In this document: one piece after another, positions 1-64,000 of the stretch
How positions within the stretch are numbered: position 1 is the stretch's first letter
How the letters are laid out: every line of letters begins with the position of its first letter
Assembly: GCA_964503465.1 (NCBI GenBank)
Contig: CAZCYZ010000001.1
Span: 298,306-362,305 of the forward strand
Reading direction: 5' to 3'
Length of the DNA stretch: 64,000 nucleotides
Origin: an uncultured Gammaproteobacteria bacterium
Lineage (GTDB): Bacteria; Patescibacteriota; Microgenomatia; UBA12405
Made by a program: the position numbers and the translations under genes
The notes under the pieces: generated by a model
What the model was told of the DNA's origin: nothing
The model's database searches: none
The model's input: the letters and a program-made list of their open reading frames with translations, nothing else

Positions 1-96
1 TTGAGGAAAGAAATGCGCACCCTCGCTCTCGATCTTAATTTCGAAGAGGCCATCAAGCTCCGTGATAAGATTAAGGAATTAGAAGTTATCTCAAAA
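1..96 (+). CDS. uvrB: 3' end of excinuclease ABC subunit B (UvrB); the gene begins upstream of the window
   Basis: Frame 1 translates to LRKEMRTLALDLNFEEAIKLRDKIKELEVISK*. This matches the C-terminal UVR domain of UvrB, which interacts with UvrC. The stop codon is at 94-96. Confidence 0.5.
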
Positions 97-102
97 TAAC
101 TT

Positions 103-855
103 ATGAATATCAAAATCGCTACTTGGAATATCGCTGGAGCCAGAAAGATAAAATCACTCAACCGTTGGGATTATCAGGACGAGGAACTCGACTATTTTGT
201 TGCTCAACTTAAAACCTTATCCCCAGACATCATCTGTCTTCAAGAAAGTCATTCTAACCCTTCCAGGTCGCAGGCAGAAGAAATTACCAAAAAAATCGGG
301 TTTAGTTTTTTTGCTGACTGTCCTATGTCGGAAGCAAGAATTGACCCTCAATATCAAACCTCTATCTCCATTATCTCCAATACCCCAATATCCAATATTG
401 AAACCAAAAAACTCGATTACCCAGAATTTAAATTAGTTTTTCCTGACGGTAAAGAAGCCAGAAAATACGACAAATATTATCTTTCAACCACTATTCAAGG
501 TATCCAAGTCGTTAATATCCAAGTCCAACCACTGCACATTTGGGGGCACAATTATGAAACTAGCCCTGGAAGTGAATTAGCTCTTAAGTACCAACAATAC
601 TTTCTGGGCTTTACTGAACCACTAATCCTTTGTGGTGATTTGAACACCAATCAGCCCGATCAGGTATATTCGGAGTTCTTTGGTAAGTTTAAGCTTGCAG
701 AAGCCCTTCCAGATAAAATCACTCGTCCTGACCAGGGAAACAAATCAAGGAAATCAGACCACATATTTTATTCAAGTAGTATCAAAAAAATTAATTCCGA
801 CGTCGTTGTCACCGACACAGACCACTATCTTTGTTATTCGGAGTTTCAACTCTAA
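103..855 (+). CDS. endonuclease/exonuclease/phosphatase (EEP) family protein
   Basis: 250 aa. The N-terminus reads IKIATWNIAGAR, followed by ICLQE, and the C-terminus has SDHIFYSS followed by D..DH. This is the typical catalytic motif order of EEP-family enzymes. The gene sits between the uvrB end and uvrA. Confidence 0.6.
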   Translation: MNIKIATWNIAGARKIKSLNRWDYQDEELDYFVAQLKTLSPDIICLQESHSNPSRSQAEEITKKIGFSFFADCPMSEARIDPQYQTSISIISNTPISNIETKKLDYPEFKLVFPDGKEARKYDKYYLSTTIQGIQVVNIQVQPLHIWGHNYETSPGSELALKYQQYFLGFTEPLILCGDLNTNQPDQVYSEFFGKFKLAEALPDKITRPDQGNKSRKSDHIFYSSSIKKINSDVVVTDTDHYLCYSEFQL

Positions 856-912
856 ACTACCTCTTCTGGATTAGGAGTAGTTATTTTCGTACCCAAATAA
901 AACCCAAATCTC

Positions 913-978
913 TGCTACAATATAATTCATCATCATGATTCCCTCCATTCTTCAAGGGAGGGTGAAGGGTGGGTTTTT
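913..978 (+). promoter_or_regulatory. putative extended -10 promoter (TGcTACAAT) plus a 7-bp stem hairpin directly upstream of uvrA
   Basis: The sequence tgctacaat at 914-922 resembles an extended -10 element. A hairpin tccctcc/attcttcaa/gggaggg lies at about 940-962. A purine-rich stretch aagggtggg lies 6-14 nt upstream of the ATG at 979. Confidence 0.25.
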
Positions 979-3645
979 ATGATCGACAAAATTATTGTTA
1001 AAGGAGCTAGGGAAAATAATCTTGCCAATGTCTCCTTTGAGTTTCCCAAAAACAAGCTAGTTGTTTTCACCGGTGTTTCTGGATCCGGCAAATCTTCCAT
1101 GGCCTTCGATACTCTTTTTGCCGAAGGCCAACGTCGTTATGTCGAAAGTTTGTCAAGTTACGCCCGTCAGTTCCTTGGTAATCTTAAACGACCCCAGGTT
1201 GATCTTATCGAAGGCCTGTCGCCTAGTATTGCCATCAATCAAAAAGCTATTTCCCACAACCCCCGCTCAACCGTTGGCACCGTTACCGAGGTCTATGATT
1301 ACCTCCGCTTACTCTTTGCTCGAATTGGCCACCCTCATTGCCCAAACTGCGGTCGTGAAGTTTCCCCTCAAACCAGCAAACAAATTGTCAACCAAATTTT
1401 GGACATCGCCAAATTAAATGCTGTCGGTTTAGATCATTACCGCTTTTTAGTTTTGGCACCATTGGTCCGGAATCGTGCCGGTGACTTTCGTGGTTTGGTC
1501 GAAAATCTTCGAAAACAAGGTTACAAATGGATCCGTATCGATAATCAAGTCGTCGATCTATATTCTGATTTTGGTATTGCCAAAACCAACAAGCACAACA
1601 TCGATGCTGTTATTGATCGGATTTCAATTAATAAAGACAGTCTCAAAGAACCCAAGATAATTTCTGACCGTTTAATTGATGACGTCGAAGCCTCCATGAA
1701 GTTAAGCAATGGCTTGGTTGTTGTTGGTCATGTTACCGACAACTCACTTGAGTTTCCCGACAAACCTACCCAAGTTACTGACACTCTCTATTCCGAAAAC
1801 TACGCTTGCCCTGTCTGCAATTTATCTCTCCCGGCCCTTGAACCCAGTTTGTTTTCTTTTAATTCCCCCCAAGGTGCCTGCCCCGAATGTAAGGGTTTGG
1901 GTTTTAAATACCAAATTGATCGTAGTAAGTTTCCCGAATGGAAGGCTAGGATGCTTGAGGCTAGATTTTTTAGCAGTACTTCCGAAAATGTCCGGGACGA
2001 ACTCTCCCGTTTTATGTCCCGCAAAGATTGTCCTGTTTGTCTTGGTTCTCGACTCAATCCCGAAGCCCTGTCAGTCCATATTTTTGGTCAAAATATTTAC
2101 CAGATTTGTCAACTGCCCATTGACAAACTTTGGCAGTTTATCAGCCAGCTTCCCCATGAACTAAAAAGTAGTCAGGAGATCGAAATTCTAACTCCCATCC
2201 AAGGCGAAATTAATTCTCGTCTAGAATTCTTACTTGCCGTTGGTCTTGACTATCTTTCCCTCGATCGTGAGGCCGGTACTCTTTCTTCCGGTGAATCCCA
2301 GCGAATTCGATTGGCTTCTCAAATTGGTACCGGTCTGACTGGAGTACTTTATATTCTTGATGAACCCACTATTGGTCTTCATCCCCGCGACAATGATCGT
2401 CTTATCGCCACTCTCAAGAAACTTCGGGAGCTAGGTAACACTGTTGTTGTCGTTGAACACGATGAAGATGTCATTCGTAACGCCGATTATCTAGTTGATT
2501 TTGGTCCCTTTGCTGGCCACTTGGGTGGCAACATTATTGCCCAGGGCTCTCTTGATGACATCAAAAAATCTTCCAAGTCCCTTACCGGTCAATATCTATC
2601 AGGTAAAAAATCTATTTCTTCCAACCAACCCACAACTCGTAACTCTCAACTAATAACTATTACCAATTGTTCTCAGTTTAACCTCAAGAACATAAATGTT
2701 TCCTTTCCCGTTGGCAAGTTTATTTCTGTCACCGGTGTTTCCGGTTCCGGCAAATCAACCCTGGTTCACGATACTATTTATGCTGGTTTGAAAAAACAAA
2801 TTTATGGTGCTTATTACGACACTATTGGTGCGTTTGACCACATAACCGGTTGGGAACGTATTAAAGATGTTTTACTAGTCGATCAATCTCCCATTGGTCG
2901 CACCCCCAGAAGTAATCCCGCCACCTATACAAAACTTTTTGACGACATTCGTGTTCTTTTGGCCAAAACTACCGAAGCTCAAATTCGAGGTTTTAGTAGC
3001 GGCCGTTTTTCTTTTAATGTCAAAGGTGGTCGCTGTGAGGCCTGTGAAGGTCAAGGGCAAATCAAAATTGAAATGCAATTTTTACCCGATATCTATGTTA
3101 CTTGTGATCAATGTCACGGTACCAGGTTTAAAGACGAAACCTTGGAGGTTGAGTACAAGGGTAAAAATATTGCCGAAATTCTTGATATGTCAGTTGACGA
3201 AGCTGTTAATTTTTTTGGCAATATCCCTAGTCTCAAGCGTAAGCTAGTTACCATTGAAGAAGTTGGCTTGGGCTATCTTCGCTTGGGTCAACCTAGCAAC
3301 ACTCTCTCCGGCGGCGAGTCACAGAGGTTAAAAATAAGTCGGGAACTAGTCAAAAAGAAAAGCAATCACACCCTTTATGTTCTTGACGAACCTACCACTG
3401 GCCTCCATTTTTATGATGTTGACAAACTTATCAAGGTACTTCGTAAATTAGTCGACATGGACAACACTGTTATGGTTATCGAACACAATCTTGATGTTAT
3501 CAAAAATACCGACTGGGTTATCGATCTTGGGCCCGAAGGCGGGGACAAAGGTGGCCGTATCGTCGCCTCTGGTCCGGTTGCCGATATTATAAAATGCCAA
3601 AACAGTTACACCGGCCAGTATCTCAAAAAGCACCTCAACGCCTAA
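979..3645 (+). CDS. uvrA: excinuclease ABC subunit A (UvrA)
   Basis: 888 aa. It has two ABC ATPase modules, with Walker A motifs GVSGSGKSS and GVSGSGKST. Zinc-finger CxxC pairs are present (CPNCGRE, CPVCN, CPECKG, CEACEG, CDQCHG). The LSGGESQR signature occurs twice. Confidence 0.95.
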   Translation: MIDKIIVKGARENNLANVSFEFPKNKLVVFTGVSGSGKSSMAFDTLFAEGQRRYVESLSSYARQFLGNLKRPQVDLIEGLSPSIAINQKAISHNPRSTVGTVTEVYDYLRLLFARIGHPHCPNCGREVSPQTSKQIVNQILDIAKLNAVGLDHYRFLVLAPLVRNRAGDFRGLVENLRKQGYKWIRIDNQVVDLYSDFGIAKTNKHNIDAVIDRISINKDSLKEPKIISDRLIDDVEASMKLSNGLVVVGHVTDNSLEFPDKPTQVTDTLYSENYACPVCNLSLPALEPSLFSFNSPQGACPECKGLGFKYQIDRSKFPEWKARMLEARFFSSTSENVRDELSRFMSRKDCPVCLGSRLNPEALSVHIFGQNIYQICQLPIDKLWQFISQLPHELKSSQEIEILTPIQGEINSRLEFLLAVGLDYLSLDREAGTLSSGESQRIRLASQIGTGLTGVLYILDEPTIGLHPRDNDRLIATLKKLRELGNTVVVVEHDEDVIRNADYLVDFGPFAGHLGGNIIAQGSLDDIKKSSKSLTGQYLSGKKSISSNQPTTRNSQLITITNCSQFNLKNINVSFPVGKFISVTGVSGSGKSTLVHDTIYAGLKKQIYGAYYDTIGAFDHITGWERIKDVLLVDQSPIGRTPRSNPATYTKLFDDIRVLLAKTTEAQIRGFSSGRFSFNVKGGRCEACEGQGQIKIEMQFLPDIYVTCDQCHGTRFKDETLEVEYKGKNIAEILDMSVDEAVNFFGNIPSLKRKLVTIEEVGLGYLRLGQPSNTLSGGESQRLKISRELVKKKSNHTLYVLDEPTTGLHFYDVDKLIKVLRKLVDMDNTVMVIEHNLDVIKNTDWVIDLGPEGGDKGGRIVASGPVADIIKCQNSYTGQYLKKHLNA

Positions 3646-3841
3646 TTATTGCCTCACGCCAACCCTCATTTCCAAATTCTGTAATTTCACCTGGAGTTAG
3701 CCAAGACTGTTGAATTGTGTGTCCAGTTTTTGGATCTATTCGCACCGCTCTCACAAATAACTCATTTCGACGCGCTGGATCAACATATTTTGGTGGTCTC
3801 GAGTTAATCTCTCCCAGTCGCGCCGTTCTTTCGTCCATCAA
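3635..3841 (-). CDS. hypothetical small protein (68 aa, TTG/ATG start)
   Basis: An ORF on the opposite strand in a 210-bp gap downstream of uvrA whose composition looks coding. No motif was recognised. It overlaps the uvrA stop by 11 bp. Confidence 0.2.
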   Translation of the reverse strand: MMDERTARLGEINSRPPKYVDPARRNELFVRAVRIDPKTGHTIQQSWLTPGEITEFGNEGWREAIIRR

Positions 3842-3854
3842 AAAAGATTATAAT

Positions 3855-4058
3855 ATGCTCACCATGAGTTTAAAAGCCAGCTTTCTCAAAATTTACGCCG
3901 ATATACCGCTCGGGGCTCGGGGAGAAATTATTGCTGTTATCAACGATGAGCCCATTACCTGGAACAGTGCTCGGGTTGAGATCGAGAACGATACCGCTAT
4001 CGGTAAAAAGATTCTCGACCAATTAGTTGATCTCAAAATTATCGATGCCCAAAATTAA
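3855..4058 (+). CDS. hypothetical small protein (about 67 aa)
   Basis: The start was moved to the ATG at 3855 (MLTMSLKASF...), which is preceded by TATAAT at 3849-3854. The longer 3717 start would overlap the minus-strand ORF. No recognised domain. Confidence 0.3.
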   Translation: MLTMSLKASFLKIYADIPLGARGEIIAVINDEPITWNSARVEIENDTAIGKKILDQLVDLKIIDAQN

Positions 4059-4263
4059 CCCTCTTGCCAAAAAACTCGCTCTTGCTCGCATTGCTGCTTA
4101 TTCTGAAAAAATCAAAATTCACCTTGGTGGTCAATCTACTCTTACTCGTCGGCAACTTTTGTCTCACGTCAAAAACGAAACCGCTACTGGTCAGAAGATA
4201 GTTGATATTGAAATAGAATTCTTACGTGATTTAGCCCATGGTCAAATTTATCGCGATGCCTAG
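4045..4263 (+). CDS. hypothetical small protein (72 aa)
   Basis: Starts at the ATG at 4045 (MPKINPLAKKLALARIAAY...) and overlaps the upstream small ORF by 14 bp. The two look like a co-translated pair. No recognised domain. Confidence 0.3.
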   Translation: MPKINPLAKKLALARIAAYSEKIKIHLGGQSTLTRRQLLSHVKNETATGQKIVDIEIEFLRDLAHGQIYRDA

Positions 4264-4900
4264 AAGTTTTCTTATCACCCGCCCCAATCATGATATTGCT
4301 ACCGCCTATCTTTCTGTTTATTCCCAGCTTCTGATTGATCAGGCAGTCAAAAAACAATTTACCGTCGTTGATCTTGCTGGCCAACTAGCCAATCCCAAAA
4401 ATTTTCATCAAAAAATCAAATCCCAGTTCTCTTTAATCCTTCTTAATGGTCATGGTTCATCACACATCATTAACGGTCAAGACAATCAACCCCTGATTAC
4501 TGCTCCAGTATCCGAATTTGATTTCCAATCCGCCATTATCTATGCCCGCAGTTGCCAAACCGCCACTGCTCTTGGTCCGTATCTTATTCTGCACCACGCT
4601 ACCGCCTTTATTGGTTACCAAAACGATTTTATTCTCGTCACTCTCGACGAGTCAGACCCTATTCATGACCCACTGGCCAAGTTTTTTCTCACCCCTAGTA
4701 ATGCTATTGTTAGCAGTCTTATCAACGGTAGAACTGTGGGTTATTCCAATCGACGTTCCAGAAAAATGACGCTTAAAAATCTCCAATCGGTTCTCAAGAG
4801 TCGTGTCAAAACTCGTCGCGAAATTGCTGCTTATCTTTGGCACAATATTAAATATCAACTAGTTTTGGGTAATGATCAATCTCGAATCTCTACCAACTAA
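4256..4900 (+). CDS. hypothetical protein with a caspase/gingipain-like (clan CD) His-Gly...Cys arrangement
   Basis: 214 aa from MPRSFLITRP. A hydrophobic strand followed by HG (FSLILLNGHG) comes about 34 residues before a second hydrophobic strand followed by Cys (SAIIYARSCQTA). This layout is the hallmark of clan CD peptidases. The ORF overlaps the uvrC start by 29 bp. Confidence 0.3.
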   Translation: MPRSFLITRPNHDIATAYLSVYSQLLIDQAVKKQFTVVDLAGQLANPKNFHQKIKSQFSLILLNGHGSSHIINGQDNQPLITAPVSEFDFQSAIIYARSCQTATALGPYLILHHATAFIGYQNDFILVTLDESDPIHDPLAKFFLTPSNAIVSSLINGRTVGYSNRRSRKMTLKNLQSVLKSRVKTRREIAAYLWHNIKYQLVLGNDQSRISTN

Positions 4901-6122
4901 ACCCGGTGTCTACATTTACCGTAACCTAGCAGGGGAAATTATTTATGTTGGCAAAGCCATCAACCTCAAAAAGCGAGTCTCCCAGTATTTTCAACGCGAT
5001 GACGCTTTGGGCCCAAAGACGGCTCGGCTCGTCTCTCAAATCAATTCCATCGAGACCAAAACTGTCGACTCCGAAATTGAGGCTCTAGTCCTCGAAGCCA
5101 GGCTTATCAAAAAACATCGTCCAAAATACAACTCACTTCTCAAAGATGACAAAAGCTATCTTTATATTACTATTTCTCACGACCACCTCCCCGTTATTTC
5201 CACTGCTCGAGTTACCAATTTACCCCCAAAATCTGACATCTATGGCCCATTTCCCAACGGTTCTGCTGTCAAATATCTTTTAAAAACCATTCGTCACGTT
5301 TTTCCTTATCTCTCCAAAAAACATTCATCATCTTCTTGTCTATATTGCCATCTTCACCTCTGTCCTGGTCCCGATCCAGACATCAAAGTTTATCGCCAAA
5401 ACATCGGTAAAATCAAAAAGATTCTTAACGGTCACTTTAAGCTTTTGCAACGCCAACTTCATCGGGAAATCAAACTTTTCACTGCCTCAGAAAACTTTGA
5501 GCTAGCTATTACTGCCCGTGATCAACTCCAGGCTCTCAACTATATTGTTTCCGGTTGGCACCACCTCAGTAATTTTTTTGGCCAGGTCAACCTCCCCGAA
5601 GACCGTGCCAATCACGCCGTTAACCAACTTTCCCTTGTCCTAAAAATTAACCCTATCCGTCGTATTGAATGTTTCGATATCTCTCAGCTTGGTAGTCACT
5701 TTTTTGTTGGCTCGATGACTGTTTGGCAAGACGGGCATCTCGATTCAGGTCAGTACCGTAAGTTTAGAATTCGTACCAAATTTACTCCCGACGACCAGTA
5801 TATGATACGCGAAGTAGTTTACCGTCGTCTCAAACACCCAGAGTGGGGGACGCCCGATTTAATTGTGGTTGATGGCGGTAAACCTCAAATCTCCGCCGTC
5901 TCCATTATCGACAATCTACCACCGACGATCAAAATTATTGGCCTAGCCAAAAAATTTGAAACCATAGTCTATAAAAAAAATACTAATTTTTTTGAAATTA
6001 ATCTTCCTGACAATTCTTCTGCCCTTAATCTTCTCAAATCCCTTCGCAACGAAGCCCATCGTTTTGCCAACAATTATCGTCGCCAACTAATTAGTCGTAA
6101 ACTGTTAGAATCAACTAAATGA
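4872..6122 (+). CDS. uvrC: excinuclease ABC subunit C (UvrC), short form lacking the C-terminal (HhH)2 domain
   Basis: A GIY-YIG motif is present (GVYIYRN...EIIYVGKAINLKKRVSQYF). A UVR-like helix follows (ITARDQLQALNYI). The RNase H-like endonuclease region has IECFDISQLGS. The C-terminus carries EAHRFANNYRRQ. At 416 aa it is much shorter than E. coli UvrC (610 aa). Confidence 0.85.
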   Translation: MINLESLPTKPGVYIYRNLAGEIIYVGKAINLKKRVSQYFQRDDALGPKTARLVSQINSIETKTVDSEIEALVLEARLIKKHRPKYNSLLKDDKSYLYITISHDHLPVISTARVTNLPPKSDIYGPFPNGSAVKYLLKTIRHVFPYLSKKHSSSSCLYCHLHLCPGPDPDIKVYRQNIGKIKKILNGHFKLLQRQLHREIKLFTASENFELAITARDQLQALNYIVSGWHHLSNFFGQVNLPEDRANHAVNQLSLVLKINPIRRIECFDISQLGSHFFVGSMTVWQDGHLDSGQYRKFRIRTKFTPDDQYMIREVVYRRLKHPEWGTPDLIVVDGGKPQISAVSIIDNLPPTIKIIGLAKKFETIVYKKNTNFFEINLPDNSSALNLLKSLRNEAHRFANNYRRQLISRKLLESTK

Positions 6123-6844
6123 AACCTCTGATCTCCGTTGTTGTTCCCGCCTATAACGAAGAAAAGCTTCTTCCGGGTTGTCTTACTAGTCTTCAAAAAC
6201 AATCCTTCACTAAACCCTTCGAAATTGTTGTGGTTGACAACAACTCCACCGATAGGACCCCGACAATTGCCAGGCAATTTGGTGTCAGAGTAGTTACAGA
6301 AAGGAACAAGGGAGTTATTTTTGCCAAGCAACAAGGTTACCTTTCTTCTCGTGGTAATTTTGTTGTCTTTGTTGACGCCGACTGTATTGTTCCGCCTACG
6401 TGGTTACAAAACATAATTTCCCCCTTCCACGATCCTACTGTTGTCGCCGTTACTGGGCCCTATACCATTATCGATGGCCCAAAGTTCCATCAATATTATG
6501 CTCGATTTGCCCAATTTATCACTTGGATTTGTTATCGATATTGGGGAAAAAATTTATATTTATCCGGAGGTAATTGCGCTTATCGGAAAACAGTTCTTGA
6601 CAAGTTTCACTGCTTTGATGTTACTAAAGGTGTGGGGGAGGACGAATATGGCATTCTTTCCAAGGTCTTAAAATATGGACGGGTGATCTATTGCCCAAAA
6701 ACTCGCATTTTAACATCTGGCCGACGAGCCAGTAGAGGATTTTTTGATTTTCTTTCCCAAATGTTGGTTCGTTACAGTCTCAACTTTATTAGTCTTCGCA
6801 CCTTTGGCAAAGCAATTTTTCCACCCTACAGTGATTTTCGTTAA
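6119..6844 (+). CDS. family 2 glycosyltransferase (GT-A)
   Basis: ISVVVPAYNEEKLLPGCLTSLQKQ...VVDNNSTD, then a DxD-type VFVDADC. The start overlaps the uvrC stop (ATGA). Confidence 0.7.
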   Translation: MKPLISVVVPAYNEEKLLPGCLTSLQKQSFTKPFEIVVVDNNSTDRTPTIARQFGVRVVTERNKGVIFAKQQGYLSSRGNFVVFVDADCIVPPTWLQNIISPFHDPTVVAVTGPYTIIDGPKFHQYYARFAQFITWICYRYWGKNLYLSGGNCAYRKTVLDKFHCFDVTKGVGEDEYGILSKVLKYGRVIYCPKTRILTSGRRASRGFFDFLSQMLVRYSLNFISLRTFGKAIFPPYSDFR

Positions 6845-7944
6845 CTAGCCAACAAACTCTTCATCTTCTTCAGGGCTTCTTGATTTGCACCAACCTCAAA
6901 ATGTTTTCTGGCTGGTTCTAATTTAATCACCAACCACTCGATCAAGGCATTTTTTAAATCAAGTGGAAAAAGTTTTTCCTCAGCATAATCCTTCTCCACT
7001 TCGTCGTAAGTAAGGTACTTCTTATTCCCACCAAACCTCCCCTCCCGTTTTATCTCAAATTCTCCTTTGTTTTCCCCCCAGAATACCAATGTTTTTACCC
7101 AATTTAACAGGGGATTATGCTCCACCATTTTTGGTGGCCCATATGCCTTCATAATCTTAACCCTAATTTCTTCGGGGTCATCGTGGACAAATATCGCTGA
7201 TCCCGGTTTTGACTTACTCATTTTGAGTGATTCGTCGTTGTTTATTCCAGTCTCCGGTGCTGTTAAGCCGGCAATCAAGTTTTGATGTATTGCAATTGGT
7301 GCCCAGCCACCAGGAAGTTTAGGTAAAGCCTCCCGCGCAATCACATGGGCCTTTCTTTGATCCATTCCAGCGTGGGCTAAAGTTATCCCCATCGTAACGA
7401 TATCAGCCACTTGTAATGGTGGATAGAATAGTGTCGCCATATCTACCTCCTGGCCTTGTTTTTTCCCCATAATCGAAATCGATCGTAAATTTCTCGACAA
7501 AGTTATTTGTTTTCCAACTCGCATAAAAGTCTCCCAATGTTGTGGGTTATTTTCATATAGTTCTTTGCCACTAACAAATTCAACTTCGTTTTCTCCCACC
7601 CCAAAGCATTTCAGCGAGGCAATCAACGCTTGCTTAAAGTAATTCTCTGCCGCCCAGCGAATATTCTCCCAGTTACCGCCTAACTTGTTGTTCAGGTAAG
7701 TGTGAAAGTCAGCCAAGAATATTCGACACCTCACTCCAGCTTTTAGGAAATCAGCAATTTTTCCCATTGACATCAATCCCGTCCCAAGGTGTACCAATCC
7801 CGATATCTCAAAACCAATATAGTGGTTGATTACTTTATTGGACTCGACTAATGCCCTCAGATCTCCCTCCGTCAGTACTTCCTGACAATTTCTGGTTATT
7901 AATTGAAATTTCTCATCATTCGTCATTAGGCTAGTATAACTCAA
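6841..7944 (-). CDS. tyrS: tyrosine--tRNA ligase, archaeal/eukaryotic type (class I, no S4 domain); tryptophanyl-tRNA ligase not fully excluded
   Basis: The HIGH-region analogue is HYIGFEISGLVHLGTG. It also has LADFHTYLNNK and a KMSKS motif (KMSKSKPGSAIF). At 367 aa it has no C-terminal S4 domain. Confidence 0.6.
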   Translation of the reverse strand: MSYTSLMTNDEKFQLITRNCQEVLTEGDLRALVESNKVINHYIGFEISGLVHLGTGLMSMGKIADFLKAGVRCRIFLADFHTYLNNKLGGNWENIRWAAENYFKQALIASLKCFGVGENEVEFVSGKELYENNPQHWETFMRVGKQITLSRNLRSISIMGKKQGQEVDMATLFYPPLQVADIVTMGITLAHAGMDQRKAHVIAREALPKLPGGWAPIAIHQNLIAGLTAPETGINNDESLKMSKSKPGSAIFVHDDPEEIRVKIMKAYGPPKMVEHNPLLNWVKTLVFWGENKGEFEIKREGRFGGNKKYLTYDEVEKDYAEEKLFPLDLKNALIEWLVIKLEPARKHFEVGANQEALKKMKSLLAS

Positions 7945-8648
7945 TAATCACTTCTTCTGGCAAAGACCAATAGTCTTTTCCAATCTGTGCCCAACGGCCA
8001 GCAGGTTTGAAGTATCAAAGTTTCTTTGTCTGGTTCAGTGTAGTTTAAATATTCCACCTCCTGGGCCGCCACTACCTTTTTTTGATAAACCCGATAGTTA
8101 TAAACCAATCCTTTGTATTTAATGAAAATAATATCATCATCCTTAAGCTCCCCTAGTAGATAAAAAACTGCGTTTTTCCGAGCCATCCCCACTCCCTGTC
8201 GCGTCGAATGGGCAAATACATAGGTACTTTTCCCCACTCCATTTCCTGGAGGGCTACTTCCCTTGGATTGAGCCACCACCTCATCCTCCAGTACTTTCAG
8301 ATACTCTCCAGGGTCATATGGTGACACCCCTTCGATTACTTTCGACTTAGCCAAAATTTTTGGGATTTCAATTTCATAATTACTATCCATTATTCCTATT
8401 GTCGGGGTTGGATACACCACCATCTCATCACCACCCTGCCGCCTGGTGCTCATTTCATACCTCAAGATTGCCCTTCCTAGCGGGTAATAAAGGTATATAC
8501 CATAAATCATTGCACCCACCATCAAGCTATTTCCTAGGCCAAAAATTACCTTTTTATAACCAGGAGGATTATGGTAAATTACACCACTCTTTTTTACCTT
8601 CACTGACCTTTTTTTAGGCACCACTCTAAAAAAGTCCAACATTACCAT
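7941..8648 (-). CDS. sortase family transpeptidase (membrane-anchored)
   Basis: N-terminal TM helix (VIFGLGNSLMVGAMIYGIYLYY). A His region follows (YVFAHSTRQG). The catalytic TLxTC-type motif is ETLILQTCWP, with a downstream Arg (KRLLVFA). Confidence 0.55.
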   Translation of the reverse strand: MVMLDFFRVVPKKRSVKVKKSGVIYHNPPGYKKVIFGLGNSLMVGAMIYGIYLYYPLGRAILRYEMSTRRQGGDEMVVYPTPTIGIMDSNYEIEIPKILAKSKVIEGVSPYDPGEYLKVLEDEVVAQSKGSSPPGNGVGKSTYVFAHSTRQGVGMARKNAVFYLLGELKDDDIIFIKYKGLVYNYRVYQKKVVAAQEVEYLNYTEPDKETLILQTCWPLGTDWKRLLVFARRSDY

Positions 8649-8920
8649 ATTTTAACCATTTAAATTGACAAAACCAGACCCCTGCCTTAACATATACACT
8701 TGTGGCCACGAATATTAAGCTTTACCAAAGCTTGCAATACCCCCTCTTTATTATGAGGGGCAATTTCCTGGCCACTATTTGCCTCTCTTGCTAAGTTGGG
8801 TCAATTTAAAACCCAATTTTAGCCAAAACATTCGAGAGGTTTTTTTAGTTTTTTGCCCAAAGATACAATCCCGAAAAGATGTAGTCGATATCGGGGTAAT
8901 CATTAGTTTAACCAAACACC

Positions 8921-9385
8921 ATGTGTCCAAAAACACCTATTACCCAAGAAGGTTACGACAAACTGGCTCAGGAACTATTAGAGCTTCAACAAAAACGTGA
9001 TCGTCTTATCACTCAGATTGAGGAGGTTGCCCAACCTGACGAAGCCGGTGAAGACGCTCTAGCCACTCAGCTAAAAGAAGAATTAGAGGTTGTTAACGAC
9101 AAAGTGGCTGATCTCGAGGAAGCTCTGGAAAATCCTCAAATAGTCAACGGATCATCTCGAGTCACCAATCTCGTTCAAATCGGTAATAAAGTCAAAATTA
9201 AAATCTCAGACAACGCCGTTAAGGAGTTTTGCATTGTCAGTCATCTTGAAGCTGATCCAACCCAAAATAAAGTTTCTGATCAGTCCCCCTTAGGGCTAGC
9301 CCTAATTGGCAAAAAAGTCGGCGATTCACTTGAGGTCAATGCTCCAATTGGCAAACTCACCTACAAGATTGTTTCCATCTCATAG
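8921..9385 (+). CDS. greA: transcription elongation factor GreA
   Basis: 154 aa. An N-terminal coiled-coil (TQEGYDKLAQELLELQQKRDRL) and a C-terminal FKBP-like domain (SPLGLALIGKKVGDSLEV). Confidence 0.85.
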   Translation: MCPKTPITQEGYDKLAQELLELQQKRDRLITQIEEVAQPDEAGEDALATQLKEELEVVNDKVADLEEALENPQIVNGSSRVTNLVQIGNKVKIKISDNAVKEFCIVSHLEADPTQNKVSDQSPLGLALIGKKVGDSLEVNAPIGKLTYKIVSIS

Positions 9386-9410
9386 TTGGGTTTGTTTGCT
9401 AGAATAACTC

Positions 9411-11219
9411 ATGTCTGATCTTCGACTGCAACGCCTCAACAAGTTGGCCGGAATCAAATCACTCGGTCTTGATCCCTATCCTCAGCCAGATTTATCCCAC
9501 AAACAATCTTGCCAGGAAGCAAAAAATCTCATTGACCAAACAGTCACTGTCGCCGGACGATTAATGTCTCTCCGTGGACATGGTAAGATCTTGTTTGCCG
9601 ATCTTCTGGATCGCACCGATAAAATTCAGCTTTTCTTCGAGAGCAATTCGCTTCCTCAAATTTTTAATCAAACAAAACTTTTAGATATCGGCGATATTTT
9701 GTCTGTTGTCGGTACTGTCTTCAAAACTCAAGCTGGCGAGGTAACTATTCGAGTGACCCAATTTCAAATTTTAGCCAAAAATATTCGCCCCTTACCCGAA
9801 AAATGGCACGGCTTAACCGATATCGAGGAGCGTTATCGTCAACGTTACCTTGACCTGATCGTTAACCCAGATTCTCGTCAGGTTTTTCTGGCTCGAACCA
9901 AGATTCTCACCACTCTTCGTCAGTTTCTCGATAATCACGGTTTTCTTGAGGTTGAAACTCCCATCCTTCAGCCTGTTTATGGTGGGGCCTCGGCCAAACC
10001 TTTTGTCACCCATCACAATGAGCTTAATCAGGACATGTACCTTCGTATCAGTGACGAGCTTTATCTTAAGCGCCTTATTGTTGGTGGTTTCGAAAAAGTC
10101 TATGAAGTCTCTCGTGATTTCAGAAACGAGAGTGTTTCCCGTTTCCATAACCCGGAGTTTACTCAAGTCGAGTTCTACTGGGCTTACGTTGACTACGAAG
10201 TCCTGATGAAATTTACCGAAGACCTTTTTGTCCACCTCATTAAAACTGTTAAACCATCACTTCAGTTTTCCTTTAATGGTCAGCAACTTGACTTTACTCC
10301 ACCATTTAAGCGCCTTAGCTTTCGGGATGCGATTTTAGAAAAAACAGGTATCGATGTCGACCAAATTCAAACCGAAAAACAATTTTTTGAAAATTTAAAA
10401 ATTGCCAAATTGAAAATTGAGACCGAAGGTCTTTTTGGCCTCGGGGCTCTTTTTGACGCTCTCTACAAAGAACATGTTCGACCATATCTTGTTGGTCCGG
10501 TATTTCTCACCGATTATCTGGCAGAAATGATTCCGCTGGCCAAAAGAAAAGTCAATAATCCCAATAAAATTGCCTCATTTCAGTTGTTAGCCTGTGGCAC
10601 CGAACTCCTTAAAGCCTACAATGAACTTAATGATCCCCAGGATCAAAGAAATCGTTGGCTCGAGGAAGAAGCCCTGGCCAAAAAAGGTAAAGCTGAAGCC
10701 GAACAGTTAGACGAAGACTATATCCGAGCTTTGGAATACGGCATGCCGCCTACGGCTGGTTGGGGTATGGGTATTGACCGCCTCACCCAGTTTTTAACTG
10801 ACACCCCAACTATCAAAGATGCCATTCTTTTTCCCTCAATGAGATCAGAGAAAGCCAACCACGTTTCCACGTCAATCGTCATTAGTCAAGTTTTGGAGAT
10901 CGCCAATCATCCAAATTCCGACAAACTTCACCTGGTTAAAGTTACCGACGGTCAAATCAATTACGATGTTGTCTGTGGCTGCGATAATTACAAGATCGGG
11001 GATCTGGTTGGCCTGGCTCTCCCGGGAACTACAGTTCCCACCCCAGAAGGTAATACCCAAACCATTAGTAAAATCAAACTCCGTGGTGTCGAATCAAACG
11101 GCATGCTCTGCTCCCCCTTAGAACTCGGTGTTTCCACCGACCACACCTGTATCTATATTCTTCCTCAAAAACTCTCCCAGTACCTTGGTCAACCCGTATC
11201 AAAATACCTTACTCGTTAA
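9411..11219 (+). CDS. lysS: lysine--tRNA ligase (class II) fused to a C-terminal tRNA-binding (EMAP/Myf-like) domain
   Basis: N-terminal OB-fold anticodon-binding region. The class II motifs FLEVETPILQ, GGASAKPF and YEVSRDFRNE are present, as is GMPPTAGWGMGIDRL. About 100 extra C-terminal residues (ISQVLEIANHPNSDKLHLVKVTDGQ...GVESNGMLCS) resemble a tRNA_bind domain. Confidence 0.9.
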   Translation: MSDLRLQRLNKLAGIKSLGLDPYPQPDLSHKQSCQEAKNLIDQTVTVAGRLMSLRGHGKILFADLLDRTDKIQLFFESNSLPQIFNQTKLLDIGDILSVVGTVFKTQAGEVTIRVTQFQILAKNIRPLPEKWHGLTDIEERYRQRYLDLIVNPDSRQVFLARTKILTTLRQFLDNHGFLEVETPILQPVYGGASAKPFVTHHNELNQDMYLRISDELYLKRLIVGGFEKVYEVSRDFRNESVSRFHNPEFTQVEFYWAYVDYEVLMKFTEDLFVHLIKTVKPSLQFSFNGQQLDFTPPFKRLSFRDAILEKTGIDVDQIQTEKQFFENLKIAKLKIETEGLFGLGALFDALYKEHVRPYLVGPVFLTDYLAEMIPLAKRKVNNPNKIASFQLLACGTELLKAYNELNDPQDQRNRWLEEEALAKKGKAEAEQLDEDYIRALEYGMPPTAGWGMGIDRLTQFLTDTPTIKDAILFPSMRSEKANHVSTSIVISQVLEIANHPNSDKLHLVKVTDGQINYDVVCGCDNYKIGDLVGLALPGTTVPTPEGNTQTISKIKLRGVESNGMLCSPLELGVSTDHTCIYILPQKLSQYLGQPVSKYLTR

Positions 11220-11466
11220 CTTTGTAGACTACCGCTCCTTCATGACTCGCTTGAGCCAATTTTAGTCCTGCTTCTTGACCAACTCCAATACTATTGACTG
11301 GTAAATGATCAATTTGGAGAGAATCCACTATTTGTTCAAAACCCACACCCTCCTCGCCAATCCTAATGGTGTCACCTACCTTAACCTCTCCCTCACTTAC
11401 AGCCAGCACTCCTACCTGAATTTTGTCAAAATAATGAGTAATTTTTCCTACCTGCGTGTAGTTCAT
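11209..11466 (-). CDS. small EF-Tu domain-2-like beta-barrel protein (85 aa)
   Basis: The sequence GKITHYFDKIQVGVLAVSEGEVKVGDTIRI...GFEQIVDSLQIDHLPVNSI resembles stand-alone elongation-factor domain-2-like proteins. It overlaps the lysS stop by 11 bp on the opposite strand. Confidence 0.35.
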   Translation of the reverse strand: MNYTQVGKITHYFDKIQVGVLAVSEGEVKVGDTIRIGEEGVGFEQIVDSLQIDHLPVNSIGVGQEAGLKLAQASHEGAVVYKVNE

Positions 11467-11480
11467 TTTTATTCTCCAAT

Positions 11481-11519
11481 AAACAATTAATATTAATTGT
11501 TTCTATGCTAATATTAGCA
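11481..11519. promoter_or_regulatory. two perfect palindromes in a 57-bp divergent promoter region (candidate operator)
   Basis: AAACAATTAATATTAATTGTTT (11481-11502, 22 bp) and TGCTAATATTAGCA (11506-11519, 14 bp). They lie between the divergently transcribed 85-aa ORF and the HD-domain gene. Confidence 0.3.
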
Positions 11520-11523
11520 CAAT

Positions 11524-12117
11524 ATGACCTACAATCATCAAAAGTTTTACGATGCTATTAAAGATAATTTAGAAGACAATATTTTCCGTCATTCATTAGC
11601 CCTTGAAGCCTGCATGCTTGGACTCTATGACTATTTCCAACAGAACAATCTGCTTGACTCAAACGAGCCTGGTCGAGAGGAGTGGGGGATTGCTGGTTTG
11701 ATCCATGACATTGACTTCGCTGGTGACACCAAAGAACAACACCCTCTCAAAACTAAGGAAGTATTGGCCAAATATAGTTTAGAGATCTCCGACATTGTTC
11801 ACCGTATTATCCTGGCTCACGATGGACGGCAGGGGATTAACAAAACCACTAAGGCTGAATGGTCGATATTTTGCGCTGATTCTCTCACTGGTTTAATTAT
11901 GGCCGTCGCCTACGTTTATCCATCTCGAAAACTGGCCGATGTCAAAGTTTCATCAGTGGTCAAAAGATTTCTAAAAGAACCAAAGTTTGCCGCTGGTACT
12001 CGACGAAACGAAGTCGCTCAATGTTCCGATTCCGCTGGTTTGAATCTTCCTTTGGAAAAGTTTATTGAAATTTGCCTTAGTTCAATGCAAAAAATTGCTT
12101 CAGAGCTTGGTCTCTGA
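11524..12117 (+). CDS. HD-domain phosphohydrolase
   Basis: 197 aa with an H...HD...D pattern: RHSLALEA, AGLIHDIDFA, and a later ILAHDG. Confidence 0.55.
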   Translation: MTYNHQKFYDAIKDNLEDNIFRHSLALEACMLGLYDYFQQNNLLDSNEPGREEWGIAGLIHDIDFAGDTKEQHPLKTKEVLAKYSLEISDIVHRIILAHDGRQGINKTTKAEWSIFCADSLTGLIMAVAYVYPSRKLADVKVSSVVKRFLKEPKFAAGTRRNEVAQCSDSAGLNLPLEKFIEICLSSMQKIASELGL

Positions 12118-12137
12118 CATGATAAAATACTTCATTC

Positions 12138-13403
12138 ATGCTCGACATCAATGTCATTCGCAACAATTCTGATTTAGTCAAAACTGCTCTGCTCAATCGC
12201 CAAAAAGATCCGTCTCTTCTTGTTCAAGTCACCGAGGCCGATCAAAAATATCGCCAAACTTTAGTTGAGGTTGAGAAACTTCGTGCTGATCAAAACAATC
12301 TCTCTCGTCAAATAAAAGGAAAACCCAGTGACGACCAAATTGCCCAAGGTAAAGCGATTAAAGATCAACTCAAAAAAGTCGAAGAACGATTAAGCCAAGA
12401 ACTTAAGATTCTTAACCAATTTCTTGAAGAGATCCCCAACATCCCCGCATCCGATGTCCCCGTTGGCAAGGATGATTCCGATAATGTCGTCATCAAAACT
12501 GTTGGTGAAATTCCCAAGTTTGACTTTGCCCCCAAGGACCATGTTGATTTGGGCAGACAACTTGACATCTTGGATGTCGATAAAGCTGGTCAACTTTCGG
12601 GTTCTCGTTTTGGTTACTTCAAAGGTCAAGGAGCCGTATTGGAAATGTCTCTTATGTTCTATGCCTTCAAAAAACTAGTTTCCAAAGGATGGCAAGGTAT
12701 GATTCCTCCGGCTATGGTCAAAAGTCAAACTGAATGGGGCTGTGGTTATGCCAGTAACAAAAATCTTTTTAATGCCTACTATTCTGTTCCCGAAGATGAT
12801 TTAGTCTTTATTAGTAGCTCCGAACATGCCGTTGTCCCTTATCATAGCAACGAAATAATTGATCCGCGCCGACTACCAATCAAATATGTTAACTTTTCGC
12901 CCTGTTTTCGTCGTGAAGCAGGGACATATGGTAAAGATACTCGTGGTCTTTTTCGTGTCCATTTTTTCAACAAAGTCGAAATGAATGTTTTTGTTCTCCC
13001 CGACGAAAAACTTTCTGATACCACTTGTTTGGAAATGCTTGCCCTTGAAGAAGAATTGATGCAGGAATTAGGATTACCATATCAAGTAGTTGCCTGTTGT
13101 ACCGGTGATTTGCCTCAACCTAATCGCCGAATGTACGATCTCAATACTTGGTTTCCCGGACAAAATACCTATCGCGAAACCCAGTCTTGTAGTAATTGCA
13201 CCGACTACCAATCCCGACGTCTAAATACCAAAGTAAAAATCAACAACACCAACGAACTTGTTCATATTCTTAATGCTACTCTCATTACCGATCGAGCTGT
13301 TTTGGCCATTATTGAAAACTTTCAAACTAAAGAAGGTTACATTACTATTCCCAAATGTCTTCAGCCGTTCTGCGGCTTTGACATTATCAAACCTGCGTCC
13401 TAA
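12138..13403 (+). CDS. serS: serine--tRNA ligase
   Basis: N-terminal coiled-coil arm. Class II motifs FRREAGTYGKDTRGLFRVHFFNKVEM, and TDYQSRRLN near the C-terminus. Confidence 0.9.
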   Translation: MLDINVIRNNSDLVKTALLNRQKDPSLLVQVTEADQKYRQTLVEVEKLRADQNNLSRQIKGKPSDDQIAQGKAIKDQLKKVEERLSQELKILNQFLEEIPNIPASDVPVGKDDSDNVVIKTVGEIPKFDFAPKDHVDLGRQLDILDVDKAGQLSGSRFGYFKGQGAVLEMSLMFYAFKKLVSKGWQGMIPPAMVKSQTEWGCGYASNKNLFNAYYSVPEDDLVFISSSEHAVVPYHSNEIIDPRRLPIKYVNFSPCFRREAGTYGKDTRGLFRVHFFNKVEMNVFVLPDEKLSDTTCLEMLALEEELMQELGLPYQVVACCTGDLPQPNRRMYDLNTWFPGQNTYRETQSCSNCTDYQSRRLNTKVKINNTNELVHILNATLITDRAVLAIIENFQTKEGYITIPKCLQPFCGFDIIKPAS

Positions 13404-13423
13404 TTTGTAGAGGAGCCATCCTA

Positions 13424-13468
13424 TCCCGATCCCCGACATCGGTCGGGGCATCGGGAGGATTTTTTTTA
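13424..13468 (+). terminator. rho-independent terminator downstream of serS
   Basis: The arm tcccgatccccgac, a 4-nt loop atcg and the arm gtcggggcatcggga (one bulge) form a 14-bp GC-rich stem. It is followed by a run of 8 T residues. Confidence 0.6.
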
Positions 13469-13488
13469 AGCTATACTATATCCTGTCT

Positions 13489-16134
13489 ATGTTTTCTTTT
13501 CTCAAAAACATTTTTGATGACAATCACCGTCGTATCGCCGGATACCAGCCGATTGTTAATAAAATTAACTCTATCGAACCAAGCATTCAGCAATTATCCG
13601 ATTCCGATTTGGCCCAAAAAACCAAATATTTCAAAGACCAGCTCAAGAGCGGTAAGACTTTAGATGAAATACTTCCCGAAGCTTTTGCAGTTGTTCGTGA
13701 AGCTATCAAACGTACTGTTGGCGAGCGGGCCTATGACGTTCAACTTATTGCCGCCATCACTCTCCACCAAGGAGCCATTGCCGAACAAAAAACCGGTGAA
13801 GGCAAAACTCATTCAGTTATTTTCCCTGCTTATCTTAATGCTCTTACTGGCCAAGGTGTCCACATTGTTACTCCCAACGATTATCTCTCTCGGGTTGGAG
13901 CCGGCTGGTATCCCCGGGCTCTAAATTTTTTAGGTATTTCTACTTCCTGCATCATTCACGAGGAATCTTTTATCCTCGACTCTTCTTACACTAATCCCAA
14001 CGAAACAGTCGACAATCGTCTCGCTCACCTTCGGCCGGTGTCTCGACAAGAAGCCTACCGGGCTGATATTACTTATGGCACCAATAATGAATTTGGGTTT
14101 GATTATCTTCGTGACCATATGGTTGGCAATATCGACGACAAGGTCCAGCGTGATCATTACTTTGCTATTGTCGATGAGGTTGATTTTGTTCTCATTGACG
14201 AAGCTAGAACTCCTCTCATTATTTCTTCCCCCAACAACCAACCAGTTGATAAATATTATCGTTTTGCTCAAATTGCGGCTGGGCTTCAACCTACGGACTA
14301 TGTTATTGACGAAAAGGCCCGATCGGCCACCCTTTCTGAGTTTGGTATTCGCAAGGTTGAGAAAATTCTAAACGTTAACAATCTTTACGAGGAATCATTC
14401 GAAACCATCCACTACATCGAAAATGCTATTAAGGCTCAGGCGATGTATCATCGCGACCGTGATTATGTTATCAAAGATAACGAAATAATTATTGTTGATG
14501 AATTTACCGGTCGTTTAATGTATGGTCGCCGTTGGTCAGATGGCCTTCATCAAGCAGTTGAGGCCAAGGAAAATGTCCCAGTTCAACGTGAGTCTCAAAC
14601 TTGGGCCACCATTACTTTTCAAAATTATTTTCGTCTCTATCAAAAACTTGCCGGTATGACCGGCACTGCCGCCACCGAATCCGAAGAGTTCCGAAAAATT
14701 TACCATCTTGATGTTGTTCCTATTCCAACTCACCTATCGGTTAAACGGCAGGATCATCAAGATCTTATTTTTAAAACTCAAAGAGCCAAATATGCCGCCC
14801 TAGCTGCCAAAATCGAAGAACTTCATCATTTAGGCCAACCGGTTTTGGTGGGTACTACTAGCATTGACAAAAACGGCATCATCTCTTCAATGCTTCAAAA
14901 AAAAGGTATTCCTCACCAAGTTCTTAATGCTAAAAATCATCGTACTGAAGCCGAAATTATTGCCAAAGCCGGTGCTAAAGGGGCAGTTACCGTTGCTACC
15001 AACATGGCCGGTCGTGGCGTTGATATTATTTTAGGTGGCCCCAAAGACACTACTCCAGATTGGCCCAAACATCATCAAGAGGTTGTCGATTTGGGTGGAC
15101 TAGCTGTTCTTGGCACCGAGCGACACGAATCACGGCGAATCGACAATCAGCTTCGGGGACGTTCTGGCCGTCAAGGGGATCCTGGTAGCTCTCAATTTTA
15201 TGTTGCCCTTGATGATGACTTAATGAGAATTTTTGGTGGCGAGAAAATTCAAAGCCTTATGACTCGGTTCAATATGCCCGAAGATGAGGCGTTAACCCAC
15301 CCTTTGGTTTCCAAGGTTCTTGAGCAAATTCAAATCAAAGTTGAAGGTTATAACTTTGATGTTCGTAAAAATTTAGTCGAATATGATGATGTTATTAACA
15401 AACAACGCCAAATTGTCTATTCACTCCGTGACAAAACTCTATTAAATAGTCACGACAACCCCCAGCTTAACCATCAGGAGATTTTTAAGCATCTTGCTGA
15501 CGAAGTCAATTCACTTATTTCTCAAAATACCTTCACTAACGGCACTCCATCCGACTGGCAAAAAGTGGTTTTAGAATTTTCCGAAATACTCCCGTTTCCT
15601 GAACCTCATCGTCCCAAACTAATTGCTAAACTTTCTCAGGCCAATGATCCTGGCGATGTTCTAATCAAACTCTTAAATGATCAATGGCAACAACGGCTTG
15701 ATTTTTTTGGGACAGAGATATCCAACAATATTCTTTCTTATGCCATTATTAGTACACTTGACCCCCTTTGGGTAGAACATCTCACTCACCTTGATGATCT
15801 CCGAGAAGGAGTCCGTCTTCGTGGCTATGCCCAAAAAGATCCCCTAGTCGAATACCGCAAAGAAGGTTATGAAATGTTTCAAAGGCTTATGAGTCAATTT
15901 GAATACAATCTCAACCGCAAAATCTTCCGTCTCGAACCGGTTAATAATCCTATTTCTACTCCCGCCAATGTCAACGAAACCCGTGGTCAACTATCAGTTC
16001 CCGGTCAAGAACCTCAGCCCTCTACCACTCCATCAACCCCGGCCGTCTCTAGTTCCACTCTTGGCCGCAACGATCCCTGTTGGTGCGGTTCCGGTAAAAA
16101 ATTTAAAAAATGTCATTACCCAGCCTTATCCTGA
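13489..16134 (+). CDS. secA: preprotein translocase ATPase SecA
   Basis: 881 aa. DEAD-like motor with TGEGKTHSVIFPAYLNALTGQGVHIVTPNDYL and VDEVDFVLIDEARTPLII. C-terminal zinc-binding motif CWCGSGKKFKKCH. Confidence 0.95.
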   Translation: MFSFLKNIFDDNHRRIAGYQPIVNKINSIEPSIQQLSDSDLAQKTKYFKDQLKSGKTLDEILPEAFAVVREAIKRTVGERAYDVQLIAAITLHQGAIAEQKTGEGKTHSVIFPAYLNALTGQGVHIVTPNDYLSRVGAGWYPRALNFLGISTSCIIHEESFILDSSYTNPNETVDNRLAHLRPVSRQEAYRADITYGTNNEFGFDYLRDHMVGNIDDKVQRDHYFAIVDEVDFVLIDEARTPLIISSPNNQPVDKYYRFAQIAAGLQPTDYVIDEKARSATLSEFGIRKVEKILNVNNLYEESFETIHYIENAIKAQAMYHRDRDYVIKDNEIIIVDEFTGRLMYGRRWSDGLHQAVEAKENVPVQRESQTWATITFQNYFRLYQKLAGMTGTAATESEEFRKIYHLDVVPIPTHLSVKRQDHQDLIFKTQRAKYAALAAKIEELHHLGQPVLVGTTSIDKNGIISSMLQKKGIPHQVLNAKNHRTEAEIIAKAGAKGAVTVATNMAGRGVDIILGGPKDTTPDWPKHHQEVVDLGGLAVLGTERHESRRIDNQLRGRSGRQGDPGSSQFYVALDDDLMRIFGGEKIQSLMTRFNMPEDEALTHPLVSKVLEQIQIKVEGYNFDVRKNLVEYDDVINKQRQIVYSLRDKTLLNSHDNPQLNHQEIFKHLADEVNSLISQNTFTNGTPSDWQKVVLEFSEILPFPEPHRPKLIAKLSQANDPGDVLIKLLNDQWQQRLDFFGTEISNNILSYAIISTLDPLWVEHLTHLDDLREGVRLRGYAQKDPLVEYRKEGYEMFQRLMSQFEYNLNRKIFRLEPVNNPISTPANVNETRGQLSVPGQEPQPSTTPSTPAVSSSTLGRNDPCWCGSGKKFKKCHYPALS

Positions 16135-16135
16135 C

Positions 16136-17152
16136 ATGAATTACCAAACTCTCGCCCCAAAGATTCTAAAAGAAATTCATTCTTCTAAAAATATACTTCT
16201 CCATCTCCATCCTTCTCCTGACGCTGATAGCCTAGGAAGTGCTTTAGCTTTTTACTGGTACCTTAAAAGTATCGGTAAAAATCCAACGGTCATTAAAGGT
16301 GACTCCGAATTGCCTAACTATTTATCAGTTTTACCCGGGTTTGACCACATCGTTCCGCAGAACTTCTTTGAGACTAACTTAAAAAGGTTCGACCTTTTTA
16401 TTAGTCTTGATACTTCAGCTCCAAATCAAATATCAAAAATTGACAAAATCATTCTTCCTCTTCCACTTAAAACCATCGTTATCGATCACCATCAAACCAA
16501 CTTTTCCTACGGTCTAGTTAATCTGGTCGATACCACCTCCCCTGCTACTGCTCAAATTGTATATCAACTCTTTAGGTTATGGAAAGTCAAAATGACTCGA
16601 AACGTGGCGGTTAATCTCTTTGTTGGTATTTATCATGACACCGGAGGATTTAAGTACCAAAAGACCACCGCTGATACCTTCATTATTGCGTCAGAACTGG
16701 TCAAACACTGTCCCGACTTTACCCAAATACTATTCGATATTGATAATAGCAACCTTCCCCAGCATCTCTACTTTAAGGGCTTAGCTCTGTCAAACATCAA
16801 AACTTATTTCAATCAAAAATTAGCTGTTTCTGCCATTTCATATAAGGTATTAGAGAAGTTTCAAATCAGCTCTAGCTTCAGCGAAAAAAGTGAAATCTCC
16901 AATATGCTCAAGTCAGTTGTGGGTTGGGACATTGGGGCCACTATTGTCGAAAGATCACCTGGTGTCTGCACTCTAAGTTTAAGAACTCGGGATTCATCCG
17001 TCTATGATCTCTCCAAAGTTGCCTCATCAGTGGGTGAGGGTGGCGGTCATCCTGCCGCCGCTGGCTCGACTATTTATGCCCCAATTAGTAAAGCTGTTAA
17101 GATACTTTTAACAACCGTCCAACAATTACATCCCGATTTAGGCAGTCCTTAA
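16136..17152 (+). CDS. DHH-family phosphoesterase (NrnA-like nanoRNase / pAp phosphatase)
   Basis: The start was set at the ATG at 16136, immediately after the secA stop. DHH motifs are present: HLHPSPDADSLGSALA, SLDTS, DHHQTN. A DHHA1-like C-terminus (GGGHPAAAGST) follows. Confidence 0.75.
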   Translation: MNYQTLAPKILKEIHSSKNILLHLHPSPDADSLGSALAFYWYLKSIGKNPTVIKGDSELPNYLSVLPGFDHIVPQNFFETNLKRFDLFISLDTSAPNQISKIDKIILPLPLKTIVIDHHQTNFSYGLVNLVDTTSPATAQIVYQLFRLWKVKMTRNVAVNLFVGIYHDTGGFKYQKTTADTFIIASELVKHCPDFTQILFDIDNSNLPQHLYFKGLALSNIKTYFNQKLAVSAISYKVLEKFQISSSFSEKSEISNMLKSVVGWDIGATIVERSPGVCTLSLRTRDSSVYDLSKVASSVGEGGGHPAAAGSTIYAPISKAVKILLTTVQQLHPDLGSP

Positions 17153-17153
17153 T

Positions 17154-17561
17154 TTGCTAAAATATTTCATGTCCGATTGTGTTTTTTGTAAGATTGTTGC
17201 GGGGGAATTGCCGTCTTATAAAACCTACGAAGATGATTTGTTCTTGGCCTTTCTCGACATCAAGCCCCTTACTCCCGGTAACTCACTCCTAATCCCCAAA
17301 AAACATTTCCGTTGGGTTACCGATGTCCCGGAATTTGGTAAGTATTGGGAGGTTGCCAAAAAACTTGCCCTCAAAACTCAAACCATTGTCAAATCAGACT
17401 ACACCACCTTTTTAACCTTAGGTATGGAAGTACCCCACGCCCATATCAGAATTATCCCAAGATTTTACAATGATCAACACTCTACTGGGGTCAATCTTGA
17501 CAAAGTTGTTTCTATTTCACCAGGAGAAATGATTAAACTTTCTGCTAAGATAAAATTATGA
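17154..17561 (+). CDS. HIT-family (histidine triad) nucleotide hydrolase
   Basis: CVFCKIVAGELPSYKTYEDDLFLAFLDIKPLTPGNSLLIPKKHF and the histidine triad HAHIRIIP. The true start may be the ATG at 17169. Confidence 0.8.
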   Translation: MLKYFMSDCVFCKIVAGELPSYKTYEDDLFLAFLDIKPLTPGNSLLIPKKHFRWVTDVPEFGKYWEVAKKLALKTQTIVKSDYTTFLTLGMEVPHAHIRIIPRFYNDQHSTGVNLDKVVSISPGEMIKLSAKIKL

Positions 17562-17839
17562 CTCCCGACGAAGAACTAATTATTGAAATTAAAAAGTTAA
17601 ACCAAAAACTAAGTTTTTTAGAAAGCCCACTTAGGAATGCCTGGTACAACTTTATTTCTGGTACTTTTCGCTCATTAGGTAATCTTTTTGGCACTGTCGT
17701 CGTCGCTGCCTTGATTGTCTACCTTTTTTCTCAATTTCGCCTTGGCCAACTCATTACTCAGTGGTTTCAGGGAATGATCGAATCAACCGTCAATCAAATT
17801 TTACCCCAAATTACCCCTTCAAGCCCCTTTGGTATCTGA
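17558..17839 (+). CDS. hypothetical small membrane protein
   Basis: 93 aa with one predicted TM helix (LFGTVVVAALIVYLFSQF). No recognised motif. Confidence 0.3.
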   Translation: MTPDEELIIEIKKLNQKLSFLESPLRNAWYNFISGTFRSLGNLFGTVVVAALIVYLFSQFRLGQLITQWFQGMIESTVNQILPQITPSSPFGI

Positions 17840-19673
17840 CCCTGTCGGTTTTACTTAACCATCTTTTTCTCAGGCGGACATTCTTAGGAGTTATATCTAT
17901 TAATTCGTCATCCTCAATAAAGTCAAGAGCTTCTTCAATGCTGTATTTTACTGTCGGTGCCAGAATAATCGCATCATCATTTCCCGCCGATCTCATATTC
18001 GTCAGTTGTTTCCCCTTACAGACGTTTATCTCCAAATCTCCCGCCAACGGTCTCAGGCCCACAATTTGTCCTTCATAAATCATTTCGGTTGGTGATACAA
18101 ACGTTATTCCCCTTTTTTGGGCCAAATCCAAACCGTATGACAAAGCCTTCCCCGATTCCGAAGCGATCAATACCCCGTTTCTTTGTCGTACTACCTCATC
18201 CTCAATCGGTTCATAACCCAAAAAGAAAAAATTAAGCGACATTTGCCCCCGGGTTTCCGTCATCAAGCTACTACGTAATCCCAGGGCATTTTTTTCACTT
18301 ATTTTGTAAACCATTTTTACTTGGCTCTTGTCATCACTCTGCATATCAATCATTTTGGCTTTTCTTTTTCCCAGCTCACTACTAACTGCCCCGACATAAT
18401 CGGAAGTGGTAATTACCGTCAACTCGTTAACCGGCTGGCAAACTATTCCCTTAATCTTTTTTAAAATTACTTCCGGCTTGCCAACTTCCATGGCAAATCC
18501 TTCTCGTCTCAGTTTCTCTGTCAGCATCGCCAAGTGCAACTCCCCTCGGCCTGACACCACTGTTCTAATACTGTCTTTTTGATCAACCTCCAACCTCAAC
18601 CCCAAATCAGTTTCAATTTCCACCGCCAATCTCTCCTTAAGTTCTCGACTGGTTAGGAATTTCGATTCATCCCTGGCAAAAACCGAAGTATTCGGTCCGA
18701 AACTAGCCTTTAATGTCGGTTCACTAACACTAATCGTTGGCATTGCCACCTGGCAGTGAATATCGGTTAGAGTATCACCAATTTTGATTTTTGGTACCCC
18801 GGCCAAATAAACGATTTCCCCGCTACAGGCTTCATCTATTTCGACTTTCGAAATTCCCTCATTTCGATACATCCGCTCAATTTTAAAGTTTCCCTCTACC
18901 ACCTGGTCCGGTCTTATCCAGGAAACAAAATCGTTCTTTCGAATCTTCCCCCCATTAATTCTGCCCACCGCTAATTTCCCTAAATATTCATTTCTCTCAA
19001 AGGCCGAAATCAACATCTGGAAAGGTTTATCGGGGTTTTTCACCGAACTTGGGATATTGACCATAATAGTTTCCAGTAGGGGAGTAATGTCACCTTCTTC
19101 TTCAAGCGAATTTGGTATCTTATTAAAAGCCTTTCCTTCCCGTCCGATAGCGTATACCACCGGGAAATCTAAACTATTAATATCCTTGGCCAGTGACAGA
19201 AATAATGATTCAGTATCCGACAATACCCTTTTAATATCGGCGTCCTTTCGGTCGATCTTGTTAATTACCACTATTACTTTTAACCCACTCTCCAATGCCT
19301 TTTTTAAAACAAACTTTGTTTGCGATAAAGGTCCTTCAGCCGCATCAATAATCAATAATGCTCCGTCGGCCATATTAAGCACTCTTTCGACCTCACCCCC
19401 AAAATCTGCATGACCCGGAGTATCAATAATATTTATTTTGGTATTTTTATAAAAAATTGATGTATTTTTCGACATTATCGTAATTCCCTTTTCCCGCTCC
19501 AGTTCATTACTGTCCATGATCCTGTCAATGGTCATCTCTTCTTGGTTATCCCGGAATGTGTGAGTTTGTTTTAACATCGCATCCACCAATGTCGTTTTCC
19601 CATGGTCAACATGAGCAATCACCGCTACATTAATAATATCCCCAAAATTAGGCATTCGCTCATTATACTCCAT
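17811..19673 (-). CDS. typA: translational GTPase TypA/BipA
   Basis: Begins INVAVIAHVDHGKTTLVDAML. The G-domain motifs DTPGHADFGGEVER and NKIDR are present. Length and EF-G-like domain order fit BipA. The true start may be Met7. Confidence 0.9.
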   Translation of the reverse strand: MEYNERMPNFGDIINVAVIAHVDHGKTTLVDAMLKQTHTFRDNQEEMTIDRIMDSNELEREKGITIMSKNTSIFYKNTKINIIDTPGHADFGGEVERVLNMADGALLIIDAAEGPLSQTKFVLKKALESGLKVIVVINKIDRKDADIKRVLSDTESLFLSLAKDINSLDFPVVYAIGREGKAFNKIPNSLEEEGDITPLLETIMVNIPSSVKNPDKPFQMLISAFERNEYLGKLAVGRINGGKIRKNDFVSWIRPDQVVEGNFKIERMYRNEGISKVEIDEACSGEIVYLAGVPKIKIGDTLTDIHCQVAMPTISVSEPTLKASFGPNTSVFARDESKFLTSRELKERLAVEIETDLGLRLEVDQKDSIRTVVSGRGELHLAMLTEKLRREGFAMEVGKPEVILKKIKGIVCQPVNELTVITTSDYVGAVSSELGKRKAKMIDMQSDDKSQVKMVYKISEKNALGLRSSLMTETRGQMSLNFFFLGYEPIEDEVVRQRNGVLIASESGKALSYGLDLAQKRGITFVSPTEMIYEGQIVGLRPLAGDLEINVCKGKQLTNMRSAGNDDAIILAPTVKYSIEEALDFIEDDELIDITPKNVRLRKRWLSKTDRVRYQRGLKG

Positions 19674-19675
19674 AG

Positions 19676-20407
19676 TTGCTAAAATGGTCTATGCAAACAG
19701 TCAAATCTCTTCTTTTGGTCCTTGTTTCTTTTTTCGCTTCATTTTTTCACCAACCGTCTCAAACCATTACCAGGCTTCAAGAGAACATCAATCCCGCTCC
19801 TACCAAAATTCTTGACAATGGCCTCCCCAACAAACATCTTATCAAAACAGCTTTTGTCGCTCAGGCTCCTGAAAAACAATGGGATCAACCATGGCAAGAC
19901 GCCTGTGAAGAAGCCGCGCTTATAACTGTCGATTATTATTACCGTCAAATCTCTCCCTCAATCGTTGACCAAAAAAATGCCATTCTTTCAATGATCACCT
20001 TCGAGGACCAGCAAGGTTGGACTCATGACGTCAACTTGAATCAGATGGCCATCATCGGATCCCAGTACCTTAGCTATCAAACCAAAATTATTACCAATCC
20101 TAGTATCAAAGATATTAAAACTTATCTTGCTCAAGACATTCCAGTTATCATCCCTGCCAATGGCAAAACACTTTATCGTGAAAACCGCCATTTCAAAAAT
20201 GGCGGTCCTTGGTATCACAATTTAGTTATTCTTGGCTACAATGACGAACTTAATCAATTCACCGTACATGATGTTGGTACTCAGTTTGGCCCATATTTCC
20301 ACTATACATATAATACTATTCTTGATAGTATCCACGACTTTCCTTCCACTGGTCACAAAGAGGACATCAATTCTGGACCCAAAAAAATCCTACTTTTGTT
20401 AAAATAG
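19676..20407 (+). CDS. secreted peptidase C39-like domain protein
   Basis: N-terminal signal or TM segment. The motif QPWQDACEEAALITVDYYY (the Cys context of the C39_2 family), and later HNLVILGYND with a His. Confidence 0.45.
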   Translation: MLKWSMQTVKSLLLVLVSFFASFFHQPSQTITRLQENINPAPTKILDNGLPNKHLIKTAFVAQAPEKQWDQPWQDACEEAALITVDYYYRQISPSIVDQKNAILSMITFEDQQGWTHDVNLNQMAIIGSQYLSYQTKIITNPSIKDIKTYLAQDIPVIIPANGKTLYRENRHFKNGGPWYHNLVILGYNDELNQFTVHDVGTQFGPYFHYTYNTILDSIHDFPSTGHKEDINSGPKKILLLLK

Positions 20408-20410
20408 GCC

Positions 20411-21004
20411 ATGACCAAACCCAAACTGTCTTCACTTCTCATCGTTTTATTTAGTTGTTCTCTTCTGTCAGCCTGTGGCCCCAGTCAAAAATCTTCCCCG
20501 TCTGTCGATTCCGACAATCCCAGCCCAACTAATTCCACCCTTACCATTATTCCTTCAATCCAAAATATGAACGACACTGTTGTTACTCTTAAAACCAAGT
20601 CTGGTCCTATCGCTCTTAAGTTATATTCCAAAGAAGCCCCCAAAACAGTTGCTAATTTTCTCAAAAAAGTCAACAGCGGTTTCTACAACAATCTCAGTTT
20701 CCATCGTGTCGAACCAGGTTTTGTTGTTCAAGGAGGTGATCCTCAAGGAAATGGTACTGGAGGCGGCAAAATTTCTTCAGAAATCAATACCATTGCCTTT
20801 AGGCGTGGCTCTCTAGGCTTGGCCCGTGGCCCAATCAAATCTGAATCAAATGATAGTCAATTCTTTATTTGCCTTAGTTCCGACACCTGCTCCCACCTTA
20901 CCAACGAATATGTCAACTTTGGTGAAGTTATCTCTGGCATGGAATTTGTTGATCAAATTAAGGTCGGAGACAAAATTGTCGAAATTACCCCCTATACCAA
21001 ATGA
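20411..21004 (+). CDS. cyclophilin-type peptidyl-prolyl cis-trans isomerase, lipoprotein
   Basis: Lipobox LLSAC, then FHRVEPGFVVQGGDPQGNGTGG. Confidence 0.85.
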   Translation: MTKPKLSSLLIVLFSCSLLSACGPSQKSSPSVDSDNPSPTNSTLTIIPSIQNMNDTVVTLKTKSGPIALKLYSKEAPKTVANFLKKVNSGFYNNLSFHRVEPGFVVQGGDPQGNGTGGGKISSEINTIAFRRGSLGLARGPIKSESNDSQFFICLSSDTCSHLTNEYVNFGEVISGMEFVDQIKVGDKIVEITPYTK

Positions 21005-21378
21005 GGAAGTTTCTCCTAATTATTATTGCCCTCGTTGGTGTTGTTGGGCTTTTCAAGCTTTTATCCACCAATCCCTCTGCCACTGGTAGTCCCGAAAATG
21101 AATCAGACGTCATTCTCTATTGGGGGATCGATTGCCCTCACTGTGAAAAAGTTAAAGAATACATCAAAAACAAACAAATTGACCAGCAGGTCAAGGTTAC
21201 TTACAAAGAAGTCTATTATAATCAACAGAACAAGAAGGATTTAGAAGATACCGCCACTCAATGCCAGATTGATACCAAAGATGGCATTGGAGTCCCTTTG
21301 GCATACTTTAAAAACCCTCCACTTTGCCTTGTGGGTGACCAACCGATTATTGACAAGTTAAGCTCAATGTTACAATGA
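21001..21378 (+). CDS. membrane-anchored thioredoxin-fold protein (CPHC active site)
   Basis: N-terminal TM helix. ILYWGIDCPHCEKVKEYI has a CxxC motif in a thioredoxin/DsbA-like context. Confidence 0.45.
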   Translation: MRKFLLIIIALVGVVGLFKLLSTNPSATGSPENESDVILYWGIDCPHCEKVKEYIKNKQIDQQVKVTYKEVYYNQQNKKDLEDTATQCQIDTKDGIGVPLAYFKNPPLCLVGDQPIIDKLSSMLQ

Positions 21379-21381
21379 GTT

Positions 21382-21729
21382 GTGTCCCACAAATCCCACG
21401 AATCTGACTTTCACCTTGGCCCAAAACACCTTATTCGATTAACTATCTTCATCATTATTTATCTTTTAATTATTCAATTCCTAACCACCTCCTCTAAAAA
21501 ACCGTTATCTTTAATTCCAAAACTTCCGTCACTTTATCAATTACTTCCTCAAAAAAGTCGCCAACAATTGGATAACATTAATCAAAACCCCAATCTTATT
21601 TTCATCCAAAACAAAGTTTTTCAGGTCCAAAATCAATTAAAAGACTTTCCCCAGCAACAAATCAAAGATTTTCAAAAATGGTTAATCAAAAGTGTTTCTC
21701 AACAATTACTTAAAAACCTCGAACCATAA
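21382..21729 (+). CDS. hypothetical membrane-anchored protein
   Basis: 115 aa with one TM helix and a Gln-rich tail. No recognised motif. Confidence 0.3.
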
Positions 21730-22799
21730 TGTCAATCACCGATCTCAAAACCAAACTCACCAACACTGCCCAGAAACTCAATCTTTCTTCAAAGCGACAA
21801 GAACTATCCCAGCTCAAGGCTATTTCAGCCGACCCTATCTTTTGGCATGATCCATCCAAAGCTTCCAAAACCATGCAACAAATATCCCACCTGGAGTCAA
21901 TTATCAACACCGTTGACGCTCTTCAACACGAACTTGACACCATTGAAGGACTCGAATCTATCTCTGCCCAATCTAACGACCCAGCTTTCCAGTTAGAATT
22001 TAATCAAGCCTATCAACAATTATCTCAAAATATTACTAACCTTGAAAATCAAATTTATCTTTCCGGTAAATACGATAATTGTGATGTAATCTTCTCTATT
22101 CATGCTGGCCAAGGTGGTACTGAAGCCATGGATTGGGCCTCAATGCTGCAGCGGATGTACCTCCATTTCTTCGACAAAAGGGGATGGAAGTATCAGCTAC
22201 TAGATCTTACCCCGGGCGAAGAAACCGGCGTTAAGTCAGTCTATTTCAAGATCACTGGTGCCACTATTTACGGATATCTCCGCCACGAACACGGAACTCA
22301 CCGTTTGGTTCGTTTATCTCCTTTCAATGCTGATAATCTCCGCCAAACTTCTTTTGCCAAAGTCGAAGTTGTTCCTGTTATCGTTGATTCTCCAGAAGTT
22401 GTTATTCGTCCCGAAGATATTGAGTTCAGTGCCTATCGCGCCGGGGGGCACGGCGGTCAAAATGTCAATAAAGTTTCGACAGCAGTCAGGTTAACCCATA
22501 AGCCCACCGGCATTACTGTCGCTTGTCAAAGCCAGCGTTCCCAAGATCAAAATCGGCTTCTGGCCATGGAAATGCTTCAATCAAAACTTTGGGCCATTGA
22601 AGAAGAAAAACGAACCTCCGAGGCACAAAACATCAAGGGAGAAAATGTTATTGCCGGTTGGGGCCGACAAATCAGATCTTATGTTCTTCATCCTTATAAG
22701 TTAGTCAAAGACTTACGTACCAAATACGAAACTTCTGATGCCGAATCTGTTCTTAATGGCAATCTTGATGCCTTTATCACCGCTGAGATCAAATTATGA
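21729..22799 (+). CDS. prfB: peptide chain release factor 2
   Basis: The SPF tripeptide ([16 protein letters not shown]) and the GGQ motif ([20 protein letters not shown]) are present. The 356-aa reading frame is continuous, with no +1 frameshift site. Confidence 0.85.
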
Positions 22800-23806
22800 A
22801 ATCAGTCGCCAAAGTTCTCCTTAGCCTTCTTTTTTTAAGCGTCATTATTATGTTTATATTTTTTAACTATTTGGCTCGAAAGACTAATCAACCGTTCTAT
22901 TATTATCCACGTCTTTTTTTTCAAGCTCTCAAAAACCCTAACCTTTCCCCTGACTTTTCTTTTCTCATTCTTGGGCTTGACTATCGTGACGACACCCTAG
23001 AACAAACTCAAACCACTGATACTATTATTTTTGGCCATCTTAACTCAAGCAAGTTAACTGTTTCGCTTGTCTCCCTTCCACGTGATTTGTGGAACTACTC
23101 GTCAAGTTCAAAAATTAATCAAATATATCCCGTTTCTCTGTCCAAAGCCTCACCTCTGACCTCTATCAAAGAGCAATTTTTACCCATTATTGGTCAGCCA
23201 ATTGATCGCGTTTTGGTAATTAACACCGATACTTTGGCCAAAATAATTGATATTTTTGGTGGTGTCGATGTTTATTTACCGCAAGCCTACCGTGACACCC
23301 ATTTTCCCAATCCCGCCTACATAGAAAACCCTTCACCCCAAATCCCCACCTTTATCACTGTTGAGTTCCCTGTTGGTTGGAATCACATTGACTCTACCAA
23401 CATTGATTTTTTTGTTCGTTCTCGCAAAGGTGGCGAAACTGCCGAAACAGGAGGCACCGATCTTGGTCGGATTCATCGCCAGCAACTTCTTCTAGATAGT
23501 CTTTTTAAAAAAATAAAAACTGATTCATCGATTCTTGAATTCGACACCCTGGTCAAACTCTATCAATTATTTCATCAAGAACTCTTTACTGACATTACCG
23601 ATAATGACTTATTCAGTCTCATCCTTCATTATCGTCGTCAACTACTCAATTTATCACTCCAACGTTTTGAAGTTCCTGTTGGGGCTAATCCACAATCAAG
23701 TCCCATCTACGATCCTGGCAAGCTTGTATATGGCCAATGGCTTTTTCTACCATCAGACAAAGGCTACCAACAGCTCCATCAATTCATCAAAGATAGACTT
23801 TTGTGA
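22796..23806 (+). CDS. LytR-CpsA-Psr (LCP) family glycopolymer transferase
   Basis: N-terminal TM helix, then ILGLDYRDD...[26 protein letters not shown]. Confidence 0.75.
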
Positions 23807-24477
23807 CCACTTATTACCAAATCCACCACTACCGCTTCCAATACCTTATTCGAATTATCGATCGGCTTAACCTTCCCTCAAAATCAAAAGTCCTCGACCT
23901 CGGGTGTTATCCTCTTTATTTATTTCGCTTGCTTCGCCACCGTGGTTTTAATGTTTTTGGAGTCTCCTCCTCGCACGAAAAAGTTGTTAATCCCAAAATC
24001 AATGTTCTCAATCTTGAAACTGACCAGCTTCCTTACCCGTCCCTAAGTTTTAAATTGGTTATCCTATCGGAGGTTATTGAGCACTTGTCAACTTCTCCTA
24101 TTAAGCTTTTCAATGAGGTTTACCGCACCCTTCTCCCTGGTGGTTATTTTTTGCTTACCACCCCCAACGTCGTTCGCTTTCAAAACTTGATTAATTTACT
24201 TTTAGGTAAAAATATATATTTCCCCCTATCTCAACTATCACAAAATATTAATCATCGCCATCACCGCGAATACACTCTGACCGAACTACTAACCTATTTC
24301 AACCCCAACCAGTATTCAATAATTAAAGCTCAACACTTTATCTCCTATCCTCCCTATCGACCAAAGAATCGTCACGATAACCCTGTCCTTAAACTAATCA
24401 AATATCTTAATTTTGCACTTATGTCTGTTTTCCCCTCCAGAAGAGATACCATTCTCATCCTAGCCCAGAAAATCTAA
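23803..24477 (+). CDS. class I SAM-dependent methyltransferase
   Basis: KVLDLGCYP (motif I-like) and LLPGGYFLLTTPN. Confidence 0.6.
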   Translation: MTTYYQIHHYRFQYLIRIIDRLNLPSKSKVLDLGCYPLYLFRLLRHRGFNVFGVSSSHEKVVNPKINVLNLETDQLPYPSLSFKLVILSEVIEHLSTSPIKLFNEVYRTLLPGGYFLLTTPNVVRFQNLINLLLGKNIYFPLSQLSQNINHRHHREYTLTELLTYFNPNQYSIIKAQHFISYPPYRPKNRHDNPVLKLIKYLNFALMSVFPSRRDTILILAQKI

Positions 24478-24495
24478 TTTGCTATACTCTTTATT

Positions 24496-24981
24496 ATGGA
24501 CATACCAAATCTTACCTCGCCCTCTACTACTCCTCTGTCATCTCTTCCCCCAAGTCCAACAAAAAAATCCAACATTGTCTACATATTAGCCATAGTCCTA
24601 GCTATTACTGTCGGATTTTGGTTGTCACGTTTCTCGTCAGTCAAGCCGTCAGGCGTTTCGAGCGATAATCTTGCCGGGAATGTTGTCCCCGCTGAGGAAA
24701 TTTCTCAGAAAGAAAACATCAAAGCCGGTATTGTCTATGGGGATAATGCCGCTAATTTTAAGGACACCGCCTCCGGAGTGATCAAAAAAGGTGGTATTAA
24801 TGGTGAAGGAACTCACACCCTAGAACGTGCCGGAGGGGCATCTCAAAATGCTTCTCTTACCTCCTCCACTCTTGATCTTGATCTATTTGTTGATCGTAAG
24901 GTTGAAGTTCGTGGCGAAACTAATGCTTCCAATAAGTCTGGTTGGCTATTAGATGTTGGTAGTATCAAAGTACTCGAATAA
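24496..24981 (+). CDS. hypothetical membrane-anchored extracytoplasmic protein
   Basis: Pro/Ser-rich N-terminus, one TM helix (IVYILAIVLAITVGFWL) and a Gly/Ser-rich ectodomain. Confidence 0.35.
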   Translation: MDIPNLTSPSTTPLSSLPPSPTKKSNIVYILAIVLAITVGFWLSRFSSVKPSGVSSDNLAGNVVPAEEISQKENIKAGIVYGDNAANFKDTASGVIKKGGINGEGTHTLERAGGASQNASLTSSTLDLDLFVDRKVEVRGETNASNKSGWLLDVGSIKVLE

Positions 24982-24992
24982 ATGCCACTAAC

Positions 24993-25655
24993 ATGAGACT
25001 CTGCCTAACTCATGTCTCCAAAAGTTTTGGATCCATTGTTACTCTCAAAGAAGTTGATCTAGAAATACAACCCGGGGAGTTTGTCTTTATTTGCGGGCCA
25101 TCAGGAGCCGGTAAGTCAACCCTTATTAAATTGATCCTTGGTCAAATCAAACCCACCTCGGGTCAAATAATTGTGGGGGATATTGATATTACCAAAGCCT
25201 CAAAACGTCAGCTAGAACTAGTCAGAAGAAAAATCGGAGTCATTTTCCAAGACTATCAACTCATACCTGACCAAACTATTGAAGAAAACATTGTTCTCAG
25301 CCTTGACATTGTCTCCTTTCCCGAATCCGAAATTGCCTCCCGAGTTAATGAGGTTCTCAAAAAAGTTGGTCTACTCAACCGCCGTCACCTCTTCCCTTCA
25401 CAACTCTCCGGTGGTGAGCTTCAACGAGCCGCCCTCGCCAGAGCCTTATCCATTCAACCAGAAATAATCCTCGCCGATGAACCAACCGGCAATCTAGACG
25501 TCGATAATAGCTGGAACTTATTAAAATTACTCAAGGACATTAATCGCCAAAATGGGACTACTGTTGTTATTACCACTCATGATCAGGGAATTATTGAAAC
25601 TCTTGGTCGTAGAACTATATATATTAAAAACGGTCATCTTTCTGATAACCTATGA
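24993..25655 (+). CDS. ftsE: cell-division ABC ATPase FtsE
   Basis: Walker A GPSGAGKST, signature LSGGELQR and Walker B ILADEPTGNLD. The gene sits immediately upstream of an FtsX-like permease. Confidence 0.85.
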   Translation: MRLCLTHVSKSFGSIVTLKEVDLEIQPGEFVFICGPSGAGKSTLIKLILGQIKPTSGQIIVGDIDITKASKRQLELVRRKIGVIFQDYQLIPDQTIEENIVLSLDIVSFPESEIASRVNEVLKKVGLLNRRHLFPSQLSGGELQRAALARALSIQPEIILADEPTGNLDVDNSWNLLKLLKDINRQNGTTVVITTHDQGIIETLGRRTIYIKNGHLSDNL

Positions 25656-26524
25656 TTCAGACCAAAACTACTTGGCACCATCTTCGTCGATCTCCTTTTC
25701 AAAGCTTAGCCGCCTTCTTTATCACCTCACTTTCTTTTTTTGTTATCGTTGCCTACATCATTCTCAGTTTCGGTATTTCTGCCACCATGCAGTATTTTCA
25801 AACCAAGCCAGAAATTACCATTTTTCTCAAGGACGGCCTGGAACGAAGTCAGGTCGAAGGTCTTCAGCAAGAATTGGCCTCATATTCCAACATTAAAGAA
25901 ATAAAATTCATCTCCAAGGAACAAGCTCTTAGCCTGTATCGCCAGCAAAACAGCAACAATCCTCTTCTAACCGAAATGGTCACTGCCAGTATTCTTCCAG
26001 CATCTTTCGAGGTATCTGCCACTGATCCCAAAATGCTTAAAACAATTTCTGACAATTTCTCTCAAAAAACTAATCTTGTCGAAGAGATTGTTTTTGAACA
26101 GGATATTGTTAACGCTCTTATTACCTGGGTTGCGGTTTTTCGCCAGATTGGGTTAATTACCTCAATTAGCCTTCTGTTAACCTCTTTTGTCATCATTTTG
26201 GTAATTATCGGTATGAAAGTTACCAGCCACAAGGATGAAATAAAAATTAGTCGACTGCTTGGGGCTTCAAGACTTTACGTTGAGTCTCCTTTTGTTTTTG
26301 AGGGAATCATTTACGGTATTTTAGGTAGCCTGGCCGGCACCTTTTCTTGTTTTATTTTGGCTTTTTATCTCCGTCCCCGCCTAAATCTTTTCTTTCAGCC
26401 AATAGTTTTCATTAGCACCGACCCACTGTTTTTTCTCATCCTGGCCATTGGGGCAGTTACCGGTGGTACCCTTATTGGATATTTCAGTAGTTGGTCTAGC
26501 GTTCGCAGGTTCATCAAATTCTAA
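25652..26524 (+). CDS. ftsX: FtsX-like permease
   Basis: 290 aa. TM1, then an extracytoplasmic loop, then three C-terminal TM helices. Coupled to ftsE (ATGA overlap). Confidence 0.75.
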   Translation: MIQTKTTWHHLRRSPFQSLAAFFITSLSFFVIVAYIILSFGISATMQYFQTKPEITIFLKDGLERSQVEGLQQELASYSNIKEIKFISKEQALSLYRQQNSNNPLLTEMVTASILPASFEVSATDPKMLKTISDNFSQKTNLVEEIVFEQDIVNALITWVAVFRQIGLITSISLLLTSFVIILVIIGMKVTSHKDEIKISRLLGASRLYVESPFVFEGIIYGILGSLAGTFSCFILAFYLRPRLNLFFQPIVFISTDPLFFLILAIGAVTGGTLIGYFSSWSSVRRFIKF

Positions 26525-26526
26525 CC

Positions 26527-27624
26527 GTGGTTCTTCTTGTTGTTCTATTTACTTTAGTTTTTAGCTTGTTTCCGGTTTCTTCGTTTGCGGCTTGCTCTGA
26601 CTCTTGTCAAAACAGTCAAGAATGCCAGAACATCATCAACGAATGCAGCCAAAAACTTGACGAACTTTCGAAATCCAAAGACACCCTTAGCAATCAAATA
26701 AAAATCATCAATTCGCAGGTCGAGCTTACTTTACTCAAAATCACTCAAACAGAAACCGCAATCACTAGTTTGATTAAAGAGATTAATAACCTTTCTTCCA
26801 AAATCGAATCTCTTGATGTCTACCTAAACCAACTTTCTCTTAGCTTTATCAATCTCACCAATCAAAATTATCACTTTTCCAAACAAAACCCTCTTTTTGC
26901 CTTTCTGTTTACCGGTAATCTGAACAATTTCTTGCGTCAATATAAGTACACCGCCACTATCCAAAAACAGGTCCGAAATAACCTTCTTGATTTTGAAACC
27001 ACCCGAACCAATTTCAACATCCAAAAAGACGAAAAGAAACGAAAACAGGCCGAACTTGAAGTTCTTCAAAAAAAGCTTTCAGAGCAGAAAAACAGTCTCG
27101 CCCACCAAAAAAGCAGCAAGGTAAATTTATTAGAAATTACCAAAAATGACGAGAAGCGCTATCAGCAGCTCAAAAAAGCCGCTGAAGATGAACTCAATTC
27201 ATTATTAACCGCCAAGCTAGACAAGGTCATTCAGGTTAAAAAAGGTCAAGCCATTGGTCTTATGGGCAACACCGGCTATTCATTTGGGGATCATCTTCAC
27301 TTTGGCCTTTATCAACTAGCCGAATCAAATCTAAAGTCCTGGGCTTACGCCAACGACAGTGACCCGCTCGATTACCTTAAACAAAACCTTTGGCCAATGA
27401 ATGACCCTATCGAAGTGACTCAGGGTAGGGGAGTTACCAAATACTCCTATCTTTACAAAGATCATTACCACCATGGAATTGATATGGTCTCTCAAAACAA
27501 GGTGGTCAGGGCCGTTAACGATGGGGTCGCTTATATCTATCGTAATTCACAAAGTAGCCTTGGCAACCACATCAAGATTTTTCACTCAGACGGCAAAATG
27601 TCACTTTATCTTCACCTTCAGTAG
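26527..27624 (+). CDS. coiled-coil M23 (LytM) peptidase, EnvC-like partner of FtsEX
   Basis: Signal peptide, a long coiled-coil, and a C-terminal M23 domain (GNTGYSFGDHLHFGLYQ ... HHGIDM). Confidence 0.75.
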   Translation: MVLLVVLFTLVFSLFPVSSFAACSDSCQNSQECQNIINECSQKLDELSKSKDTLSNQIKIINSQVELTLLKITQTETAITSLIKEINNLSSKIESLDVYLNQLSLSFINLTNQNYHFSKQNPLFAFLFTGNLNNFLRQYKYTATIQKQVRNNLLDFETTRTNFNIQKDEKKRKQAELEVLQKKLSEQKNSLAHQKSSKVNLLEITKNDEKRYQQLKKAAEDELNSLLTAKLDKVIQVKKGQAIGLMGNTGYSFGDHLHFGLYQLAESNLKSWAYANDSDPLDYLKQNLWPMNDPIEVTQGRGVTKYSYLYKDHYHHGIDMVSQNKVVRAVNDGVAYIYRNSQSSLGNHIKIFHSDGKMSLYLHLQ

Positions 27625-28232
27625 TCCCGAGAAAATTTCCTCAAACTCCAGCCTGCCGCAGCAGTCATTGCCAATATTCCGGTTTTATAGATCATGTCAA
27701 CATCTCCAGTAGTTGGTACGGTTTTACTCATCACATAATACTTTGCTGTGTCCCTATCACCATCAGCATAGACCACATTCTCCATTAGCCGTGGATTAGT
27801 CGATGAATACCAGCTCGGTACACCATTAATCATTCCACGAATGTTAAACCTTTTGATCTCACCTGTTTTTAGCTCGTCAATTCTCCACTCAACGATATTC
27901 GAATCGGTATTATATGTCCCCGGGTAAAATATAAGCTTCAAATACACCGGCAACTTATCAGTTACCTTAATATTCTCAAAAGTCTCATCGGAAGTATTCT
28001 CCACCGTTACAATAAACTCAATCGTCTCCCCCTCAACAAAAACCTTTTGTCCTTTGTCAAAATTATCGGCCACTAAACCGTCGCTAAAGGACTTGATCTT
28101 TTTGTCAATCAGCACTTCCCCGCCAATTTCCTCATTTTGGTATTGGGCACCTACCTGAACCGGGGCAAACAATACCGTCATTACGCCAATACACCCCATG
28201 GCTATTTTTAACTGTCTTAATACGGATTGCAT
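27618..28232 (-). CDS. secreted surface protein with a C-terminal sortase sorting signal (VPTTG)
   Basis: Signal peptide (MQSVLRQLKIAMGCIGVMTVLFAPVQVGA), beta-rich repeat-like ectodomain. The C-terminus has VPTTG, a hydrophobic stretch ILAMTAAAGWSL and a basic tail RKFSRDY. Confidence 0.5.
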   Translation of the reverse strand: MQSVLRQLKIAMGCIGVMTVLFAPVQVGAQYQNEEIGGEVLIDKKIKSFSDGLVADNFDKGQKVFVEGETIEFIVTVENTSDETFENIKVTDKLPVYLKLIFYPGTYNTDSNIVEWRIDELKTGEIKRFNIRGMINGVPSWYSSTNPRLMENVVYADGDRDTAKYYVMSKTVPTTGDVDMIYKTGILAMTAAAGWSLRKFSRDY

Positions 28233-28314
28233 ATATGTACAATAAATAAGATTACAGGCTATTATACCGAACCTTTGGTAGCTTGTCAACCACGGCTTTG
28301 CTATACTCTTAGAC

Positions 28315-29037
28315 ATGACCAAAGCCTACCTTCTTCCAGAACTATCTGTCTTTTTTCCCTGTTACAACGTCGAAAAATCTTTTCCCGAAACATTCAGCAA
28401 AACAATCAGTACTCTTCAGAAAATCACCCCTAAATGGGAGGTAATCCTAATCGAGGATGGCTCATACGACGGCACCAAAAAAGTAGTCACCAATTTAGCC
28501 AAAAAATACCCCAAAAACGTTCGGGTCATTTACCATCCCCAAAACTGGGGATATGGAGGCACCATCAAACAAGGCTTGTTTTCGTCTAAATATCAATGGG
28601 TCACTTTTACTGATTCGGATGGTCAGTTCGATTTTTCCGAAATAACCAAGCTAATTTCCGCCCAAAAAAAACACCAAGTCAAAGTTGTTTTGGGCTACCG
28701 TATCAAAAGAGTTGATCCCCCAATCAGGCTATTTATAGGTTTTATGCTCAAAATTTGGTGTTATCTTTGGTTTGGATTTTGGGGGGTCAAAGATATTGAT
28801 TGTGGATTCAAGTTATTCCACAAAGAGGTCCTCGATAAGGTTGGTTCTCTTAAAACAGATAGTGCCATTACCTCAACTGAACTTCTAATTCGTATCCAAA
28901 GACTCGGGTATCAGTGGTCTCAGGTCGGTGTTCATCACTACGAAAGAAAATATGGCAAACAAACCGGATCCAATTTTAAGGTGATGAAGAAAGCCGCCAT
29001 TGACTCAATCAATCTATGGAAAGCTCTTCGGCAATAA
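28315..29037 (+). CDS. GT2 polyprenol-phosphate sugar synthase (DPM1/GtrB/ArnC-like)
   Basis: LSVFFPCYNVEKSFPETF...VILIEDGSYDGT and TDSDGQF (DxD). Its size and motifs resemble Dpm1. Confidence 0.75.
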   Translation: MTKAYLLPELSVFFPCYNVEKSFPETFSKTISTLQKITPKWEVILIEDGSYDGTKKVVTNLAKKYPKNVRVIYHPQNWGYGGTIKQGLFSSKYQWVTFTDSDGQFDFSEITKLISAQKKHQVKVVLGYRIKRVDPPIRLFIGFMLKIWCYLWFGFWGVKDIDCGFKLFHKEVLDKVGSLKTDSAITSTELLIRIQRLGYQWSQVGVHHYERKYGKQTGSNFKVMKKAAIDSINLWKALRQ

Positions 29038-30437
29038 TCAAATTCTGGCATAAAAACTGGCATATCAGTATCGTTATCCTGATAGCCGCTGTTCTTAGAC
29101 TTTATCAGATAGGGGACTATATGGAGTTTCTGGGTGATCAGGGTCGAGATATGGTTATTGTTCGTGATTTTCTCAAAAATGGGAACCTCTTTTTTATTGG
29201 TCCCCAAACCAGCATTGGCAACATGTATCTTGGGCCATTTTATTATTATCTTATTGCCCCATCGCTTTGGCTTGCAAATTACAACCCTATTGGTCCAGCC
29301 ATTCTTGTCGCTTTAATAGGAGTTGCCACCGTGGCACTGATTTACTTTGTCACCGCCAAGTGGTTTGATCCCAAGACTGCCCTGATTGCCGCCTTTTTGT
29401 ATGCTTCCTCGCCTACTGTTATTAAGTATTCAAATTTTTCTTGGAATCCCAACGTTATGCCTTTTTTCTCCCTTTTATTTATCTATCTTTTTTGGCGAAA
29501 GAATTATATTTTGGCTTCGTTTGCCTTTATTATGGCACTCAATTCTCACTTCTTGGCACTATTGCTGCTTCCTACTGCTTTTGTTATTTGGCTTCAAAAT
29601 CGGAGCCATCACCAATCGTTACGTCCAATTATCATCGCCGCGGCTATTTTTCTTATCTCCTTAACTCCACAAATTCTTTTTGATATCAAGCACCAAGGTC
29701 AAAACATTAAAGCAATCACTGGTTTTTTTACCAAACGCGAAACCACCGTCAACGCCAAACTTTACAAAGCTATTCCCAAATTATTCCCTCTTCATTTTCA
29801 AATTACCACCAGTCTTCCTGCGGCCAGGAATCAACTCCTCGGCTATATTATTGGCACCATTCTCATATTTGGCACGATCTATCTTTTGATCATTTCTGAC
29901 TTCCGCCACTACTTTCTTCTGTGGTGGTACCTCGTCGGTCTTATCGGTCTCGGGGTTTACAAGCAACATGTTTACGATCATTATTTTGGATTTATTTTTC
30001 CAGTACTTTATATAATTCTTGCCAAAATAATCACTAAACACCATTACCTTGGTTATTTAATCATTATCCCAATACTTATATTTTCGGTATCAAATTCCCC
30101 CCTCCGTCACCCCTTAAAACAACTCTCCTCCAATCAAAAAATCACCCAACTTATTAATCAAAACTCCAATGGTCAACCATTCAATTTTGCCCTTATTGCA
30201 AAACAAAATTACGATCCACCCTATCTTTATTTTTTTTATCAATCAGGTAGTCCTGTTTATCATATTAACAACAAGCTAACCGATCAACTCTTTGTTGTTT
30301 GTGAGCCATTCCAGGTCGATTGCAACCCCATCAATCACCCCGAATGGTCTATTGCCGCTTTTGGTTGGGCCAAAATAGACAACCAATGGCAAGTTGACGA
30401 CAAGATTGTTTATCGCTTGGTTCATACTCAACCATGA
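29016..30437 (+). CDS. polytopic GT-C-type membrane glycosyltransferase (PMT_2/ArnT-like), paralogue A
   Basis: 473 aa with at least 10 TM helices. N-terminal loop motif FLGDQGRD. Follows the DPM1-like GT2. Confidence 0.55.
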   Translation: MESSSAIIKFWHKNWHISIVILIAAVLRLYQIGDYMEFLGDQGRDMVIVRDFLKNGNLFFIGPQTSIGNMYLGPFYYYLIAPSLWLANYNPIGPAILVALIGVATVALIYFVTAKWFDPKTALIAAFLYASSPTVIKYSNFSWNPNVMPFFSLLFIYLFWRKNYILASFAFIMALNSHFLALLLLPTAFVIWLQNRSHHQSLRPIIIAAAIFLISLTPQILFDIKHQGQNIKAITGFFTKRETTVNAKLYKAIPKLFPLHFQITTSLPAARNQLLGYIIGTILIFGTIYLLIISDFRHYFLLWWYLVGLIGLGVYKQHVYDHYFGFIFPVLYIILAKIITKHHYLGYLIIIPILIFSVSNSPLRHPLKQLSSNQKITQLINQNSNGQPFNFALIAKQNYDPPYLYFFYQSGSPVYHINNKLTDQLFVVCEPFQVDCNPINHPEWSIAAFGWAKIDNQWQVDDKIVYRLVHTQP

Positions 30438-31909
30438 AATATTATTTTATTATCTTTATCTGGCTTAGTGCTCTTTTTCTGCGCTGTTACCGCCAGTCAG
30501 TTCTTCTTGGTTTTTACTATGATCAGGGTCGCGACGCTTTTATTGCTCGAGACATCATCACCACCAAAAACTTCCCCACCATCGGCCCCACCACCGGTAT
30601 TCAGGGCCTTCATCTTGGACCGTTTTGGTACTATCTAATTACTCCCGGTTATCTCTTTGGTCAAGGTAGTCCTGTTATTGCTTCGTATTTCATTGCCTTT
30701 ATAGAAAGCCTTACTGTTCCGCTGATCTTTATGACTCTCAGTCGATATTGGAGTATTCCATCAGCTGTTTTTACTTCCACTCTCTGGGCGTTTAGTTATT
30801 ATATTATTCGTTCAGCCCGTTGGTTTTCCAATCCCTCCCCACTGCCATTTTTTGTTATCCTCATGATTTTTTTTCTGGCCAAAATAATAATTGATAAAAA
30901 AACAAAATTTTTTCCCTACTTAGTTCTTCTTTTTGGTCTTTCCCTTCAGCTTGAAGCAGCTTCAGCCATTTTCTTTTTCCCGTCAATTGCCATTATCCTT
31001 TTCCTTCACCGGCCAATTTTAAAAAGAATTAAGTTTCAGCAGTACGTTTTTGCCGTTGGCCTGTTTCTACTCCTTCTGGTCCCGCAACTGCTTTTTGATT
31101 TAAAAAACAAATTTTTAATCCTCGGTAACTTCCTCAAATTTTTCACCGGTAATCTCAATACCATTCACGGACAAAGCTGGGCCATTCCCAACAAACAATT
31201 CTTGCTACAACGATTAGTTGAGTATTATCGTATATTTTTTTCCAAACTTGACACCAACCTCACCCCAATCGCCATTATCCTTCTTTGTTTATTTGTAATC
31301 AGCCTCATTTTTACCATCAGCAAATATCGCCACCGGCCATTTCTTCAAATAATCTTGGCTTGGCTATTTGTTCCACTCGCACTTCTCTTGTTTTTCATTG
31401 GTAATTATGGTCGACTCTACGACTATTATTTGACTGGTTTTTTTGTTTCCTTTTTTATTCTTTTTGGTATTAGTCTTACCTCGATCCCTGTTCTTCCCAT
31501 TATTGTTTTTGTTTTGTTTATAAAAGGTAATTTTGTTTTTATTCGAAACTACCTTTCTGCTAACCCCGACGGTCCGCAGCACATTAGTCTTGGCAACCAA
31601 CTCCAGGCCCTAAAACACGTTTGCCAAATTACTGGCAATCAACCATACCTACTCAACATCTATCTCCCCGCCATTGTCCCGACCACTTATGACTACTTAT
31701 TAGCCTGGCTTAATAGTCAAGGTTATTGTCAACTACCTCTTCCAACCGATGACCACCAAAACCCATACATTTTTTCACTTTACGAAGTGGATCAGGACCA
31801 TCCTGAACGAATCGAAAAATGGTTAGATGCTCAAAATGTGGTTTATCCCGTTATTTCTCAAACCCACTTCGGTGGTATAGTAGTTCAACAGCGATCAAGA
31901 CCAAAATGA
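30434..31909 (+). CDS. polytopic GT-C-type membrane glycosyltransferase, paralogue B
   Basis: 491 aa and multi-TM. The loop motif YYDQGRDAFIARD matches paralogue A. ATGA overlap with paralogue A. Confidence 0.55.
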   Translation: MKYYFIIFIWLSALFLRCYRQSVLLGFYYDQGRDAFIARDIITTKNFPTIGPTTGIQGLHLGPFWYYLITPGYLFGQGSPVIASYFIAFIESLTVPLIFMTLSRYWSIPSAVFTSTLWAFSYYIIRSARWFSNPSPLPFFVILMIFFLAKIIIDKKTKFFPYLVLLFGLSLQLEAASAIFFFPSIAIILFLHRPILKRIKFQQYVFAVGLFLLLLVPQLLFDLKNKFLILGNFLKFFTGNLNTIHGQSWAIPNKQFLLQRLVEYYRIFFSKLDTNLTPIAIILLCLFVISLIFTISKYRHRPFLQIILAWLFVPLALLLFFIGNYGRLYDYYLTGFFVSFFILFGISLTSIPVLPIIVFVLFIKGNFVFIRNYLSANPDGPQHISLGNQLQALKHVCQITGNQPYLLNIYLPAIVPTTYDYLLAWLNSQGYCQLPLPTDDHQNPYIFSLYEVDQDHPERIEKWLDAQNVVYPVISQTHFGGIVVQQRSRPK

Positions 31910-32682
31910 CCCCCCCAATAGCCATTTCCATTATTATTCCCTGTTACAACGAAGAAGAAAATCTCAAAAGAGGTGTTCTGTTGGAGATGGATAAGTTTTT
32001 GTCCACTCAGAAGTTTGATTATGAAGTTATCATCAGTAACGATCAGTCAACCGACAACAGCCTTAAGTTGATCCAGGATTTTACTAGTAAACATCCCCAC
32101 TTCAAGGTTTTTAGTTTCCCCAAGGGTGGTAAACCAGGTGCTATCTGGAACGGCCTCCAGAAAGCCAAATATCCGTATTCTCTATTCACCGACATGGACC
32201 AATCCACCCCCATTAAGGAAATTCTCAAATTTATACCCTATTATCAGCAGAATTTTGATATTATTATTGGATCGCGTGGCCTGGAACGTCAGGGACAAAG
32301 TTTATTGCGCCAACTTGGTTCAACTGTTTTTTCTACCATTCGTAATTTTTTATTGCATACTCACATCGCGGATACCCAGTGTGGCTTCAAATCTATGAAG
32401 ACTAACATTGCTCTAAAATTGTTCCCTCAACTGGCTGTTATTAAAAATATTCAAAACGGTCAAGGTTGGCGAGTCACTGCCTATGATGTTGAACTCCTAT
32501 TTATCGCCCAGAAACTTGGCTACAAAATTAAAGAAATTGCAGTTAACTGGAAAAACGAGGACACTAGCATCACCAAAGGCAATATTACTGCTCGATATAT
32601 TAGGGAATCGAAACAAATGGCTAAGGAAGTTTGGCGAATTTTTGTCAATAATCTTAAGGGGCTATATGACTCCCAAAATTAA
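31906..32682 (+). CDS. GT2 polyprenol-phosphate sugar synthase (DPM1/GtrB-like)
   Basis: The start was set at the ATG at 31906 (ATGA overlap). ISIIIPCYNEEENL...ISNDQSTDNS and TDMDQS. Confidence 0.7.
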   Translation: MTPPIAISIIIPCYNEEENLKRGVLLEMDKFLSTQKFDYEVIISNDQSTDNSLKLIQDFTSKHPHFKVFSFPKGGKPGAIWNGLQKAKYPYSLFTDMDQSTPIKEILKFIPYYQQNFDIIIGSRGLERQGQSLLRQLGSTVFSTIRNFLLHTHIADTQCGFKSMKTNIALKLFPQLAVIKNIQNGQGWRVTAYDVELLFIAQKLGYKIKEIAVNWKNEDTSITKGNITARYIRESKQMAKEVWRIFVNNLKGLYDSQN

Positions 32683-34099
32683 TCGGCATTTTTGGTTTTT
32701 ATTGCTTGTTTTTCTCATTCTTTACCTTGTAACGCGACTTCAAAATCTCACCGCCATTCCAGTGTTTGGTGACGAGGCTATCTATCTTCGGTGGTCACAA
32801 ATTATCAAGTCAGTTGAGACCTTGCGATTTATTCCTCTGACTGATGGCAAACAACCCCTATTCATGTGGTTGACCGTTCCGATCTTCAAGTTTGTTTCCA
32901 ACCCCCTAATTGCCGGCAGATTACTTTCAGTACTAGCTGGACTAGTTACCGCCATTACCCTGTACTTCATTACTCACACTTGGTATGCTCCTTTCTTCTA
33001 CTTAGTTATCCCATTTACTTTCTTTTTTGATCGTCTTGCCCTGTCAGATGGTCTGCTGTCAATGTTTGGAGGTCTTTCTCTTTTGTTTTCACTTCTTCTA
33101 GCTACCAACCCCAGATTAGACTTGTCGCTGATTCTTGGGGGAATACTCGGACTTAGTTGGTTGACCAAATCACCCGCCATTTTTTTTATTATCCTTGCTT
33201 TTTTTACTTTTTTAGTCTTCAATTTTAATCCCAAAAAAGTCAAGTACGTATTCTACCCATTAATTTCTCTTTTTGTCGCTTTTTGCATCTACAATGTCCT
33301 TCGTCTTGGTCCTCAATTTCATCAAATAGCACTTCGTAATCAAGATTATGTTTGGCCAATAACTGAAATTCTTCGCCACCCACTTGATCCTCTAAAGCCC
33401 CATCTTTCCGACATAGTCACTATTTTCTCTCAATACATTGGCCCAATACTTGTGTTATTACTATTGTCTCCGCGGCTTTTCTTATCATCACCCAAGTTGT
33501 CCTTAGTCCTCGTTAGTTGGTCAATCTTTCCACTTTTGGCCAATGCTATCTTTGCTAAGGTTTTTACTGCCCGCTACGTCCTTTATACCGTTCCCCCTCT
33601 CATTTCATTCATCAGTCTAACTATTAATCAATACAGATTTAAATACAAAAAATTGTTTCTTGTTCTTTGTCTTGTTCCCAACATTTATTGGCTTTACCGT
33701 ATTTCATTTAACCCCGCCACAGTTATTCTCCCTTCAACTGAAACCGGTTACCTTCAAGAGTGGACTTCGGGTTGGGGGATCAGCGACGCTGCTGGCTATC
33801 TTATCACTCGTGCCAAGGAGGCCAATGTTATTGTTGGAACCGAAGGATACTTTGGTACCCTCCCCGATGGACTTCAAATTTTTGTTAATAACGTCCCTCG
33901 GCTAACTGTCGTTGGTGTCGGTTTAGGCTTTACCCAAATACCCTCAAATCTTCTCAATGCCTATAATTTTGGTGATGAAGTTTATCTTCTTATCAATCAA
34001 TCTCGACTAAAACTTGATTCCTCCGAGCTTCAAAAACTCAAGGTAGTACGCGAGTATCCAAAGCCCGGGAATGATAAACTAGTTCTATTCCAATTATGA
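32666..34099 (+). CDS. GT-C membrane glycosyltransferase, ArnT/PMT family (DE motif)
   Basis: The start was set at the ATG at 32666. First extracytoplasmic loop reads IPVFGDEAIYLRWSQ (DE motif). At least 11 TM helices. Confidence 0.65.
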   Translation: MTPKINRHFWFLLLVFLILYLVTRLQNLTAIPVFGDEAIYLRWSQIIKSVETLRFIPLTDGKQPLFMWLTVPIFKFVSNPLIAGRLLSVLAGLVTAITLYFITHTWYAPFFYLVIPFTFFFDRLALSDGLLSMFGGLSLLFSLLLATNPRLDLSLILGGILGLSWLTKSPAIFFIILAFFTFLVFNFNPKKVKYVFYPLISLFVAFCIYNVLRLGPQFHQIALRNQDYVWPITEILRHPLDPLKPHLSDIVTIFSQYIGPILVLLLLSPRLFLSSPKLSLVLVSWSIFPLLANAIFAKVFTARYVLYTVPPLISFISLTINQYRFKYKKLFLVLCLVPNIYWLYRISFNPATVILPSTETGYLQEWTSGWGISDAAGYLITRAKEANVIVGTEGYFGTLPDGLQIFVNNVPRLTVVGVGLGFTQIPSNLLNAYNFGDEVYLLINQSRLKLDSSELQKLKVVREYPKPGNDKLVLFQL

Positions 34100-35760
34100 G
34101 TCGGGTCTACCTCCTAATTTTATTATTGCTCACCCTTCCTGCTACTGCCTTCCTCTTCAGGCCAGGTGAATATTGGAACATGCACGATGATATGCAAATG
34201 GTTCGACAGCTGGAACTAGAAAAATGCTTACTAGACGGCCAAATTCCTTGTCGTTGGGTTCCTGATTTGGGTTTTGGTTACGGTTACCCATTGTTTAATT
34301 TTTATCCCCCCTTCCCTTATTTTGTTGGTCAAGTTTTCCGTCTTTTTAGTTTTTCATTCGTTGCCACTGTTAAATTAACTGCCATTACTCAAATTATCGC
34401 CTCTTCGCTAACTATGTTTCTTTTAGCTTCGTCACTTTTTGGTAATCTTGGTGGTCTTATTGCCGCTTTGTTTTATGTTTATGCCCCATATCACGCTCTT
34501 AATATCTTCGTTCGTGGGGCTATGAACGAAGCCTGGGCATCTGTTTTCTTTCCCCTCATTTTTTATTTCGGTCGCCGTCTTATTAACAAACCGCAACTAT
34601 CGTCAATCTTTTTTCTGGCCATTTCTTATGCCGGCATACTGCTTTCCCACAACCCCATGGCCTTAATCATTGCTCCTTTCTTTTTCCTCTGGTGTCTTTA
34701 CTTTTTTATCAGACAACCCCGCACTAAAACTATTTTATATTTATTTCTATCCGGTGTTTTGGCTATTTCACTTTCAGCTTTCTACACCCTCCCGGTTCTC
34801 TTGGAAACTAAATATGTTCAAATAGAAAGCATGTTTCAAAATTATTACCATTTTTCAGTCCACTTTACCACTCTTTTTCAATTATTTATCAGTAATTTTT
34901 GGGGTGATGGAGCTTCAGTTTGGGGAACCGAGGACAATATGTCCTTTGCCGTTGGCTATCTCCATTGGATAATCCCGGTTTTAATTCTTGGCTACCTCAT
35001 TTTTTACTCATTAAAAAAACACAAGCGCCACCCACACCTTATTCTTGTCAGTCTAATTTTTACCATGGCCTTGACCACTCTTTTTATGACTCATAATAAG
35101 TCAACTCCAATTTGGTTACTTGCTAAATTTATCCAAAAGATTCAATTCCCCTGGCGCTTTCTTAATTTAAGCGTTTTTTTTACCAGTCTCCTAGTTGGGG
35201 TTTTAGGAAAACTCTCTCGCCCAATCACTATAATTGTCATTCCCGCTCTTATTATTCTCAATCTGCGTTACTTTACCCCCCTCACTCACGGGCCAATTAC
35301 AGATCAACAAAAATTTTCTGGTCAATCATGGACCTACCAGATTACCTCAGGTATTTATGATTATCTCCCCAAAACTGCTCGAATTGCCGCCCAGTCAAAA
35401 GCCACTGAATTTATCGATCAAACAGATCCTAAGACGTCATATCAGTTAACTGGTCAAAAACACGGAACTGACTGGTTGTTCTTCAACCTTTCACTTCCTC
35501 AAACCACTACAGTTACTATGTCTCAGTTAGCATTTCCCAAATTTGTTATCACTGACAACGGTCGCCAAATAAACTACCAAATCGAACCCGAGTTGGGGCG
35601 AATGGTAATAAGTTTGCCCGCTGGAACCCATCAGCTTTATCTTAAACTCCACAATACTCCCGTTCGTACATTCTCAAACATTGTTAGCTGCCTAGCTATT
35701 CTTTTAGTTGTCATATATTTTTCTTTACGCCATTCCACCTCATGGATCAACAAGAAATAA
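34096..35760 (+). CDS. large polytopic membrane protein, GT-C-like (YfhO / PTPS-related-type)
   Basis: 554 aa. MHDDMQMVRQLELEKCLLDGQIPCRWVPDLGFGYGYPLFNFYPP, about 11 TM helices and a C-terminal soluble domain. Confidence 0.4.
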   Translation: MSRVYLLILLLLTLPATAFLFRPGEYWNMHDDMQMVRQLELEKCLLDGQIPCRWVPDLGFGYGYPLFNFYPPFPYFVGQVFRLFSFSFVATVKLTAITQIIASSLTMFLLASSLFGNLGGLIAALFYVYAPYHALNIFVRGAMNEAWASVFFPLIFYFGRRLINKPQLSSIFFLAISYAGILLSHNPMALIIAPFFFLWCLYFFIRQPRTKTILYLFLSGVLAISLSAFYTLPVLLETKYVQIESMFQNYYHFSVHFTTLFQLFISNFWGDGASVWGTEDNMSFAVGYLHWIIPVLILGYLIFYSLKKHKRHPHLILVSLIFTMALTTLFMTHNKSTPIWLLAKFIQKIQFPWRFLNLSVFFTSLLVGVLGKLSRPITIIVIPALIILNLRYFTPLTHGPITDQQKFSGQSWTYQITSGIYDYLPKTARIAAQSKATEFIDQTDPKTSYQLTGQKHGTDWLFFNLSLPQTTTVTMSQLAFPKFVITDNGRQINYQIEPELGRMVISLPAGTHQLYLKLHNTPVRTFSNIVSCLAILLVVIYFSLRHSTSWINKK

Positions 35761-37187
35761 TTTCTATTAAAACAAAATCCACTAGCAGTGTTCTGTTTCT
35801 TACACTTCGCAACATCGGTATCCAATCTGTTTCCCTGATAGGCTTTTTTCTTTTAACCATTCTTTTGGGTCCAGCCGAAGTTGGTTTATTTGCCATAGTG
35901 GCCGAGTCTATTAGTATTTTAGGGTACTTTTCCGATCTTGGCTTAGCCGCTGCCTTAATTCAACAATCCAAAAAAGTCGACCGCCAAGAACTCCAAACCA
36001 GTTTTTTTGTTCAACAAGTTCTTGTCCTTATATCCTTATCTTTAGTAATTTATATTTACTCGCGAGTTCAGTTTCAAAAGTCATATGGCTCAAAAGAACT
36101 TTGGATTTTTGTTTCTCTTTGTTTTTCTTATTTAACTGCTTCACTCAAAACCATTCCTTCAGTCCTTTTGGAAAGGAAACTTAACTTTCAGCTCATTTCT
36201 ACTATCGATATTGTTGAAAATCTCACTTTTTACATTTTAGCGGTTGTTTTTGCTTATTTTGGTTATGGGGGATACTCTTATGCCATCGCCACCTTTTTCC
36301 GCAGTCTAATTGGTCTTGTGATGATCTACCATTATCAACCCTGGCCAATTGGTGTCTCTTTTTCACTTCCAACTCTCAAGTCTCTTTTTCGCTTCGGCAT
36401 TCCTTTTCAAGTTAACTCACTCATTGCCATGGCCAAAGATCGACTATCCAATCTTGTCGTTGCTGGCATCATTGGTCGTGAAGGTTTTGGTCTTTTGTCT
36501 TGGGCCCAGAAAGGGCCTCGTCTTCCACTCTCACTTATGGATGCAGTCATGAGAGTCACCTTTCCCACCTTTTCCCGACTTCAGCACGAACCAAAACTCT
36601 TATCAATTTCTCTCAAAAAAACGGTTTTTTATGTTTCCTTCTTTGTTTTCCCCATTATCACCGGTATTGCTCTGGTGGCCGGTGACGTTATCAATATAAT
36701 TCCCAAATATTCCAAATGGTCACAAGCTTTATTCCCTCTCTATTTGTATGCTGTTAATTACGCCATTGCCGCTATTACTACCCCACTCACCAATGCCTTC
36801 AATGCTGTTGGTCAAATTACTACCACCACTAAATTCATGGTTATGTGGACCGTTCTCACCTGGGTACTTTACCCGCCTCTTAGTATTCATTATGGTTACT
36901 CTGGCACTGCCATCGCCTCACTCTTGGTTGGTCTAAGCTCTTTTGTTGTTTGGCATCAAGCCAGCAAGATTTTTCAGCTAAATATTTTTTTCTCGGTTCT
37001 TCATCCACTACTCTCATCCCTCCTTATAATTATTACCATTGTCCTCATCAATCCACCCCTGCTTCTCAAAGTCTTTTTTGGAATATTAATTTATTCACTT
37101 TATCATTATTATTTTTCCCGTCCAGAAATTATTTGGCTTAAAAACGAAATTGTATGTCACTTCGGCAAAAAATCCTCTTTGCGTTAA
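35742..37187 (+). CDS. Wzx-like oligosaccharide flippase (MOP superfamily)
   Basis: 481 aa with 12-14 TM helices. The LRNIGIQSVSLIGFFLLTILLGPAEVGLFAIV start is typical of polysaccharide-biosynthesis flippases. Confidence 0.65.
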   Translation: MDQQEIISIKTKSTSSVLFLTLRNIGIQSVSLIGFFLLTILLGPAEVGLFAIVAESISILGYFSDLGLAAALIQQSKKVDRQELQTSFFVQQVLVLISLSLVIYIYSRVQFQKSYGSKELWIFVSLCFSYLTASLKTIPSVLLERKLNFQLISTIDIVENLTFYILAVVFAYFGYGGYSYAIATFFRSLIGLVMIYHYQPWPIGVSFSLPTLKSLFRFGIPFQVNSLIAMAKDRLSNLVVAGIIGREGFGLLSWAQKGPRLPLSLMDAVMRVTFPTFSRLQHEPKLLSISLKKTVFYVSFFVFPIITGIALVAGDVINIIPKYSKWSQALFPLYLYAVNYAIAAITTPLTNAFNAVGQITTTTKFMVMWTVLTWVLYPPLSIHYGYSGTAIASLLVGLSSFVVWHQASKIFQLNIFFSVLHPLLSSLLIIITIVLINPPLLLKVFFGILIYSLYHYYFSRPEIIWLKNEIVCHFGKKSSLR

Positions 37188-38839
37188 CTCTTTTTATCTG
37201 CGTTATTTCGCAAACACTACCGATTATTCGTAGCGGCCTACATTATTCCTATGGTTTGGGTTTTTGGGGACCAATGGGACACGACGGCATTTGGCATTTA
37301 GCACTCATCAATCAAATCCGTAATCCATTTCACATCCCCGCACCAAGTTTTGCTGGAGAATTGCTCCAAAACTATCACCCATTTTTTGATATATTCATTG
37401 CCTTCTTTAGTTCCCTAACTCACATTTCTGCCTCCATTTGGCTTTTTCAAATCGGTCCCATCCTGATTTCGTTAGCTTTTCTTGTGTTAAGTTTTGTTCT
37501 GGGGTACCGTCTCACTCATCGTTACCTTGGTGGGATTATATTAGTATTTCTCAATACGTTTTCCAATTCATTCGGCTGGCTAGTTAGCTTGACCCGAGGG
37601 CAGGGGATTGGCGGAGAGTCCTTGTTTTGGTCAATGCAACCACCCTCATTTCATCTTAATCCACCATTTGCTTTATCGATGGTTTTTATTTATTTACTTC
37701 TTATCATTGCCTGCTTTAATCAAAAAAAATTCTCAGTCACCTCTTCGATCCTAGTAGTCACCATTCTTGGTCTATTACCCATCACCAAGGCCTACGCTGG
37801 TGTAGCTGCGTTTCTGTTTTTTGGTTTCTATTCTCTTTATCAACTTATTCAACGGCACTACCGCCCACTGGTTATCCTTTGCGCTTCATTTGTTGTTGCC
37901 ATATGTATATTTCGAATATACAACCATAGTTCAATTAGTTTGATTCAATATCAACCATTTTCATTAATCAACAGTATGATCGACTCCCCTGATCGGTTCT
38001 ACCTCCCCCGTGTCAGTAGTTTTCGTCAAAATATATCCTCATCAAATGTTTTTGACCCCCGATTAATTGTCGTAATTTTGGGATCAGTTTCCATCTTCAT
38101 TGTCGGAAATTATTCATGGAGGCTGTTGGGTTTTACAATTTCTCGCCAACGGATCAAAGATTATTTCATCGGACCAATCATATTGACCATCATTCTACTC
38201 ACTCTTTTCCCCATCCTTTTTGTTCAACAAGCAACTGCTTGGAACATAGTTCAATTTCTCTATTACGCTATATTCCTATCAAACATTCTTCTAGTTGTAT
38301 TTCTTGTACCTCGCTTGTCATCTACTTTTTTTAGTCTCGCCACTATTGTTATTTTTAGCACTTCAATTTTGGCTGTTATCCCCACTTATCAAAACTATCT
38401 TGGCAATCCATCACCTGCATCTCTTCCTGTTGGTGAACTTGAGGCATTAAGTTTTTTACGTCTTCAGCCAACCGGAATCGTTCTCACCTACCCCTATGAT
38501 CCCGAAGTTAAAAAGGGATATTCTAGTACCCCAATCCCACTTTATGCTTATGAAACCACCGCGTACGTCTCCGCTTTTTCTCATCACCGAACCTTCCTTG
38601 AGGACCAAATGAATCTTAACAATTCTGCTTATAACTGGCAGTCTCGACTCGATGCTGTCAACAAGTTTTTTTCTCAACAATCAGTTTTTACCAATCGAGG
38701 ATTCTTGCTTAACAATCAAATCGATTACATCTACCTTACGACCACCCAGGCTAAATTAATCCAACTTTCTGAAACCGCTATTTCGGTCGAAATAATCTTT
38801 CAAAACTCCTCCGCCGTCATCTATCGGGTTAAAAAATGA
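37154..38839 (+). CDS. large polytopic membrane protein (putative polymerase or GT-C-like)
   Basis: 561 aa and multi-TM. WGPMGHDGIWHLALINQ sits in the first loop. A C-terminal soluble domain. No secure family. Confidence 0.35.
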   Translation: MSLRQKILFALTLFICVISQTLPIIRSGLHYSYGLGFWGPMGHDGIWHLALINQIRNPFHIPAPSFAGELLQNYHPFFDIFIAFFSSLTHISASIWLFQIGPILISLAFLVLSFVLGYRLTHRYLGGIILVFLNTFSNSFGWLVSLTRGQGIGGESLFWSMQPPSFHLNPPFALSMVFIYLLLIIACFNQKKFSVTSSILVVTILGLLPITKAYAGVAAFLFFGFYSLYQLIQRHYRPLVILCASFVVAICIFRIYNHSSISLIQYQPFSLINSMIDSPDRFYLPRVSSFRQNISSSNVFDPRLIVVILGSVSIFIVGNYSWRLLGFTISRQRIKDYFIGPIILTIILLTLFPILFVQQATAWNIVQFLYYAIFLSNILLVVFLVPRLSSTFFSLATIVIFSTSILAVIPTYQNYLGNPSPASLPVGELEALSFLRLQPTGIVLTYPYDPEVKKGYSSTPIPLYAYETTAYVSAFSHHRTFLEDQMNLNNSAYNWQSRLDAVNKFFSQQSVFTNRGFLLNNQIDYIYLTTTQAKLIQLSETAISVEIIFQNSSAVIYRVKK

Positions 38840-38850
38840 TAAACTAGCTT

Positions 38851-39792
38851 ATGAGTACGAGCAAGAGACCCTTAATTTCCGCCGTTATCAATACTTTCAA
38901 CGAAGCTGAGTATCTTCCCCGATGTCTCAAATCACTTCAAAATTTTGCCGAAGAGATCATCGTCGTTGACATGCATTCTACCGATGGTAGTCCAGATATT
39001 GCTTCCGGTTTTGGAGCCAAGGTATTCCCATATCGGTGGTCAGCTGTTGTTGAACCAGCCCGTAATTTTGCCCTTTCTAAAGCCACCGGAAAATGGATTA
39101 TTCTTCTTGACCCCGATGAGTATTTGGGTAAAACCTTAAAAAAAGAACTACTTAATATCACCAAGCGCAATGATATTGACTTTGCCAAAATTCCCCGCAA
39201 AAACATTATTTTTGGTAAATGGATAAAACATTCTAATTTTTGGCCAGATTATTTAGTTCGCTTTTTCAAAAAAGGTGCAGTCATTTGGAATAAAGAAATT
39301 CATAGCCAACCAACCACTAAGGGAACTGGTCTAACTGTCTTAGATTCAGAAAAACTAGCCATTCGCCATCTCAACTATCTCAACACGACCCATTTTATTC
39401 TCCGAGCTCTTCGTTACAGCGATGTTCAAGCCAACGAGCTCAAACTTTCCGGCTACAAAACTAAAATCAGTGATTTTATTCTCAAGCCCATCCAAGAGTT
39501 TAACAGCCGGTTTTTTGCCTCTGAAGGGTATAAGGATGGTATCCACGGGTTAGTTCTGGCTTTACTCCAAAGCTTCAGTATCGCCCTTATATACATTCGT
39601 CTTTGGGAAAAACAGGGTGTCGAGGACAAAACTCTTTCCAAAGAGTCTTTTGTTTCCGCCAGTCTTGAGGCTAACTACGAATTCAACCACTGGTTCACTA
39701 ATTACTTTATAGGGGAGTATACCCACAACCCTTTCAAGAGGTTGTTTATCAAGATAAGGCAACTTTTTTTACGTCTAACAAAAAACCTCTAA
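38851..39792 (+). CDS. GT2 glycosyltransferase
   Basis: ISAVINTFNEAEYLPRCLKSL...IIVVDMHSTDGS and LLDPDE. Confidence 0.7.
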   Translation: MSTSKRPLISAVINTFNEAEYLPRCLKSLQNFAEEIIVVDMHSTDGSPDIASGFGAKVFPYRWSAVVEPARNFALSKATGKWIILLDPDEYLGKTLKKELLNITKRNDIDFAKIPRKNIIFGKWIKHSNFWPDYLVRFFKKGAVIWNKEIHSQPTTKGTGLTVLDSEKLAIRHLNYLNTTHFILRALRYSDVQANELKLSGYKTKISDFILKPIQEFNSRFFASEGYKDGIHGLVLALLQSFSIALIYIRLWEKQGVEDKTLSKESFVSASLEANYEFNHWFTNYFIGEYTHNPFKRLFIKIRQLFLRLTKNL

Positions 39793-40721
39793 TGTTACCC
39801 AAAGTCGCCATTATCATCCTTAATTGGCAACAACCGAAACTTACTATTGATACCGTTAATTCACTCCTAAAAATTACCCATCCTAGATTTGATTACCACA
39901 TTTTTCTGGTTGATAATGGTTCCGCTGATAATTCACTTTGGCAATTTCAACAAGCTTTTCGCCATCACCCCAAAATAAGTCTTCTTCAAACCTCCCGAAA
40001 TCTTATGTTTGTTGCCGGTAACAACTTCGCTATCGGGAAAATACCTGCCCGCATTTTTAAATACACCCTTCTTCTTAATAATGACATCATTGTTGACCCA
40101 GATTTTTTAACTACTTTGGTTAATTATTTGGAAAGCCATTCCCGTTTTGGGGCCGTTGGTCCAAAAATTTTCTTTGCTCCTGGTTATGAATTCCAATCAA
40201 ACTATTCCAAAAAACAAATTGGTCGGGTTATTTGGTCTGTTGGTGGTCAAGTAGACTGGAGTAATGTTTATGCCAGCAACTCGTTTATTAATAAAGTGGA
40301 CACCGGTCAGTTTGAGTCAATCATTATCGATCCCGACTATATTAGCGGTTGTTGTTTACTAACCCAAACTAAATTGTTAAAAAAATATTACCTTGACACT
40401 AATTACTGGATGTATCTTGAAGACGTCGACTTTTGTCAAAAAATCAAAAAGGGTGGTTTTCACTTAGCAGTCATTCCGCAGGCCAAAATCTGGCATCTCA
40501 ACTCGGGGTCTACTCGGGCTGGTGGTGGACCACTTCACGACTATTTTCTTAGCCGTAATCGACTCATTTTTGGCTTTAAGTATTCATCTTTAAAAACTAA
40601 ATTCGCTCTAATTCGTCAGTCATTTAGCCAGCTTTTTTCTACCTCAACCAAATGGCAAAAATTAGGAATTTTAGACTTTTACCTCCATCGTTGGGGGCAA
40701 GGGAGCTGGCCCAATGCCTAA
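39792..40721 (+). CDS. GT2 glycosyltransferase
   Basis: VAIIILNWQQPKLTIDTVNSL...FLVDNGSADNS and LLNNDIIV. Confidence 0.7.
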   Translation: MLPKVAIIILNWQQPKLTIDTVNSLLKITHPRFDYHIFLVDNGSADNSLWQFQQAFRHHPKISLLQTSRNLMFVAGNNFAIGKIPARIFKYTLLLNNDIIVDPDFLTTLVNYLESHSRFGAVGPKIFFAPGYEFQSNYSKKQIGRVIWSVGGQVDWSNVYASNSFINKVDTGQFESIIIDPDYISGCCLLTQTKLLKKYYLDTNYWMYLEDVDFCQKIKKGGFHLAVIPQAKIWHLNSGSTRAGGGPLHDYFLSRNRLIFGFKYSSLKTKFALIRQSFSQLFSTSTKWQKLGILDFYLHRWGQGSWPNA

Positions 40722-41481
40722 TAATCTTTCAATAATCATTAACTCCGGCAACGAACAGCAAGTAATTGGAGATTGTTTACGGTCTGCTCTATTTGCTGAT
40801 GAAATAATTTTTGTTGCCGCCAATTCTACGGACAATACCATCAGAATAGTCAAAGACATTGCTCCACAAGCTAAAATATTCACAGTTTTCGATTCATACG
40901 GTAAAAATTTTGCCAAATGGCACAATATTGGCCTTCGACAAGCCACCAAAAACTGGGTCTTCCACCTCGATGCCGATGAAAGAATCACTCCCAAGCTCAA
41001 AACCGAAATCATAGCCACTATCAATCACCCGTGTCACACTTACTATGCCATCCCCCGAGCCAATTACTTTTTGGGCAAGAGAGTATTGTACGGTGGTACT
41101 TATCCCGACTATGTTAAACGTCTATTCCTCCGCTCAAAACTTAAAAAATGGTCAGGCAAAATTCACGAAGAACCACAGATCGATGGAGAAATTGGTTATT
41201 TACAACATAGTCTTATCCATTTAACTCACCGTGACTTAGCATCTATGCTCCAAAAAAGTATTCTTTGGACCGATGTTGAAGCCCAAGCTCTTCATCAAGA
41301 CAGACACCCTCCTGTTGTTTGGTGGAGAATATTAAGAATGATGTTCACTAAACTCTGGCATCGGCTATTGATTCAGTCTATGTGGCGTGATGGGGTTATC
41401 GGTTGGGTGTCAGTCATTTTTGAAACCTTTGATACTTACATGATTTATTCTCGTCTATGGGAAATTCAACATCTCCGCTAA
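40714..41481 (+). CDS. GT2-like glycosyltransferase
   Basis: LSIIINSGNEQQVIGDCLRS...FVAANSTDNT and HLDADE. Confidence 0.6.
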   Translation: MPNNLSIIINSGNEQQVIGDCLRSALFADEIIFVAANSTDNTIRIVKDIAPQAKIFTVFDSYGKNFAKWHNIGLRQATKNWVFHLDADERITPKLKTEIIATINHPCHTYYAIPRANYFLGKRVLYGGTYPDYVKRLFLRSKLKKWSGKIHEEPQIDGEIGYLQHSLIHLTHRDLASMLQKSILWTDVEAQALHQDRHPPVVWWRILRMMFTKLWHRLLIQSMWRDGVIGWVSVIFETFDTYMIYSRLWEIQHLR

Positions 41482-42638
41482 AAGCCGCTATCTATGACCC
41501 TTATCTCGATTCTCTCGGTGGTGGTGAAAGGTATTGTCTTACTTTTGCCGAAATTCTTCTCCACCAACACTATCAAGTCGATCTCCTCTGGTCGGGAAGT
41601 CCAGAAATCATTGATCAAGCCCAGCATTTTTTCTCTCTCGACCTAAAAGGCCTTAACCAAATCCCAAGTATTTTCAGTGATCGTCCCAAAACATTAGGCC
41701 CAATTCAAACTTTATCTGACACCCTCAAACTTACCAACCACGCTACTCGAGTCCACCATCTTTTACGCCGCTTTCTTCATCTTCATCAATATGATCTTTT
41801 AATTTATTTAGGAGATGGCAGTATTCCTTTTCTTTTTGCCAAAAAAAACATTCTGCACATTCAGGTTCCTTTACAAATAAAATTATCTTTTCCTCAAAAG
41901 TTTCAAAATCTAATAAAACTTCTCTTTATTAACCAGGTCTTGTTTAACTCAAACTTTACTACCCAGCATACTTCTTACATCCCCAAATCAAAGTCAACTA
42001 TCTTGTATCCTCCAGTCGACGTCAACAAGTTTTACTCCAGTTCCCGAAAGGACAATATCATTCTTTCGGTCGGTAGATTTGATGATATTCTCAACATAAA
42101 ACGACAAGATATTTTGATTGAAGCTTTTAAAACTTTTTACCAACAGCGTCGATATTCGGATTGGAAACTTATTTTAGCCGGAGGTACTATTCAAGATCCA
42201 CAATTCAATCATTACTTGTCCTCGTTGCAACAACAAGCTAAAGGTTATCCAGTTGAATTTCTCGTGAAACCCAACTTCGATACTCTTCGCCAAACTTACT
42301 CCAGAGCCAAGATATATTGGCATGCAGCCGGTTATGCAGTTGATCAAAACATCCATCCGGAAATGACCGAGCACTTTGGTATCACCTTAGTCGAAGCCAT
42401 GGCTTCTGGTGTCGTTCCAATTGCCGTCAATCGCGGCGGACTTCCGGAAATCATCGAAAACAATATCGAAGGTTTCCTTTGGGATCATCCCGACTCCCTT
42501 ATTGTTCACACTCAAAAACTCGCTGACTCTCCTCAGTTGCTCCAAACAATGTCTCAAAAGGCCATTAAAAAGTCACAGTTGTTTTCCAAGGCAAATTTTG
42601 AAGCCAACTTTATTAAACTTCTTCATCCATCATCATGA
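41457..42638 (+). CDS. GT4 (GT-B) glycosyltransferase
   Basis: C-terminal EHFGITLVEAMASGVVPIAVNRGGLPEII. The true start is possibly downstream. Confidence 0.7.
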   Translation: MGNSTSPLKAAIYDPYLDSLGGGERYCLTFAEILLHQHYQVDLLWSGSPEIIDQAQHFFSLDLKGLNQIPSIFSDRPKTLGPIQTLSDTLKLTNHATRVHHLLRRFLHLHQYDLLIYLGDGSIPFLFAKKNILHIQVPLQIKLSFPQKFQNLIKLLFINQVLFNSNFTTQHTSYIPKSKSTILYPPVDVNKFYSSSRKDNIILSVGRFDDILNIKRQDILIEAFKTFYQQRRYSDWKLILAGGTIQDPQFNHYLSSLQQQAKGYPVEFLVKPNFDTLRQTYSRAKIYWHAAGYAVDQNIHPEMTEHFGITLVEAMASGVVPIAVNRGGLPEIIENNIEGFLWDHPDSLIVHTQKLADSPQLLQTMSQKAIKKSQLFSKANFEANFIKLLHPSS

Positions 42639-43519
42639 AGCAAAAAATTTCCGTCATTATTACCAACTGGAATGGTTGTAAATTGCTTCAAAAACACTTA
42701 ACATCCGTTTTGCACAACTCCCCCGAAGCTTGCGAATTTATCATTGCCGATGATGCCTCTACTGACGACAGCCTTCAATATGTTTCTCAACTTCAAAAGA
42801 AATACTCCCGTATAAAAATAATCAAACAGCCAGCTAACACCGGTTTTATCTACAACAGTAATAATGCTGTTGGTCAAAGTCGAGGTGATTTGGTTGTACT
42901 GCTTAACAATGATATCAATGTGTTTCCCGGATACATCAAACACTCCCTTCATCACTTTACTAACTCCAAACTATTTGGGGTCGGTTTCTCCGAAATCAAT
43001 CATCCTAACTGGCCAAAAATTTTTTGGCAAGATGGTTATCTTCAATATTCCCCAGTCGTTAATTACCCCAAGGCCCACATTACCGGTTGGCTCTCTGGCG
43101 GCAGTTCGATCATCAGAAAATCCATTTACAAACAACTCGGAGGTTTTGATGGCATTTATGCCCCATTCTATTGTGAAGACCTAGACTTGGGATTTCGTGC
43201 CTGGAAATCTGGTTTTATTTCTATCTGGGAACCAAAATCTCAAGTCAACCATTGCCACGAAAGCACCACTTCTCGATTTCCTAAACGCTTCCTTGATTAT
43301 GTTAAAGAACGGAACCGTCTTTTGACAGTTTGGCGAAATATTTCCGATCCCAAGCTACTTTCTTCAAATAAATTAGCCTTAATTACTCGGATAATACTTG
43401 GACCCAACTACATCAAAATCATTTTAGCTGCTCGTAAATGTATTACAAACCACCCCCCACCTATTACTCTTTCGGTACTAAAGGACATCGAAGTTTTCAA
43501 CCTTTTTAAAAATGAATAA
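42635..43519 (+). CDS. GT2 glycosyltransferase
   Basis: ISVIITNWNGCKLLQKHL...IIADDASTDDS and LLNNDINV. Confidence 0.7.
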   Translation: MKQKISVIITNWNGCKLLQKHLTSVLHNSPEACEFIIADDASTDDSLQYVSQLQKKYSRIKIIKQPANTGFIYNSNNAVGQSRGDLVVLLNNDINVFPGYIKHSLHHFTNSKLFGVGFSEINHPNWPKIFWQDGYLQYSPVVNYPKAHITGWLSGGSSIIRKSIYKQLGGFDGIYAPFYCEDLDLGFRAWKSGFISIWEPKSQVNHCHESTTSRFPKRFLDYVKERNRLLTVWRNISDPKLLSSNKLALITRIILGPNYIKIILAARKCITNHPPPITLSVLKDIEVFNLFKNE

Positions 43520-44336
43520 CACTTTAAGTATTATTATTCCCAGCTGGAATACTGCCGATATTACCTGTCGTTGTCTCAAAAGTATCCATCGTCACTTAAA
43601 ATTTATTGGACCAGAGATAATCGTTGTCGACAACGGTTCCACCGATGATTCCGTACTAAAAATTAAGAAATTAAAAAGTTCATTGAAAGTTAAGAAGTTA
43701 AAACTAATTCTTAATTCCAAGAACTTGGGTTTTTCAAAAGCTAACAATATTGGTGCCAAGCACGCTACCGGCAACTTCCTCTTCTTTCTTAATTCTGACA
43801 TGGAAATTGTCGATCATAGCCTGACTAAAATGATCGATTTTCTGGTCACTCAAAAAAATGTAGGCGTTATTGGCCCCAAATTTTTGAATCCCGATCACTC
43901 ACCTCAACCATCAGTATTTCCACCTCAAACTCCACTTAATGCTTTCCGCGAGTTTTGGCTTCACCAAGCCAACAAATATTCAAAATTTCTCCCCGTCACC
44001 ACCAAGCCTTCTTCTTCTTGGGCAATTTCCGGCGGTGCTCTACTAATTCAGACTACTGTCTTCAATCAAATTGGTGGTTGGGATGAACGTTATTTTTTTT
44101 ACTATGAAGATCTTGAATTATGCCGTCAAATCAGAAATCTAGGCCTAGATATTGTTTTTTTTCCTCAAACCACCGTTATTCATCGTCATGGTTTTAGTGG
44201 CCGACATCTATCTTCAACCAGCAATCAATGGCGCCGTCTTATCCCCAGTAGTGTTAAGTATCACGGTGCCTTAACCCACTATCTCATTAATTTCATTATT
44301 TGGTCGTCACAAAAATGTCATTTCGTTTCATTTTGA
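43512..44336 (+). CDS. GT2 glycosyltransferase
   Basis: LSIIIPSWNTADITCRCLKSI...IIVVDNGSTDDS and FLNSDMEI. Confidence 0.7.
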   Translation: MNNTLSIIIPSWNTADITCRCLKSIHRHLKFIGPEIIVVDNGSTDDSVLKIKKLKSSLKVKKLKLILNSKNLGFSKANNIGAKHATGNFLFFLNSDMEIVDHSLTKMIDFLVTQKNVGVIGPKFLNPDHSPQPSVFPPQTPLNAFREFWLHQANKYSKFLPVTTKPSSSWAISGGALLIQTTVFNQIGGWDERYFFYYEDLELCRQIRNLGLDIVFFPQTTVIHRHGFSGRHLSSTSNQWRRLIPSSVKYHGALTHYLINFIIWSSQKCHFVSF

Positions 44337-45556
44337 TTTTGGGTTTTTGTGTTCGACTCATGCTGCTATTAATCTCGGCCTCTCATCCGGATGTCGGTAA
44401 TCATCTCGACTGGGGAAATAAATTTTGGCAATACGGCCCAAATACTTTCTATCAGCAATCGATTTGGAAGGTCTCCTGGCCAAATCAACCAATTGGTAGT
44501 ATCTACCTTTTTGCGGCTCTCTCCTGGATCAATCAAAAAACCTTTTCCTTTTTTTGGTATCTCAACACTCAATACCCTATTTTTCCATCAAAGCTAATTC
44601 CCATCCTTGAGGCCAATCTTCATGTTTGGTTAGTCAAAATCCCGTTTCTAGCTGCCGATATCCTGTTGGCCTATTTAATATATCTTGCCACCAACAAACG
44701 AAAAATATTTTCAGTGTTGTTTCTATTCAACCCGGCAGTAATCTATAACTCAACTGTTTGGGGTCAAACAGATTCTCTTATTAATTTACTTTCTTTGGCC
44801 GGAATTTTTTTAGTCTATCATCGCCAATTTTTGGGAGGCACGTTTCTTTTCTTAGGATCTCTACTTTTTAAAATGTCACTTCTAATTTATTTACCTGTTT
44901 TTATTTGGCTCCTTTTTCTCTACCGTCGTGATTGGCTCAAATGGTCTATAGCCATACTCCTATTTTTGGCCCTAACTATAGTTTTAGCGATTCCATTTTC
45001 AATCAATCAAAACCCACTCACCTGGCTATCCCATCTATATCGCGACCTAGTTTTTAATCGTCAAGGACACATGCTCAATGGTAATGCTTTTAATCTCTGG
45101 TTAATTGTTTTTGGTGTTAGTTTAAGTCGACTCGACAATTATCCCATCTTTGGTTTTCCAACCTCATTAATTGCCTTCATCATATTTGGGCTAAGTTTCT
45201 TGCCTCTGGCTTCCAAATATGTTCGCCAAGAATCCTCGCTCAAAAACATCTGGAATTTTCTTTTTTTAACATCTTTTGCCAGTTTTCTCTTTCTGACCAA
45301 TATGCATGAACGTTATTTTTATCCCATCATGCCTCTTTTACCAATACTTCTTTATTATCGTCTAATCAACTTTCAGCTTTTTATATTCCTCAGCCTTACC
45401 CATCTCCTTAATCTTTATAATCTTTGGTTTTATCCTCTCATTCCCTGGATCAAATTAACTCTAGAATCCTTTAATTATCTTCTCCCGCGCCTATTATCTT
45501 CGCTCCTTATCATCATTTACCTTAAATTTTGGATAAAATATATACAAAGTGAATAG
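44315..45556 (+). CDS. polytopic membrane protein, GT-C-like (DUF2029/GT87-like)
   Basis: About 413 aa and multi-TM. HPDVGNHLDWGNKFWQ sits in loop 1. Confidence 0.4.
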   Translation: MSFRFILILGFCVRLMLLLISASHPDVGNHLDWGNKFWQYGPNTFYQQSIWKVSWPNQPIGSIYLFAALSWINQKTFSFFWYLNTQYPIFPSKLIPILEANLHVWLVKIPFLAADILLAYLIYLATNKRKIFSVLFLFNPAVIYNSTVWGQTDSLINLLSLAGIFLVYHRQFLGGTFLFLGSLLFKMSLLIYLPVFIWLLFLYRRDWLKWSIAILLFLALTIVLAIPFSINQNPLTWLSHLYRDLVFNRQGHMLNGNAFNLWLIVFGVSLSRLDNYPIFGFPTSLIAFIIFGLSFLPLASKYVRQESSLKNIWNFLFLTSFASFLFLTNMHERYFYPIMPLLPILLYYRLINFQLFIFLSLTHLLNLYNLWFYPLIPWIKLTLESFNYLLPRLLSSLLIIIYLKFWIKYIQSE

Positions 45557-47147
45557 GTGGTTGTTACTAGTCTTATTAGTAGCTTTTTTCGTTAGAGTCT
45601 ATCGACTAGACACCTTGACCCTTTTTGGTGACGAAATTGATGTTGGCAACCAAGCCTATTCACTCCTGACTACCGCCAAAGACTATCGAGGTAACCTTCT
45701 ACCTAGTTATCTTCAGTCGTTTACTGAGTCACGCGCTCCTTTGTTAATCTATTTAACCGTTCCCTCAGTCGCCATTTTTGGCCGCAATGAATATGGGGTC
45801 AGATTACCAGCTGTAGTTTTTGGTCTCGCTTCCATTTTAGGTTTCTATCTTCTTTCATATCGTCTCACTAAATCAAACAAGATCTCTCTTTTGGCCAGTC
45901 TTCTTCTTTCAGTCACCCCTTGGCATTTTCATTACAGCCGCGCTGCCTTTGAGGTCACCCTACTTTTGTCTTTACTTATTTTTGCCACTTGGTTTTATCT
46001 TCAGTCAAAGCCAATTACCTCTCTGGTTCTTTTTGCTCTTTCTTTTTATACCTACAACACCGCCAACGTTTTTACTCCACTGCTTCTCCTGTTTCTCTGT
46101 CTAACCCACCATCTTCCTTTCAAAAAAGTTTTTCCCGGTCTAATCTTATCCCTGATTGTGGTTCTGCCATTACTCTTTCAAATCATTCTTGGTCAAGCCG
46201 GTAATCGCTTCAGTCTCATTAGCGTCTTTAATAGTTCCCAAATCATTAACCAGATTGTTGATCAACGAATCTCCGTCTCTTCCGGCCCCCCATCTTTTTT
46301 TGAAAGAATCTTTCACAACAAACTAATTGCCTATCCAGTCACCATCACCACCAATTACCTTACCAGTTTTTCTCCCCAATTTATTTTTTTTAACGGTGAC
46401 CCCAACCCACGCCACCAAGTTCCCAACTTTGGTCCGTTACTTTTGATCTTCGCTCCCTTACTGATTATCGGACTGTTAAAATATCATCAAAAGTATCCCC
46501 TATTTCTTTTTTGGTTGTTGATTTCTCCTATTGCCTCATCGCTAACCGTTGATGGTGGTCAACATGCCACCAGACTTTTCACTATGCTTCCTCCACTAAT
46601 ATTTTTTACCACCATCGGCCTTCAGTCTTTAAACTTTAAAACTCTGGCCTTACTCACCCCACTCATTTTTATGAATTTCACTCTCTATCTTCATCAATAT
46701 TTTGTTCACCTTCCCAAAATTAATTTTTCCAGTTGGAATTATGGTCAAAAGTATCTTTATTCCACCCCCATTCCTCCATCATCACCAGTGTATGTCAGTA
46801 ATACCAATTTCGATTCGCTCAATTCTTATATTTTTTATCAACATCAAAATTCCCAACTTACTCAAGACCCTTCGTTTAGCGACGTGGAACAAGCCAATGT
46901 CATTGACAACCTTCCCGGATTTAAACTTAACCCCAATACTTATTTTATTAACAATTGGCAAACCCCCGACACTCTCAACCTCATTCAGCAAACGGCCAAA
47001 AAAGGCAATATATATTTCCTTCTTCAGCTTAAAGATATTCCCGGTGATTGGGACCTAACCAAAAGCCCACTTCCAGGTTTTGTCACTCTTAATACCGTCT
47101 ACTTACCCAATCACCAAATTTACGGTCAAGTTATTCAAAAACTGTGA
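45549..47147 (+). CDS. GT-C ArnT/PMT-like membrane glycosyltransferase, tandem paralogue 1
   Basis: GTG start overlapping the upstream stop. TLFGDEIDVGNQAYSLL carries the DE motif. About 11 TM helices and a C-terminal soluble domain. Confidence 0.6.
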   Translation: MNRWLLLVLLVAFFVRVYRLDTLTLFGDEIDVGNQAYSLLTTAKDYRGNLLPSYLQSFTESRAPLLIYLTVPSVAIFGRNEYGVRLPAVVFGLASILGFYLLSYRLTKSNKISLLASLLLSVTPWHFHYSRAAFEVTLLLSLLIFATWFYLQSKPITSLVLFALSFYTYNTANVFTPLLLLFLCLTHHLPFKKVFPGLILSLIVVLPLLFQIILGQAGNRFSLISVFNSSQIINQIVDQRISVSSGPPSFFERIFHNKLIAYPVTITTNYLTSFSPQFIFFNGDPNPRHQVPNFGPLLLIFAPLLIIGLLKYHQKYPLFLFWLLISPIASSLTVDGGQHATRLFTMLPPLIFFTTIGLQSLNFKTLALLTPLIFMNFTLYLHQYFVHLPKINFSSWNYGQKYLYSTPIPPSSPVYVSNTNFDSLNSYIFYQHQNSQLTQDPSFSDVEQANVIDNLPGFKLNPNTYFINNWQTPDTLNLIQQTAKKGNIYFLLQLKDIPGDWDLTKSPLPGFVTLNTVYLPNHQIYGQVIQKL

Positions 47148-48721
47148 AAATAAAAATTATTTTAGCCACATTAATTGTCCTTGGCACATTTTTGCGATTT
47201 TACCGTTTAGGTGATCTTCCTAATTCCTATACTCCCGACGAAATCGCTCAAGGGTACACCGCATATTCAATCATTAAAACCGGCCACGACGAGTGGGGTG
47301 ATCATAACTTTTTATCCCTCCGCTCTTTTGGGGATTTCAAGCCAAGTCTTCAAACCCTACTTATGATCCCTTTCGTCAAGGTTTTTGGTCTTACTCCATT
47401 TGCCATCCGTCTTCCTAATGCTGTTCTTTCTATCCTTTTAATCCCGCTTACATTTGTTTTGGCTCAAAAACTCCTTTTTAACTCTTCCGTTTCCATACTA
47501 GCTACTCTGCTAGTTACCCTCTCTCCCATTACACTTCCTTTGTCACGCCTTGCCCTTGAGGCTAATCTCTTGGTAATCATTAATCTGATTGCTGTTATCC
47601 TTTTTTTGACCAGTCACCGTTATTTCTCACTCTTATTTTTTAGTTTGAGTTTAATCACCTATCATTCAAGCAAAATACTATTTCCACTAATTTTTATCAC
47701 ACTAATTCTCTTCTACAAACGCAGTCGTCGCCTAGTTACTTTGGCTCTAATTTTTTACGTTACCGTCTCACTGCTAACATCTTTCAATCGTACCACTGAT
47801 ATCGCTATCTTTAATCCTACCGATTCTTGGTCATCAGTTTCTGAATCACGTTTCCAGGCTACCAAATCAGGCCTTCCTGACTCCATTAGTCGCATATTTA
47901 ATAATAAGGTCACTTATACATTTTTTCTTTTTGCACATAATTATCTTTCTTATTTTTCTCCTCAGTTCTTAGCCACCAGTGGTGCCGGCGAAACCACTTA
48001 TGGCATGATCCCAGGGCAGGGGATTTTAGGTATCATCCCTTTTTTGGGTCTTTGTTTAGCACTCGTTTTTCTTCTTAGAACTAAGAATAAATCACTCTTG
48101 TTTCTTTTTGTAATTGTTCTGATTACTCCCATTGCTGCCGCCTTGTCAAAAGGTAGTTATTCCGCCAATCGCCTAAGCTCCATCAGCCCCTACATTCAAA
48201 TACTCGCCGCCTACGGTCTTTTTCAATTATTTCAGCTTCGTCATCGCTGGCTCAGTCTACTTCTTGTGGCATTTCTTTCTTTTGAAATAGGAAATTTCCT
48301 GGTTACTTATTTCTTTCGGGCCAATCAGATCCTCGCCCCAGGCATGCTTTATGGCCATCGTCAAGCTCTCGAATACCTTCGTCAATATTCCAATTCAACT
48401 ATTATCTATTCTCGTCGCCTTTCTGAACCGCAAGCATATGTCAGTTTTTTTAACCAAGTTGACCCCTTTATTGTCCAACAGGCCTCAACCCAATGGCTTA
48501 ATTATCAAGGCAAAGGCCTTAAGTTTCTGGACCAACTAGGTGAATACCATCTTCAAAATTATCTTTTTAAAGAAATTAACTTTTCCTCCGATAGTCAAAT
48601 ACCCAACTCCATCCTGGTTGGTCGCCCAGAAGAGTTTCCCGGTGTCACCCCAAGTAAAATAATTTTCTATCCGGACTTCAATCATCTTAGCCCAGCCATT
48701 TATATCTATCACTCTCAATGA
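47144..48721 (+). CDS. GT-C ArnT/PMT-like membrane glycosyltransferase, tandem paralogue 2
   Basis: GTG start (GTGA overlap). YTPDEIAQGYTAYSIIKTGHDEWG...RSFGDFKP. Confidence 0.65.
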   Translation: MKIKIILATLIVLGTFLRFYRLGDLPNSYTPDEIAQGYTAYSIIKTGHDEWGDHNFLSLRSFGDFKPSLQTLLMIPFVKVFGLTPFAIRLPNAVLSILLIPLTFVLAQKLLFNSSVSILATLLVTLSPITLPLSRLALEANLLVIINLIAVILFLTSHRYFSLLFFSLSLITYHSSKILFPLIFITLILFYKRSRRLVTLALIFYVTVSLLTSFNRTTDIAIFNPTDSWSSVSESRFQATKSGLPDSISRIFNNKVTYTFFLFAHNYLSYFSPQFLATSGAGETTYGMIPGQGILGIIPFLGLCLALVFLLRTKNKSLLFLFVIVLITPIAAALSKGSYSANRLSSISPYIQILAAYGLFQLFQLRHRWLSLLLVAFLSFEIGNFLVTYFFRANQILAPGMLYGHRQALEYLRQYSNSTIIYSRRLSEPQAYVSFFNQVDPFIVQQASTQWLNYQGKGLKFLDQLGEYHLQNYLFKEINFSSDSQIPNSILVGRPEEFPGVTPSKIIFYPDFNHLSPAIYIYHSQ

Positions 48722-50247
48722 TTTTAATACTCTTCTTAATTGCTCTTATTCCTCGAATTATCTCCATCAGTTTCCTTCCTCCAAGCCTCAATTGGGATGA
48801 AGTTTCGCATGGTTACAACGCTTATTCCCTACTTTCTACCGGCAAAGACGAGTGGGGACACTCTCTGCCTCTTATTTTTCAAGCCTATGGTGACTACAAA
48901 CTACCACTATATGTTTATCTCACCACCATTCCGGTTGCCATTTTCGGGCTTAATCCTTTGTCGGTTCGTTTAATTTCAATTTTGGCTGGTAGTCTTCTCC
49001 CAATTGTTATCTATTTTTTCCTCAAAAAGTTCATTTCTTCAACTTCAGCCTTTATTACCAGTCTTGTGATTGCACTCTCTCCCTGGTCAATTTTTCTTTC
49101 CCGAATCGCCGTCGAAGCCAACCTTTTTCTTTTCCTCTATATCACCTCGCTCTACTTCCTTTCTCGACACCGGTTCGCTTATAGTACTTTTTTTTACGCT
49201 CTATCACTTCTAACCTACAACAGCAGCCGGGTACTTATATTTCCATATTTTTTAGCCACTTTTTTCATTGCCCGCCAACAGCATTATTCATTTCTAAAAA
49301 ACTTACCAAAATTTATCTTTCCTGCACTAGTATTCGTCGTTGTTCTCATTCAGTCTTCTTCACCCGCAGGTCAAGCTCGCTATCAGTGGGTCTCTATTCT
49401 TGATTCCGGTGCCATCAACCATATTGAACAACTTCGTCAAAAATACCCCAGAATTCTAGTTAACAAAGTTACCTATTTTACCTATCAAACAACCAAGAAT
49501 TATCTGGCTCATTTTAACCCTGCCTACTTATTCTTAAATGGGGGATCACATTATCAATTCAACATCCCTCAGTTTTATCTTATCAGTCCTCTACTTATAC
49601 CATTCCTCTTGCTTGGTTTTTTGGCACTCAAAAAATACCCCTTAATACTCTTCTTTCTTCTTGTTTCACCACTCCCTTCTGCTATTACCCGCGACGCTCC
49701 ACAAATTCTTCGCAGTCTAGCCTTTTTACCCCTTATCTCAATGGTCATTGGGCTTGGAATTAATCACAGTCTCAAAAATAAACCTTTCTTTTTCCTGAGT
49801 TTATTTTTTCTCTTTTTAACATTAGTCATTTCTCAAGTCCAATTTTGGTCAAGTTACCAAGAATATCGATATCAATATTCTCAGTCTTGGCAGTACGGTC
49901 ATCAACAACTAGTCAATAGCGTTAAATCAAAATACTCACGGTACCAAAAAATAATCGTCACCAAAAGATATGGTGAACCACATGAGTTTTTTCTTTTCTT
50001 CTGGCCATGGCCTCCTCAAGATTACCAAAAAAACAAACTATGGGACTATCATGCCAACTGGTACTGGATTAATGGTTTTGATAAGTTCACCTTCGTCAAC
50101 GATTGGGACATCAAAGACCTTTCTATCGCACCATCTACTTTATTAGTCACCAGTCCAGGTAATTTCCCGTCGGGAAGCCACCGCCTCCTCGAGACTATTA
50201 ATTTCCTTGACGGCCAACCAGCTTTTGATCTTATTAGCTATGAATAA
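48718..50247 (+). CDS. GT-C ArnT/PMT-like membrane glycosyltransferase, tandem paralogue 3
   Basis: ATGA overlap. NWDEVSHGYNAYSLLSTGKDEWG...QAYGDYKLP. The C-terminus has YGEPHEFFLFFWPWPP. Confidence 0.65.
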   Translation: MILILFLIALIPRIISISFLPPSLNWDEVSHGYNAYSLLSTGKDEWGHSLPLIFQAYGDYKLPLYVYLTTIPVAIFGLNPLSVRLISILAGSLLPIVIYFFLKKFISSTSAFITSLVIALSPWSIFLSRIAVEANLFLFLYITSLYFLSRHRFAYSTFFYALSLLTYNSSRVLIFPYFLATFFIARQQHYSFLKNLPKFIFPALVFVVVLIQSSSPAGQARYQWVSILDSGAINHIEQLRQKYPRILVNKVTYFTYQTTKNYLAHFNPAYLFLNGGSHYQFNIPQFYLISPLLIPFLLLGFLALKKYPLILFFLLVSPLPSAITRDAPQILRSLAFLPLISMVIGLGINHSLKNKPFFFLSLFFLFLTLVISQVQFWSSYQEYRYQYSQSWQYGHQQLVNSVKSKYSRYQKIIVTKRYGEPHEFFLFFWPWPPQDYQKNKLWDYHANWYWINGFDKFTFVNDWDIKDLSIAPSTLLVTSPGNFPSGSHRLLETINFLDGQPAFDLISYE

Positions 50248-51820
50248 AGAAAAATTTATCCTAATCGGCATTCTTCTTGGCTCAGTTCTAATCAGAACCT
50301 ATCGGGTAGGGGACACCCCCCCACTTCTCTGGGACGAGGCCGCTCTTGGTTATAATGCCTATTCCATTCTTCAAACCGCCCATGACGAACATGGCCAGTT
50401 GTTACCCCTAATTTTTAAATCCTTCGGCGACTATAAACCAGGAATTTATATTTACTTAACTCTTCCTTGTATTGCTATTTTTGGACTCAACCCTTTTTCA
50501 GTTCGCTTGCCATCTATTTTGTCTGGTTCTCTTATCCCCCTACTTCTATATTTACTTATTCGACAATTACTTCCTCGGCAAAGAAATCTCGCCACACTTT
50601 CAGCTCTGATTATGGTTTTTAATCCATTCAACATTCATTTTTCTCGAGGAGCATGGGAAACTAATATCCTTACCTTTCAAATTTTATTGGCCAGTTTACT
50701 TTTTTTCCGTAAAAAATACCTTACTTCAGCCATTATTTTTGGTATTTCTCTCTACACTTATCAATCAGCTAAGCTTTTAAGCCCCCTTATAATCTTAGCT
50801 CTAATCATTTCCACTCAAAGTAATCTCAGATCTATCTTAAATAAATTTTTCTTACCCCTATTGACCATCTCTATTCCCTTGATTTACGGGATTGTTTTTG
50901 GTCAAGATTCAAACCGCCTCAAAGTTATGAGTCTTCTCTCCTATCCTCGATCGACCACCGAAACTCAAACCATCATTACAGAATCAAATATCACCAACTA
51001 TCAACTTTTTCATAACCAACTGATTTTCTTTAGTCGAAATTTCTTTTCCCGCTACTTTAATCATTTTTCTCCTCGCTTTCTTATTTTTGAAGGAGACTGG
51101 CAAAACCCTCGCCATTCCGCCCCATATGTCGGTCTTCTTCTTTATCCTTCAATCGTTTTTTTTCTCATCGGTTTGTTATCTTCAGATTATCGATTACCAG
51201 CTACCAAGCTCTTACTTCTCTGGTTAATTTTAGCCCCTATCCCCTCAGCTCTTACCCGCGATTCCGTCTCCGCCGTCAGAGCCTTACCGCTTTCAATCCC
51301 CTCAGTCTATTTTATTGCCACCGGCATTAATATTTTTCTTTACCGATATAAGTCCATCACTATCTACTGTTTGTTGTTTACTGTCTACATACTTTCATTT
51401 ACCTATTATTCCGATCTCTATCTAAACCACATGGTTAAAAGATCACCCAAAGACTTTTTATACGGTTATAGCCAAGCTATAAACTATGTCATCCAAAATC
51501 AATCCAAATATCAACAGGTTATTTTTACTCAATTTTATGGCCAACCATATATCTATTACCTTTTTTACAGTCACTATTCACCATCCTCCTATCAACAACA
51601 AAATAGTTACAATCAAAACGGCCTTGATACGGGAGTTGTGTCCCAAATTGGTAATGTTTATTTTAAAGAACCCCAATTTAACCAAGTCGAACTTCAGCCA
51701 GGAACACTAGCCATTTTTTCCCACGACGAAGTTCTTCGTCAAAACATTGATCCCCAAACTCTTATCTCCCTAAGTCCTATTGGTGGTTATTCAACTTTCT
51801 ATGCCTATGAAAACCCCTAA
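50240..51820 (+). CDS. GT-C ArnT/PMT-like membrane glycosyltransferase, tandem paralogue 4
   Basis: The start was set at the ATG at 50240. LWDEAALGYNAYSILQTAHDEHG...KSFGDYKP. The C-terminus has YGQPYIYYLFYSHYSP. Confidence 0.65.
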   Translation: MNKEKFILIGILLGSVLIRTYRVGDTPPLLWDEAALGYNAYSILQTAHDEHGQLLPLIFKSFGDYKPGIYIYLTLPCIAIFGLNPFSVRLPSILSGSLIPLLLYLLIRQLLPRQRNLATLSALIMVFNPFNIHFSRGAWETNILTFQILLASLLFFRKKYLTSAIIFGISLYTYQSAKLLSPLIILALIISTQSNLRSILNKFFLPLLTISIPLIYGIVFGQDSNRLKVMSLLSYPRSTTETQTIITESNITNYQLFHNQLIFFSRNFFSRYFNHFSPRFLIFEGDWQNPRHSAPYVGLLLYPSIVFFLIGLLSSDYRLPATKLLLLWLILAPIPSALTRDSVSAVRALPLSIPSVYFIATGINIFLYRYKSITIYCLLFTVYILSFTYYSDLYLNHMVKRSPKDFLYGYSQAINYVIQNQSKYQQVIFTQFYGQPYIYYLFYSHYSPSSYQQQNSYNQNGLDTGVVSQIGNVYFKEPQFNQVELQPGTLAIFSHDEVLRQNIDPQTLISLSPIGGYSTFYAYENP

Positions 51821-53396
51821 GATATTCCTTACCATTATTTTTTGCCTTGCTACTTTTTTGAGACTGTATCATCTTGGTTTCTATCCTACTCTCAATCCTG
51901 ACGAGGCCGCCCTAGGTTACAATGCTTTTTCGCTTCTTCAAACAGGCAAAGATGAGCATGGTGTTTCCTGGCCACTTCATCTTAAATCATTTGGTGACAA
52001 CAAACCGGCCGGCTACACCTATCTTCTTCTTCCGTTTATCAAAATTATTGGCCTTACCCCATTGGCTGTTCGACTCCCCAATGCCATTTTTTCAATTTTG
52101 GCCATCTATATTCTATATAAACTTATTTTGCTTTTAACCTCAAATCAAAATCTTTCCCTTTTAACCTCATTTATTCTAGCTATCAATCCATGGCATATTC
52201 ACTTCTCTCGAGGAGCTTGGGAGTCATCGACTGCCCTGACCCTTGTCCTTCTGGGAATCTATTTTTTCTATCTTCATCTCAAAAATTTCAAACTACTCTA
52301 CCTTTCGATACTATTTTTTGTTCTCTCGCTCTACTTCTATCATTCTGCTCGTATTATTGCTCCACTTCTGCTTCTATCTCTATGTTTTGTCCATAAATCA
52401 TACTTCATAAATCACATTTCAAAGATATTTCTTCCTTTTGTTTTTGGCGCTATTCTGGTTCTTCCTGTCCTATTCTCTTTTCTCAAAAACGGTGGTGCCA
52501 CCCGTTTTAGCGGCGTTGGCCTAACGGCCGATTATGGCCCTATCTCGCGGGCGGAAGAACTTCTAAACCACCACATGAATATCAAGCTCGTCAATCGCAT
52601 TATTCACAACAAAAGAACCCTATATTTTATCTCCTGGGGGCAAAAGTATTTTTCTCATTTTGATATCAATTTTCTCTTTGTTAATGGTGATGAAGTTCCT
52701 CGCTCCAAAGTTCCCGAAATGGGCCAATTCTACCTTCTTGAATTTCCATTTTTACTTCTCGGAGTTTTTTTCTTGTTTAATTCTCCCCAATTTAAAACTT
52801 TAAAATTTCTCACCCTAAATTTGCTCGTTGTCTCCCCCCTAGCATCATCATTGACCTTCCAGGCCCCTTCCGCTCTTCGATCTCTACCTCTAAGTATCCC
52901 CCTAACTGTTCTCATTTCTCTTGGCTTATATCAAGCCATCAACCGATTTCCTAAAGTTAGTTACAGCTTATTATTCATAGGCTATCTTCTTTCAATTACC
53001 TATTATCTTGATTCCTACTACGTTCATTACCAAAAACGTTATCCCTTTGCCTGGAATTACGGCTTTGATCAAGTTACTTCCTATCTTCAATCCCAAAAAA
53101 ACAATTACCAAAACATTTATCTTACTAATAAATATGACCAGCCATATATTCTTTATCTCTTTTTCTCCCAATATCCGCCCCAACAACTTCATTCTCAAAT
53201 TAAGTTGACTCCACCCGACCAATTTGGTTTCTCCACTGTTCATCAAATCGATAATCTTCATTTTGAAAAAATAGACTGGAACAACATCCCCTCAGACTCC
53301 CTAGTTATCACGGCTGATGAACCCATCCCAATAGACCCCATCAAAATCATTAACTTTCCCAATTACGCCCCAGGATTTAAAATATATATCAAATGA
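51807..53396 (+). CDS. GT-C ArnT/PMT-like membrane glycosyltransferase, tandem paralogue 5
   Basis: The start was set at the ATG at 51807. LNPDEAALGYNAFSLLQTGKDEHG...KSFGDNKP. The C-terminus has YDQPYILYLFFSQYPP. Confidence 0.65.
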   Translation: MKTPKIFLTIIFCLATFLRLYHLGFYPTLNPDEAALGYNAFSLLQTGKDEHGVSWPLHLKSFGDNKPAGYTYLLLPFIKIIGLTPLAVRLPNAIFSILAIYILYKLILLLTSNQNLSLLTSFILAINPWHIHFSRGAWESSTALTLVLLGIYFFYLHLKNFKLLYLSILFFVLSLYFYHSARIIAPLLLLSLCFVHKSYFINHISKIFLPFVFGAILVLPVLFSFLKNGGATRFSGVGLTADYGPISRAEELLNHHMNIKLVNRIIHNKRTLYFISWGQKYFSHFDINFLFVNGDEVPRSKVPEMGQFYLLEFPFLLLGVFFLFNSPQFKTLKFLTLNLLVVSPLASSLTFQAPSALRSLPLSIPLTVLISLGLYQAINRFPKVSYSLLFIGYLLSITYYLDSYYVHYQKRYPFAWNYGFDQVTSYLQSQKNNYQNIYLTNKYDQPYILYLFFSQYPPQQLHSQIKLTPPDQFGFSTVHQIDNLHFEKIDWNNIPSDSLVITADEPIPIDPIKIINFPNYAPGFKIYIK

Positions 53397-54145
53397 CCAT
53401 TTCTGTTGCCATCGCCACTTACAACGAAGAGGCCAATATCCAACGCTGTTTAAAAGCAGTTTCCGACTGGGTCAACGATATCGTCATTTATGATGGTCAA
53501 TCTTCCGATAATACGGTTAAAGTTGCTAGAACTTTCAAGAAAGTCCAAATCATATCTGGCCCTAATCATCAAATTTTTCATATCAACAAACAAGCTGCCA
53601 TTGACGCCTGTAAAAGTGATTGGATTCTTCAGCTTGATGCCGACGAAGTTGTTACCCCACAATTGGCCACCGAAATCCAACAAATTATTCAAAATACCCC
53701 CCACAATGGTTTTTGGCTTAAACGCAAAAACTATTTTCTTGGAACCTTTCTTACTAAAGGGGGCACATACCCTGACTCCACTCTCAGGCTTTACCGACGA
53801 GGAAAAGGGGCACTACCCTGTCACGATGTCCACGAACAGGCTATTGTCGACGGTTCCACCTCCAGCCTCCAAAATGATCTTTTACATTATGATTCTCCCA
53901 CCTTTAGTCGCTTTATCTTTAGAAACGATCATTATAGTAGCATTCTTGCCACCCAAATTACTAATCCAAATTTTGTCAGTTATTTCTTTTTAAAACCATG
54001 CCTCACTTTTTTTTCCATTTTTCTCCGGCACCGAGGTTATATTGATGGTTTCCCTGGTTTTGTCTTTGCTTTTTATTCTGCTTTGCGATTTCCTTCGGCC
54101 TATGTTAAATACTGGGAAAACCATTATGCCAAAAATCGCCATTGA
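53393..54145 (+). CDS. GT2 glycosyltransferase
   Basis: ISVAIATYNEEANIQRCLKAV...VIYDGQSSDNT and QLDADE. Confidence 0.7.
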   Translation: MTISVAIATYNEEANIQRCLKAVSDWVNDIVIYDGQSSDNTVKVARTFKKVQIISGPNHQIFHINKQAAIDACKSDWILQLDADEVVTPQLATEIQQIIQNTPHNGFWLKRKNYFLGTFLTKGGTYPDSTLRLYRRGKGALPCHDVHEQAIVDGSTSSLQNDLLHYDSPTFSRFIFRNDHYSSILATQITNPNFVSYFFLKPCLTFFSIFLRHRGYIDGFPGFVFAFYSALRFPSAYVKYWENHYAKNRH

Positions 54146-55184
54146 CATATCGCCAACTATCGATGGTAACGCAGTTCGTGGTATTGGCTACTACACCAAG
54201 AATTTAGTCTCTGCAATTCAATCCGAGGTCAAAACCAACCCACACTACCACAATTGGCAAATCAATCTAATCACCAGTCCACAATCGTTAACCTCTAATT
54301 ATCAACTTATCCACTACCCATACTTCGATCCTTTCAAGCTTACTCTGCCCCACCGACAATCAGTTCCCACCATCGTCACTGTTCCCGATTTGATACCCAT
54401 CCAATTTGCCAAACATTTTCCGGTTGGTGTTAAGGGTCAAATCAAATGGTTAATTCAAAAAAACCAACTCAAAAAAACGACCTATATCATCACCATTTCT
54501 CACTATGTCAAACATGTCATCAGGAATATCATTGGTTACCCCAAGGATCGTATTTTTGTTACCTGGCTAGACGCGTCTTTAATGTCTCAGCCAGTTAAAA
54601 ACAACTTTAAAACCATGGTCCAAAAATATAATTTACCGCCTAAATTCATCCTCTATGTCGGTGACGTTAATTGGAACAAAAATATTCCCAATCTAGTTCG
54701 CGCCTGTTTATCTCTAGGCTATCATTTGGTTATCGCTGGTGCTTCAGCCACTAAATCCGTCCCAGACCATCCTTGGACCCAAGATATCATTTGGTTGCAG
54801 CAACAAAAATCTCCTTTCCTCCACCTTCTAGGATTTGTTCCAGATGAAGACAAACCTTATCTCTTCAAATTAGCCACCATTTACTGTCAACCGTCTTTTT
54901 CCGAAGGCTTTGGTATTCCCCCTGTCGAAGCCATGAAGTCTGGTTGTCCAGTTGCTTATAGTCAAGAAAGCAGTCTCCCAGAAGTCATGGATTTTTGCGG
55001 TGAGTTCTTTGATCCCTACTCTGTTGATTCAATTAAATCTAGTCTCCAAAAACTTTGGACCAACCAAAAGCTTCGTCAAAAATATATCCGGCTCGGTCTT
55101 GCCAGAGGTAAAGTTTTTGATTGGAAATATACCGCCCTTCAAACACTCGCCATCTATCAGCTAGCCTTATTAAATGAAAGATAA
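54126..55184 (+). CDS. GT4 (GT-B) glycosyltransferase
   Basis: The start was set at the ATG at 54126. C-terminal FSEGFGIPPVEAMKSGCPV. Confidence 0.65.
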   Translation: MPKIAIDISPTIDGNAVRGIGYYTKNLVSAIQSEVKTNPHYHNWQINLITSPQSLTSNYQLIHYPYFDPFKLTLPHRQSVPTIVTVPDLIPIQFAKHFPVGVKGQIKWLIQKNQLKKTTYIITISHYVKHVIRNIIGYPKDRIFVTWLDASLMSQPVKNNFKTMVQKYNLPPKFILYVGDVNWNKNIPNLVRACLSLGYHLVIAGASATKSVPDHPWTQDIIWLQQQKSPFLHLLGFVPDEDKPYLFKLATIYCQPSFSEGFGIPPVEAMKSGCPVAYSQESSLPEVMDFCGEFFDPYSVDSIKSSLQKLWTNQKLRQKYIRLGLARGKVFDWKYTALQTLAIYQLALLNER

Positions 55185-55977
55185 AAAACACTTTATCTCT
55201 GTTATTGTACCCATATATCAACAGGCCCGAACTATCCGTCAGGACCTTTATTCCATCTATGACACCCTCGAACAAATTCGATACGATTACGAAATTATTG
55301 CCATTGTTGACGGAACAAGCATCGATAATTCATACCAGGAAGCCAAGAAACTCAAACTCAAAAGACTAAAGGTTATCGGATATCCTCAAAATAAAGGTAA
55401 AGGTTATGCAGTCAGGTTTGGCATGGCACACACCACAGGCGATTACATTGCCTTTATTGATTCTGGAATGGATATTGATCCTAATGGTATTTCCATGATT
55501 CTAGAACACATGGAGTGGTATCAGGCCGATATTGTTGTTGGCTCAAAACGTCACCCGGCCTCACAAATCAACTACCCACTTCATCGTCGTATTATCAGTT
55601 TTGGTGCCCAATTAATTGCCAAATACCTACTTAACATTAATGTCACCGATACTCAGGTGGGGTTAAAGATTTTCCGCCGTCCAGTACTCGAAAAAGTTCT
55701 CCCTCGTCTTCTAGTCAAAACATTCGCTTTCGACCTCGAAATATTGTCTGTTGCTAACCGTTTAGGTTTTAGCAAAATTTACGAAGCCCCCATCAAAATA
55801 AATTTTGATTTCTCGGGATCTCATCTTCAGGGTAAATTCTTTCAAACCCTTCTTCTTTGCCTCAAAGATTCTTTGGCAGTTTTTTATCGCCTCCGGCTAC
55901 TTCGATACTACGATGATACCAGCAGAAGAAGGTGGAAATTTGATCCTCAACTTAAAATGCGTGTTAACATCGGTTAA
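55174..55977 (+). CDS. GT2 glycosyltransferase (DPM1/GtrB-like)
   Basis: ISVIVPIYQQARTIRQDL...IIAIVDGTSIDNS and FIDSGMDIDP. Confidence 0.7.
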   Translation: MKDKKHFISVIVPIYQQARTIRQDLYSIYDTLEQIRYDYEIIAIVDGTSIDNSYQEAKKLKLKRLKVIGYPQNKGKGYAVRFGMAHTTGDYIAFIDSGMDIDPNGISMILEHMEWYQADIVVGSKRHPASQINYPLHRRIISFGAQLIAKYLLNINVTDTQVGLKIFRRPVLEKVLPRLLVKTFAFDLEILSVANRLGFSKIYEAPIKINFDFSGSHLQGKFFQTLLLCLKDSLAVFYRLRLLRYYDDTSRRRWKFDPQLKMRVNIG

Positions 55978-56939
55978 TGTCACCACTACTTTTTTCAATT
56001 ATTATTCCCGTTAGGCTGAAAACTAATTATCTTCGCCAAACTCTCAAAAAACTCCAACAACAAACTTGCAAATCGTTTGAGGTCCTGGTCATAACCGACA
56101 AGTTGTCCGGCTCAGCCAACCCAGCTCAAAAACGTAATCTTGGTGCAAAAATGTCCCAAGGCAAATATCTTGCCTTCATAGATGACGACTCCTATCCTTC
56201 AAAAACCTGGCTGGAAAGTATCAATAAATTGTTTTCCCCTGGAATTGCCGCTGTTTGTGGTCCATGTCTTACCCCGGCCAGCGATAACATTTATCAAAAA
56301 GCTTCAGGGTTAGTTTGGAGCAGTTTATTGGGAAGTGGCGGTGCTGGCCTATATCGTAACAGTGTTCAAAAACCAATGTTCGTCGACGATTACCCGTCTG
56401 TTAATCTTATAGTCCGCAAAAATGACTTTACCGCCGTTAAGGGCTTTGATACCCACCACTGGCCCGGCGAAGATACAATCTTGTGCCTTAACTTAACTAA
56501 AAAACTTCACCAAAAGATTCTCTATCACCCATCAGTCATTGTCTATCATCATCGTCGTCCAGTTTTGATTCCCCATCTTCAGCAAATATCTCGCTATGCC
56601 CTACATCGCGGACACTTTGCCCGCGTATTTCCTGAAACCAGTTTTAAAATTGGTTATCTGATGCCCAGTTTGTCCGTAATATACTTCATCGTTTTTCCAA
56701 TTTTATTACCAGTTCTTCGACTCTATTACTTTATTCCTTTTATTGTCTATTTATTGCTTATTTTCTTTACTTTTATTTCTTTTCTTAAGAAAAACAATTT
56801 TTTGACTAGTATTTTGGCTACCATCACCATCCCCTTGACTCATCTTTATTACGGTATACTCTTTCCTATTGGCTTTTTCAAAAAAAACCTATCTTTCAAA
56901 GCCCACTCCACTAACAAACATGGCTACATCGGCGGTTAA
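55977..56939 (+). CDS. GT2 glycosyltransferase with C-terminal TM helices
   Basis: FSIIIPVRLKTNYLRQTLKKL...VLVITD and FIDDDS. The C-terminal hydrophobic segment has 2-3 TM helices. Confidence 0.6.
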   Translation: MSPLLFSIIIPVRLKTNYLRQTLKKLQQQTCKSFEVLVITDKLSGSANPAQKRNLGAKMSQGKYLAFIDDDSYPSKTWLESINKLFSPGIAAVCGPCLTPASDNIYQKASGLVWSSLLGSGGAGLYRNSVQKPMFVDDYPSVNLIVRKNDFTAVKGFDTHHWPGEDTILCLNLTKKLHQKILYHPSVIVYHHRRPVLIPHLQQISRYALHRGHFARVFPETSFKIGYLMPSLSVIYFIVFPILLPVLRLYYFIPFIVYLLLIFFTFISFLKKNNFLTSILATITIPLTHLYYGILFPIGFFKKNLSFKAHSTNKHGYIGG

Positions 56940-58368
56940 CTTTTTAATATCTATTTCGTACCCACCCCTATCATCACCCAAAGGTGTTCCCTTCCTTTCA
57001 CAAAACCGCCAATTTCAGTGGACCAATACAGACAATGTTATTTATCCCGTTGTTCCCGCCTACGCTGCCACCCTTCTTGTCAAAAATGGCTACCATGTTT
57101 TTTGGGATGATGCCATTGCTCAAAAACTTACCAAACAACAGTGGTTGGCTCGAATCATTAAACAACGCCCAAACCTCATTGCTATTGAAACCAAAACCCC
57201 AGTTATCAAAACACATTGGCGAATTATCAACACCCTTAAACAGAAGCTGCCTAAAACAATTATTGTTTTAATGGGTGACCATGTTACCGCTCTCCCCCAG
57301 GAATCTTTCCAGCATTCTAAGGTTGACTATGTTCTCACCGGTGGAGACTATGATTTCATGCTCCTTAACCTTGCTAATCACCTTACTAAAAAAACAAGTT
57401 TGGAACCAGGATTTTACATGTCAAGTTCCAACACGGGTCAATTCAAGCCTCACCATCATCTTGGTCAACTTCCAGTCCTTGACCGCCAGCTCACCCAATG
57501 GCAACTGTATTCTCGCCATAATACCAACTATAAGTACAAACCCGGTGCTTATATTATGTCAGCTCGTGATTGTTGGTGGGGCAAGTGCACCTTTTGTTCC
57601 TGGACTACTCTCTATCCTTCCTATCGCACTCTTTCTGTTAAACAAACTATCAATGAAATCAAAAACTTGGTTAAATTGGGTACTCGGGAAATATTTGACG
57701 ATGCTGGTACTATTCCAGTTGGCCCATGGCTTGGTGATCTTTGCCACCAGCTAGTTGATCAAGGACTAAATCAGAAGGTCACAATTAGTTGTAATATGCG
57801 TTTCGGTGCTCTCAATCAACAGCAATATCAATTAATGGGTCAGGCGGGTTTTCGTTTCCTTCTCTATGGACTCGAGTCAGCCAACCAAATGACCATTGAT
57901 CGGCTCAAGAAAAACATCAAAATTGACTGGATCAAAAGAGACCTAAAATGGGCAAAACAAGCTGGTCTCGAACCACACGTTACTATCATGATCGGTTACC
58001 CTTGGGAAGATTTATCTCAAGCCAAAAACACCCTATCTTTATCAAAGGAACTTTTTCGTCTTGGCCTAGTTGATAGCATGCAAGCCACCATTGTCATCCC
58101 TTATCCTGGTACCCCGCTTTTTGACTATTGTCAAAAAAACCAATTGCTTCTATCAACCAACTGGAATGACTACGATATGCGTCAACCAATAATGAAATCA
58201 CCTTTAACTCACCATCAGCTCCAAACATTAATTGATTCTCTTTTTAAATCAGCCTGGGAACCGAAGTTCCTTATTCGCAAAGTACTCTCTATTAGGTCAA
58301 TCGACGATATCAACCATCTAGTCAACTATGCCATTAAATTCTTACAAAAACTCCGTGACTTTAGTTAG
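56920..58368 (+). CDS. B12-binding-domain radical SAM protein (variant CX4CX2C cluster motif)
   Basis: The start was set at the ATG at 56920. N-terminal Rossmann-like B12-binding-type region (VPAYAATLLVKNGYHVFWDD). Then MSARDCWWGKCTFCSW, then a TIM-barrel-like region. Confidence 0.5.
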   Translation: MATSAVNFLISISYPPLSSPKGVPFLSQNRQFQWTNTDNVIYPVVPAYAATLLVKNGYHVFWDDAIAQKLTKQQWLARIIKQRPNLIAIETKTPVIKTHWRIINTLKQKLPKTIIVLMGDHVTALPQESFQHSKVDYVLTGGDYDFMLLNLANHLTKKTSLEPGFYMSSSNTGQFKPHHHLGQLPVLDRQLTQWQLYSRHNTNYKYKPGAYIMSARDCWWGKCTFCSWTTLYPSYRTLSVKQTINEIKNLVKLGTREIFDDAGTIPVGPWLGDLCHQLVDQGLNQKVTISCNMRFGALNQQQYQLMGQAGFRFLLYGLESANQMTIDRLKKNIKIDWIKRDLKWAKQAGLEPHVTIMIGYPWEDLSQAKNTLSLSKELFRLGLVDSMQATIVIPYPGTPLFDYCQKNQLLLSTNWNDYDMRQPIMKSPLTHHQLQTLIDSLFKSAWEPKFLIRKVLSIRSIDDINHLVNYAIKFLQKLRDFS

Positions 58369-59374
58369 TATCATTATCCCCACCCTCAATGCTGGTAGGG
58401 TCCTAATACCATGTCTCAAATCGATCGTCAAACAGAATTATCCACATACTGAGATCATTATTGCCGATGGTGGTTCAACCGACAATACCATTGCTATTGC
58501 CAACAAATTTAAAACCAAAATTGTTACCAATCAACTCAAGACCGCCGAAGCTGGTAAGGCCATCGGGCTCAAATATGCCAAAGGTCAATATATCGCCTTC
58601 ATCGATTCGGACAACATCCTCCCATATACGAACTGGCTGTCAACTATGCTAATTCCATTTAAAGACTCCGATATCGTCTGTACCGAACCAATCCGCTTTA
58701 CCTATCGTCGCAACGGGGGATTTATCGAGCGCTACGGTGCTCTTCTTGGGGCCAATGATCCTTATGCATGGTTCACTGGCGTTTATGATCGCTATAGTTA
58801 TCTTACCAACAATTGGACAGGTCTAAAATTAGATCAAATAGACAATCATAAATATATATCTGTCAATTTTAATAATAGTCAAATTCTCCCCACCATTGGT
58901 GCTAATGGGACTATCTTTAGGGCTAGTTTTCTCAAAAAGTACTTTTTCGGTCACTATCTTTTTGATATTGACATTCTTTCTTTGGCTTTACAGAAGAAAA
59001 ATACAGTTAAGGTTGCCAAACTAAAAACTGGCATTATCCATACATATTGTGAGTCATCAATTTCAAAATTCATTCGTAAACAAACCCGTCGTTTAACTGA
59101 CATGTATCAATACCAATCCATTCGCCAATATAACTGGCACCAAAAAAATAACATTTTCTCACTCGTTAAATCTAACTTTCGCTTTGCTCTCTACTCTATT
59201 CTCGTTCTTCCCGCGCTATTCGATTCTGTGCGTGGTTACCTCAAGAAAGCCGACTCGGCTTGGTTTTTCCATCCAATCGCCTGTTTTTTGTCTTTTATCA
59301 TTTATACCAGAGTAACCGTGGCTCATCTTCTTGGTATAAAACAGTATACCAGTAGACAACAATGGCAACAGTAA
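58328..59374 (+). CDS. GT2 glycosyltransferase
   Basis: VSIIIPTLNAGRVLIPCLKSI...IIIADGGSTDNT and FIDSDN. Confidence 0.65.
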   Translation: MPLNSYKNSVTLVSIIIPTLNAGRVLIPCLKSIVKQNYPHTEIIIADGGSTDNTIAIANKFKTKIVTNQLKTAEAGKAIGLKYAKGQYIAFIDSDNILPYTNWLSTMLIPFKDSDIVCTEPIRFTYRRNGGFIERYGALLGANDPYAWFTGVYDRYSYLTNNWTGLKLDQIDNHKYISVNFNNSQILPTIGANGTIFRASFLKKYFFGHYLFDIDILSLALQKKNTVKVAKLKTGIIHTYCESSISKFIRKQTRRLTDMYQYQSIRQYNWHQKNNIFSLVKSNFRFALYSILVLPALFDSVRGYLKKADSAWFFHPIACFLSFIIYTRVTVAHLLGIKQYTSRQQWQQ

Positions 59375-60468
59375 AACCAGGAATCTTAATCTTAAGTCCA
59401 TTTTTCTCTCCCAACATTGGTGGTGTCGAAACTCATCTTGATGATTTGGTTGCGGGTCTTCAAAATTTTTCTGTTTTTGTATTTTCTTACTCTCCAATTA
59501 CTACCCCCAATGTTCGTTATCAAATTTTTGAAAAACGAGGAAACCTCCAAATCGTCCGCCTTCCCCACTTTGGTAAAAATCTCTTCCACCAGCTAGAAAA
59601 ATATTCCATCCTTGACTTTTTATATCTCACACCATACCTTTTAATCTTCTCATTTTTATGGATGCTTTTTAACTCATCCAAAGTTAAGACAATTCATTCT
59701 CATGGTTTTAATGCCGCTTTTATTGGTAATCTCCTGGCCACTTTCTTTCGCAAAAAACATGTTACCTCAACTCATGCTGTTTACGAACACATTCATGGTC
59801 TCAGTTTAAAGTTAGTCGTTGCCACCCTTTCCGCCGTCGACCACATTCTCTGCCTTTCCCAAGCCTCACAAAAACAACTTTTAAGCTGGGGACTAAGTCC
59901 TGCCAAAACAAGCCTTTATCAATATTGGATTAACTTAAATAATTTTGTTCCAGTCACCACTCCACCCAAAAAATTTACTGTTCTTTATGTTGGCCGCTTA
60001 ATCACAAAGAAGGGAATCCGATTAATCCTTCAATCAGCCATCAATATTCGTTCTGCCCAATTTAACTTTATCGGTACTGGACCAGCAGAAGAAACCATTA
60101 GAAGGTTTTCCAAAAAATACAAAAATATTAATTTCACTGGCCCCATCCCCAATTCCTATCTACCTCAGTACTATCAACAAGCATCCATACTCTGCCTTCC
60201 GTCACTTTATCCCGAAGGTTATGGCCGAGTTGTCATGGAAGCGGTTGCGTCTGGACTACCTGTTATCGCCTCCAACACCGCTGGTCTCAAAGAAGCTTTA
60301 AGCTCCAAAGTTGCTATTCTTATCAAGCCAACTGTCAAAAATCTCACTTTGGCTATTAAAAAACTCCAGCATAAACAAACTTATAATCATCTTCGTCGAA
60401 ACTGCCGTCACTATGCCCTTGCAAAGTTTAGCTCCTCAAATATAAAATCGATCACCAGGTTCTATTAA
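59362..60468 (+). CDS. GT4 (GT-B) glycosyltransferase
   Basis: ILSPFFSPNIGGVETHLDDL, and C-terminal EGYGRVVMEAVASGLPVIASNTAGLKEAL. Confidence 0.7.
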   Translation: MATVKPGILILSPFFSPNIGGVETHLDDLVAGLQNFSVFVFSYSPITTPNVRYQIFEKRGNLQIVRLPHFGKNLFHQLEKYSILDFLYLTPYLLIFSFLWMLFNSSKVKTIHSHGFNAAFIGNLLATFFRKKHVTSTHAVYEHIHGLSLKLVVATLSAVDHILCLSQASQKQLLSWGLSPAKTSLYQYWINLNNFVPVTTPPKKFTVLYVGRLITKKGIRLILQSAINIRSAQFNFIGTGPAEETIRRFSKKYKNINFTGPIPNSYLPQYYQQASILCLPSLYPEGYGRVVMEAVASGLPVIASNTAGLKEALSSKVAILIKPTVKNLTLAIKKLQHKQTYNHLRRNCRHYALAKFSSSNIKSITRFY

Positions 60469-62231
60469 TGAAAGTCTTATTCATCCTTCCCTACCACAAT
60501 GCCTCGGCCGCCGTTTTCGAAAACGGTCAATGCCTTGAATATCTTCATGAAGAAAAGTTTACCAATATCAAAAGCCACTGGGGATTTCCCGGGTTGTCAG
60601 TAGACTATCTTGTCAACAAGTATTCCCTAAAATCTACTGACCATGTTGTTTTTTCCGGTAAACAGCTCCTTCTTCATACTCTTCCAAAACCATCCAGTAA
60701 CCTAGCAGAGGACATTGGCACCAATCCCCATCTCCGACAATTAACCAATTACGTTGAATACAAGACTAAAGCCAAAAAACTTTTTTTTACCATCCGCTCA
60801 ATCTTTCTTGACAAAATAATCTCTCCATTAGCCAGAAACCAAATGCGACAATATCTCTTAACAAGATACAATGTACCAACCAATAATACACATTTTTTTG
60901 ACCACCATCTCTGTCACGCCCTTTCTCCAGTTCATTTTTATAATCTTCACTCTCAAACTCACCCAATTTTAATCTTTACTATGGATGGAAGCGGGGACAA
61001 TTATTTCTCAAAAACTTTCATATATTATCCTGCCAACAACAAACTCAAACCAATTGCTAAGTCTCGTTTTGATTCATCTCTCGGACTGCTATATTCTGGT
61101 TTAACCCAATTTTTGGGGATGAAACCTTACGAGCATGAATACAAAGTTATGGGATTAGCTGCTTACCCTAACGATCCAAAATACTACCAAAACATTCTCA
61201 TTCGTCTTCAAAAAGATTTTGGTTATGATCAAAAGTCTCAAACATTTCAATCATCATTCAACACCAACTATTCATTTTATTATTTTAAAGAACATTTTGT
61301 TGGTCAAAGGTTCGATAATCTAGCCGCTGCTCTCCAAACACACCTCGACAACCTTATAACACTATGGATCACCACTACTATTAAAAAATACCACATCCAC
61401 ACCATCGCTTTATCGGGTGGGGTTTTTATGAACGTCAAGGTTAATAAGCTAATTCAAGAGCTCCCCTTAGTCAAAAAGGCTTATTTTATGCCATCTGCAG
61501 GAGATGAAAGTCTTGGTTGGGGAGCGGCATATCAAATTTTTTCTCAAAGAAAAATTAACACCCAGTCCAATTCTACTATGTTTCTTGGGCTTAATTATTC
61601 AAATCAACAAATCCAAGCATTTATTAAAAAAAATAGATTAGATAAAAAATTTGATATAAAGTATTTAAAAAATCCCAGCCAAAAAATTGCCAATTTACTT
61701 AGCCATCATCAAGTTGTTGCCTGGTTTACTGGAGCAGGGGAGTGGGGTGCTCGATCTTTGTGTCATCGGACGATTCTTGCCAATGCCTCTGATTTCAATT
61801 CTTATCACCAGGTCAATGATGCTATCAAAATGCGTGACTTCTGGATGCCTTTTGCCCCGACAATTCTCTTCGATTGGGCACCAAGATATATTAAAAACTG
61901 GCAAAAATTAAAAAACAAAATCAAAGAAAGTTCCAAATATATGATTACTGCATTTGACTCCACCCCATTGGCTCAAAAACACCTAATTGCTGCCATCCAC
62001 TCCAAAGACAAAAGCCTCCGCCCCCAATTGGTCGAAAAATCGGACCACCCAACACTCTATCGACTCCTCAAATATTTCGAAAAATATACCGGTATGGGCG
62101 GGGTGATGAATACATCTCTCAACATCCATGGTTATCCGTTAGTTGGCAACCTCAATCAGGCTATTTTCACCCTCGAGAACTCCCAGCTTAAGTATCTGGT
62201 TCTAGAAAACTATCTTCTTATTAAAAAATGA
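60468..62231 (+). CDS. NodU/CmcH/TobZ-family O-carbamoyltransferase
   Basis: 587 aa. N-terminal MKVLFILPYHNASAAVFENGQ...EEKFTNIKSHWGFP. HHLCHALSPVHF is the family His signature. A C-terminal YrdC/Kae1-like domain. Confidence 0.7.
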   Translation: MKVLFILPYHNASAAVFENGQCLEYLHEEKFTNIKSHWGFPGLSVDYLVNKYSLKSTDHVVFSGKQLLLHTLPKPSSNLAEDIGTNPHLRQLTNYVEYKTKAKKLFFTIRSIFLDKIISPLARNQMRQYLLTRYNVPTNNTHFFDHHLCHALSPVHFYNLHSQTHPILIFTMDGSGDNYFSKTFIYYPANNKLKPIAKSRFDSSLGLLYSGLTQFLGMKPYEHEYKVMGLAAYPNDPKYYQNILIRLQKDFGYDQKSQTFQSSFNTNYSFYYFKEHFVGQRFDNLAAALQTHLDNLITLWITTTIKKYHIHTIALSGGVFMNVKVNKLIQELPLVKKAYFMPSAGDESLGWGAAYQIFSQRKINTQSNSTMFLGLNYSNQQIQAFIKKNRLDKKFDIKYLKNPSQKIANLLSHHQVVAWFTGAGEWGARSLCHRTILANASDFNSYHQVNDAIKMRDFWMPFAPTILFDWAPRYIKNWQKLKNKIKESSKYMITAFDSTPLAQKHLIAAIHSKDKSLRPQLVEKSDHPTLYRLLKYFEKYTGMGGVMNTSLNIHGYPLVGNLNQAIFTLENSQLKYLVLENYLLIKK

Positions 62232-62857
62232 CCAACTATTACCACCGATATTGGCAAAAAAAACTTAAAAGCAAAAGTCAGGGAAGTCCACCTATCTGGA
62301 CCCAAGCAAACTTCAACTATCATTTTGATTTTGCAAAACCATACTTTGGATCAAAAATACTCGACATTGGAGCCGGTGACGGCACCTTCGACAACTATCT
62401 CCAATCAAAAATTAATTCCAATGTCATCTCGCTTGAGCCTACCCTACAGGCTATCAAACAAGGTCAAAAACTCTACCCCAATAACAAGTTTATAAACTCC
62501 TCAGCCGAAAAACTTCCGTTTTCCGCAAACAGCTTCAACACCGCCCTTCTTATTGAAGTTATCGAACACTTAATCGATACCGATATCGCTTTGTCAGAGA
62601 TATATCGAATTTTAAAACCAAAAGGATATCTATTTATCACCACCACTGATTTTAATTTTCTCAAAAAGGTTCTCCTTGCCGCCTTCGCTTGGGACAAATA
62701 TTTTTACCCCAATAATCCCCATATCCGCTTCTTTACTCGTCAAACACTAACAGAAATCTGCTCAACACATCATTTTAAATTAATTAAGTACCAATGGAAC
62801 GGTAGTTATTTTCACCTAATGCCCAAAGGTCAAATGGCTATCTTTCAAAAATGCTAA
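62228..62857 (+). CDS. class I SAM-dependent methyltransferase
   Basis: ILDIGAGDGTF and LKPKGYLFITT. ATGA overlap with the carbamoyltransferase. Confidence 0.6.
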   Translation: MTNYYHRYWQKKLKSKSQGSPPIWTQANFNYHFDFAKPYFGSKILDIGAGDGTFDNYLQSKINSNVISLEPTLQAIKQGQKLYPNNKFINSSAEKLPFSANSFNTALLIEVIEHLIDTDIALSEIYRILKPKGYLFITTTDFNFLKKVLLAAFAWDKYFYPNNPHIRFFTRQTLTEICSTHHFKLIKYQWNGSYFHLMPKGQMAIFQKC

Positions 62858-63972
62858 AACCAAAAACTATTTTTGTTGCCAACAACAATATCGGCATTGG
62901 ACTCTCTGGCGGTGATCGCATATTTCTAGAACTTGCTCGCTATTGGCAACCCAAAACCGATTTAATCATTATCGGTTCTGCCGAAACCAAAAGATTAATC
63001 AAAAGATACCGACTCCCCCCTATCACTTTTCATCAAACCGACACCATCAGCCGTCGTCAACTACTCACCCATCAGCTCCACCGAACTCTTAAGGCTATCA
63101 AATTTGTACTTAAACATCATCATCTCTTTCGAGAAACTCAATACATATATACTGCTTCAGACTTTATTCCTGACTTAATTTTTGGACCTTTAGCCAAGAT
63201 AATCAACCCGAACATTCATTGGATTGCCGGCTACTACCTCATAGTTCCGCCGCCATGGCAAAACAACACCTATCACCCCCTTTATTATTTTTCCCAGCTT
63301 ATTACTCGATCACTCACCAACCTAATGGCCAATACCGTTTATTTAACTTCTACACCCGATCAAAAGTTTTTTTCTCCAAAAAAAAGCATTATCGTTCAAG
63401 GTGGAGTTACCCCAGTCAAAAATACCACTAAACTCAAGTCAAAATATCAGGCAGTCTTCATCGGACGTCTCCACCCCCAGAAAGGAATCCTCGAGCTCGT
63501 CGACATTTGGCGTCTAGTAGTCAACCAAATTCCACTGGCCAAATTGGCTGTTATTGGTAACGGCCCGCTTCTACATCAAATCAAAAGAAAAATAAAAAAA
63601 CTTAAACTCCTATCAAATATCTCTCTTCTTGGCTTCCTCGACGGTCCACCAAAAAATAAAATAATTCGCCAAGCACAAATTGTTCTTCACCCGGCCACTT
63701 ATGACAGTGGTGGCATGGCCGCCGCCGAAGCCATGCTTTTTGGGCTGCCAGGAATCTCCTTTGACCTTCCCGCTCTCCTTACTTACTACCCCCAAGGAAT
63801 GATCAAAACTCCTTGCTTCTGTTATCAAAAGTTTGCCGACAATATTATTAACTTGTTGACCAACCCGGTGCTTTACCAAACAACATCCACTAAAGCAAAA
63901 AACTTAATTCATAAAGATTGGCTTTGGCCACAACGTGCCAACTTAATTTTTCAAAAGACATTCCTGCTATAA
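62851..63972 (+). CDS. GT4 (GT-B) glycosyltransferase
   Basis: VFIGRLHPQKGILELVD, and C-terminal GGMAAAEAMLFGLPGISFDLPAL. Confidence 0.65.
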   Translation: MLKPKTIFVANNNIGIGLSGGDRIFLELARYWQPKTDLIIIGSAETKRLIKRYRLPPITFHQTDTISRRQLLTHQLHRTLKAIKFVLKHHHLFRETQYIYTASDFIPDLIFGPLAKIINPNIHWIAGYYLIVPPPWQNNTYHPLYYFSQLITRSLTNLMANTVYLTSTPDQKFFSPKKSIIVQGGVTPVKNTTKLKSKYQAVFIGRLHPQKGILELVDIWRLVVNQIPLAKLAVIGNGPLLHQIKRKIKKLKLLSNISLLGFLDGPPKNKIIRQAQIVLHPATYDSGGMAAAEAMLFGLPGISFDLPALLTYYPQGMIKTPCFCYQKFADNIINLLTNPVLYQTTSTKAKNLIHKDWLWPQRANLIFQKTFLL

Positions 63973-64000
63973 TCTTTCAAAGTCCACATAACATTCTCTA

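Follow-up and report, generated by a model that had tools for sequence, protein, structure and literature searches.

Genes for nucleotide excision repair (NER) are dispersed in E. coli, and Firmicutes carry uvrBA operons. The 64-kb window considered here (the whole stretch of DNA that was analysed), from a Shapirobacteria-like member of the ultra-small CPR bacteria, begins with uvrB, uvrA and uvrC sequences between which an EEP-superfamily gene and three small genes are inserted. Its UvrA, UvrB and UvrC are likewise canonical, and uvrB and uvrA are co-directional; in contrast to the Firmicutes and E. coli arrangements, uvrC is part of the cluster, variable cargo occupies both junctions, UvrA is devoid of its insertion domain, and UvrC of its (HhH)2 and inactive RNase H-like domains. 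This raises the question of whether genes packed so tightly among repair genes take part in repair, as the initial annotation had proposed for the three genes ahead of uvrC, or whether the association is one of position.

The uvr backbone and its variable junctions

The description of the uvrB end, the EEP gene, uvrA, three ORFs and uvrC as a co-directional series is borne out, since all of them lie on the plus strand and family models match the named genes, but the run ends later than was claimed, at a GT2 glycosyltransferase gene (6119-6844, plus strand) that shares 4 nt with the 3' end of uvrC and is syntenic in relatives. The window opens within uvrB, of which 32 codons and the stop remain (1-99); this segment carries the UVR motif, matches positions 631-658 of the 658 in TIGR00631 (E 3.8e-4), and shares 60-79% of its residues with the C-terminal ends of complete UvrB proteins encoded at the same place in relatives. 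The uvrA gene (979-3645) encodes 888 residues and scores 1269.5 bits on the NCBIfam equivalog model NF001503 (cutoff 1147), and uvrC (4872-6122) encodes a 416-residue 'mini-UvrC' with 326.5 bits on TIGR00194 (cutoff 285.45).

The clustering itself had been regarded as unusual; however, uvrB-uvrA-uvrC synteny is common to about 19 Shapirobacteria-like loci, and the survey of related loci revealed uvrA-uvrC proximity in other CPR phyla as well. No account of uvrBAC clustering in CPR turned up in the literature searched. In four relatives (L004, L008, L010 and L013) uvrA adjoins uvrC with a gap of 0-11 nt and no insert, which is the arrangement that the initial annotation had itself named as refuting its reading. 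Across loci the uvrB-uvrA gap ranges from 33 to 1600 nt and the uvrA-uvrC gap from 0 to about 1900 nt, and both are filled with unrelated cargo. We therefore lean towards reading positions 1-6844 as a lineage-typical co-directional uvrB-uvrA-uvrC(-GT2) backbone in which both junctions are variable cargo slots, the first holding the EEP gene and the second an autonomous cassette.

The EEP gene (103-855, plus strand) starts 3 nt past the uvrB stop and encodes a 250-residue hydrolase with a match to Pfam Exo_endo_phos (E 1.3e-15). Its proposed identity as an AP endonuclease or exonuclease III-like enzyme is not supported by the family models: the match is at superfamily level only, and the protein falls below the Xth/ExoIII thresholds (29.8 bits against 99.05 for TIGR00633, and 20.8 against 182.55 for TIGR00195). 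It has no match among PDB sequences or in PADLOC, and no homologue was found in any fetched locus, the first 80 related loci included. Judged from sequence, the gene is lineage-specific cargo, inserted between the uvrB stop and a conserved uvrA promoter motif.

This motif, a candidate uvrA promoter/operator (891-926, plus strand), lies 53 nt upstream of the uvrA ATG and consists of a tandem direct repeat, ACCCAAAT-N3-ACCCAAAT, with an 11-nt period (891-909), followed by TACAATATAAT (916-926). It is unique within the window, and of 17 matches to the composite motif in 510 kb, 15 are located at most 130 nt upstream of uvrA or uvrB, with none in 880 kb of Chloroflexi loci. Direct repeats with an 11-nt period are the kind of site bound by OmpR-type proteins. 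A hairpin in the uvrA 5'-UTR was also considered as a structured RNA and rejected (8 pairs from RNAalifold with a poor alignment, and a z-score of -0.79 for the single sequence); Rfam had no match in the window.

Both large repair proteins are reduced. UvrA retains Pfam UvrA_inter and is devoid of the UvrA_DNA-bind insertion domain (PF17755), which is present in the Gottesmanbacteria UvrA of locus L016. The described UvrC architecture comprises GIY-YIG, UVR, RNase H and a C-terminal (HhH)2, the last of which is required for efficient 5' incision (PMC10085695). The UvrC of the window has GIY-YIG, UVR and active RNase H domains, and the family-model search detected in it neither an (HhH)2 or HHH domain nor the inactive RNase H-like domain PF22920, both of which were recovered in a Chloroflexi control. 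By its domain matches, the protein is a UvrC orthologue with reduced architecture. Such mini-UvrCs occur CPR-wide, including genomes where uvrA adjoins uvrC without an insert, and the literature searched contained no description of them.

A three-gene cassette at the uvrA-uvrC junction

The second slot contains s1 (p67; 3864-4058, 64 residues), s2 (p72; 4045-4263, 72 residues) and p214 (4256-4900, 214 residues), all on the plus strand. As had been noted, their boundaries overlap, by 14 nt between s1 and s2, 8 nt between s2 and p214 and 29 nt between p214 and uvrC. All three were correctly called as genes, while the first most likely starts at ATG 3864 (MSLK...) and not at 3855, because its homologues start so. 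Short, overlapping frames without family-model matches might be spurious readings of a non-coding spacer; however, all three are conserved as proteins over distant CPR lineages, with indel-free cores and in constant order, and the p214 structure is predicted with a pLDDT of 96. Protein conservation thus rules out spurious frames for s1, s2 and p214, and the chance that even some of them are artefacts is negligible.

Some 210-220 nt (3646-3854, or 3646-3863 with ATG 3864) lie between uvrA and the cassette, and at their end a TATAAT box (3849-3854, plus strand) is found 9 nt upstream of the s1 ATG. In 25 of 50 loci a TAnAAT sequence precedes s1 by 4-14 nt, compared to 16% of control ORFs and about 6% of shuffles, and TATAAT 3849-3854 is probably the cassette's own promoter, which would give a leaderless or short-leader mRNA. 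The surrounding AT-rich box (3847-3874) scores as a promoter on the minus strand too. The same gap holds a minus-strand ORF (3635-3841, 68 residues), which is unsupported, with no homologue in any locus or among gap ORFs, and no remnants of the RelE/YafQ-type pair of L081 were detected there.

The 29-nt overlap between p214 and uvrC recurs in two relatives (L082 and L083), which, together with the tight packing, makes the proposed co-transcription of the cassette with uvrC a reasonable deduction from the sequence. A -10-like box of its own precedes the cassette, whose last gene extends 29 nt into uvrC, so transcription from this box likely continues into uvrC in this lineage. Cassette and flanks have equal GC content, the inserts display no compositional anomaly, and no convincing mobile-element direct or inverted repeats surround the cassette or the EEP gene.

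The structural model shows p214 to have a predicted caspase-hemoglobinase (clan CD) fold, closest to the catalytic domains of gingipains. Members of clan CD possess a central six-stranded sheet with flanking helices, and their catalytic dyad sites follow strands 3 and 4 (PMC4357240). The p214 model displays the same sheet and helices, with His66-Gly67 after strand 3 (60-64) and Ser99-Cys100 after strand 4 (94-98), a placement read from the secondary structure of the model and from conservation rather than from a residue-level superposition. His66, Gly67 and Cys100 are found in 177 of 177 members, so that the putative dyad His66/Cys100 sits in an invariant His-Gly...[Ser/Ala]-Cys motif. Position 13 is acidic in all 177 members and Asp138 is kept in 175, which hints at a preference of this putative cysteine protease for a basic P1 residue. 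By sequence p214 belongs to none of the described families C11, C13, C14, C25, C50, C80 and CHAT: it has no Pfam or NCBIfam match, Peptidase_C25 included, and no PDB sequence match, and only 2 of 36 members reach the CHAT model (E 0.036).

Compared to the catalytic domains of gingipains R and K (MEROPS C25, clan CD), p214 is only 11-13% identical, occurs in CPR and not in Bacteroidota, and always stands behind two small genes. Gingipains are secreted multidomain proteins with a signal peptide, a pro-domain, an IgSF domain and a T9SS C-terminal domain, whereas strand 1 of the p214 model already starts at residue 4. Because its 214 residues include no signal peptide, pro-domain, Ig-like domain or T9SS C-terminal domain, p214 is predicted to be cytoplasmic. 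It also differs from CHAT and caspase-like proteases (SAVED-CHAT, Craspase Csx29 with Csx30/Csx31, the anti-sigma factor DdvA system and gasdermin-activating proteases) in having no SAVED, TPR or NACHT sensor domain. Furthermore, in contrast to SAVED-CHAT, Craspase and gasdermin systems, the cassette has no CRISPR, CBASS or gasdermin neighbours and no PADLOC match, and s1 and s2 are unrelated to Csx30/31.

The small proteins are less readily placed. In s1, Phe7, Tyr11, Arg19, Glu21, Trp33 and Glu39 are invariant, and between loci its identity is 50-75%, compared to 35-70% for p214; structural comparison matched it to neither HhH nor HTH folds. The s2 protein, for which a word-index search returned no homologues, weakly resembles OmpR/PhoB winged-helix domains (5vfa at E 0.063 and CovR at E 0.48 in a PDB profile search; Pfam Trans_reg_C in 1 of 28 members, E 0.048). 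The two resemble each other weakly over the same segment (BLASTP E 3e-4 over 14 residues; hhalign E 2e-3, probability 13%), too weakly for them to be accepted as clear paralogues.

Distribution of the cassette

The initial annotation had suggested surveying the uvrA and uvrC neighbourhood of related genomes for the inserts, and neither the EEP gene nor homologues of the three ORFs were present in the first 80 related loci. The cassette was recovered elsewhere, in 91 fetched loci that dereplication reduced to 67, and no account of it turned up in the literature searched. Immediately ahead of p214, the s1 HMM matches in 82 and the s2 HMM in 85 of the 91 loci, with all misses at contig edges, and gene order, strand and tight spacing or overlap are kept in every locus with upstream DNA. 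The p214 family comprises 2435 clusters at 50% identity; the metagenome scan used an 18-sequence subset of the 36-sequence alignment.

Among the 64 dereplicated loci with flanking genes within 5 kb, uvr genes lie near the cassette only in L081-L083 and L119, and in about 60 the fetched flanks contain no uvr gene. At the uvrA-uvrC junction itself the cassette was found in the window, L081, L082 and L083, a Shapirobacteria subclade, and in L082 and L083 it begins 7 nt past uvrA. In one further genome, L086/L119, it is located 5 kb upstream of uvrB-uvrA. Neighbour-joining trees place L083 outside the clade of the window, L081 and L082, among or basal to genomes that are cassette-less at the uvr locus. 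The cassette was probably present, on this sequence evidence, in the uvrA-uvrC slot of a Shapirobacteria ancestor and then repeatedly lost or replaced.

The neighbourhoods contain 406 genes in 300 clusters, the commonest of which occurs in only 7 loci. Fic, RhuM, AAA_14-DUF4143, AbiEii, HsdR, Schlafen-helicase or SNase genes lie within 5 kb in 21 of the 64 loci, and DNA-processing neighbours also appear in non-uvr contexts (DprA/ComM/YraN in L084; SNase and HNH in L086). A phage origin was rejected, as s1, s2 and p214 have no relatives in viral contigs and no PHROG matches. Because PADLOC likewise returned no match for any of the three, a defence role would be guilt by association from neighbours.

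Repair, regulation or stress

The claimed functional link of the three genes to DNA repair is not upheld: the cassette has its own -10-like box, the uvrA/uvrB motif was not found upstream of it, and, since it is self-contained, widespread and mostly away from repair genes, its association with NER looks positional rather than functional. The tight junction with uvrA and uvrC in three genomes and the L086/L119 context leave room for a functional tie, and the DNA-processing neighbours in L084 and L086 also speak against a purely positional reading. If the three genes encode accessory factors for NER or damage tolerance that are expressed together with uvrC, they might, for example, replace in trans the DNA binding that mini-UvrC lost with its (HhH)2. 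The overlap into uvrC, the junction kept in L082 and L083, the importance of (HhH)2 for incision, the winged-helix likeness of s2 and the cassette near uvrB-uvrA in L086/L119 are consistent with such a role, which we nonetheless consider quite unlikely, given that mini-UvrC is found across CPR also where uvrA directly adjoins uvrC, that nearly all cassette loci have no uvr gene nearby, that the third gene encodes a protease-fold protein and not a DNA-binding or nuclease domain, that s1 resembles neither HhH nor HTH structures, and that the uvrA/uvrB promoter motif does not accompany the cassette.

An accessory stress or conflict function is more likely than repair. In a rough division of the possibilities, a conflict or stress module comes foremost, though tentatively held, a protease-controlled regulator is possible with less confidence, and some other function is rather unlikely. 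We propose that s1, s2 and p214 may act jointly as a proteolytic module, in which s1 and s2, coupled translationally to the putative protease, would be made alongside it and act as substrates, inhibitors or regulators dedicated to it. Candidate P1 sites would be Arg19 of s1, which is invariant, and Arg15 of s2, which is nearly so, provided that the acidic pocket residues give Arg/Lys specificity.

A rival reading, by analogy, is a transcriptional switch in which p214 would inactivate small DNA-binding s1 and/or s2 proteins, possibly within a stress or DNA-damage regulon. IrrE/DdrO, ImmA/ImmR and CapP/CapH are DNA-damage-responsive protease-repressor pairs of COG2856 metallopeptidases and XRE-type HTH repressors; they share with the cassette a small operon of a protease and small proteins, an architectural analogy only, as neither sequence nor fold was found to relate the cassette to them and any DNA binding by s1 and s2 is putative. 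The cassette is located here among DNA-repair genes. The winged-helix matches of s2, its likeness to s1, the strong conservation of s1, the very wide spread of the family and the 11-nt-period repeat at the uvrA and uvrB promoters point towards such a switch, which is unlikely all the same: every DNA-binding hint is below significance, the motif's absence upstream of the cassette gives no sign of autoregulation through it, and the motif also occurs in genomes without the cassette at the uvr locus. Very unlikely is the narrowest form, a LexA-independent CPR damage or stress switch in which p214 would cleave s1 and/or s2 as winged-helix-like repressors acting on ACCCGAA-N4-ACCCGAA of the uvrB and uvrA promoters; if true, the placement of the cassette inside the NER cluster of one Shapirobacteria lineage would reflect function.

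To conclude, the locus corrects a tempting guilt-by-association argument, as genes tightly placed within a repair operon can be cargo that hitch-hikes in a slot prone to recombination. The uvrA/uvrB-specific repeat motif, the mini-UvrC and the UvrA without insertion domain offer handles on how NER runs and is regulated in CPR. In addition, p214 represents a large unannotated family of putative cytoplasmic enzymes of about 215 residues with a caspase/gingipain fold and no Pfam or NCBIfam model, and the cassette provides a compact, tractable system for the role of caspase-fold proteases in reduced bacteria.

Gene order around uvrC in the window and its relatives

The last 32 codons of uvrB (plus strand, ending at 99) encode the extreme UvrB C-terminus and match the final part of full-length UvrB genes from relatives. 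They are followed on the plus strand by a gene for a 250-aa EEP protein (103-855; Exo_endo_phos, E 1.3e-15), which scores far under the Xth/ExoIII cutoffs in the family-model scan (29.8 bits vs 99), and by uvrA (979-3645; 888 aa; NF001503, 1269.5 bits, cutoff 1147), which has a non-coding gap of ~210-220 nt at its 3' side. Three short plus-strand ORFs come next, namely s1 (3855/3864-4058, probably starting at 3864 rather than 3855), s2 (4045-4263) and p214 (4256-4900), together referred to as the cassette, and then uvrC (4872-6122, plus strand; 416 aa; TIGR00194, 326.5 bits vs 285.45; GIY-YIG, UVR and RNase H domains). The ORF listing and the family scans bear out the arrangement of repair genes and overlapping small ORFs on one strand described in the initial annotation, and the co-directional run extends past uvrC to 6844, through a 241-aa GT2 glycosyltransferase gene recognized by family scan (6119-6844, plus strand), beyond which the ORF listing has convergent minus-strand genes. 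The overlaps amount to 14 nt for s1/s2, 8 nt for s2/p214, 29 nt for p214/uvrC and 4 nt for uvrC/GT2. The s1, s2 and p214 products have no matches in Pfam, NCBIfam, PADLOC or PHROGs, and no tRNA genes or Rfam families (gathering threshold) were detected across the whole 64-kb window. A minus-strand ORF of 68 aa (3635-3841), convergent with uvrA, occupies the gap between uvrA and the cassette, and the best promoter-like match of the region (3874-3847, minus strand) would drive it; this ORF was left uncalled by the gene caller and has no homologue in any of the fetched loci.

With UvrC as the query and one genome per species, the first 80 related loci were mapped by tblastn, the closest belonging to Candidatus Shapirobacteria and other Microgenomates. 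The order uvrB, uvrA, uvrC, GT2, class-I aaRS (minus strand), sortase (minus strand) is common to essentially all Shapirobacteria-like loci, so the consolidation of the repair genes is not special to this genome. A uvrA gene is found 1.6-1.9 kb ahead of uvrC in Gottesmanbacteria, Woesebacteria, Saccharibacteria and Vogelbacteria. The outcome that the initial annotation had itself specified as counting against its reading was observed: uvrA and uvrC directly adjoin in L004, L008, L010 and L013, and homologues of the EEP gene, the three cassette ORFs and the minus-strand ORF are found in none of the 80 loci.

The two junctions vary across relatives, ranging from 33 to ~1600 nt between uvrB and uvrA and from 0 to ~1900 nt between uvrA and uvrC. 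Their cargo is unrelated from genome to genome and includes an SDR gene, a ParA-like gene, small Cys-rich minus-strand ORFs, a ~111-aa minus-strand ORF family and a RelE/YafQ-type pair. The ~111-aa family fills the uvrA-uvrC junction of L001, L002, L003 and L006, and one and the same pair of an antitoxin-like gene and a YafQ/RelE-type toxin gene is seen there in two different Shapirobacteria genomes (L081:781-1324 and L009:9439-10001). The uvrA-uvrC junction behaves as an insertion hot spot.

Two of the encoded repair proteins are reduced. Comparison of the UvrC proteins of the window (4872-6122), L016 (10001-11278), L020 (3950-5215) and L024 (10001-11191) shows that CPR UvrC (397-433 aa) is devoid of the inactive RNase H-like domain and of (HhH)2, both of which are kept in a Chloroflexi control (611 aa). 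In addition, the UvrA insertion domain PF17755 (UvrA_DNA-bind) is missing from the Shapirobacteria and Saccharibacteria (L024) proteins, the window UvrA (888 aa) having a deletion near residues 314-326, and it is retained in Gottesmanbacteria (L016).

A three-gene cassette encoding a protein of predicted clan-CD fold

The p214 protein has 37 word-index homologues, all of ~215 aa, all CPR-derived and none with Pfam domains, and its HMM recovers 2435 cluster representatives at E <= 1e-3 (387 at E <= 1e-30) from a library of 1.84 billion proteins. Three closer relatives (L081-L083) have the cassette at the uvrA-uvrC junction with gene order unchanged, and it occurs in identical order in unrelated contexts in one Daviesbacteria genome and in several further contigs of uncultured CPR, among them one labelled Paceibacterota. 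A metagenome scan added 80 cassette loci, giving 91 in total; directly upstream of p214, the s1 HMM matches in 82 and the s2 HMM in 85 of them, all misses being at contig edges. The 8-nt s2/p214 overlap is seen again from Shapirobacteria to Daviesbacteria, and this recurrence suggests translational coupling. Searches of viral contigs did not find the cassette.

The very high-confidence AF2 model of p214 (pLDDT 96.2, pTM 0.92) has six strands and five main helices, in an order that agrees with the secondary-structure description of the clan-CD fold (PMC4357240). Comparison of p214 with known proteins gave values of 18.8 for RgpB, 17.8 for Kgp, 16.2 for SAVED-CHAT, 14.0 for Separase, 13.8 for Metacaspase-9, 13.5 for Craspase TPR-CHAT and 12.4 for Legumain, and gingipain R entries were the sole Foldseek matches at E <= 1e-3. 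In the model, strand 3 leads into His66-Gly67 and strand 4 into Ser99-Cys100; His66, Gly67 and Cys100 are invariant in all 177 full-length family members, position 13 is Asp or Glu in all 177, and Asp138 is present in 175. By sequence, p214 stands outside all described families, the sole trace being to CHAT (E 0.036, in 2 of 36 members). We conclude that p214 represents a new minimal family of putative cysteine peptidases of clan CD. The protein is without an N-terminal extension and is therefore cytoplasmic, and its conserved acidic residues hint, by analogy with gingipains and metacaspases, at a basic P1 residue.

The best-conserved component of the cassette is s1, with 50-75% identity where p214 has 35-70%, and with F7, Y11, R19, E21, W33 and E39 invariant. 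The s2 profile matches winged-helix domains of the OmpR/PhoB type below significance (E 0.063 and 0.48), with a Trans_reg_C match in one of 28 members, and a weak alignment between s1 and s2 covers the same segment of both. At present s1 and s2 are best read as dedicated partners of the protease that would serve as substrate, inhibitor or regulator.

Transcription signals at uvrA and the cassette

A perfect tandem repeat, ACCCAAAT-N3-ACCCAAAT, precedes uvrA at 891-909 and is followed by a -10 box; its general form is a direct repeat of 11-nt period, ACCC[GA]AA-N4-A(C)CC[GA]AA, with the -10 box after it (891-926 in the window). The motif is also found upstream of uvrA or uvrB in L001-L008, L014, L016, L083 and L119. 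The composite motif is unique within the 64-kb window and has 17 matches in 510 kb (the window and CPR uvr loci). Of these, 15 precede uvrA (8) or uvrB (7) by no more than 130 nt, one of the 15 being from Gottesmanbacteria. Chloroflexi loci totalling 880 kb have no match, and cassette loci totalling 639 kb have a single one, at a uvrB promoter. The repeat is a strong candidate for an operator/promoter element of a CPR nucleotide excision repair regulon in Microgenomates. A CCCTCC/GGGAGG hairpin whose 3' arm contains the SD-like GGGAGG is present in the uvrA 5'-UTR (941-961), and similar hairpins precede uvrA in L002, L004, L008 and L013 and uvrB in L004; the folding z-score of the window hairpin (-0.79) is not significant and its covariation alignment is poor.

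At the cassette, a TATAAT box (3849-3854) lies 9 nt ahead of the s1 ATG at 3864. In half of the loci (25/50) TAnAAT precedes the s1 start by 4-14 nt, with an extended TGn in 10 of those 25, against a background of 16% of control ORFs from the same loci and ~6% in shuffles, and L082 and L083 keep the -10 box inside the last uvrA codons. This frequency and retention indicate that the cassette probably has its own promoter, and its mRNA is probably leaderless or short-leader. A -10-like box merely 6-14 nt upstream is also seen at the uvrB starts of L003, L006, L008, L014 and L119. Leaderless or very short-leader mRNAs may be common in these CPR genomes, as the sequences suggest, the rate of such boxes being 16% even in control ORFs. 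No terminator-like sites were found in 3646-4872, and since p214 overlaps uvrC, the latter is probably read through from the cassette.

Origin of the cassette and its relation to repair

In NJ trees of UvrC and UvrA, the window groups with L081 and L082, while L083 is placed elsewhere, among or basal to genomes that do not have the cassette. The cassette starts 7 nt past uvrA in both L082 and L083, the 29-nt overlap with uvrC is common to these and the window, the identities of p214, UvrC and UvrA drop in identical order, and GC content is uniform across the region. The cassette could have entered a hot spot on independent occasions; the most economical history would be ancestral residence between uvrA and uvrC, followed by repeated loss or replacement.

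Dereplication of the fetched cassette loci left 67, and in 64 of these one or more genes flank the cassette within 5 kb; the 406 flanking genes of the 64 form 300 clusters, the commonest occurring in 7 loci only. Neighbours of the accessory or defence-island type are found in 21 of the 64 (RhuM-Fic, Fic, AAA_14-DUF4143 ATPase, AbiEii, HsdR, Schlafen-type helicase, MNT-like nucleotidyltransferase and SNase), and housekeeping neighbours include TsaE, a 50S-ribosome-binding GTPase domain protein read as YchF, MurJ, LepA, UPRTase and RuBisCO. Genes of the uvr set are near the cassette only in L081-L083 and in L119, which shares its contig with L086 and has uvrB-uvrA 5 kb downstream of the cassette.

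The initial annotation had argued from co-transcription with uvrC to a functional link with DNA damage repair or tolerance. Co-transcription is plausible, and a functional tie is possible, given that the cassette is welded into the uvr cluster in one lineage, lies near uvrB-uvrA in another genome and has a few DNA-processing genes among its neighbours elsewhere; however, its distribution, domain content and promoter motifs lend that tie no support. The supposed repair-linked operon is for the most part ordinary or a matter of position, and the well-supported finding is that the cassette constitutes a widespread, previously undescribed three-gene module built around a minimal caspase/gingipain-fold enzyme.

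Follow-up and report, generated by a model that had tools for sequence, protein, structure and literature searches.

The window, by which we mean the whole 64,000-nt stretch of DNA analysed here, encodes between uvrA and uvrC a 214-residue protein that is very probably a clan CD peptidase whose dyad is His66/Cys100. The description that suits it best is a new minimal family of that clan, with a new conserved three-gene architecture: two small genes, s1 and s2, lie directly upstream, and the three genes form an obligate, translationally coupled unit. Our preferred overall explanation, held with moderate confidence, is a clan CD peptidase cassette in which s1 and s2 are the partners of an enzyme of basic P1 specificity and act as its regulators in trans, its substrates, or both.

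The features discussed are listed by their positions in the window.

1-99: 3′ end of uvrB, with the UVR motif
103-855, plus strand: Exo_endo_phos (EEP) gene (Pfam E 1e-15), between the uvrB end and uvrA
979-3645, plus strand: uvrA (Pfam UvrA_inter, ABC_tran); context only, outside the module
3864-4058, plus strand: s1, small soluble protein of 64 aa from ATG 3864 (67 aa from ATG 3855); first cassette gene
4045-4263, plus strand: s2, small soluble protein of 72 aa; second cassette gene, with overlaps of 14 nt with s1 and 8 nt with the peptidase gene
4256-4900, plus strand: peptidase homologue, a putative 214-aa minimal clan CD (gingipain/CHAT-like) cysteine peptidase; 29-nt overlap with uvrC
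4292-4294, plus strand: Asp13 codon, at the N-terminus of helix alpha1; candidate S1 (P1-binding) acid
4448-4456, plus strand: Gly65-His66-Gly67 codons; proposed catalytic His (codon 4451-4453) with its flanking glycines
4553-4555, plus strand: Cys100 codon; proposed nucleophile
4872-6122, plus strand: uvrC (Pfam GIY-YIG, UvrC_RNaseH_dom); context only, outside the module

Gene, fold and proposed active site of the peptidase homologue

The peptidase reading frame is open on the plus strand from ATG codons at 4238 and 4256 to 4900. We prefer ATG 4256, which yields 214 aa, because it fits the N-termini of homologues and because it yields an 8-nt overlap with the s2 stop codon, the modal value in the family. 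A first-pass annotation had described a 214-aa protein at this exact position in the uvrA-uvrC gap, preceded by two tiny proteins at 3855 and 4045, and all three frames are there (3855/3864-4058 and 4045-4263 for the small ones). Judged by the number of homologues and the invariance of His and Cys, which exclude a chance reading frame, this is a genuine gene.

A word-indexed search returned 37 homologues of about 210-220 aa, all free of Pfam domains, and an exhaustive search returned at least 709 clusters at 50% identity (E<=1e-3), with 367 at E<=1e-10. Family members are standalone domains, about 205-220 aa long. Names are few, and all read 'hypothetical protein' (Daviesbacteria, Paceibacterota or 'Patescibacteria group'). 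In rare longer variants, of 232-246 aa (P0074, P0157, P0162), the C-terminus ends in a hydrophobic tail, which could anchor the protein in a membrane.

An AlphaFold2 model computed on a 36-sequence alignment is very confident (pLDDT 96.2, pTM 0.92). Its elements run beta1 (4-9), alpha1 (14-32), beta2 (36-41), alpha2 (47-54), beta3 (60-64), a beta-hairpin (71-82), beta4 (94-98), alpha3 (106-112) and beta5 (117-121), followed by three helices within 139-200 and then beta6 (201-205). This is the caspase-haemoglobinase fold: the alpha/beta/alpha sandwich of the clan CD core, beta1-beta4 with alpha1-alpha3, extended to six strands. The top Foldseek match of the model in the PDB is gingipain R (1cvr, E 2.3e-4, TM 0.59), followed by caspase-11, caspase-4, C11 peptidases, separase, the CHAT anti-sigma factor DdvA, MALT1 and legumain. 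Structural comparison scores were highest for the gingipains, at 18.8 for RgpB (178 residues aligned, 2.3 A) and 17.8 for Kgp; then came SAVED-CHAT (16.2), separase (14.0), metacaspase-9 (13.8), OaAEP1 (12.9), legumain (12.4), GPI transamidase (11.3) and caspases (about 10-11). By the model, the closest structural kin are the catalytic B-subdomain of gingipains and CHAT domains. The fold-level guess of the first-pass annotation, a caspase/gingipain-like member of clan CD, was correct, and the non-caspase fold that it named as grounds for refutation was not predicted.

The dyad of clan CD enzymes consists of a His and a Cys at the C-terminal ends of beta3 and beta4 (PMC4357240). The window protein has the same order and placement, with His66 two residues past strand 60-64 and Cys100 two residues past strand 94-98 in the model. 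As is the rule in the clan, each comes after a hydrophobic block (LILLNGH-G and AIIYARS-C), Gly stands next after His, and the residue before Cys is small, position 99 being Ser, Ala or Thr in 177/184 aligned homologues. The strand-HG and strand-Cys arrangement pointed out earlier is present as claimed, as FSLILLNGHG (His66) and SAIIYARSCQTA (Cys100), and the 34 residues between them compare with 33 in RgpB (His211-Cys244; RgpB sequence checked against 1cvr), so that the claim of gingipain-like spacing also stands. Local hhalign places FSLILLNGHGSSH on ISLVNYTGHGSET of RgpB, with NGHGS on TGHGS at His211; at 13 columns and P 0.16 the alignment is not significant alone.

Both residues are invariant in 36/36 aligned homologues. 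Among 184 homologues gathered purely by sequence search, His is conserved in 182/183 and Cys in 180/181, contrary to the loss of the pair that would have counted against the earlier proposal; the flanking glycines are conserved likewise (Gly65 in 181/183, Gly67 in 183/183). His is also present in 118/118 loci recovered with a DNA pattern that does not specify it. The one family member without His (P0157, GRG for GHG) also lacks Cys, and is likely a pseudo-enzyme because both catalytic residues are lost. A non-catalytic caspase-fold scaffold, like the pseudo-protease domains of Raptor or c-FLIP, is hardly credible for the family as a whole, given that more than 99% of members retain His, Cys and both flanking glycines and that the other conserved residues fall in the loops after beta1, beta3, beta4 and beta5, the active-site region of clan CD.

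Sequence places the protein in no established family. With the single protein, the family profile and 36 members each as queries, nothing was found in Pfam, NCBIfam, PADLOC, PHROGs or, by phmmer and hmmsearch, in PDB sequences; the sole trace is a sub-threshold CHAT match in 2/36 members (best E 0.036). Family C25 was rejected: there is no Peptidase_C25 match at E<=10 for the window protein or 36 homologues, the PDB profile search returns no gingipain, hhalign against RgpB stays at P 0.16, and the architecture differs, with 214 aa, beta1 from residue 4 and no hydrophobic segment. CHAT (PF12770) was rejected on its two sub-threshold matches and on the standalone nature of the domain. Family C14 was rejected on the lack of a Peptidase_C14 match, again for the window protein and 36 homologues, and of a p20/p10 linker, Cys100 being followed by a 17-residue segment that holds alpha3 and then by beta5. 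Open-access literature that links caspase-, gingipain- or other clan CD-type enzymes with CPR bacteria (Patescibacteria) or DPANN archaea yielded nothing on the family.

In RgpB the P1 Arg is held by Asp163 on helix alpha1, and Gly210 and Gly212, which flank the His, hydrogen-bond it (PMC4357240). In the model of the window protein, helix 14-32 comes after strand 4-9, and residue 13, at the start of this helix, is acidic in 178/179 homologues (D 151, E 27). We infer from the order of secondary-structure elements, and not from superposition, that Asp13 would correspond to Asp163. Because there is an acidic residue at the start of alpha1 and the same G-H-G loop as in RgpB, P1 specificity may be basic (Arg or Lys); we regard this as close to an even call, falling slightly short of it.

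The three-gene cassette and its carriers

Loci were gathered with a degenerate DNA pattern over the motifs Y-A-x-x-C...I-G-Y...D-x-x-A-x-x-F-x-x-P, which at least 120 loci from species-representative genomes match. Counting these 120, six loci fetched earlier and the window, 125/127 sources hold a true family member. According to profiles, s1 and s2 lie directly upstream of the peptidase gene in the same order and on the same strand in 113/114 loci with upstream room. The sole exception, in a Levybacteria MAG (L033, 5220-5684), has neither small gene, and its peptidase gene is a probable pseudogene or assembly break because it is truncated to about 155 aa. The gap from s1 to s2 has a median of +1 nt and a mode of a 4-nt overlap; that from s2 to the peptidase gene has a median of -8 nt, with 94% of junctions at 10 nt or less. 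The loci examined hold no fourth conserved small ORF and no fusion of s1 or s2 with the peptidase, and no neighbour family (proteins of 90 aa or more) is seen in more than 5 of the 120 listed loci. Since this arrangement is conserved across Patescibacteria and DPANN, we take s1 and s2 to be dedicated partners, and a functional partnership with the peptidase is likely.

The start of s1 is most likely ATG 3864, as its homologues begin MSLK. The protein is well conserved, with invariant F, P, R and W and the motifs YANLP...R.EI...TW..A..E. In s2, R15 and G49 are invariant, so that each small protein has one invariant Arg, that of s1 being Arg19 when counted from ATG 3864 (Arg22 from ATG 3855); hydrophobic segments are absent from both. 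Members of the s2 family are acidic, with a median pI of 5.0, and those of the enzyme family basic (median pI 9.15); the window's own s2, unlike its family, is basic (pI 9.9). The resemblance of s1 to s2 is weak (hhalign P 1e-3). Searches of Pfam, NCBIfam, PADLOC, PHROGs and PDB sequences with the proteins and their family alignments were empty, and no likeness to securin or to any prodomain was found in sequence or fold, the s1 structure model having been built on six close homologues.

The tails of s1 and s2 vary and show no conserved C-terminal recognition or propeptide motif. This bears on the idea of a transpeptidase or ligase (GPI8-, PorU- or asparaginyl-ligase-like) that would process s1 and/or s2 and then join, cyclise or conjugate them. 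The best structural matches are moreover hydrolases (gingipains, CHAT) and the Asn/Asp-type S1 signature is absent, and we consider such an enzyme quite improbable here.

The cassette is carried by a wide range of Patescibacteria: Levy-, Woese-, Davies-, Gottesman-, Roizman-, Beckwith-, Shapiro-, Collier-, Nomura-, Kaiser-, Taylor-, Moran-, Magasanik-, Kuenen-, Uhr- and Ryanbacteria, and Saccharibacteria. Archaea account for 17/122 labelled loci, nearly all of them DPANN (Woese-, Pace-, Nano- and Aenigmatarchaeota) with one labelled Bathyarchaeia; the nearest relatives of archaeal copies are mostly other archaeal copies, and an Aenigmatarchaeota copy sits on a complete 875-kb chromosome. In MAGs labelled Gammaproteobacteria, Pseudomonadales or Methanosarcinales the nearest relatives of the copies are from CPR or DPANN, which suggests that these records are mislabelled, as the 'Gammaproteobacteria' carriers probably are. 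There are a few other hosts; they include a cultured Bacteroidota isolate, Nemorincola caseinilytica JCM 32105. Its complete cassette (L085, 6164-7244, minus strand, 51% GC) adjoins an HTH_3 gene, a Gabija-like pair of OLD-family ATPase/TOPRIM nuclease and UvrD-like helicase, and a TraG/TraD-like coupling protein. Because of the Gabija-like pair and the coupling protein nearby, this copy looks horizontally acquired, probably on a conjugative or defence island. Two MAGs have two divergent cassette copies on different contigs (L020/L034 in JAZDKF01, L050/L072 in CAYMYO01), which may reflect paralogy or bin contamination.

A toxin-antitoxin or abortive-infection module, with a toxic protease restrained by the small protein(s) and freed on phage attack or stress, would suit the tight operon, the Nemorincola island and the occasional double copies. 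We nonetheless consider it unlikely. None of the three proteins matches a PADLOC family at E<=10. The 150 genes directly next to the cassettes are of scattered function and mostly housekeeping (FtsZ, ribosomal protein L5, tRNA synthetases and MurJ, besides GT87, NUDIX and RadC), with a few AbiEi, Fic or integrase genes, so that a look for defence-island enrichment among them gave scattered matches only. Inheritance looks largely vertical, with synteny down to 52% identity; the unit is retained in genomes below 1 Mb; the degenerate pattern has zero matches in IMG/VR viral contigs; and composition is native in the window.

The uvr context of the window

The position of the cassette between uvrA and uvrC, in the window and its clade, had suggested in the first-pass annotation a damage-triggered protease, which would be coupled to nucleotide excision repair. 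The peptidase gene overlaps uvrC by 29 nt, and from the native composition and the lack of a terminator-like site between cassette and uvrC in the window, we take the two to be probably co-transcribed there. Scattered DNA-related neighbours occur elsewhere (DprA, SNase, RadC, DNA_alkylation). The uvrA-cassette-uvrC order is kept solely in the window's own clade, however, among homologues of 52-71% identity. Across the 120 listed unique loci no neighbour family, uvr included, is found in more than 5, and the genes next to the cassette vary widely in function. The gap itself simply tolerates insertions, as one sister genome has a YafQ toxin-antitoxin pair at the same place. The survey of gene context goes most of the way to refuting coupling to repair, which we hold very improbable: since the cassette travels as a three-gene unit across Patescibacteria and DPANN, its tie to DNA repair is local, not general. 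A tempting inference is thereby corrected, in that a gene inside a uvr operon need not work in DNA repair.

Other features of this region were noted along the way. In a related genome (L127) merely a 72-aa minus-strand gene lies between uvrB and uvrA, where the window has the EEP gene; in this lineage, then, the uvrB-uvrA-uvrC string accepts insertions at each junction. A 210-nt spacer separates the uvrA stop from s1 (3646-3863); in sister genomes this spot holds either 7 nt of spacer or a YafQ-type toxin-antitoxin pair. The window's spacer contains an antisense ORF of 68 aa (3635-3841, minus strand), preceded by a good -35/-10-like site (3874->3847, 10/12 matches). None of the fetched loci has a homologue of this ORF, and Pfam and NCBIfam give no match. 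Downstream, the block uvrC, GT2, tRNA synthetase class Ib, sortase, GreA and tRNA synthetase class II (tRNA-synt_2) is common to sister genomes; the sortase-family gene is at 7941-8648 (minus strand), and the identical locus L130 gives the Pfam Sortase match.

Proposed mechanism and comparison with known systems

The clan CD peptidase cassette that we prefer would work as follows. The product of 4256-4900 would be an active cysteine endopeptidase of MEROPS clan CD, cytoplasmic and of a single domain with the caspase-haemoglobinase fold, in which His66 (N-G-H-G) would be the general base and Cys100 (Y-A-R-S-C) the nucleophile. Cleavage would follow a basic residue, Arg or Lys, with Asp/Glu13 and the Gly-His-Gly loop in the places of the RgpB residues that bind P1 Arg. 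The protein has no signal peptide, prodomain, sensor domain or internal autoprocessing linker. In clan CD an inhibitory segment or a partner keeps nearly every enzyme inactive (Table 2 of PMC4357240). As enzymes of this clan are generally restrained and nothing in cis could do so here, s1 and/or s2 may serve as regulators in trans, as substrates, or as both. As regulators they would bind the basic enzyme and replace the prodomain, in the manner of securin or the gingipain prodomain; alternatively or in addition the enzyme would act on them as its specific substrates, each offering its invariant Arg. By analogy with those systems, inhibition in trans or processing of s1 and s2 is possible, and we advance it tentatively, as the less probable side of the question.

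A broader and more speculative reading, which we think rather doubtful, is that the cassette constitutes a hitherto undescribed, self-contained proteolytic switch typical of ultra-small episymbionts of both domains (Patescibacteria and DPANN). In it, a clan CD protease reduced to its catalytic domain would be gated in trans by two small proteins of orphan fold, or would irreversibly process them, a version of the idea that we hold with the same reserve. As to outcome, control of growth arrest, of host attachment or detachment, or of a death decision is similarly conjectural. If true, the switch would be a new class of protease-based regulatory or addiction module, beyond one more peptidase family.

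Genomes of Patescibacteria and DPANN are small and rich in genes of unknown function, and a widespread unit among these (at least 709 clusters at 50% identity, and 120 or more species-level genomes even by a strict DNA pattern) can now be assigned an enzymatic role at the level of fold, together with named catalytic residues and a hypothesis of specificity that experiments can test. The peptidase is among the smallest natural clan CD catalytic domains and has no regulatory appendage, which makes it a clean system for the study of control in trans. The cultured carrier Nemorincola caseinilytica JCM 32105 is a tractable host that makes experiments feasible.

Gingipains are built of a signal peptide, an N-terminal prodomain, A and B subdomains that share a 10-stranded sheet, an Ig-like domain and a C-terminal domain. 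Compared with RgpB and Kgp (C25), the peptidase is small, at 214 aa against a catalytic domain of about 350 aa plus the Ig-like domain in RgpB, with no A-subdomain, signal peptide, 229-aa prodomain or C-terminal domain for secretion. Gingipains are secreted virulence factors, whereas the peptidase is predicted to be cytoplasmic and is encoded with two small partners. CHAT proteases (SAVED-CHAT, Craspase TPR-CHAT/Csx29, DdvA) are fused to or docked on SAVED, TPR or transmembrane sensors and are found in defence loci; the peptidase is bare, has no PADLOC match and has mostly housekeeping neighbours. Compared with caspases, metacaspases and orthocaspases (C14), it has just 17 residues from Cys100 to beta5 and no p20/p10 linker, and its candidate S1 residues are acidic, while the Asp specificity of caspases comes from an Arg/Gln/Arg set. 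The likeness to separase with securin, and to gingipain and legumain with their prodomains, is one of analogy: in place of an inhibitor in cis, the peptidase comes with two co-translated small proteins.

Follow-up and report, generated by a model that had tools for sequence, protein, structure and literature searches.

A conserved Microgenomates gene cluster predicted to build a complex cell-surface glycoconjugate at the inner and outer faces of the cytoplasmic membrane

The region from 28315 to 63972 of a 64,000 nt DNA stretch (the window) contains 30 co-directional genes, 26 of which encode glycosyltransferases (11 GT2, 4 GT4 and 11 GT-C). We propose, with a probability of about 0.7, that they form a conserved Microgenomates/Microgenomatia operon for a complex cell-surface glycoconjugate that would be built on either side of the cytoplasmic membrane. 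The host, which a first-pass annotation of the DNA had described as a CPR-like organism with a small genome, is by its sequence a member of Candidatus Shapirobacteria (Microgenomates, CPR) with a tiny genome. We found no paper describing this locus.

Organization of the cluster

All 30 ORFs are on the + strand, and only one ORF of 100 aa or more occurs on the − strand (40671-41024), nested entirely within + strand genes. When the longest ORFs are used, neighbouring genes overlap or abut at 28 of 29 junctions, among them seven 4 nt overlaps of the ATGA/GTGA type, three of 1 nt and three of 8 nt; the only intergenic gap measures 11 nt (38839/38851). The single-strand cluster with overlapping start and stop codons described earlier is therefore confirmed. 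Promoter-like and terminator-like sites are not enriched inside the gene run. At its start lies a divergent promoter region (28230..28314) where, as consensus matches only, a perfect TTGACA-17-TATAAT is present on the − strand (28289-28261) and a 9/12 match on the + strand (28236-28265). The adjoining gene on the opposite strand (27618-28322, −) encodes a DUF11 surface protein, a sortase substrate with a VPTTG sorting signal. An LCP (LytR-CpsA-Psr) protein, a possible candidate for a glycopolymer-to-wall ligase, is encoded 4.5 kb upstream of the cluster (22796..23806, +; LytR_cpsA_psr 2e-20).

The run had been expected to continue past the window end. A public sequence (L001) that equals the window sequence across their shared overlap indeed extends it by about 3.7 kb, to the equivalent of ~67.7 kb, with genes for a HAD-family hydrolase and an NTP_transferase followed by two more + strand genes. 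The reported lack of nucleotide-sugar genes holds within 28315-63972, where Pfam detected no sugar-nucleotide enzyme, but candidates stand just downstream, so that the position of the window end accounts for part of this absence.

Eleven GT-C-fold proteins

Eight proteins belong to the Pfam PMT_2/PMT group. Six of them score above the Pfam cut-off, and the other two (C2 and T5) were placed as paralogues of above-threshold members. C1 (29016..30437, +) is polytopic, matches PMT_2 (28.7 bits, cut-off 26.1) and carries GDQGRD after TM1. Its paralogue C2 (30434..31909, +), 29% identical to it (E 1e-21 to 1e-24), falls just below the cut-off (25.8 bits) and carries YDQGRD. C3 (32483..34099, +; PMT_2 27.3 bits), whose true start is probably Met62 (~32666), has FGDEAIY after its first hydrophobic segment. 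A ninth protein, C4p (34096..35760, +), is GT-C-like, polytopic and PTPS_related (PF10131, 34 bits, cut-off 26.4), with HDD after TM1; its orthologues in two relatives (L081 and L086) also match PMT_2.

The five remaining PMT_2/PMT genes form a tandem array on the + strand: T1 (45549..47147; PMT_2 1.4e-9), T2 (47144..48721; PMT 1.5e-9), T3 (48718..50247; PMT_2 4.6e-8), T4 (50207..51820; PMT_2 7.1e-9) and T5 (51807..53396; longest-ORF start 51780), the start of T5 being taken from public gene call P0001. T5 stays below the PMT_2 cut-off (24.5 bits), with E 1e-77 to T4, and its orthologues are 58–72% identical in many Shapirobacteria MAGs. Neighbour-joining analysis of 137 T-like ORFs separates five clades, which correspond to array positions 1 to 5. 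All 142 array sequences share residues D41, E42, D58 and R367 (numbered as in T5). Since each paralogue has its own orthologous clade and all retain the putative catalytic DE motif, T1–T5 appear non-redundant. No solved structure was matched by the sequence profile of the T family.

Two polytopic proteins lacking a Pfam match were assigned from AlphaFold models (pLDDT 90.7 and 91.6), whose strong PDB matches are exclusively GT-C enzymes; with the nine placed by Pfam and paralogy, they bring the total to 11. The first, U561 (37154..38839, +), belongs to a family without Pfam model and has a C-terminal AglB/STT3-like globular domain. The second (44315..45556, +; longest-ORF start 44300) falls in the ALG6/ALG3/PIG-M/PimE structural class: Foldseek matches its model to ALG6 (2.2e-7) and also to ALG3, GPI-MT-I and PimE (TM ~0.6–0.67), and its sequence profile matches GPI mannosyltransferase 1 (7e-8). 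JGI annotates homologues as 'Gpi18-like mannosyltransferase'. This protein is also the one candidate for a Wzy, an assignment against which its ALG6/PIG-M-type GT-C fold speaks. The Pfam search and the comparison of models thus both place the polytopic proteins in GT-C families or folds, and the earlier estimate of at least ten was sound. The DE motif noted earlier in the first extracytoplasmic loop of several of them occurs literally after TM1 in 6/11 (T1–T5 and C3), the others having the acidic motifs DQGRD, HDD, HD or HPDxxNHxDWG.

Conservation among Microgenomates

Shapirobacteria, Woesebacteria, Blackburnbacteria and other Microgenomates share the gene order GT2a-C-C-GT2a-C-C4p-Wzx-U561-GT2-GT2-GT2-GT4-GT2-(YfhO)-GT2, continued by Gpi18-T1..T5-GT2-GT4-GT2a-GT2-rSAM-GT2. 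It is present in the complete genomes CP011214 (819 kb), CP055307 (902 kb) and OZ246419 (811 kb). Thirty-seven full-length loci, each from a different species, contain 5–11 GT-C-like ORFs per 21 kb. The Wzx and U561 genes remain adjacent even in distant relatives (L087), and in one relative they are fused into a single Wzx-X-U561 ORF with equivalent gene context. Additional GT-C genes (YfhO, T-like, Gpi18-like and C4p-like copies) have been gained or lost in relatives. Such a recurrent gene order across a bacterial class probably points to a lineage-defining surface glycan.

Cytoplasmic glycosyltransferases

Pfam confirmed the proposed eleven GT2 enzymes, whereas only four of the five announced GT4 were recovered. 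Three GT2 proteins are closest to the polyprenyl-phosphate sugar synthases ArnC, GtrB and DPMS, and are candidates for this function. GT2a1 (28315..29037, +), a short protein with no TM helix (Glycos_transf_2 3e-26), has ArnC as best solved relative (4.7e-13, residues 7–219) and is ArnC/PpgS-like in NCBIfam. For GT2a2 (31819..32682, +; Glycos_transf_2 1.5e-22) it is GtrB (sll0501; 3.2e-13, residues 32–219), and for GT2a3 (55174..55977, +), PpgS-like in NCBIfam, the P. furiosus dolichol-phosphate mannose synthase (1.4e-14, residues 8–222). All three fall well short of the NCBIfam equivalog cut-offs and, unlike GtrB and ArnC, have no C-terminal TM helices.

GT2a1 is directly upstream of C1 and C2, and GT2a2 directly upstream of C3 and C4p. 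The GT-A/GT-C pair is the known unit of decoration systems (PMC8035078), and these two couples, together with the modularity suggested by GT-C insertions and deletions in relatives, would fit co-located independent decoration modules, each decorating its own, already existing polymer with one sugar without any assembly line, as in L. lactis csdAB/CD/EF and B. subtilis csbB-yfhO, ykcBC and ykoST. We regard this as distinctly improbable: 11 GT-C proteins would face only three candidate donor synthases, no GT2a gene is interleaved in the T1–T5 array, whose order and one-to-one orthology do not change across classes, and 12 further cytoplasmic glycosyltransferases and the Wzx protein would be left without a role.

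These twelve enzymes, all on the + strand, are eight GT2 and four GT4. The GT2 are GT2s1 (38851..39792; Glycos_transf_2 1.5e-20) and its paralogues GT2s2 (40714..41481; 1.6e-14) and GT2s3 (53393..54145; 1.6e-21), GT2e1 (39792..40721; Glyco_tranf_2_3 1.6e-14), GT2e2 (42635..43519; Glycos_transf_2 1.4e-21), GT2e3 (43512..44336; Glycos_transf_2 1.6e-24), GT2x (55977..56939; Glycos_transf_2 5.7e-12, Glyco_trans_2_3 5.7e-10) and GT2y (58328..59374; Glycos_transf_2 1.6e-23), which has a C-terminal hydrophobic, TM-like segment (residues 317–335). The GT4 enzymes, all matching Glycos_transf_1, are GT4a (41457..42638; 2e-23), GT4b (54126..55184; 2.2e-23; start from the public gene call, longest-ORF start 54042), GT4c (59362..60468; 1.2e-27), where a variable tail of the cluster begins, and GT4d (62851..63972; 8e-22). 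With Wzx, they resemble the cytoplasmic half of a pathway to a lipid-linked oligosaccharide. The pairing of lipid-phosphate-sugar synthases with GT-C transferases put forward in the first-pass annotation thus applies to three GT2 enzymes but not to the other 8/11, and it omits this cytoplasmic half.

Flippase, tailoring enzymes and locus type

The Wzx, B12 radical-SAM, carbamoyltransferase and methyltransferase genes listed previously were all assigned by Pfam. The locus encodes only one flippase, of Wzx type (MOP; 35742..37187, +; Polysacc_synt_3 3.4e-43, Polysacc_synt 6e-21). This weighs against the model presented below, in which two cargoes, an oligosaccharide and polyprenyl-phosphate sugars, have to cross the membrane. 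The B12-binding radical-SAM enzyme (56920..58368, +; longest-ORF start 56869; Radical_SAM 6e-13, B12-binding 3e-6), weakly HpnJ/BchE/PhpK-like and kept at this position in relatives, is probably a glycan tailoring enzyme. The variable tail also encodes the carbamoyltransferase (60468..62231, +; Carbam_trans_C 5e-46, Carbam_trans_N 5e-30), not found at the corresponding position in two relatives (L083 and L084), and the SAM methyltransferase (62228..62857, +; Methyltransf_11 2e-18). Also against the model, neither the window nor any related locus examined contains an initiating phosphoglycosyltransferase (WecA/WbaP type), and no GtrA-type protein was found in the window.

A Wzx flippase, many GT2 and GT4 enzymes and tailoring functions are typical of ordinary O-antigen, capsule or teichoic-acid loci of the Wzx/Wzy or ABC type. 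We nevertheless consider such a locus extremely unlikely. Within 28315-63972, Pfam gave no match for Wzy_C (Wzy/O-antigen ligase), Wzz/PCP, Wza or LPS-core families, and none for a TagF/TarL-type polymerase or an ABC exporter; these loci have no counterpart to the 11 GT-C genes; and the organism has sortase and LCP proteins, with no LPS genes seen in the window. The cluster's dissimilarity to O-antigen and capsule loci, noted initially from the lack of Wzy, O-antigen ligase, Wzz and LPS-core genes, is upheld, and the comparison of relatives shows a conserved locus that is yet neither of LPS nor of teichoic-acid type.

Discussion

From the enzyme families, we propose that about eight soluble GT2 and four GT4 assemble an oligosaccharide from nucleotide sugars on polyprenyl-(pyro)phosphate or another lipid primer, and that the Wzx-type flippase carries this intermediate to the outer face. 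By their closest relatives, GT2a1–GT2a3 would load polyprenyl phosphate with single sugars. Using such lipid-linked donors, the 11 proteins whose GT-C fold and motifs are described above (C1–C3, C4p, U561, the Gpi18-like protein and T1–T5) would extend and branch the glycan outside in a fixed order; we infer this sequential action from conserved order and orthology only. The B12 radical-SAM enzyme, carbamoyltransferase and methyltransferase would modify sugars. The product may be linked to peptidoglycan, kept lipid-anchored or moved onto protein. As it always adjoins Wzx, U561 is the best candidate for handling the flipped intermediate. The Wzx-type protein GacK is the presumed flippase for a C55-P-monosaccharide (PMC8035078), and by this precedent Wzx may serve the donors rather than the oligosaccharide.

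The acceptor could be a protein. U561 might act as an oligosaccharyltransferase, transferring the flipped lipid-linked oligosaccharide en bloc to proteins of the S-layer, pilins or surface proteins anchored by sortase, and/or PMT_2-type enzymes might use polyprenyl-phosphate sugars directly to O-glycosylate secreted proteins in a Ppm1/Pmt-like manner. The constant adjacency of U561 and Wzx, once fused, the divergently encoded DUF11 sortase substrate at the cluster start and the above-threshold match of T2 to Pfam PMT are consistent with it. We hold this to be unlikely, as the U561 consensus has no WWDYG motif, no STT3 Pfam match appears even at E <= 1, and no acceptor protein was identified.

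A tentative possibility, somewhat short of even odds, is a membrane-anchored lipoglycan or a heteropolysaccharide linked to the wall, made much like mycobacterial LM/LAM and arabinogalactan: begun by cytoplasmic GT4/GT2 on a glycolipid or polyprenyl primer, continued by serial GT-C enzymes outside and optionally ligated to peptidoglycan by LCP. This would be the main explanation with its acceptor specified, rather than a true alternative. Among the matches of the Gpi18-like protein are PimE and GPI mannosyltransferase I, enzymes of lipid-anchored glycans; an LCP gene is close by, and sortase indicates a Gram-positive-type wall. Many non-redundant serial GT-C proteins are likewise a hallmark of actinobacterial pathways (Emb/Aft/Mpt/PimE). 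Against this, decaprenyl-phosphate-arabinose genes (UbiA/DprE), Emb-sized proteins with carbohydrate-binding domains and an ABC exporter are all absent. PMC12041525 and PMC2440535 deal with such actinobacterial pathways.

The number of GT-C genes, initially judged highly unusual for a prokaryotic locus, is so in comparison with characterised bacteria, but among Microgenomates it is a conserved syntenic feature. The proposed combination of GT-A enzymes, flippase and GT-C enzymes matches the scheme published for glycosylating the wall polymers of Gram-positive bacteria outside the cytoplasm (PMC8035078).

Organization and gene content of the cluster

The listing of positions 28315–63972 contains 30 ORFs, all co-directional on the + strand, with no independent − strand ORF among them; they are named hereafter by their start coordinate in the window. 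Adjacent ORFs overlap or abut at 28 of the 29 junctions, seven of which are of the ATGA or GTGA type, and the sole gap measures 11 nt. The longest possible ORFs were used, and part of the longer overlaps is due to that choice. Judged by eye, the 20 nt upstream of the starts (28295–63972) are mostly devoid of a recognisable purine-rich Shine-Dalgarno sequence, a scarcity that fits either translational coupling via the overlapping stops and starts or an organism poor in such sequences. Promoter and terminator scans inside the cluster gave results at chance level only, and neither a tRNA nor an Rfam family was found in the window.

Pfam assigned 11 GT2, four GT4 and eight PMT_2/PMT proteins and one polytopic PTPS_related protein (34096, hereafter C4p), together with a Wzx flippase (Polysacc_synt_3, 3.4e-43), a B12-binding radical-SAM protein, a methyltransferase and a carbamoyltransferase, for which an exact-sequence look-up returned no record. 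Since two polytopic proteins that escape Pfam are also GT-C by fold (see below), GT-C-fold proteins number 11, and glycosyltransferases account for 26 of the 30 genes. A first-pass annotation, made from the sequence alone, had described a one-strand run of overlapping genes encoding the same flippase and three accessory enzymes, 11 GT2, five GT4 and at least ten GT-C enzymes. Except that Pfam gives four GT4 instead of five, this observation is confirmed with small corrections, and its interpretation is partly supported. All-versus-all BLAST comparison revealed five tandem paralogues at 45549–53396 (T1–T5, mutual identity 28–35%) and a second paralogous pair formed by 29016 and 30434 (C1 and C2, 29% identical).

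Candidate donor synthases

Three of the GT2 proteins (28315, 31819 and 55174, collectively GT2a) have their closest solved relatives, over the whole catalytic domain, in ArnC (4.7e-13), GtrB (3.2e-13) and the Pyrococcus dolichol-phosphate mannose synthase (1.4e-14), respectively. Their NCBIfam matches are consistent with polyprenyl-phosphate sugar enzymes and lie far below the equivalog cut-offs. From these similarities, they are candidate synthases of polyprenyl-phosphate sugars, the putative donors for the GT-C enzymes; because all three are short and without TM helices and fall far short of the equivalog scores, no more than "candidate donor synthase" can be claimed. A soluble GT-A enzyme with a separate membrane partner is allowed in multi-component glycosylation systems (PMC8035078). 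Here, a GT-A gene directly precedes a GT-C gene in two places, 28315 before 29016 and 31819 before 32483 (C3). The DPM1/GtrB/ArnC-like character initially proposed for the GT2 enzymes thus stands for three of them and not for the other eight, which, like the four GT4 proteins, look like ordinary cytoplasmic nucleotide-sugar-dependent transferases. Wzx is the one flippase of the cluster, and no GtrA-like protein was found in the window.

The polytopic proteins belong to the GT-C superfamily

All 11 GT-C candidates resemble established GT-C enzymes in sequence or structure. A hydropathy scan detected about 6–14 hydrophobic segments in each of them, the norm of the class being about 8–13 TM helices, and they carry a DxD, DE or variant acidic motif in the first extracytoplasmic loop, whose outward orientation we infer. 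The DE motif, noticed in several of these proteins at first reading, occurs literally after TM1 in six of the 11 (T1–T5 and C3). The others display conserved acidic variants: DQGRD in C1 and C2, HDD in C4p, an invariant H43-D44 in 37154 (561 aa, hereafter U561) and an invariant HPDxxNHxDWG in 44300 (418 aa).

The last two proteins gave no Pfam or NCBIfam match even at E ≤ 1. We collected homologues of both, aligned 33 sequences for each, and predicted their structures, which are confident (pLDDT 90.7 and pTM 0.90 for U561; pLDDT 91.6 and pTM 0.91 for 44300) and consist largely of helical bundles. The best structural matches of 44300 are ALG6 (2.2e-7), ALG3, GPI mannosyltransferase I and PimE, with TM-scores of about 0.6–0.67. 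Its family profile also matches GPI mannosyltransferase 1 in sequence (7e-8), and its homologues are named "Gpi18-like mannosyltransferase" at JGI; we refer to it as Gpi18-like. A role of 44300 as a Wzy polymerase or O-antigen ligase was considered and rejected in view of its predicted GT-C fold. No Wzy, Wzz/PCP or initiating (priming) phosphoglycosyltransferase was found in the 30 genes or in the related loci examined, in agreement with the initial view that this is not an O-antigen or capsule locus.

The profile built from T1–T5 matched nothing among PDB sequences even at E ≤ 1, and no Pmt structure was retrieved; for lack of a solved relative in this search, the assignment of the T family to GT-C rests on Pfam and the DE motif. 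In hhalign comparisons, the shallow T1–T5 profile gave uninformative probabilities of 0.4–40% against the single sequences of 37154, 44300, 34096 and 32483. Absence of any GT-C family match or fold would have been fatal to the original proposal; the polytopic proteins do match, by Pfam and by predicted fold.

U561 and a probable GT-C family coupled to Wzx

A search of 1.84 billion cluster representatives with U561 retrieved 1326 relatives at E ≤ 1e-3, of which 601 reach E ≤ 1e-30. U561 appears to represent a new, sizeable GT-C family without a Pfam model, coupled to Wzx. Its predicted fold matches enzymes with protein acceptors (DPY19, Pmt, STT3) as well as enzymes with glycan or lipid acceptors (AftA, ALG12, ArnT). 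Membership of the true STT3/PglB-type oligosaccharyltransferases was considered and rejected: U561 gave no match to the STT3 Pfam model at E ≤ 1, its family profile has no match among PDB sequences, and the family consensus reads LTYPYD, with no WWDYG. Its likeness to oligosaccharyltransferases is limited to the fold and to the shape of an AglB-like C-terminal domain.

Many members of the family are 1000–1150 aa long and consist of an N-terminal signal anchor, an extracytoplasmic domain of about 400 aa (domain X) and the U561 domain. Such X/U561 fusions are found in the proteins P0373, P0385 and P0399 and in the related loci L086 (1868–6787), L087 (10001–13465) and L024 (2–2164). Domain X has no match in the Pfam scan or among PDB sequences, and is labelled DUF3863 in one member by precomputed annotation. 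In P0399 (1639 aa), Wzx, X and U561 form a single ORF; a C4p-like gene immediately precedes it, which is the context seen in the window. The constant adjacency of Wzx and U561, together with this fusion, seen once, suggests that U561 acts on whatever Wzx flips. The distant locus L087 has the order GT2, PMT_2, GT2, PMT_2, and further on Wzx, X-U561 and GT2; it additionally carries genes for heptose-type sugar activation and a GT2 that is joined to a membrane domain of the GtrA type.

A gene order conserved across Microgenomates

We extended the analysis to related genomes with a scan anchored on the single-copy Gpi18-like protein, keeping one genome per species, which yielded 78 loci whose ORFs were labelled by BLAST against the window proteins. 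The order Wzx - U561 - GT2 - GT2 - GT2 - GT4 - GT2 - (~780 aa) - GT2 - Gpi18-like - T1 - T2 - T3 - T4 - T5 - GT2 - GT4 is conserved in Shapirobacteria, Woesebacteria, Blackburnbacteria and further Microgenomates, including the complete genomes CP011214 (819 kb), CP055307 (902 kb) and OZ246419 (811 kb). The initial impression that a locus with so many GT-C genes is highly unusual does not hold among the relatives, where the same gene order recurs, although next to characterised bacteria the locus remains unusual. On long contigs around U561 and T5 homologues, the first module (GT2a - GT-C - GT-C - GT2a - GT-C - C4p) is also kept, as is the segment following the array (GT2 - GT4 - GT2a - GT2 - radical-SAM - GT2); the tail past about 59.4 kb differs between genomes. 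The 37 full-length 21-kb loci contain 5–11 GT-C-like ORFs each (median 8), and about 95% of their cluster-homologous ORFs are co-directional. Many relatives have an extra ORF of about 750–830 aa between the equivalents of 42635 and 43512, which the window does not have. In L084 (1–1291), this ORF is a YfhO-family GT-C by precomputed annotation; similar-sized ORFs are present in L003, L006, L013, L017, L026 and others, and some loci carry additional T-like, Gpi18-like or C4p-like copies. The GT-C complement therefore consists of a fixed core with variable additions.

A neighbour-joining tree of 137 T-like ORFs and the five window copies resolved five clades, each containing one window paralogue and almost exclusively ORFs of one array position (21–28 of each). 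All 142 sequences keep D41, E42, D58 and R367 (T5 numbering), and with them the DE motif, without exception. From these position-specific clades and invariant residues, we infer that the T1–T5 duplications are older than the split of these lineages and that all five copies are catalytically intact, which argues for five distinct, non-redundant reactions.

Host and genomic surroundings

T5 has orthologues with 58–72% identity in many Candidatus Shapirobacteria MAGs, indicating that the host is a CPR bacterium of the Microgenomates; the first-pass annotation had already judged the organism CPR-like. The window sequence is also matched by a 470-kb NCBI contig and by a Logan contig from SRR8925802. 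Many of the related loci (L004, L005, L010 and L013 among them) are labelled [quoted passage not shown] yet exhibit the Microgenomates-specific gene order; these labels look wrong and seem to be placeholders.

The 28 kb upstream of the cluster encode housekeeping functions (UvrA, UvrC, three aminoacyl-tRNA synthetases, SecA, GreA, TypA, a release factor and FtsEX), a sortase (7941–8648, − strand), an LCP (LytR-CpsA-Psr) protein (22796–23806, + strand, 4.5 kb upstream of the cluster) and a DUF11 surface protein (27618–28322, − strand) divergent from the cluster start. No LPS gene was found in the window. The DUF11 protein has a signal peptide and ends in a sortase-type sorting signal (VPTTG, a hydrophobic stretch and RKFSRDY). 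A perfect TTGACA-17-TATAAT sequence lies on the − strand at 28289–28261, within the longest DUF11 ORF, so that the true start is probably the Met of MQSVLRQL. The LCP gene opens a + strand run (22796–27624) with genes for a methyltransferase, a small single-pass membrane protein (24496–24981), FtsE, FtsX and an M23 peptidase, so that this putative glycopolymer ligase has genes for cell division and wall remodelling as neighbours. A metagenome scan with LCP as query returned one 1.2-kb fragment (L085), in which the adjacency of LCP and the small protein recurs. About 21 kb upstream of the cluster, directly after uvrC, a short GT2 of 241 aa (6119–6844, + strand; Glycos_transf_2, 2.3e-32, also Glyco_transf_21) could be a further lipid-linked sugar or glycolipid synthase.

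From position 52851 on, the window and the related locus L001 have the same sequence, and L001 extends the run by four + strand genes to about 67.7 kb in window terms, namely those for a HAD-family hydrolase and an NTP_transferase and two without assigned function. The run thus continues past the window end, as had been anticipated. The reported absence of nucleotide-sugar genes is true only inside the window, because candidate genes of this kind, for the NTP_transferase and the HAD-family hydrolase, lie just beyond its end. The cluster is followed by a convergent − strand module (L001 14799–21122, equivalent to about 67.6–74 kb), which may be a separate or acquired tailoring module. It encodes three radical-SAM proteins, two of them B12-binding, together with a GT2, a TPR protein and a short protein resembling epimerases; by impression, these contain more Lys, Arg, Val and Gly than the cluster proteins do.

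The + strand has an extreme, strand-wide GC skew, (G-C)/(G+C) being -0.225 overall for window positions 1–64000; the skew was also noted in L001 (11179–21122). At third codon positions, the skew ranges from -0.32 to -0.57 with the same sign for + and − strand genes, and is therefore no coding-strand effect. The C-rich strand carries about 55 of 60 genes, an orientation that would be head-on to replication if the leading strand is G-rich as usual.

A probable two-sided glycan pathway

As far as gene content can tell, the part list most likely corresponds to a two-sided pathway, with assembly in the cytoplasm, export by Wzx and GT-C activity outside. The cytoplasmic GT2 and GT4 enzymes would assemble a lipid-linked glycan and Wzx would carry it across the membrane; the three GT2a enzymes would produce polyprenyl-phosphate sugars, with which the eleven GT-C enzymes could lengthen and branch the glycan outside the membrane, and the radical-SAM, carbamoyl and methyl transferases would tailor it. 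In this two-sided model, one flippase would have to serve two classes of lipid-linked substrate, and the priming enzyme is not in the locus. The protein O-mannosylation and lipid-carrier logic favoured by the first-pass annotation is partly supported, in its pairing of GT-A and GT-C genes (28315–29016 and 31819–32483); the predicted fold of U561 is compatible with protein acceptors as well as with glycan or lipid acceptors.

The individual enzyme classes are all known, and public databases annotate the proteins as "glycosyltransferase family 39" or "phospholipid carrier-dependent glycosyltransferase". What appears to be new is the scale (at least 11 GT-C genes in one operon), the fixed and ancient five-gene array, and the Wzx-coupled, Pfam-less GT-C family. 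We found no paper describing the locus in the mostly open-access literature on Microgenomates or CPR glycosyltransferases, and the cluster is the densest prokaryotic GT-C gene set known to us. With complete genomes of relatives at 0.8–0.9 Mb, an operon of at least 39 kb, strictly ordered throughout this CPR class, would represent an estimated 4–5% of the genome. CPR bacteria are presumed to live on the surface of other cells, and their own surfaces have, to our knowledge, hardly been studied. An investment of this order suggests that the resulting surface glycan is central to the biology of Microgenomates, whether in keeping the envelope intact, in attaching to hosts or in escaping phages and predators. 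T1–T5, five ancient and apparently active paralogues, offer a natural series for studying the evolution of GT-C acceptor specificity, and the cluster exposes U561 as a sizeable Wzx-coupled family. It also provides concrete targets in the GT2a/GT-C pairs, in probes (lectins or antibodies) directed at Microgenomates cells, and in glycans as markers for enrichment.

Comparison with known systems

ArnC/ArnT and GtrA/GtrB/GtrC also pair a polyprenyl-phosphate sugar synthase with a GT-C enzyme. Unlike in those systems, lipid A or O-antigen machinery and GtrA were not found here; 28315 reaches 60 bits against an ArnC equivalog cut-off of 529, and there is no match to the ArnT equivalog. The actinobacterial Ppm1/Pmt (GT39) system shares PMT/PMT_2-class GT-C enzymes, the loop-1 DE motif and a paired DPMS-like GT2, but has one Pmt per genome, whereas the cluster has eleven GT-C enzymes.

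Actinobacterial arabinogalactan and LM/LAM are built by PimE, MptA/B/C, AftA-D, EmbA/B/C and Ppm1 from decaprenyl-phosphate sugars, with LCP ligation. As proposed here, serial non-redundant GT-C enzymes act outside the membrane on a lipid-linked glycan begun by cytoplasmic GT4 and GT2 enzymes, and an LCP gene lies near the cluster. U561 and the Gpi18-like protein resemble AftA and PimE in structure; this likeness stays at the level of the fold, the T and U561 profiles giving no sequence match to Emb, Aft, Mpt or PimE. In contrast to the actinobacterial systems, there are no DPA-pathway genes (no UbiA- or DprE-type Pfam match in the window) and no Emb-type carbohydrate-binding C-terminal domains, and a single operon gathers all the genes, within a genome smaller than about 1 Mb.

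The N-glycan pathway comprises cytosolic ALG glycosyltransferases, an RFT1-type flippase, DPM1/ALG5, the lumenal ALG3/9/12/6/8/10 and STT3/AglB. In its ER and archaeal forms it has the same two-sided topology, with soluble glycosyltransferases, a MOP/Wzx-type flippase and DPMS-like GT2 enzymes, and further counterparts here are an ALG6/ALG3/PIG-M-like GT-C protein and a GT-C with an AglB-like C-terminal domain. It is unlikely, in our estimation, that Microgenomates run a bacterial counterpart of this ER-type two-compartment pathway, in which a cytoplasmic lipid-linked oligosaccharide would be flipped by Wzx, matured by some ten GT-C enzymes using polyprenyl-phosphate sugars in a fixed series, and transferred en bloc by U561 as a new oligosaccharyltransferase or ligase. 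The cluster differs from the N-glycan pathway in that it has no WWDYG, no STT3 Pfam match and no Alg7-type primer enzyme, and most of its GT-C enzymes are of the PMT_2/ArnT rather than the ALG class; the resemblance is one of logic and fold, a formal likeness. If the ER-type reading were true, the maturation of a lipid-linked oligosaccharide by successive GT-C enzymes outside the cytoplasm would extend beyond eukaryotes, and the pathway would be a core investment of a whole class of ultra-small bacteria, at an estimated 4–5% of the genome. According to Lombard (2016, PMC4973528), the lumenal GT-C enzymes that act in series in N-glycosylation seem to be confined to eukaryotes, which makes a bacterial pathway of N-glycosylation-like topology of interest as a likeness of topology.

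For the two-sided pathway that we favour, a further parallel is the multi-component glycosylation of wall polymers, as in CsbB/GtcA/YfhO, GtlA/GtlB, L. lactis CsdAB/CD/EF and S. pyogenes GacI/J/K/L (PMC8035078). These Gram-positive systems combine a GT-A that makes a polyprenyl-phosphate sugar, a flippase (of the Wzx type in GacK) and a PMT_2/YfhO-type GT-C acting outside, parts for which the cluster encodes candidate counterparts; in both, the GT-A adjoins the GT-C, and the wall is of the Gram-positive type with LCP. The cluster departs from them by its 11 GT-C enzymes, three candidate synthases, and one Wzx plus 12 further cytoplasmic glycosyltransferases in one operon, by the lack of a detectable GtrA-type flippase, by GT2a proteins without TM helices and by a class-wide fixed five-gene GT-C array. 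Whereas wall-polymer systems add single decorating sugars, the enzymes of the cluster probably assemble a large part of their glycan on the outer side of the membrane. By analogy, it may be seen as the wall-polymer glycosylation logic (PMC8035078) scaled up about ten-fold, and it is best described as a putative system of lipid-carrier-dependent extracytoplasmic glycosylation.

Follow-up and report, generated by a model that had tools for sequence, protein, structure and literature searches.

Two conserved gene pairs of a GT2 synthase and a GT-C transferase in a Shapirobacteria envelope-glycan operon probably make lipid-linked sugars inside the cell and attach them at its outer surface

The GtrA/GtrB/GtrC, CsbB/GtcA/YfhO and ArnC/ArnE-F/ArnT systems share a common logic, in which an undecaprenyl phosphate (Und-P) sugar is synthesized, flipped and then transferred by a GT-C enzyme. 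GtrA/GtrB/GtrC is a precedent for a three-component system (PMC11127046). The synthases GtrB, ArnC and PfDPMS carry a C-terminal transmembrane (TM) hairpin. Synthases without TM segments are also established. The mycobacterial DPM1-like catalytic protein Ppm1 (D2) either cooperates with the polytopic membrane protein Ppm2 (D1), a six-TM protein that is not described as a GT-C enzyme, or forms a fusion with it, and the product of Ppm1 supplies several GT-C enzymes, the GT-C mannosyltransferases or Pmt (PMC3485146). In Streptococcus pyogenes, multi-component transmembrane glycosylation of variant b involves the TM-less GT-A/GT2 synthase GacI and GacJ together with GacK, which is of the Wzx type, and the GT-C transferase GacL, and it is associated with a wall-polysaccharide locus dependent on an LCP enzyme (Rismondo et al. 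2021, PMC8035078). The archaeal, dolichol-using pair of Haloarcula hispanica consists of Agl22, a DPM1-like dolichyl-P hexose synthase, and Agl23, a polytopic TIGR03663 membrane protein reported as a putative hexose-P-Dol flippase that, when purified, moved a lipid-linked glycan in liposomes (PMC11182771). Flippases of polyprenyl-phosphate sugars are poorly established, and transporters have been proposed without direct evidence of flippase activity (PMC11127046).

In this study, we analysed a window of 64 kb (the whole stretch of DNA under consideration) from the genome of a very small, uncultivated Candidatus Shapirobacteria bacterium of the CPR/Microgenomates group. The window contains a co-directional envelope-glycan operon of about 36 kb with GT2/GT-C genes at its head (Table 1). 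It is likely that these form two conserved pairs, each with a GT2 synthase that produces a lipid-linked sugar in the cell interior and a GT-C transferase that attaches it at the outer surface. The ArnC/ArnT-like pairing had been suggested in a preliminary description of this DNA, whose open reading frames are located where it had placed them. Support for the pairing comes from the sequences, from structural models and from a gene order shared among relatives, to which natural GT2-GT-C fusions in sister lineages add. The mechanism is well known and the assigned function is of the expected type; the sole unusual point is that sister lineages have one of the pairs as a single fused protein.

Table 1. 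Coordinates of the features discussed, numbered from the first letter of the window
Feature	Description	Length (aa)	Coordinates	Strand	Main evidence
GT2_A	TM-less polyprenyl-phosphate sugar synthase-like GT2	240	28315..29037	+	PF00535, E 3e-26
GTC_B	GT-C fold membrane glycosyltransferase	473	29016..30437	+	PMT_2, 28.7 bits
GTC_C	GTC_B paralogue	491	30434..31909	+	29% identity to GTC_B, E 3e-21
GT2_D	Second GT2 resembling polyprenyl-phosphate sugar synthases, TM-less	258	31906..32682	+	PF00535, E 1e-22
GTC_E	GT-C membrane glycosyltransferase	477	32666..34099	+	PMT_2, 27.6 bits
MP_F	PTPS_related membrane protein	554	34096..35760	+	PF10131, E 1.6e-8
Wzx-type	Polysacc_synt_3 flippase candidate	481	35742..37187	+	PF13440, E 3e-43
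MP_H	Polytopic membrane protein	561	37154..38839	+	About 12 hydrophobic segments
Tandem GT-C	Five tandem GT-C paralogues (45549, 47144, 48718, 50207, 51780), same operon		45549..53396	+	PMT_2 or PMT
GT2_55174	Third DPM1-like TM-less GT2	267	55174..55977	+	DPMS 5mlz

The genes at 28315 and 31906 encode GT2 proteins like DPM1 and GtrB, as had been proposed. The best PDB relative of GT2_A by sequence is ArnC (4.7e-13, residues 7-219), and GT2_D matches GtrB (5ekp, 4.2e-13, residues 4-190) and DPMS (2.5e-10). Near full-length NCBIfam matches of GT2_A are ArnC, PpgS and the dolichyl-P hexose transferase, and GT2_D matches PgfS best, followed by ArnC and the same transferase; all NCBIfam matches of the GT2s lie far below the equivalog cutoffs. 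Over about 200 residues GT2_D is 26% identical to GT2_A and 29% identical to GT2_55174. The latter, which had also been named as DPM1-like, matches DPMS 5mlz (1.4e-14, residues 8-222) and PpgS (residues 10-214), and its blastp matches include GT2_A and GT2_D. These three are the only GT2 proteins of the operon whose match to ArnC, GtrB, DPMS or PpgS extends past the N-terminal nucleotide-binding half. The protein at 55977, placed in the same class in the preliminary description, was rejected; its best family match is an MftF-like one, a single TM segment is predicted for it and GalT1 is its sole PDB match.

The AlphaFold (AF2) model of GT2_A (pLDDT 92.8) agrees with the sequence matches. All of its top 25 Foldseek matches in the PDB are ArnC, GtrB or DPMS (TMq up to 0.78), with alignments of 225-245 columns against the 240-residue model. 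The protein has a GT-A fold with the D-x-D(-x-Q) motif for metal and nucleotide sugar: D100, D102 and Q104 of D100-S-D102-G-Q104 are invariant in 55 homologues and are aligned with D-A-D-L-Q of ArnC. At the C-terminal helix, R211-K-Y-G214-K-Q-T-G218-S stands in place of the R-x-x-G-x-S-K motif, a change that weighs against the synthase reading. Interface helices are present in the model at residues 136-153 and 221-239; the former has the highest mean hydrophobicity of the protein (0.57), and the hydrophobic moment by itself did not discriminate these helices. No hydrophobic or TM segment was found in GT2_A, GT2_D or GT2_55174, including the C-terminal hairpin, and the chain ends after the second interface helix. 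The preliminary description had treated interface helices and hairpin together as the mark of a GtrB/DPMS-like synthase. This view is only half valid: the helices are there and the hairpin is not, and absence of the hairpin does not refute synthase function because TM-less synthases such as Ppm1 and GacI are established.

The partners encoded at 29016, 30434 and 32666 are large multi-pass GT-C proteins, in agreement with their first description. GTC_B and GTC_E score above the Pfam gathering threshold for PMT_2 (26.1 bits); GTC_C scores 25.8, which is 0.3 bits below, and is counted as a GT-C protein because of its identity to GTC_B. In the AlphaFold model of GTC_B (pLDDT 89.7), the top 36 Foldseek matches in the PDB belong to the GT-C superfamily, the best being ArnT (5ezm, TMq 0.64), with AglB, STT3, ALG12 and Pmt4 among the others. 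The shared DQGRD motif of 29016 and 30434, D41-Q-G-R-D45 in GTC_B, belongs to the first external loop. It does not vary among 55 homologous sequences (GTC_B, GTC_C and 53 others), and GTC_C keeps all invariant columns of the GTC_B/C alignment. GTC_B also has a conserved C-terminal beta-rich external domain. Related loci have between 0 and 3 copies of the GTC_C paralogue. The first loop of GTC_E carries a G-D-E-A-I-Y motif, within the FGDEAIYLRW already pointed out, and its family comprises 1834 representative clusters, nearly all of them standalone proteins of about 500 aa. By hhalign, GTC_E is linked to the GTC_B family with a probability of 98.1% and to the tandem GT-C family with 99.0%, and probabilities of 93-99.5% join all GT-C families.

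Synthase and GT-C genes are adjacent and, as indicated by gene overlap and conserved adjacency, co-transcribed. Coupling by ATGA overlaps had been reported for the whole series; all junctions do overlap, and three of the five (B/C, 29016/30434; C/D, 30434/31906; E/F, 32666/34096) are of the ATGA type, whereas the two junctions within the pairs overlap by 22 nt (A/B, 28315/29016) and 17 nt (D/E, 31906/32666). The comparison set consisted of 82 related Microgenomates loci, with 73 usable cases for the GT2_A orthologue and 41 cases for the GT2_D orthologue. A GT-C gene of the GTC_B/C type directly follows the GT2_A orthologue in 48 of the 73 loci, and in 47 of 73 this neighbour is of the GTC_B type. 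The GT2_D orthologue is followed by a GT-C gene in 31 of 41 loci, 29 of which have the GTC_E type. Loci at 40-60% identity retain the adjacency of A with B and of D with E, whereas their other genes vary. Moreover, GT2_A and GTC_B are fused into one protein of about 720 residues in Collier-, Beckwith- and Daviesbacteria (705-755 aa, about 95 clusters, 36-87% identity), including two loci of the comparison set (L047 and L057). No fusion of the second pair was found among the 150 best representatives. In the fusion proteins the GT2 domain precedes the first TM segment, and this order implies that the GT2 domain lies inside and the DQGRD loop outside; we infer the outer-side position of the loop motif of GTC_B from it.

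In the proposed mechanism, GT2_A and GT2_D would each use a nucleotide sugar to glycosylate undecaprenyl phosphate at the cytoplasmic face of the membrane. The lipid-linked monosaccharide would then be flipped, for which the window offers a sole candidate, the Wzx-type protein encoded at 35742. The position of its gene is conserved in relatives, and in Levybacteria-type loci it lies directly after the GT2_A orthologue. At the outer face, GTC_B and GTC_C (for GT2_A) and GTC_E (for GT2_D) would pass the sugar on to an acceptor in the envelope, perhaps a glycopolymer of the wall or a protein at the surface. The anchorless GT2s are probably held at the membrane by their GT-C partners, since sister lineages have synthase and partner as one polypeptide. 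The locus appears to be a variant in which the GT-C enzyme itself anchors its synthase. The pairing is not one-to-one, because nine GT-C superfamily genes stand against three DPM1-like GT2 genes in the window.

Other explanations of the pairs deserve consideration. One is that the GT-C partner, at least GTC_B or GTC_C, is no transferase but works like Agl23, translocating the polyprenyl-phosphate sugar that the neighbouring GT2 produces, with the other GT-C proteins of the operon doing the transfer. Residues 17-179 of GTC_B match TIGR03663 ("flippase activity-associated protein Agl23", E 3e-10), both GT2_A and GT2_D match the model of the haloarchaeal dolichyl-P hexose transferase, no GtrA-type gene is present in the window and GT-C genes outnumber synthases. 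However, the TIGR03663 match is weak (39.6 bits, the cutoff being 126) and confined to the N-terminal third of GTC_B, and the operon has a Wzx-type gene of its own. GTC_B, moreover, has an invariant acidic loop motif at the site of the GT-C catalytic residues and a conserved external C-terminal domain, and the structures closest to it are those of genuine transferases, so that we regard a translocator role as improbable. A combined role is also unlikely. Here synthase and GT-C protein of Microgenomates would form one physical machine, encoded by two overlapping genes in the window and by a single one in Collier-, Beckwith- and Daviesbacteria, that makes, translocates and consumes the Und-P sugar without a dedicated GtrA-type flippase, by a path through an Agl23-like GT-C membrane domain.

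The GT2s might also be ordinary cytoplasmic enzymes that extend an Und-PP-linked oligosaccharide, with GT-C genes as neighbours only because they share an envelope-glycan operon. The operon does contain conventional glycosyltransferase genes, at least eight further ones of GT2 and four of GT4, and the lack of a TM anchor and the low NCBIfam scores fit such a role. It is nevertheless quite improbable, given the matches to ArnC, GtrB, DPMS or PpgS beyond the N-terminal half that set these three GT2s apart, the two adjacencies that persist where other genes vary and the fusion of A and B in many lineages. The layout of the fusions, an N-terminal GT2 followed by many TM segments, superficially resembles membrane-embedded processive GT2 synthases, as though a cellulose or hyaluronan synthase-like enzyme polymerised and extruded a glycan. 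This is very hard to reconcile with a membrane part that has a GT-C fold and an external acidic motif and lacks a synthase channel, with GT2s that have neither a QxxRW-type processive signature nor a Glyco_trans_2_3 or cellulose synthase match, and with structural neighbours that are non-processive lipid-phosphate transferases.

The synthase and transferase pairs can be compared with the described systems part by part. The nearest components are ArnC for GT2_A, GtrB for GT2_D and ArnT for GTC_B. Unlike the Gtr and Arn systems, the window has no Arn pathway genes and no GtrA/SMR-type flippase gene: PF04138 gave no match within the 64 kb, nor was there a free-standing ORF of 70-220 aa with three or more hydrophobic segments. 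The likeness to GacI/J/K/L lies in the TM-less synthase with a GT-C transferase, the Wzx-type rather than GtrA-type flippase candidate, and the association with wall polysaccharide and LCP. In contrast to that system, a GacJ-like small membrane activator was not found here, the genes for GT2 and GT-C overlap and in sister lineages form a fusion, there are two modules instead of one and GT-C paralogues are far more numerous. The arrangement of Ppm1 beside or fused to Ppm2 is similar, but here the partner is the consuming GT-C enzyme. Agl22/Agl23 likewise joins a DPM1-like synthase to a polytopic membrane protein, and the NCBIfam matches to both are weak and far below the family cutoffs.

Lineages that tether or fuse the synthase to its GT-C enzyme offer a compact natural construct for tests of substrate channelling and flipping. 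With nine GT-C genes and no fewer than 12 of the GT2 or GT4 families within about 36 kb of the window, an ultra-small CPR genome invests heavily in extracytoplasmic glycosylation, which is relevant to the episymbiotic surface biology of these bacteria.

Around the pairs, the order of the LCP, FtsEX, M23 peptidase, sortase-substrate and Wzx genes is shared with relatives, which supports the envelope-glycan context. MP_F, which is kept downstream of GTC_E, is a distant member of the GT-C superfamily (hhalign probability 93-97% to the three GT-C families). MP_H gave no Pfam or NCBIfam match and no significant hhalign link to GT-C families, and is conserved after the Wzx gene. The five tandem GT-C paralogues are 27-34% identical to one another and are joined to the GTC_B family with an hhalign probability of 99.5%.

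The genes at 28315, 29016, 30434, 31906 and 32666 named in the preliminary description were all confirmed by open reading frames, and GT2_A (240 aa) and GT2_D (258 aa), regarded there as polyprenyl-phosphate sugar synthases, are GT2 proteins. By PDB sequence search, the closest solved relative of GT2_A is ArnC (4.7e-13, residues 7-219) and that of GT2_D is GtrB (4.2e-13), followed by DPMS. A DPM1-like character had also been ascribed to two GT2 genes further downstream. This was borne out for GT2_55174, which matches DPMS 5mlz (1.4e-14, residues 8-222); GT2_55977 proved to be MftF-like with one TM segment. The GT2s align over nearly their full length with the NCBIfam models for ArnC, PpgS, the haloarchaeal dolichyl-phosphate hexose transferase and PgfS, and these calls hold at the level of family, not orthologue, because all scores lie below the equivalog cutoffs. 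The GT2 gene at 6119 was considered as a fourth synthase and rejected, being closer to chondroitin-synthase-type GT2s.

Coordinates of the features discussed, counted from the start of the window
Feature	Coordinates	Strand	Length (aa)	Description
Sortase gene	7941-8648	-		
DUF11/CLIPPER surface protein	27618-28322	-		C-terminal VPTTG, then hydrophobic stretch and basic tail
Promoter TTGACA-17-TATAAT	28261-28289	-		Perfect (12/12); inside the listed DUF11 ORF; belongs to the divergent gene
GT2_A	28315-29037		240	Predicted synthase-like GT2
GTC_B	29016-30437		473	GT-C candidate
GTC_C	30434-31909			GT-C candidate
GT2_D	31906-32682		258	Predicted synthase-like GT2
GTC_E	32666-34099			GT-C candidate
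MP_F	34096-35760			PTPS_related membrane protein
Wzx-type gene	35742-37187			Candidate flippase
MP_H	37154-38839		561	Conserved, polytopic
MP_44300	44300-45556		418	Conserved, polytopic
Five tandem genes	45549-53396			GT-C paralogues
GT2_55174	55174-55977			Predicted synthase-like GT2
Modification genes	within 56869-62857			B12-binding radical SAM enzyme, NodU/CmcH-type carbamoyltransferase and SAM methyltransferase, amid glycosyltransferases

The AlphaFold model of GT2_A (pLDDT 92.8, pTM 0.89) placed only ArnC, GtrB or DPMS in the first 25 positions when compared with the PDB, with TM-scores up to 0.78. Since 225-245 columns align, the structural match extends past the catalytic core. Residues D100, D102 and Q104 are invariant among the homologues and coincide in the alignment with ArnC's DADLQ. 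Helix 136-153 (PIRLFIGFMLKIWCYLWF) has by far the highest hydrophobicity of the model's helices, and helix 221-239 is amphipathic; in the predicted structure, these two helices correspond to the interface helices. Only mean hydrophobicity set them apart from ordinary surface helices, as the hydrophobic moment failed to do so. None of the DPM1-like GT2s (GT2_A, GT2_D and GT2_55174) has a transmembrane segment. Lack of interface helices and of a TM hairpin had been proposed as grounds for refuting the assignment; the helices are present and the hairpin is absent. The missing hairpin is no valid ground, because TM-less synthases are known. Mycobacterial Ppm1, one of these, either associates with a membrane protein or is joined to it in one chain (PMC3485146). 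GacI, a cytoplasmic GT-A, has as its partners a Wzx-type flippase, a GT-C and a further, separate membrane protein (PMC8035078).

The polytopic proteins GTC_B, GTC_C and GTC_E score 28.7, 25.8 and 27.6 bits against PMT_2, which is borderline (cutoff 26.1). The DQGRD motif ascribed to both GTC_B and GTC_C is indeed common to them and is invariant across 55 sequences, and FGDEAIYLRW is present in GTC_E. Structure prediction was needed for these proteins because querying the PDB directly with the GTC_B and GTC_E sequences yielded chance matches only. All of the top 36 PDB matches of the GTC_B model (pLDDT 89.7, pTM 0.90) belong to the GT-C superfamily, with ArnT ranking best (TM 0.59-0.64), followed by AglB/STT3, ALG12, Pmt4 and ALG9. 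Profile comparison by hhalign linked GTC_B to GTC_E (probability 98.1%), to the five tandem genes (99.5%) and to MP_F (96.9%), against about 3% for the Wzx control. The tandem paralogues share 27-34% identity with each other; together with GTC_B, GTC_C, GTC_E and MP_F they bring the number of GT-C superfamily genes to nine within 64 kb, in a genome that is itself very small. For MP_H and MP_44300, neither Pfam nor NCBIfam gave a match and hhalign showed no significant link to GT-C; they are possibly polymerase- or ligase-type proteins. The public annotation of the GTC_B gene (P0121, 438 aa) begins at Met36 and so leaves out TM1; the 473-aa start at 29016 is supported by homologues that are 466-479 aa long and span 98% of the query.

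ATGA overlaps had been described at every junction of the cluster; they occur at three of the five, the GT2_A/GTC_B and GT2_D/GTC_E overlaps being 22 and 17 nt long. The comparison set comprised 80 loci, mostly taken from Microgenomates with a few from other bacteria, that encode relatives of GT2_A at 39-62% identity, plus two loci from exact sequence look-up; their ORFs were labelled via iterative searches with the window proteins. A GTC_B/C-type gene directly follows the GT2_A orthologue in 48 of the 73 loci with enough downstream sequence, and the overlap between the two in relatives is typically 4-19 nt. The GT2_D orthologue has a GT-C immediately downstream in 31 of 41 cases, and 29 of these GT-Cs are of the GTC_E type. 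The order that is kept runs from prfA, LCP, FtsEX, M23 peptidase and DUF11 (minus strand) to GT2, GT-C, GT2, GT-C, MP_F, Wzx and MP_H. Ten loci of the Levybacteria type differ in that their GT2_A orthologue lies between PTPS_related genes, with the Wzx gene next. In many relatives (L005, L008, L009, L026, L029, L042 and other loci), a GT2 that is longer (about 380-400 aa) and akin to GT2_D and GT2_55174 lies some 1-3 kb upstream of the GT2_A orthologue, adjoining a minus-strand GT-C. This pair, possibly a third module whose synthase is membrane-anchored, is absent from the window.

The GT2_A and GTC_B orthologues form a single ORF in one locus from Collierbacteria (L047, 724 aa; 7983-10157) and one from Beckwithbacteria (L057, 717 aa; 7986-10139); in both, TM1 of the GT-C comes straight after the GT2 part. 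When the fused protein was used as a database query, about 95 clusters of 705-755 residues carrying both PF00535 and PF13231 were returned (36-87% identity), many from Daviesbacteria, which shows the fusion to be real and widespread. The single-polypeptide architecture (proteins P0241-P0360) is common in Collier-, Beckwith- and Daviesbacteria. The fusion argues for a physical association of GT2_A with GTC_B. It also settles the topology: with the nucleotide-sugar-using GT2 in the cytoplasm, the DQGRD loop after TM1 lies outside. The GTC_E family showed no fusion partner among its 150 best representatives. Our literature search, whose incomplete coverage leaves novelty unproven, returned no paper on Patescibacteria GT-C systems or GT2-GT-C fusions.

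These features bear on other readings of the pair. GTC_B could be an Agl23-like translocator rather than a transferase, as its N-terminal part weakly matches TIGR03663 (3e-10; 39.6 bits, cutoff 126) and flipping of lipid-linked glycans has been reported for Haloarcula Agl23 (PMC11182771). However, its acidic loop is invariant, it has an external C-terminal domain and its structural neighbours are transferases only; this evidence against a pure translocator could be compatible with a dual role. The GT2s are unlikely to be ordinary cytoplasmic GT2s, in view of the near-full-length similarity of GT2_A and GT2_55174 to lipid-phosphate transferases, the conserved, specific pairing with GT-C and the fusions. 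Nor does a processive synthase-exporter made of the GT2 and its membrane partner fit, since the membrane part has a GT-C fold.

The best-supported reading is a three-step scheme of charging, flipping and transfer. Each GT2 would load a sugar onto undecaprenyl phosphate at the inner membrane face, attached there by its own interface helices and probably also by its GT-C partner. The lipid-linked sugar would then be flipped. No GtrA-like ORF was found within the 64 kb of the window, where the Wzx-type gene at 35742 is the sole flippase candidate. The GT-C would finally hand the sugar on to an acceptor in the envelope. Judging from the LCP, sortase-substrate and division genes nearby, this acceptor may be a wall polymer or a surface protein; a search of neighbouring secreted proteins for Ser/Thr-rich stretches, as possible protein acceptors, gave nothing striking. 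Because nine GT-C genes stand against three synthases, each lipid-linked donor probably feeds several transferases, as happens in lactococci and mycobacteria (PMC8035078, PMC3485146). The window system most closely resembles the Gac variant, with which it has the TM-less synthase and the Wzx-type gene in common, and it is like Ppm1/Ppm2 in that synthase and membrane partner are either split or fused. It differs from known systems in that the synthase's partner is the consuming GT-C itself, an arrangement of which no description was found in the literature searched (coverage incomplete). The functional call of synthase plus GT-C is expected and of a known type; the fusion-supported coupling is the part that merits experimental work.

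From 28315 to the window end, nearly all genes lie on the plus strand, each overlapping or abutting its neighbour, in a run of ~36 kb. The run contains three DPM1-like GT2 enzymes, at least eight further GT2 and four GT4 enzymes, one Wzx-type flippase (by family assignment) and the nine GT-C superfamily membrane proteins. Since radical SAM, carbamoyltransferase and methyltransferase genes are embedded among the glycosyltransferases, methylated or carbamoylated sugars are suggested. The region upstream encodes an LCP ligase, FtsE/FtsX and an M23 peptidase, and it includes the DUF11/CLIPPER gene, which is transcribed divergently from the operon and holds the same position in relatives. The C-terminus of its product looks like a sortase-type sorting signal. 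Because a perfect promoter sits within the listed ORF, translation probably begins at Met31 (about 28232); this promoter was the single exception in a promoter and terminator scan whose counts equalled the shuffled expectation. The genome is Candidatus Shapirobacteria-like (CPR/Microgenomates): every named close homologue is labelled Candidatus Shapirobacteria, and proteins with 100% identity lie on an NCBI contig of 470,112 bp. GC skew is negative in all 2-kb bins of the window (1-64000; -0.09 to -0.40) despite nearly all genes being on the plus strand, so the coding strand is C-rich throughout, and AT skew is likewise negative across the membrane-protein genes.
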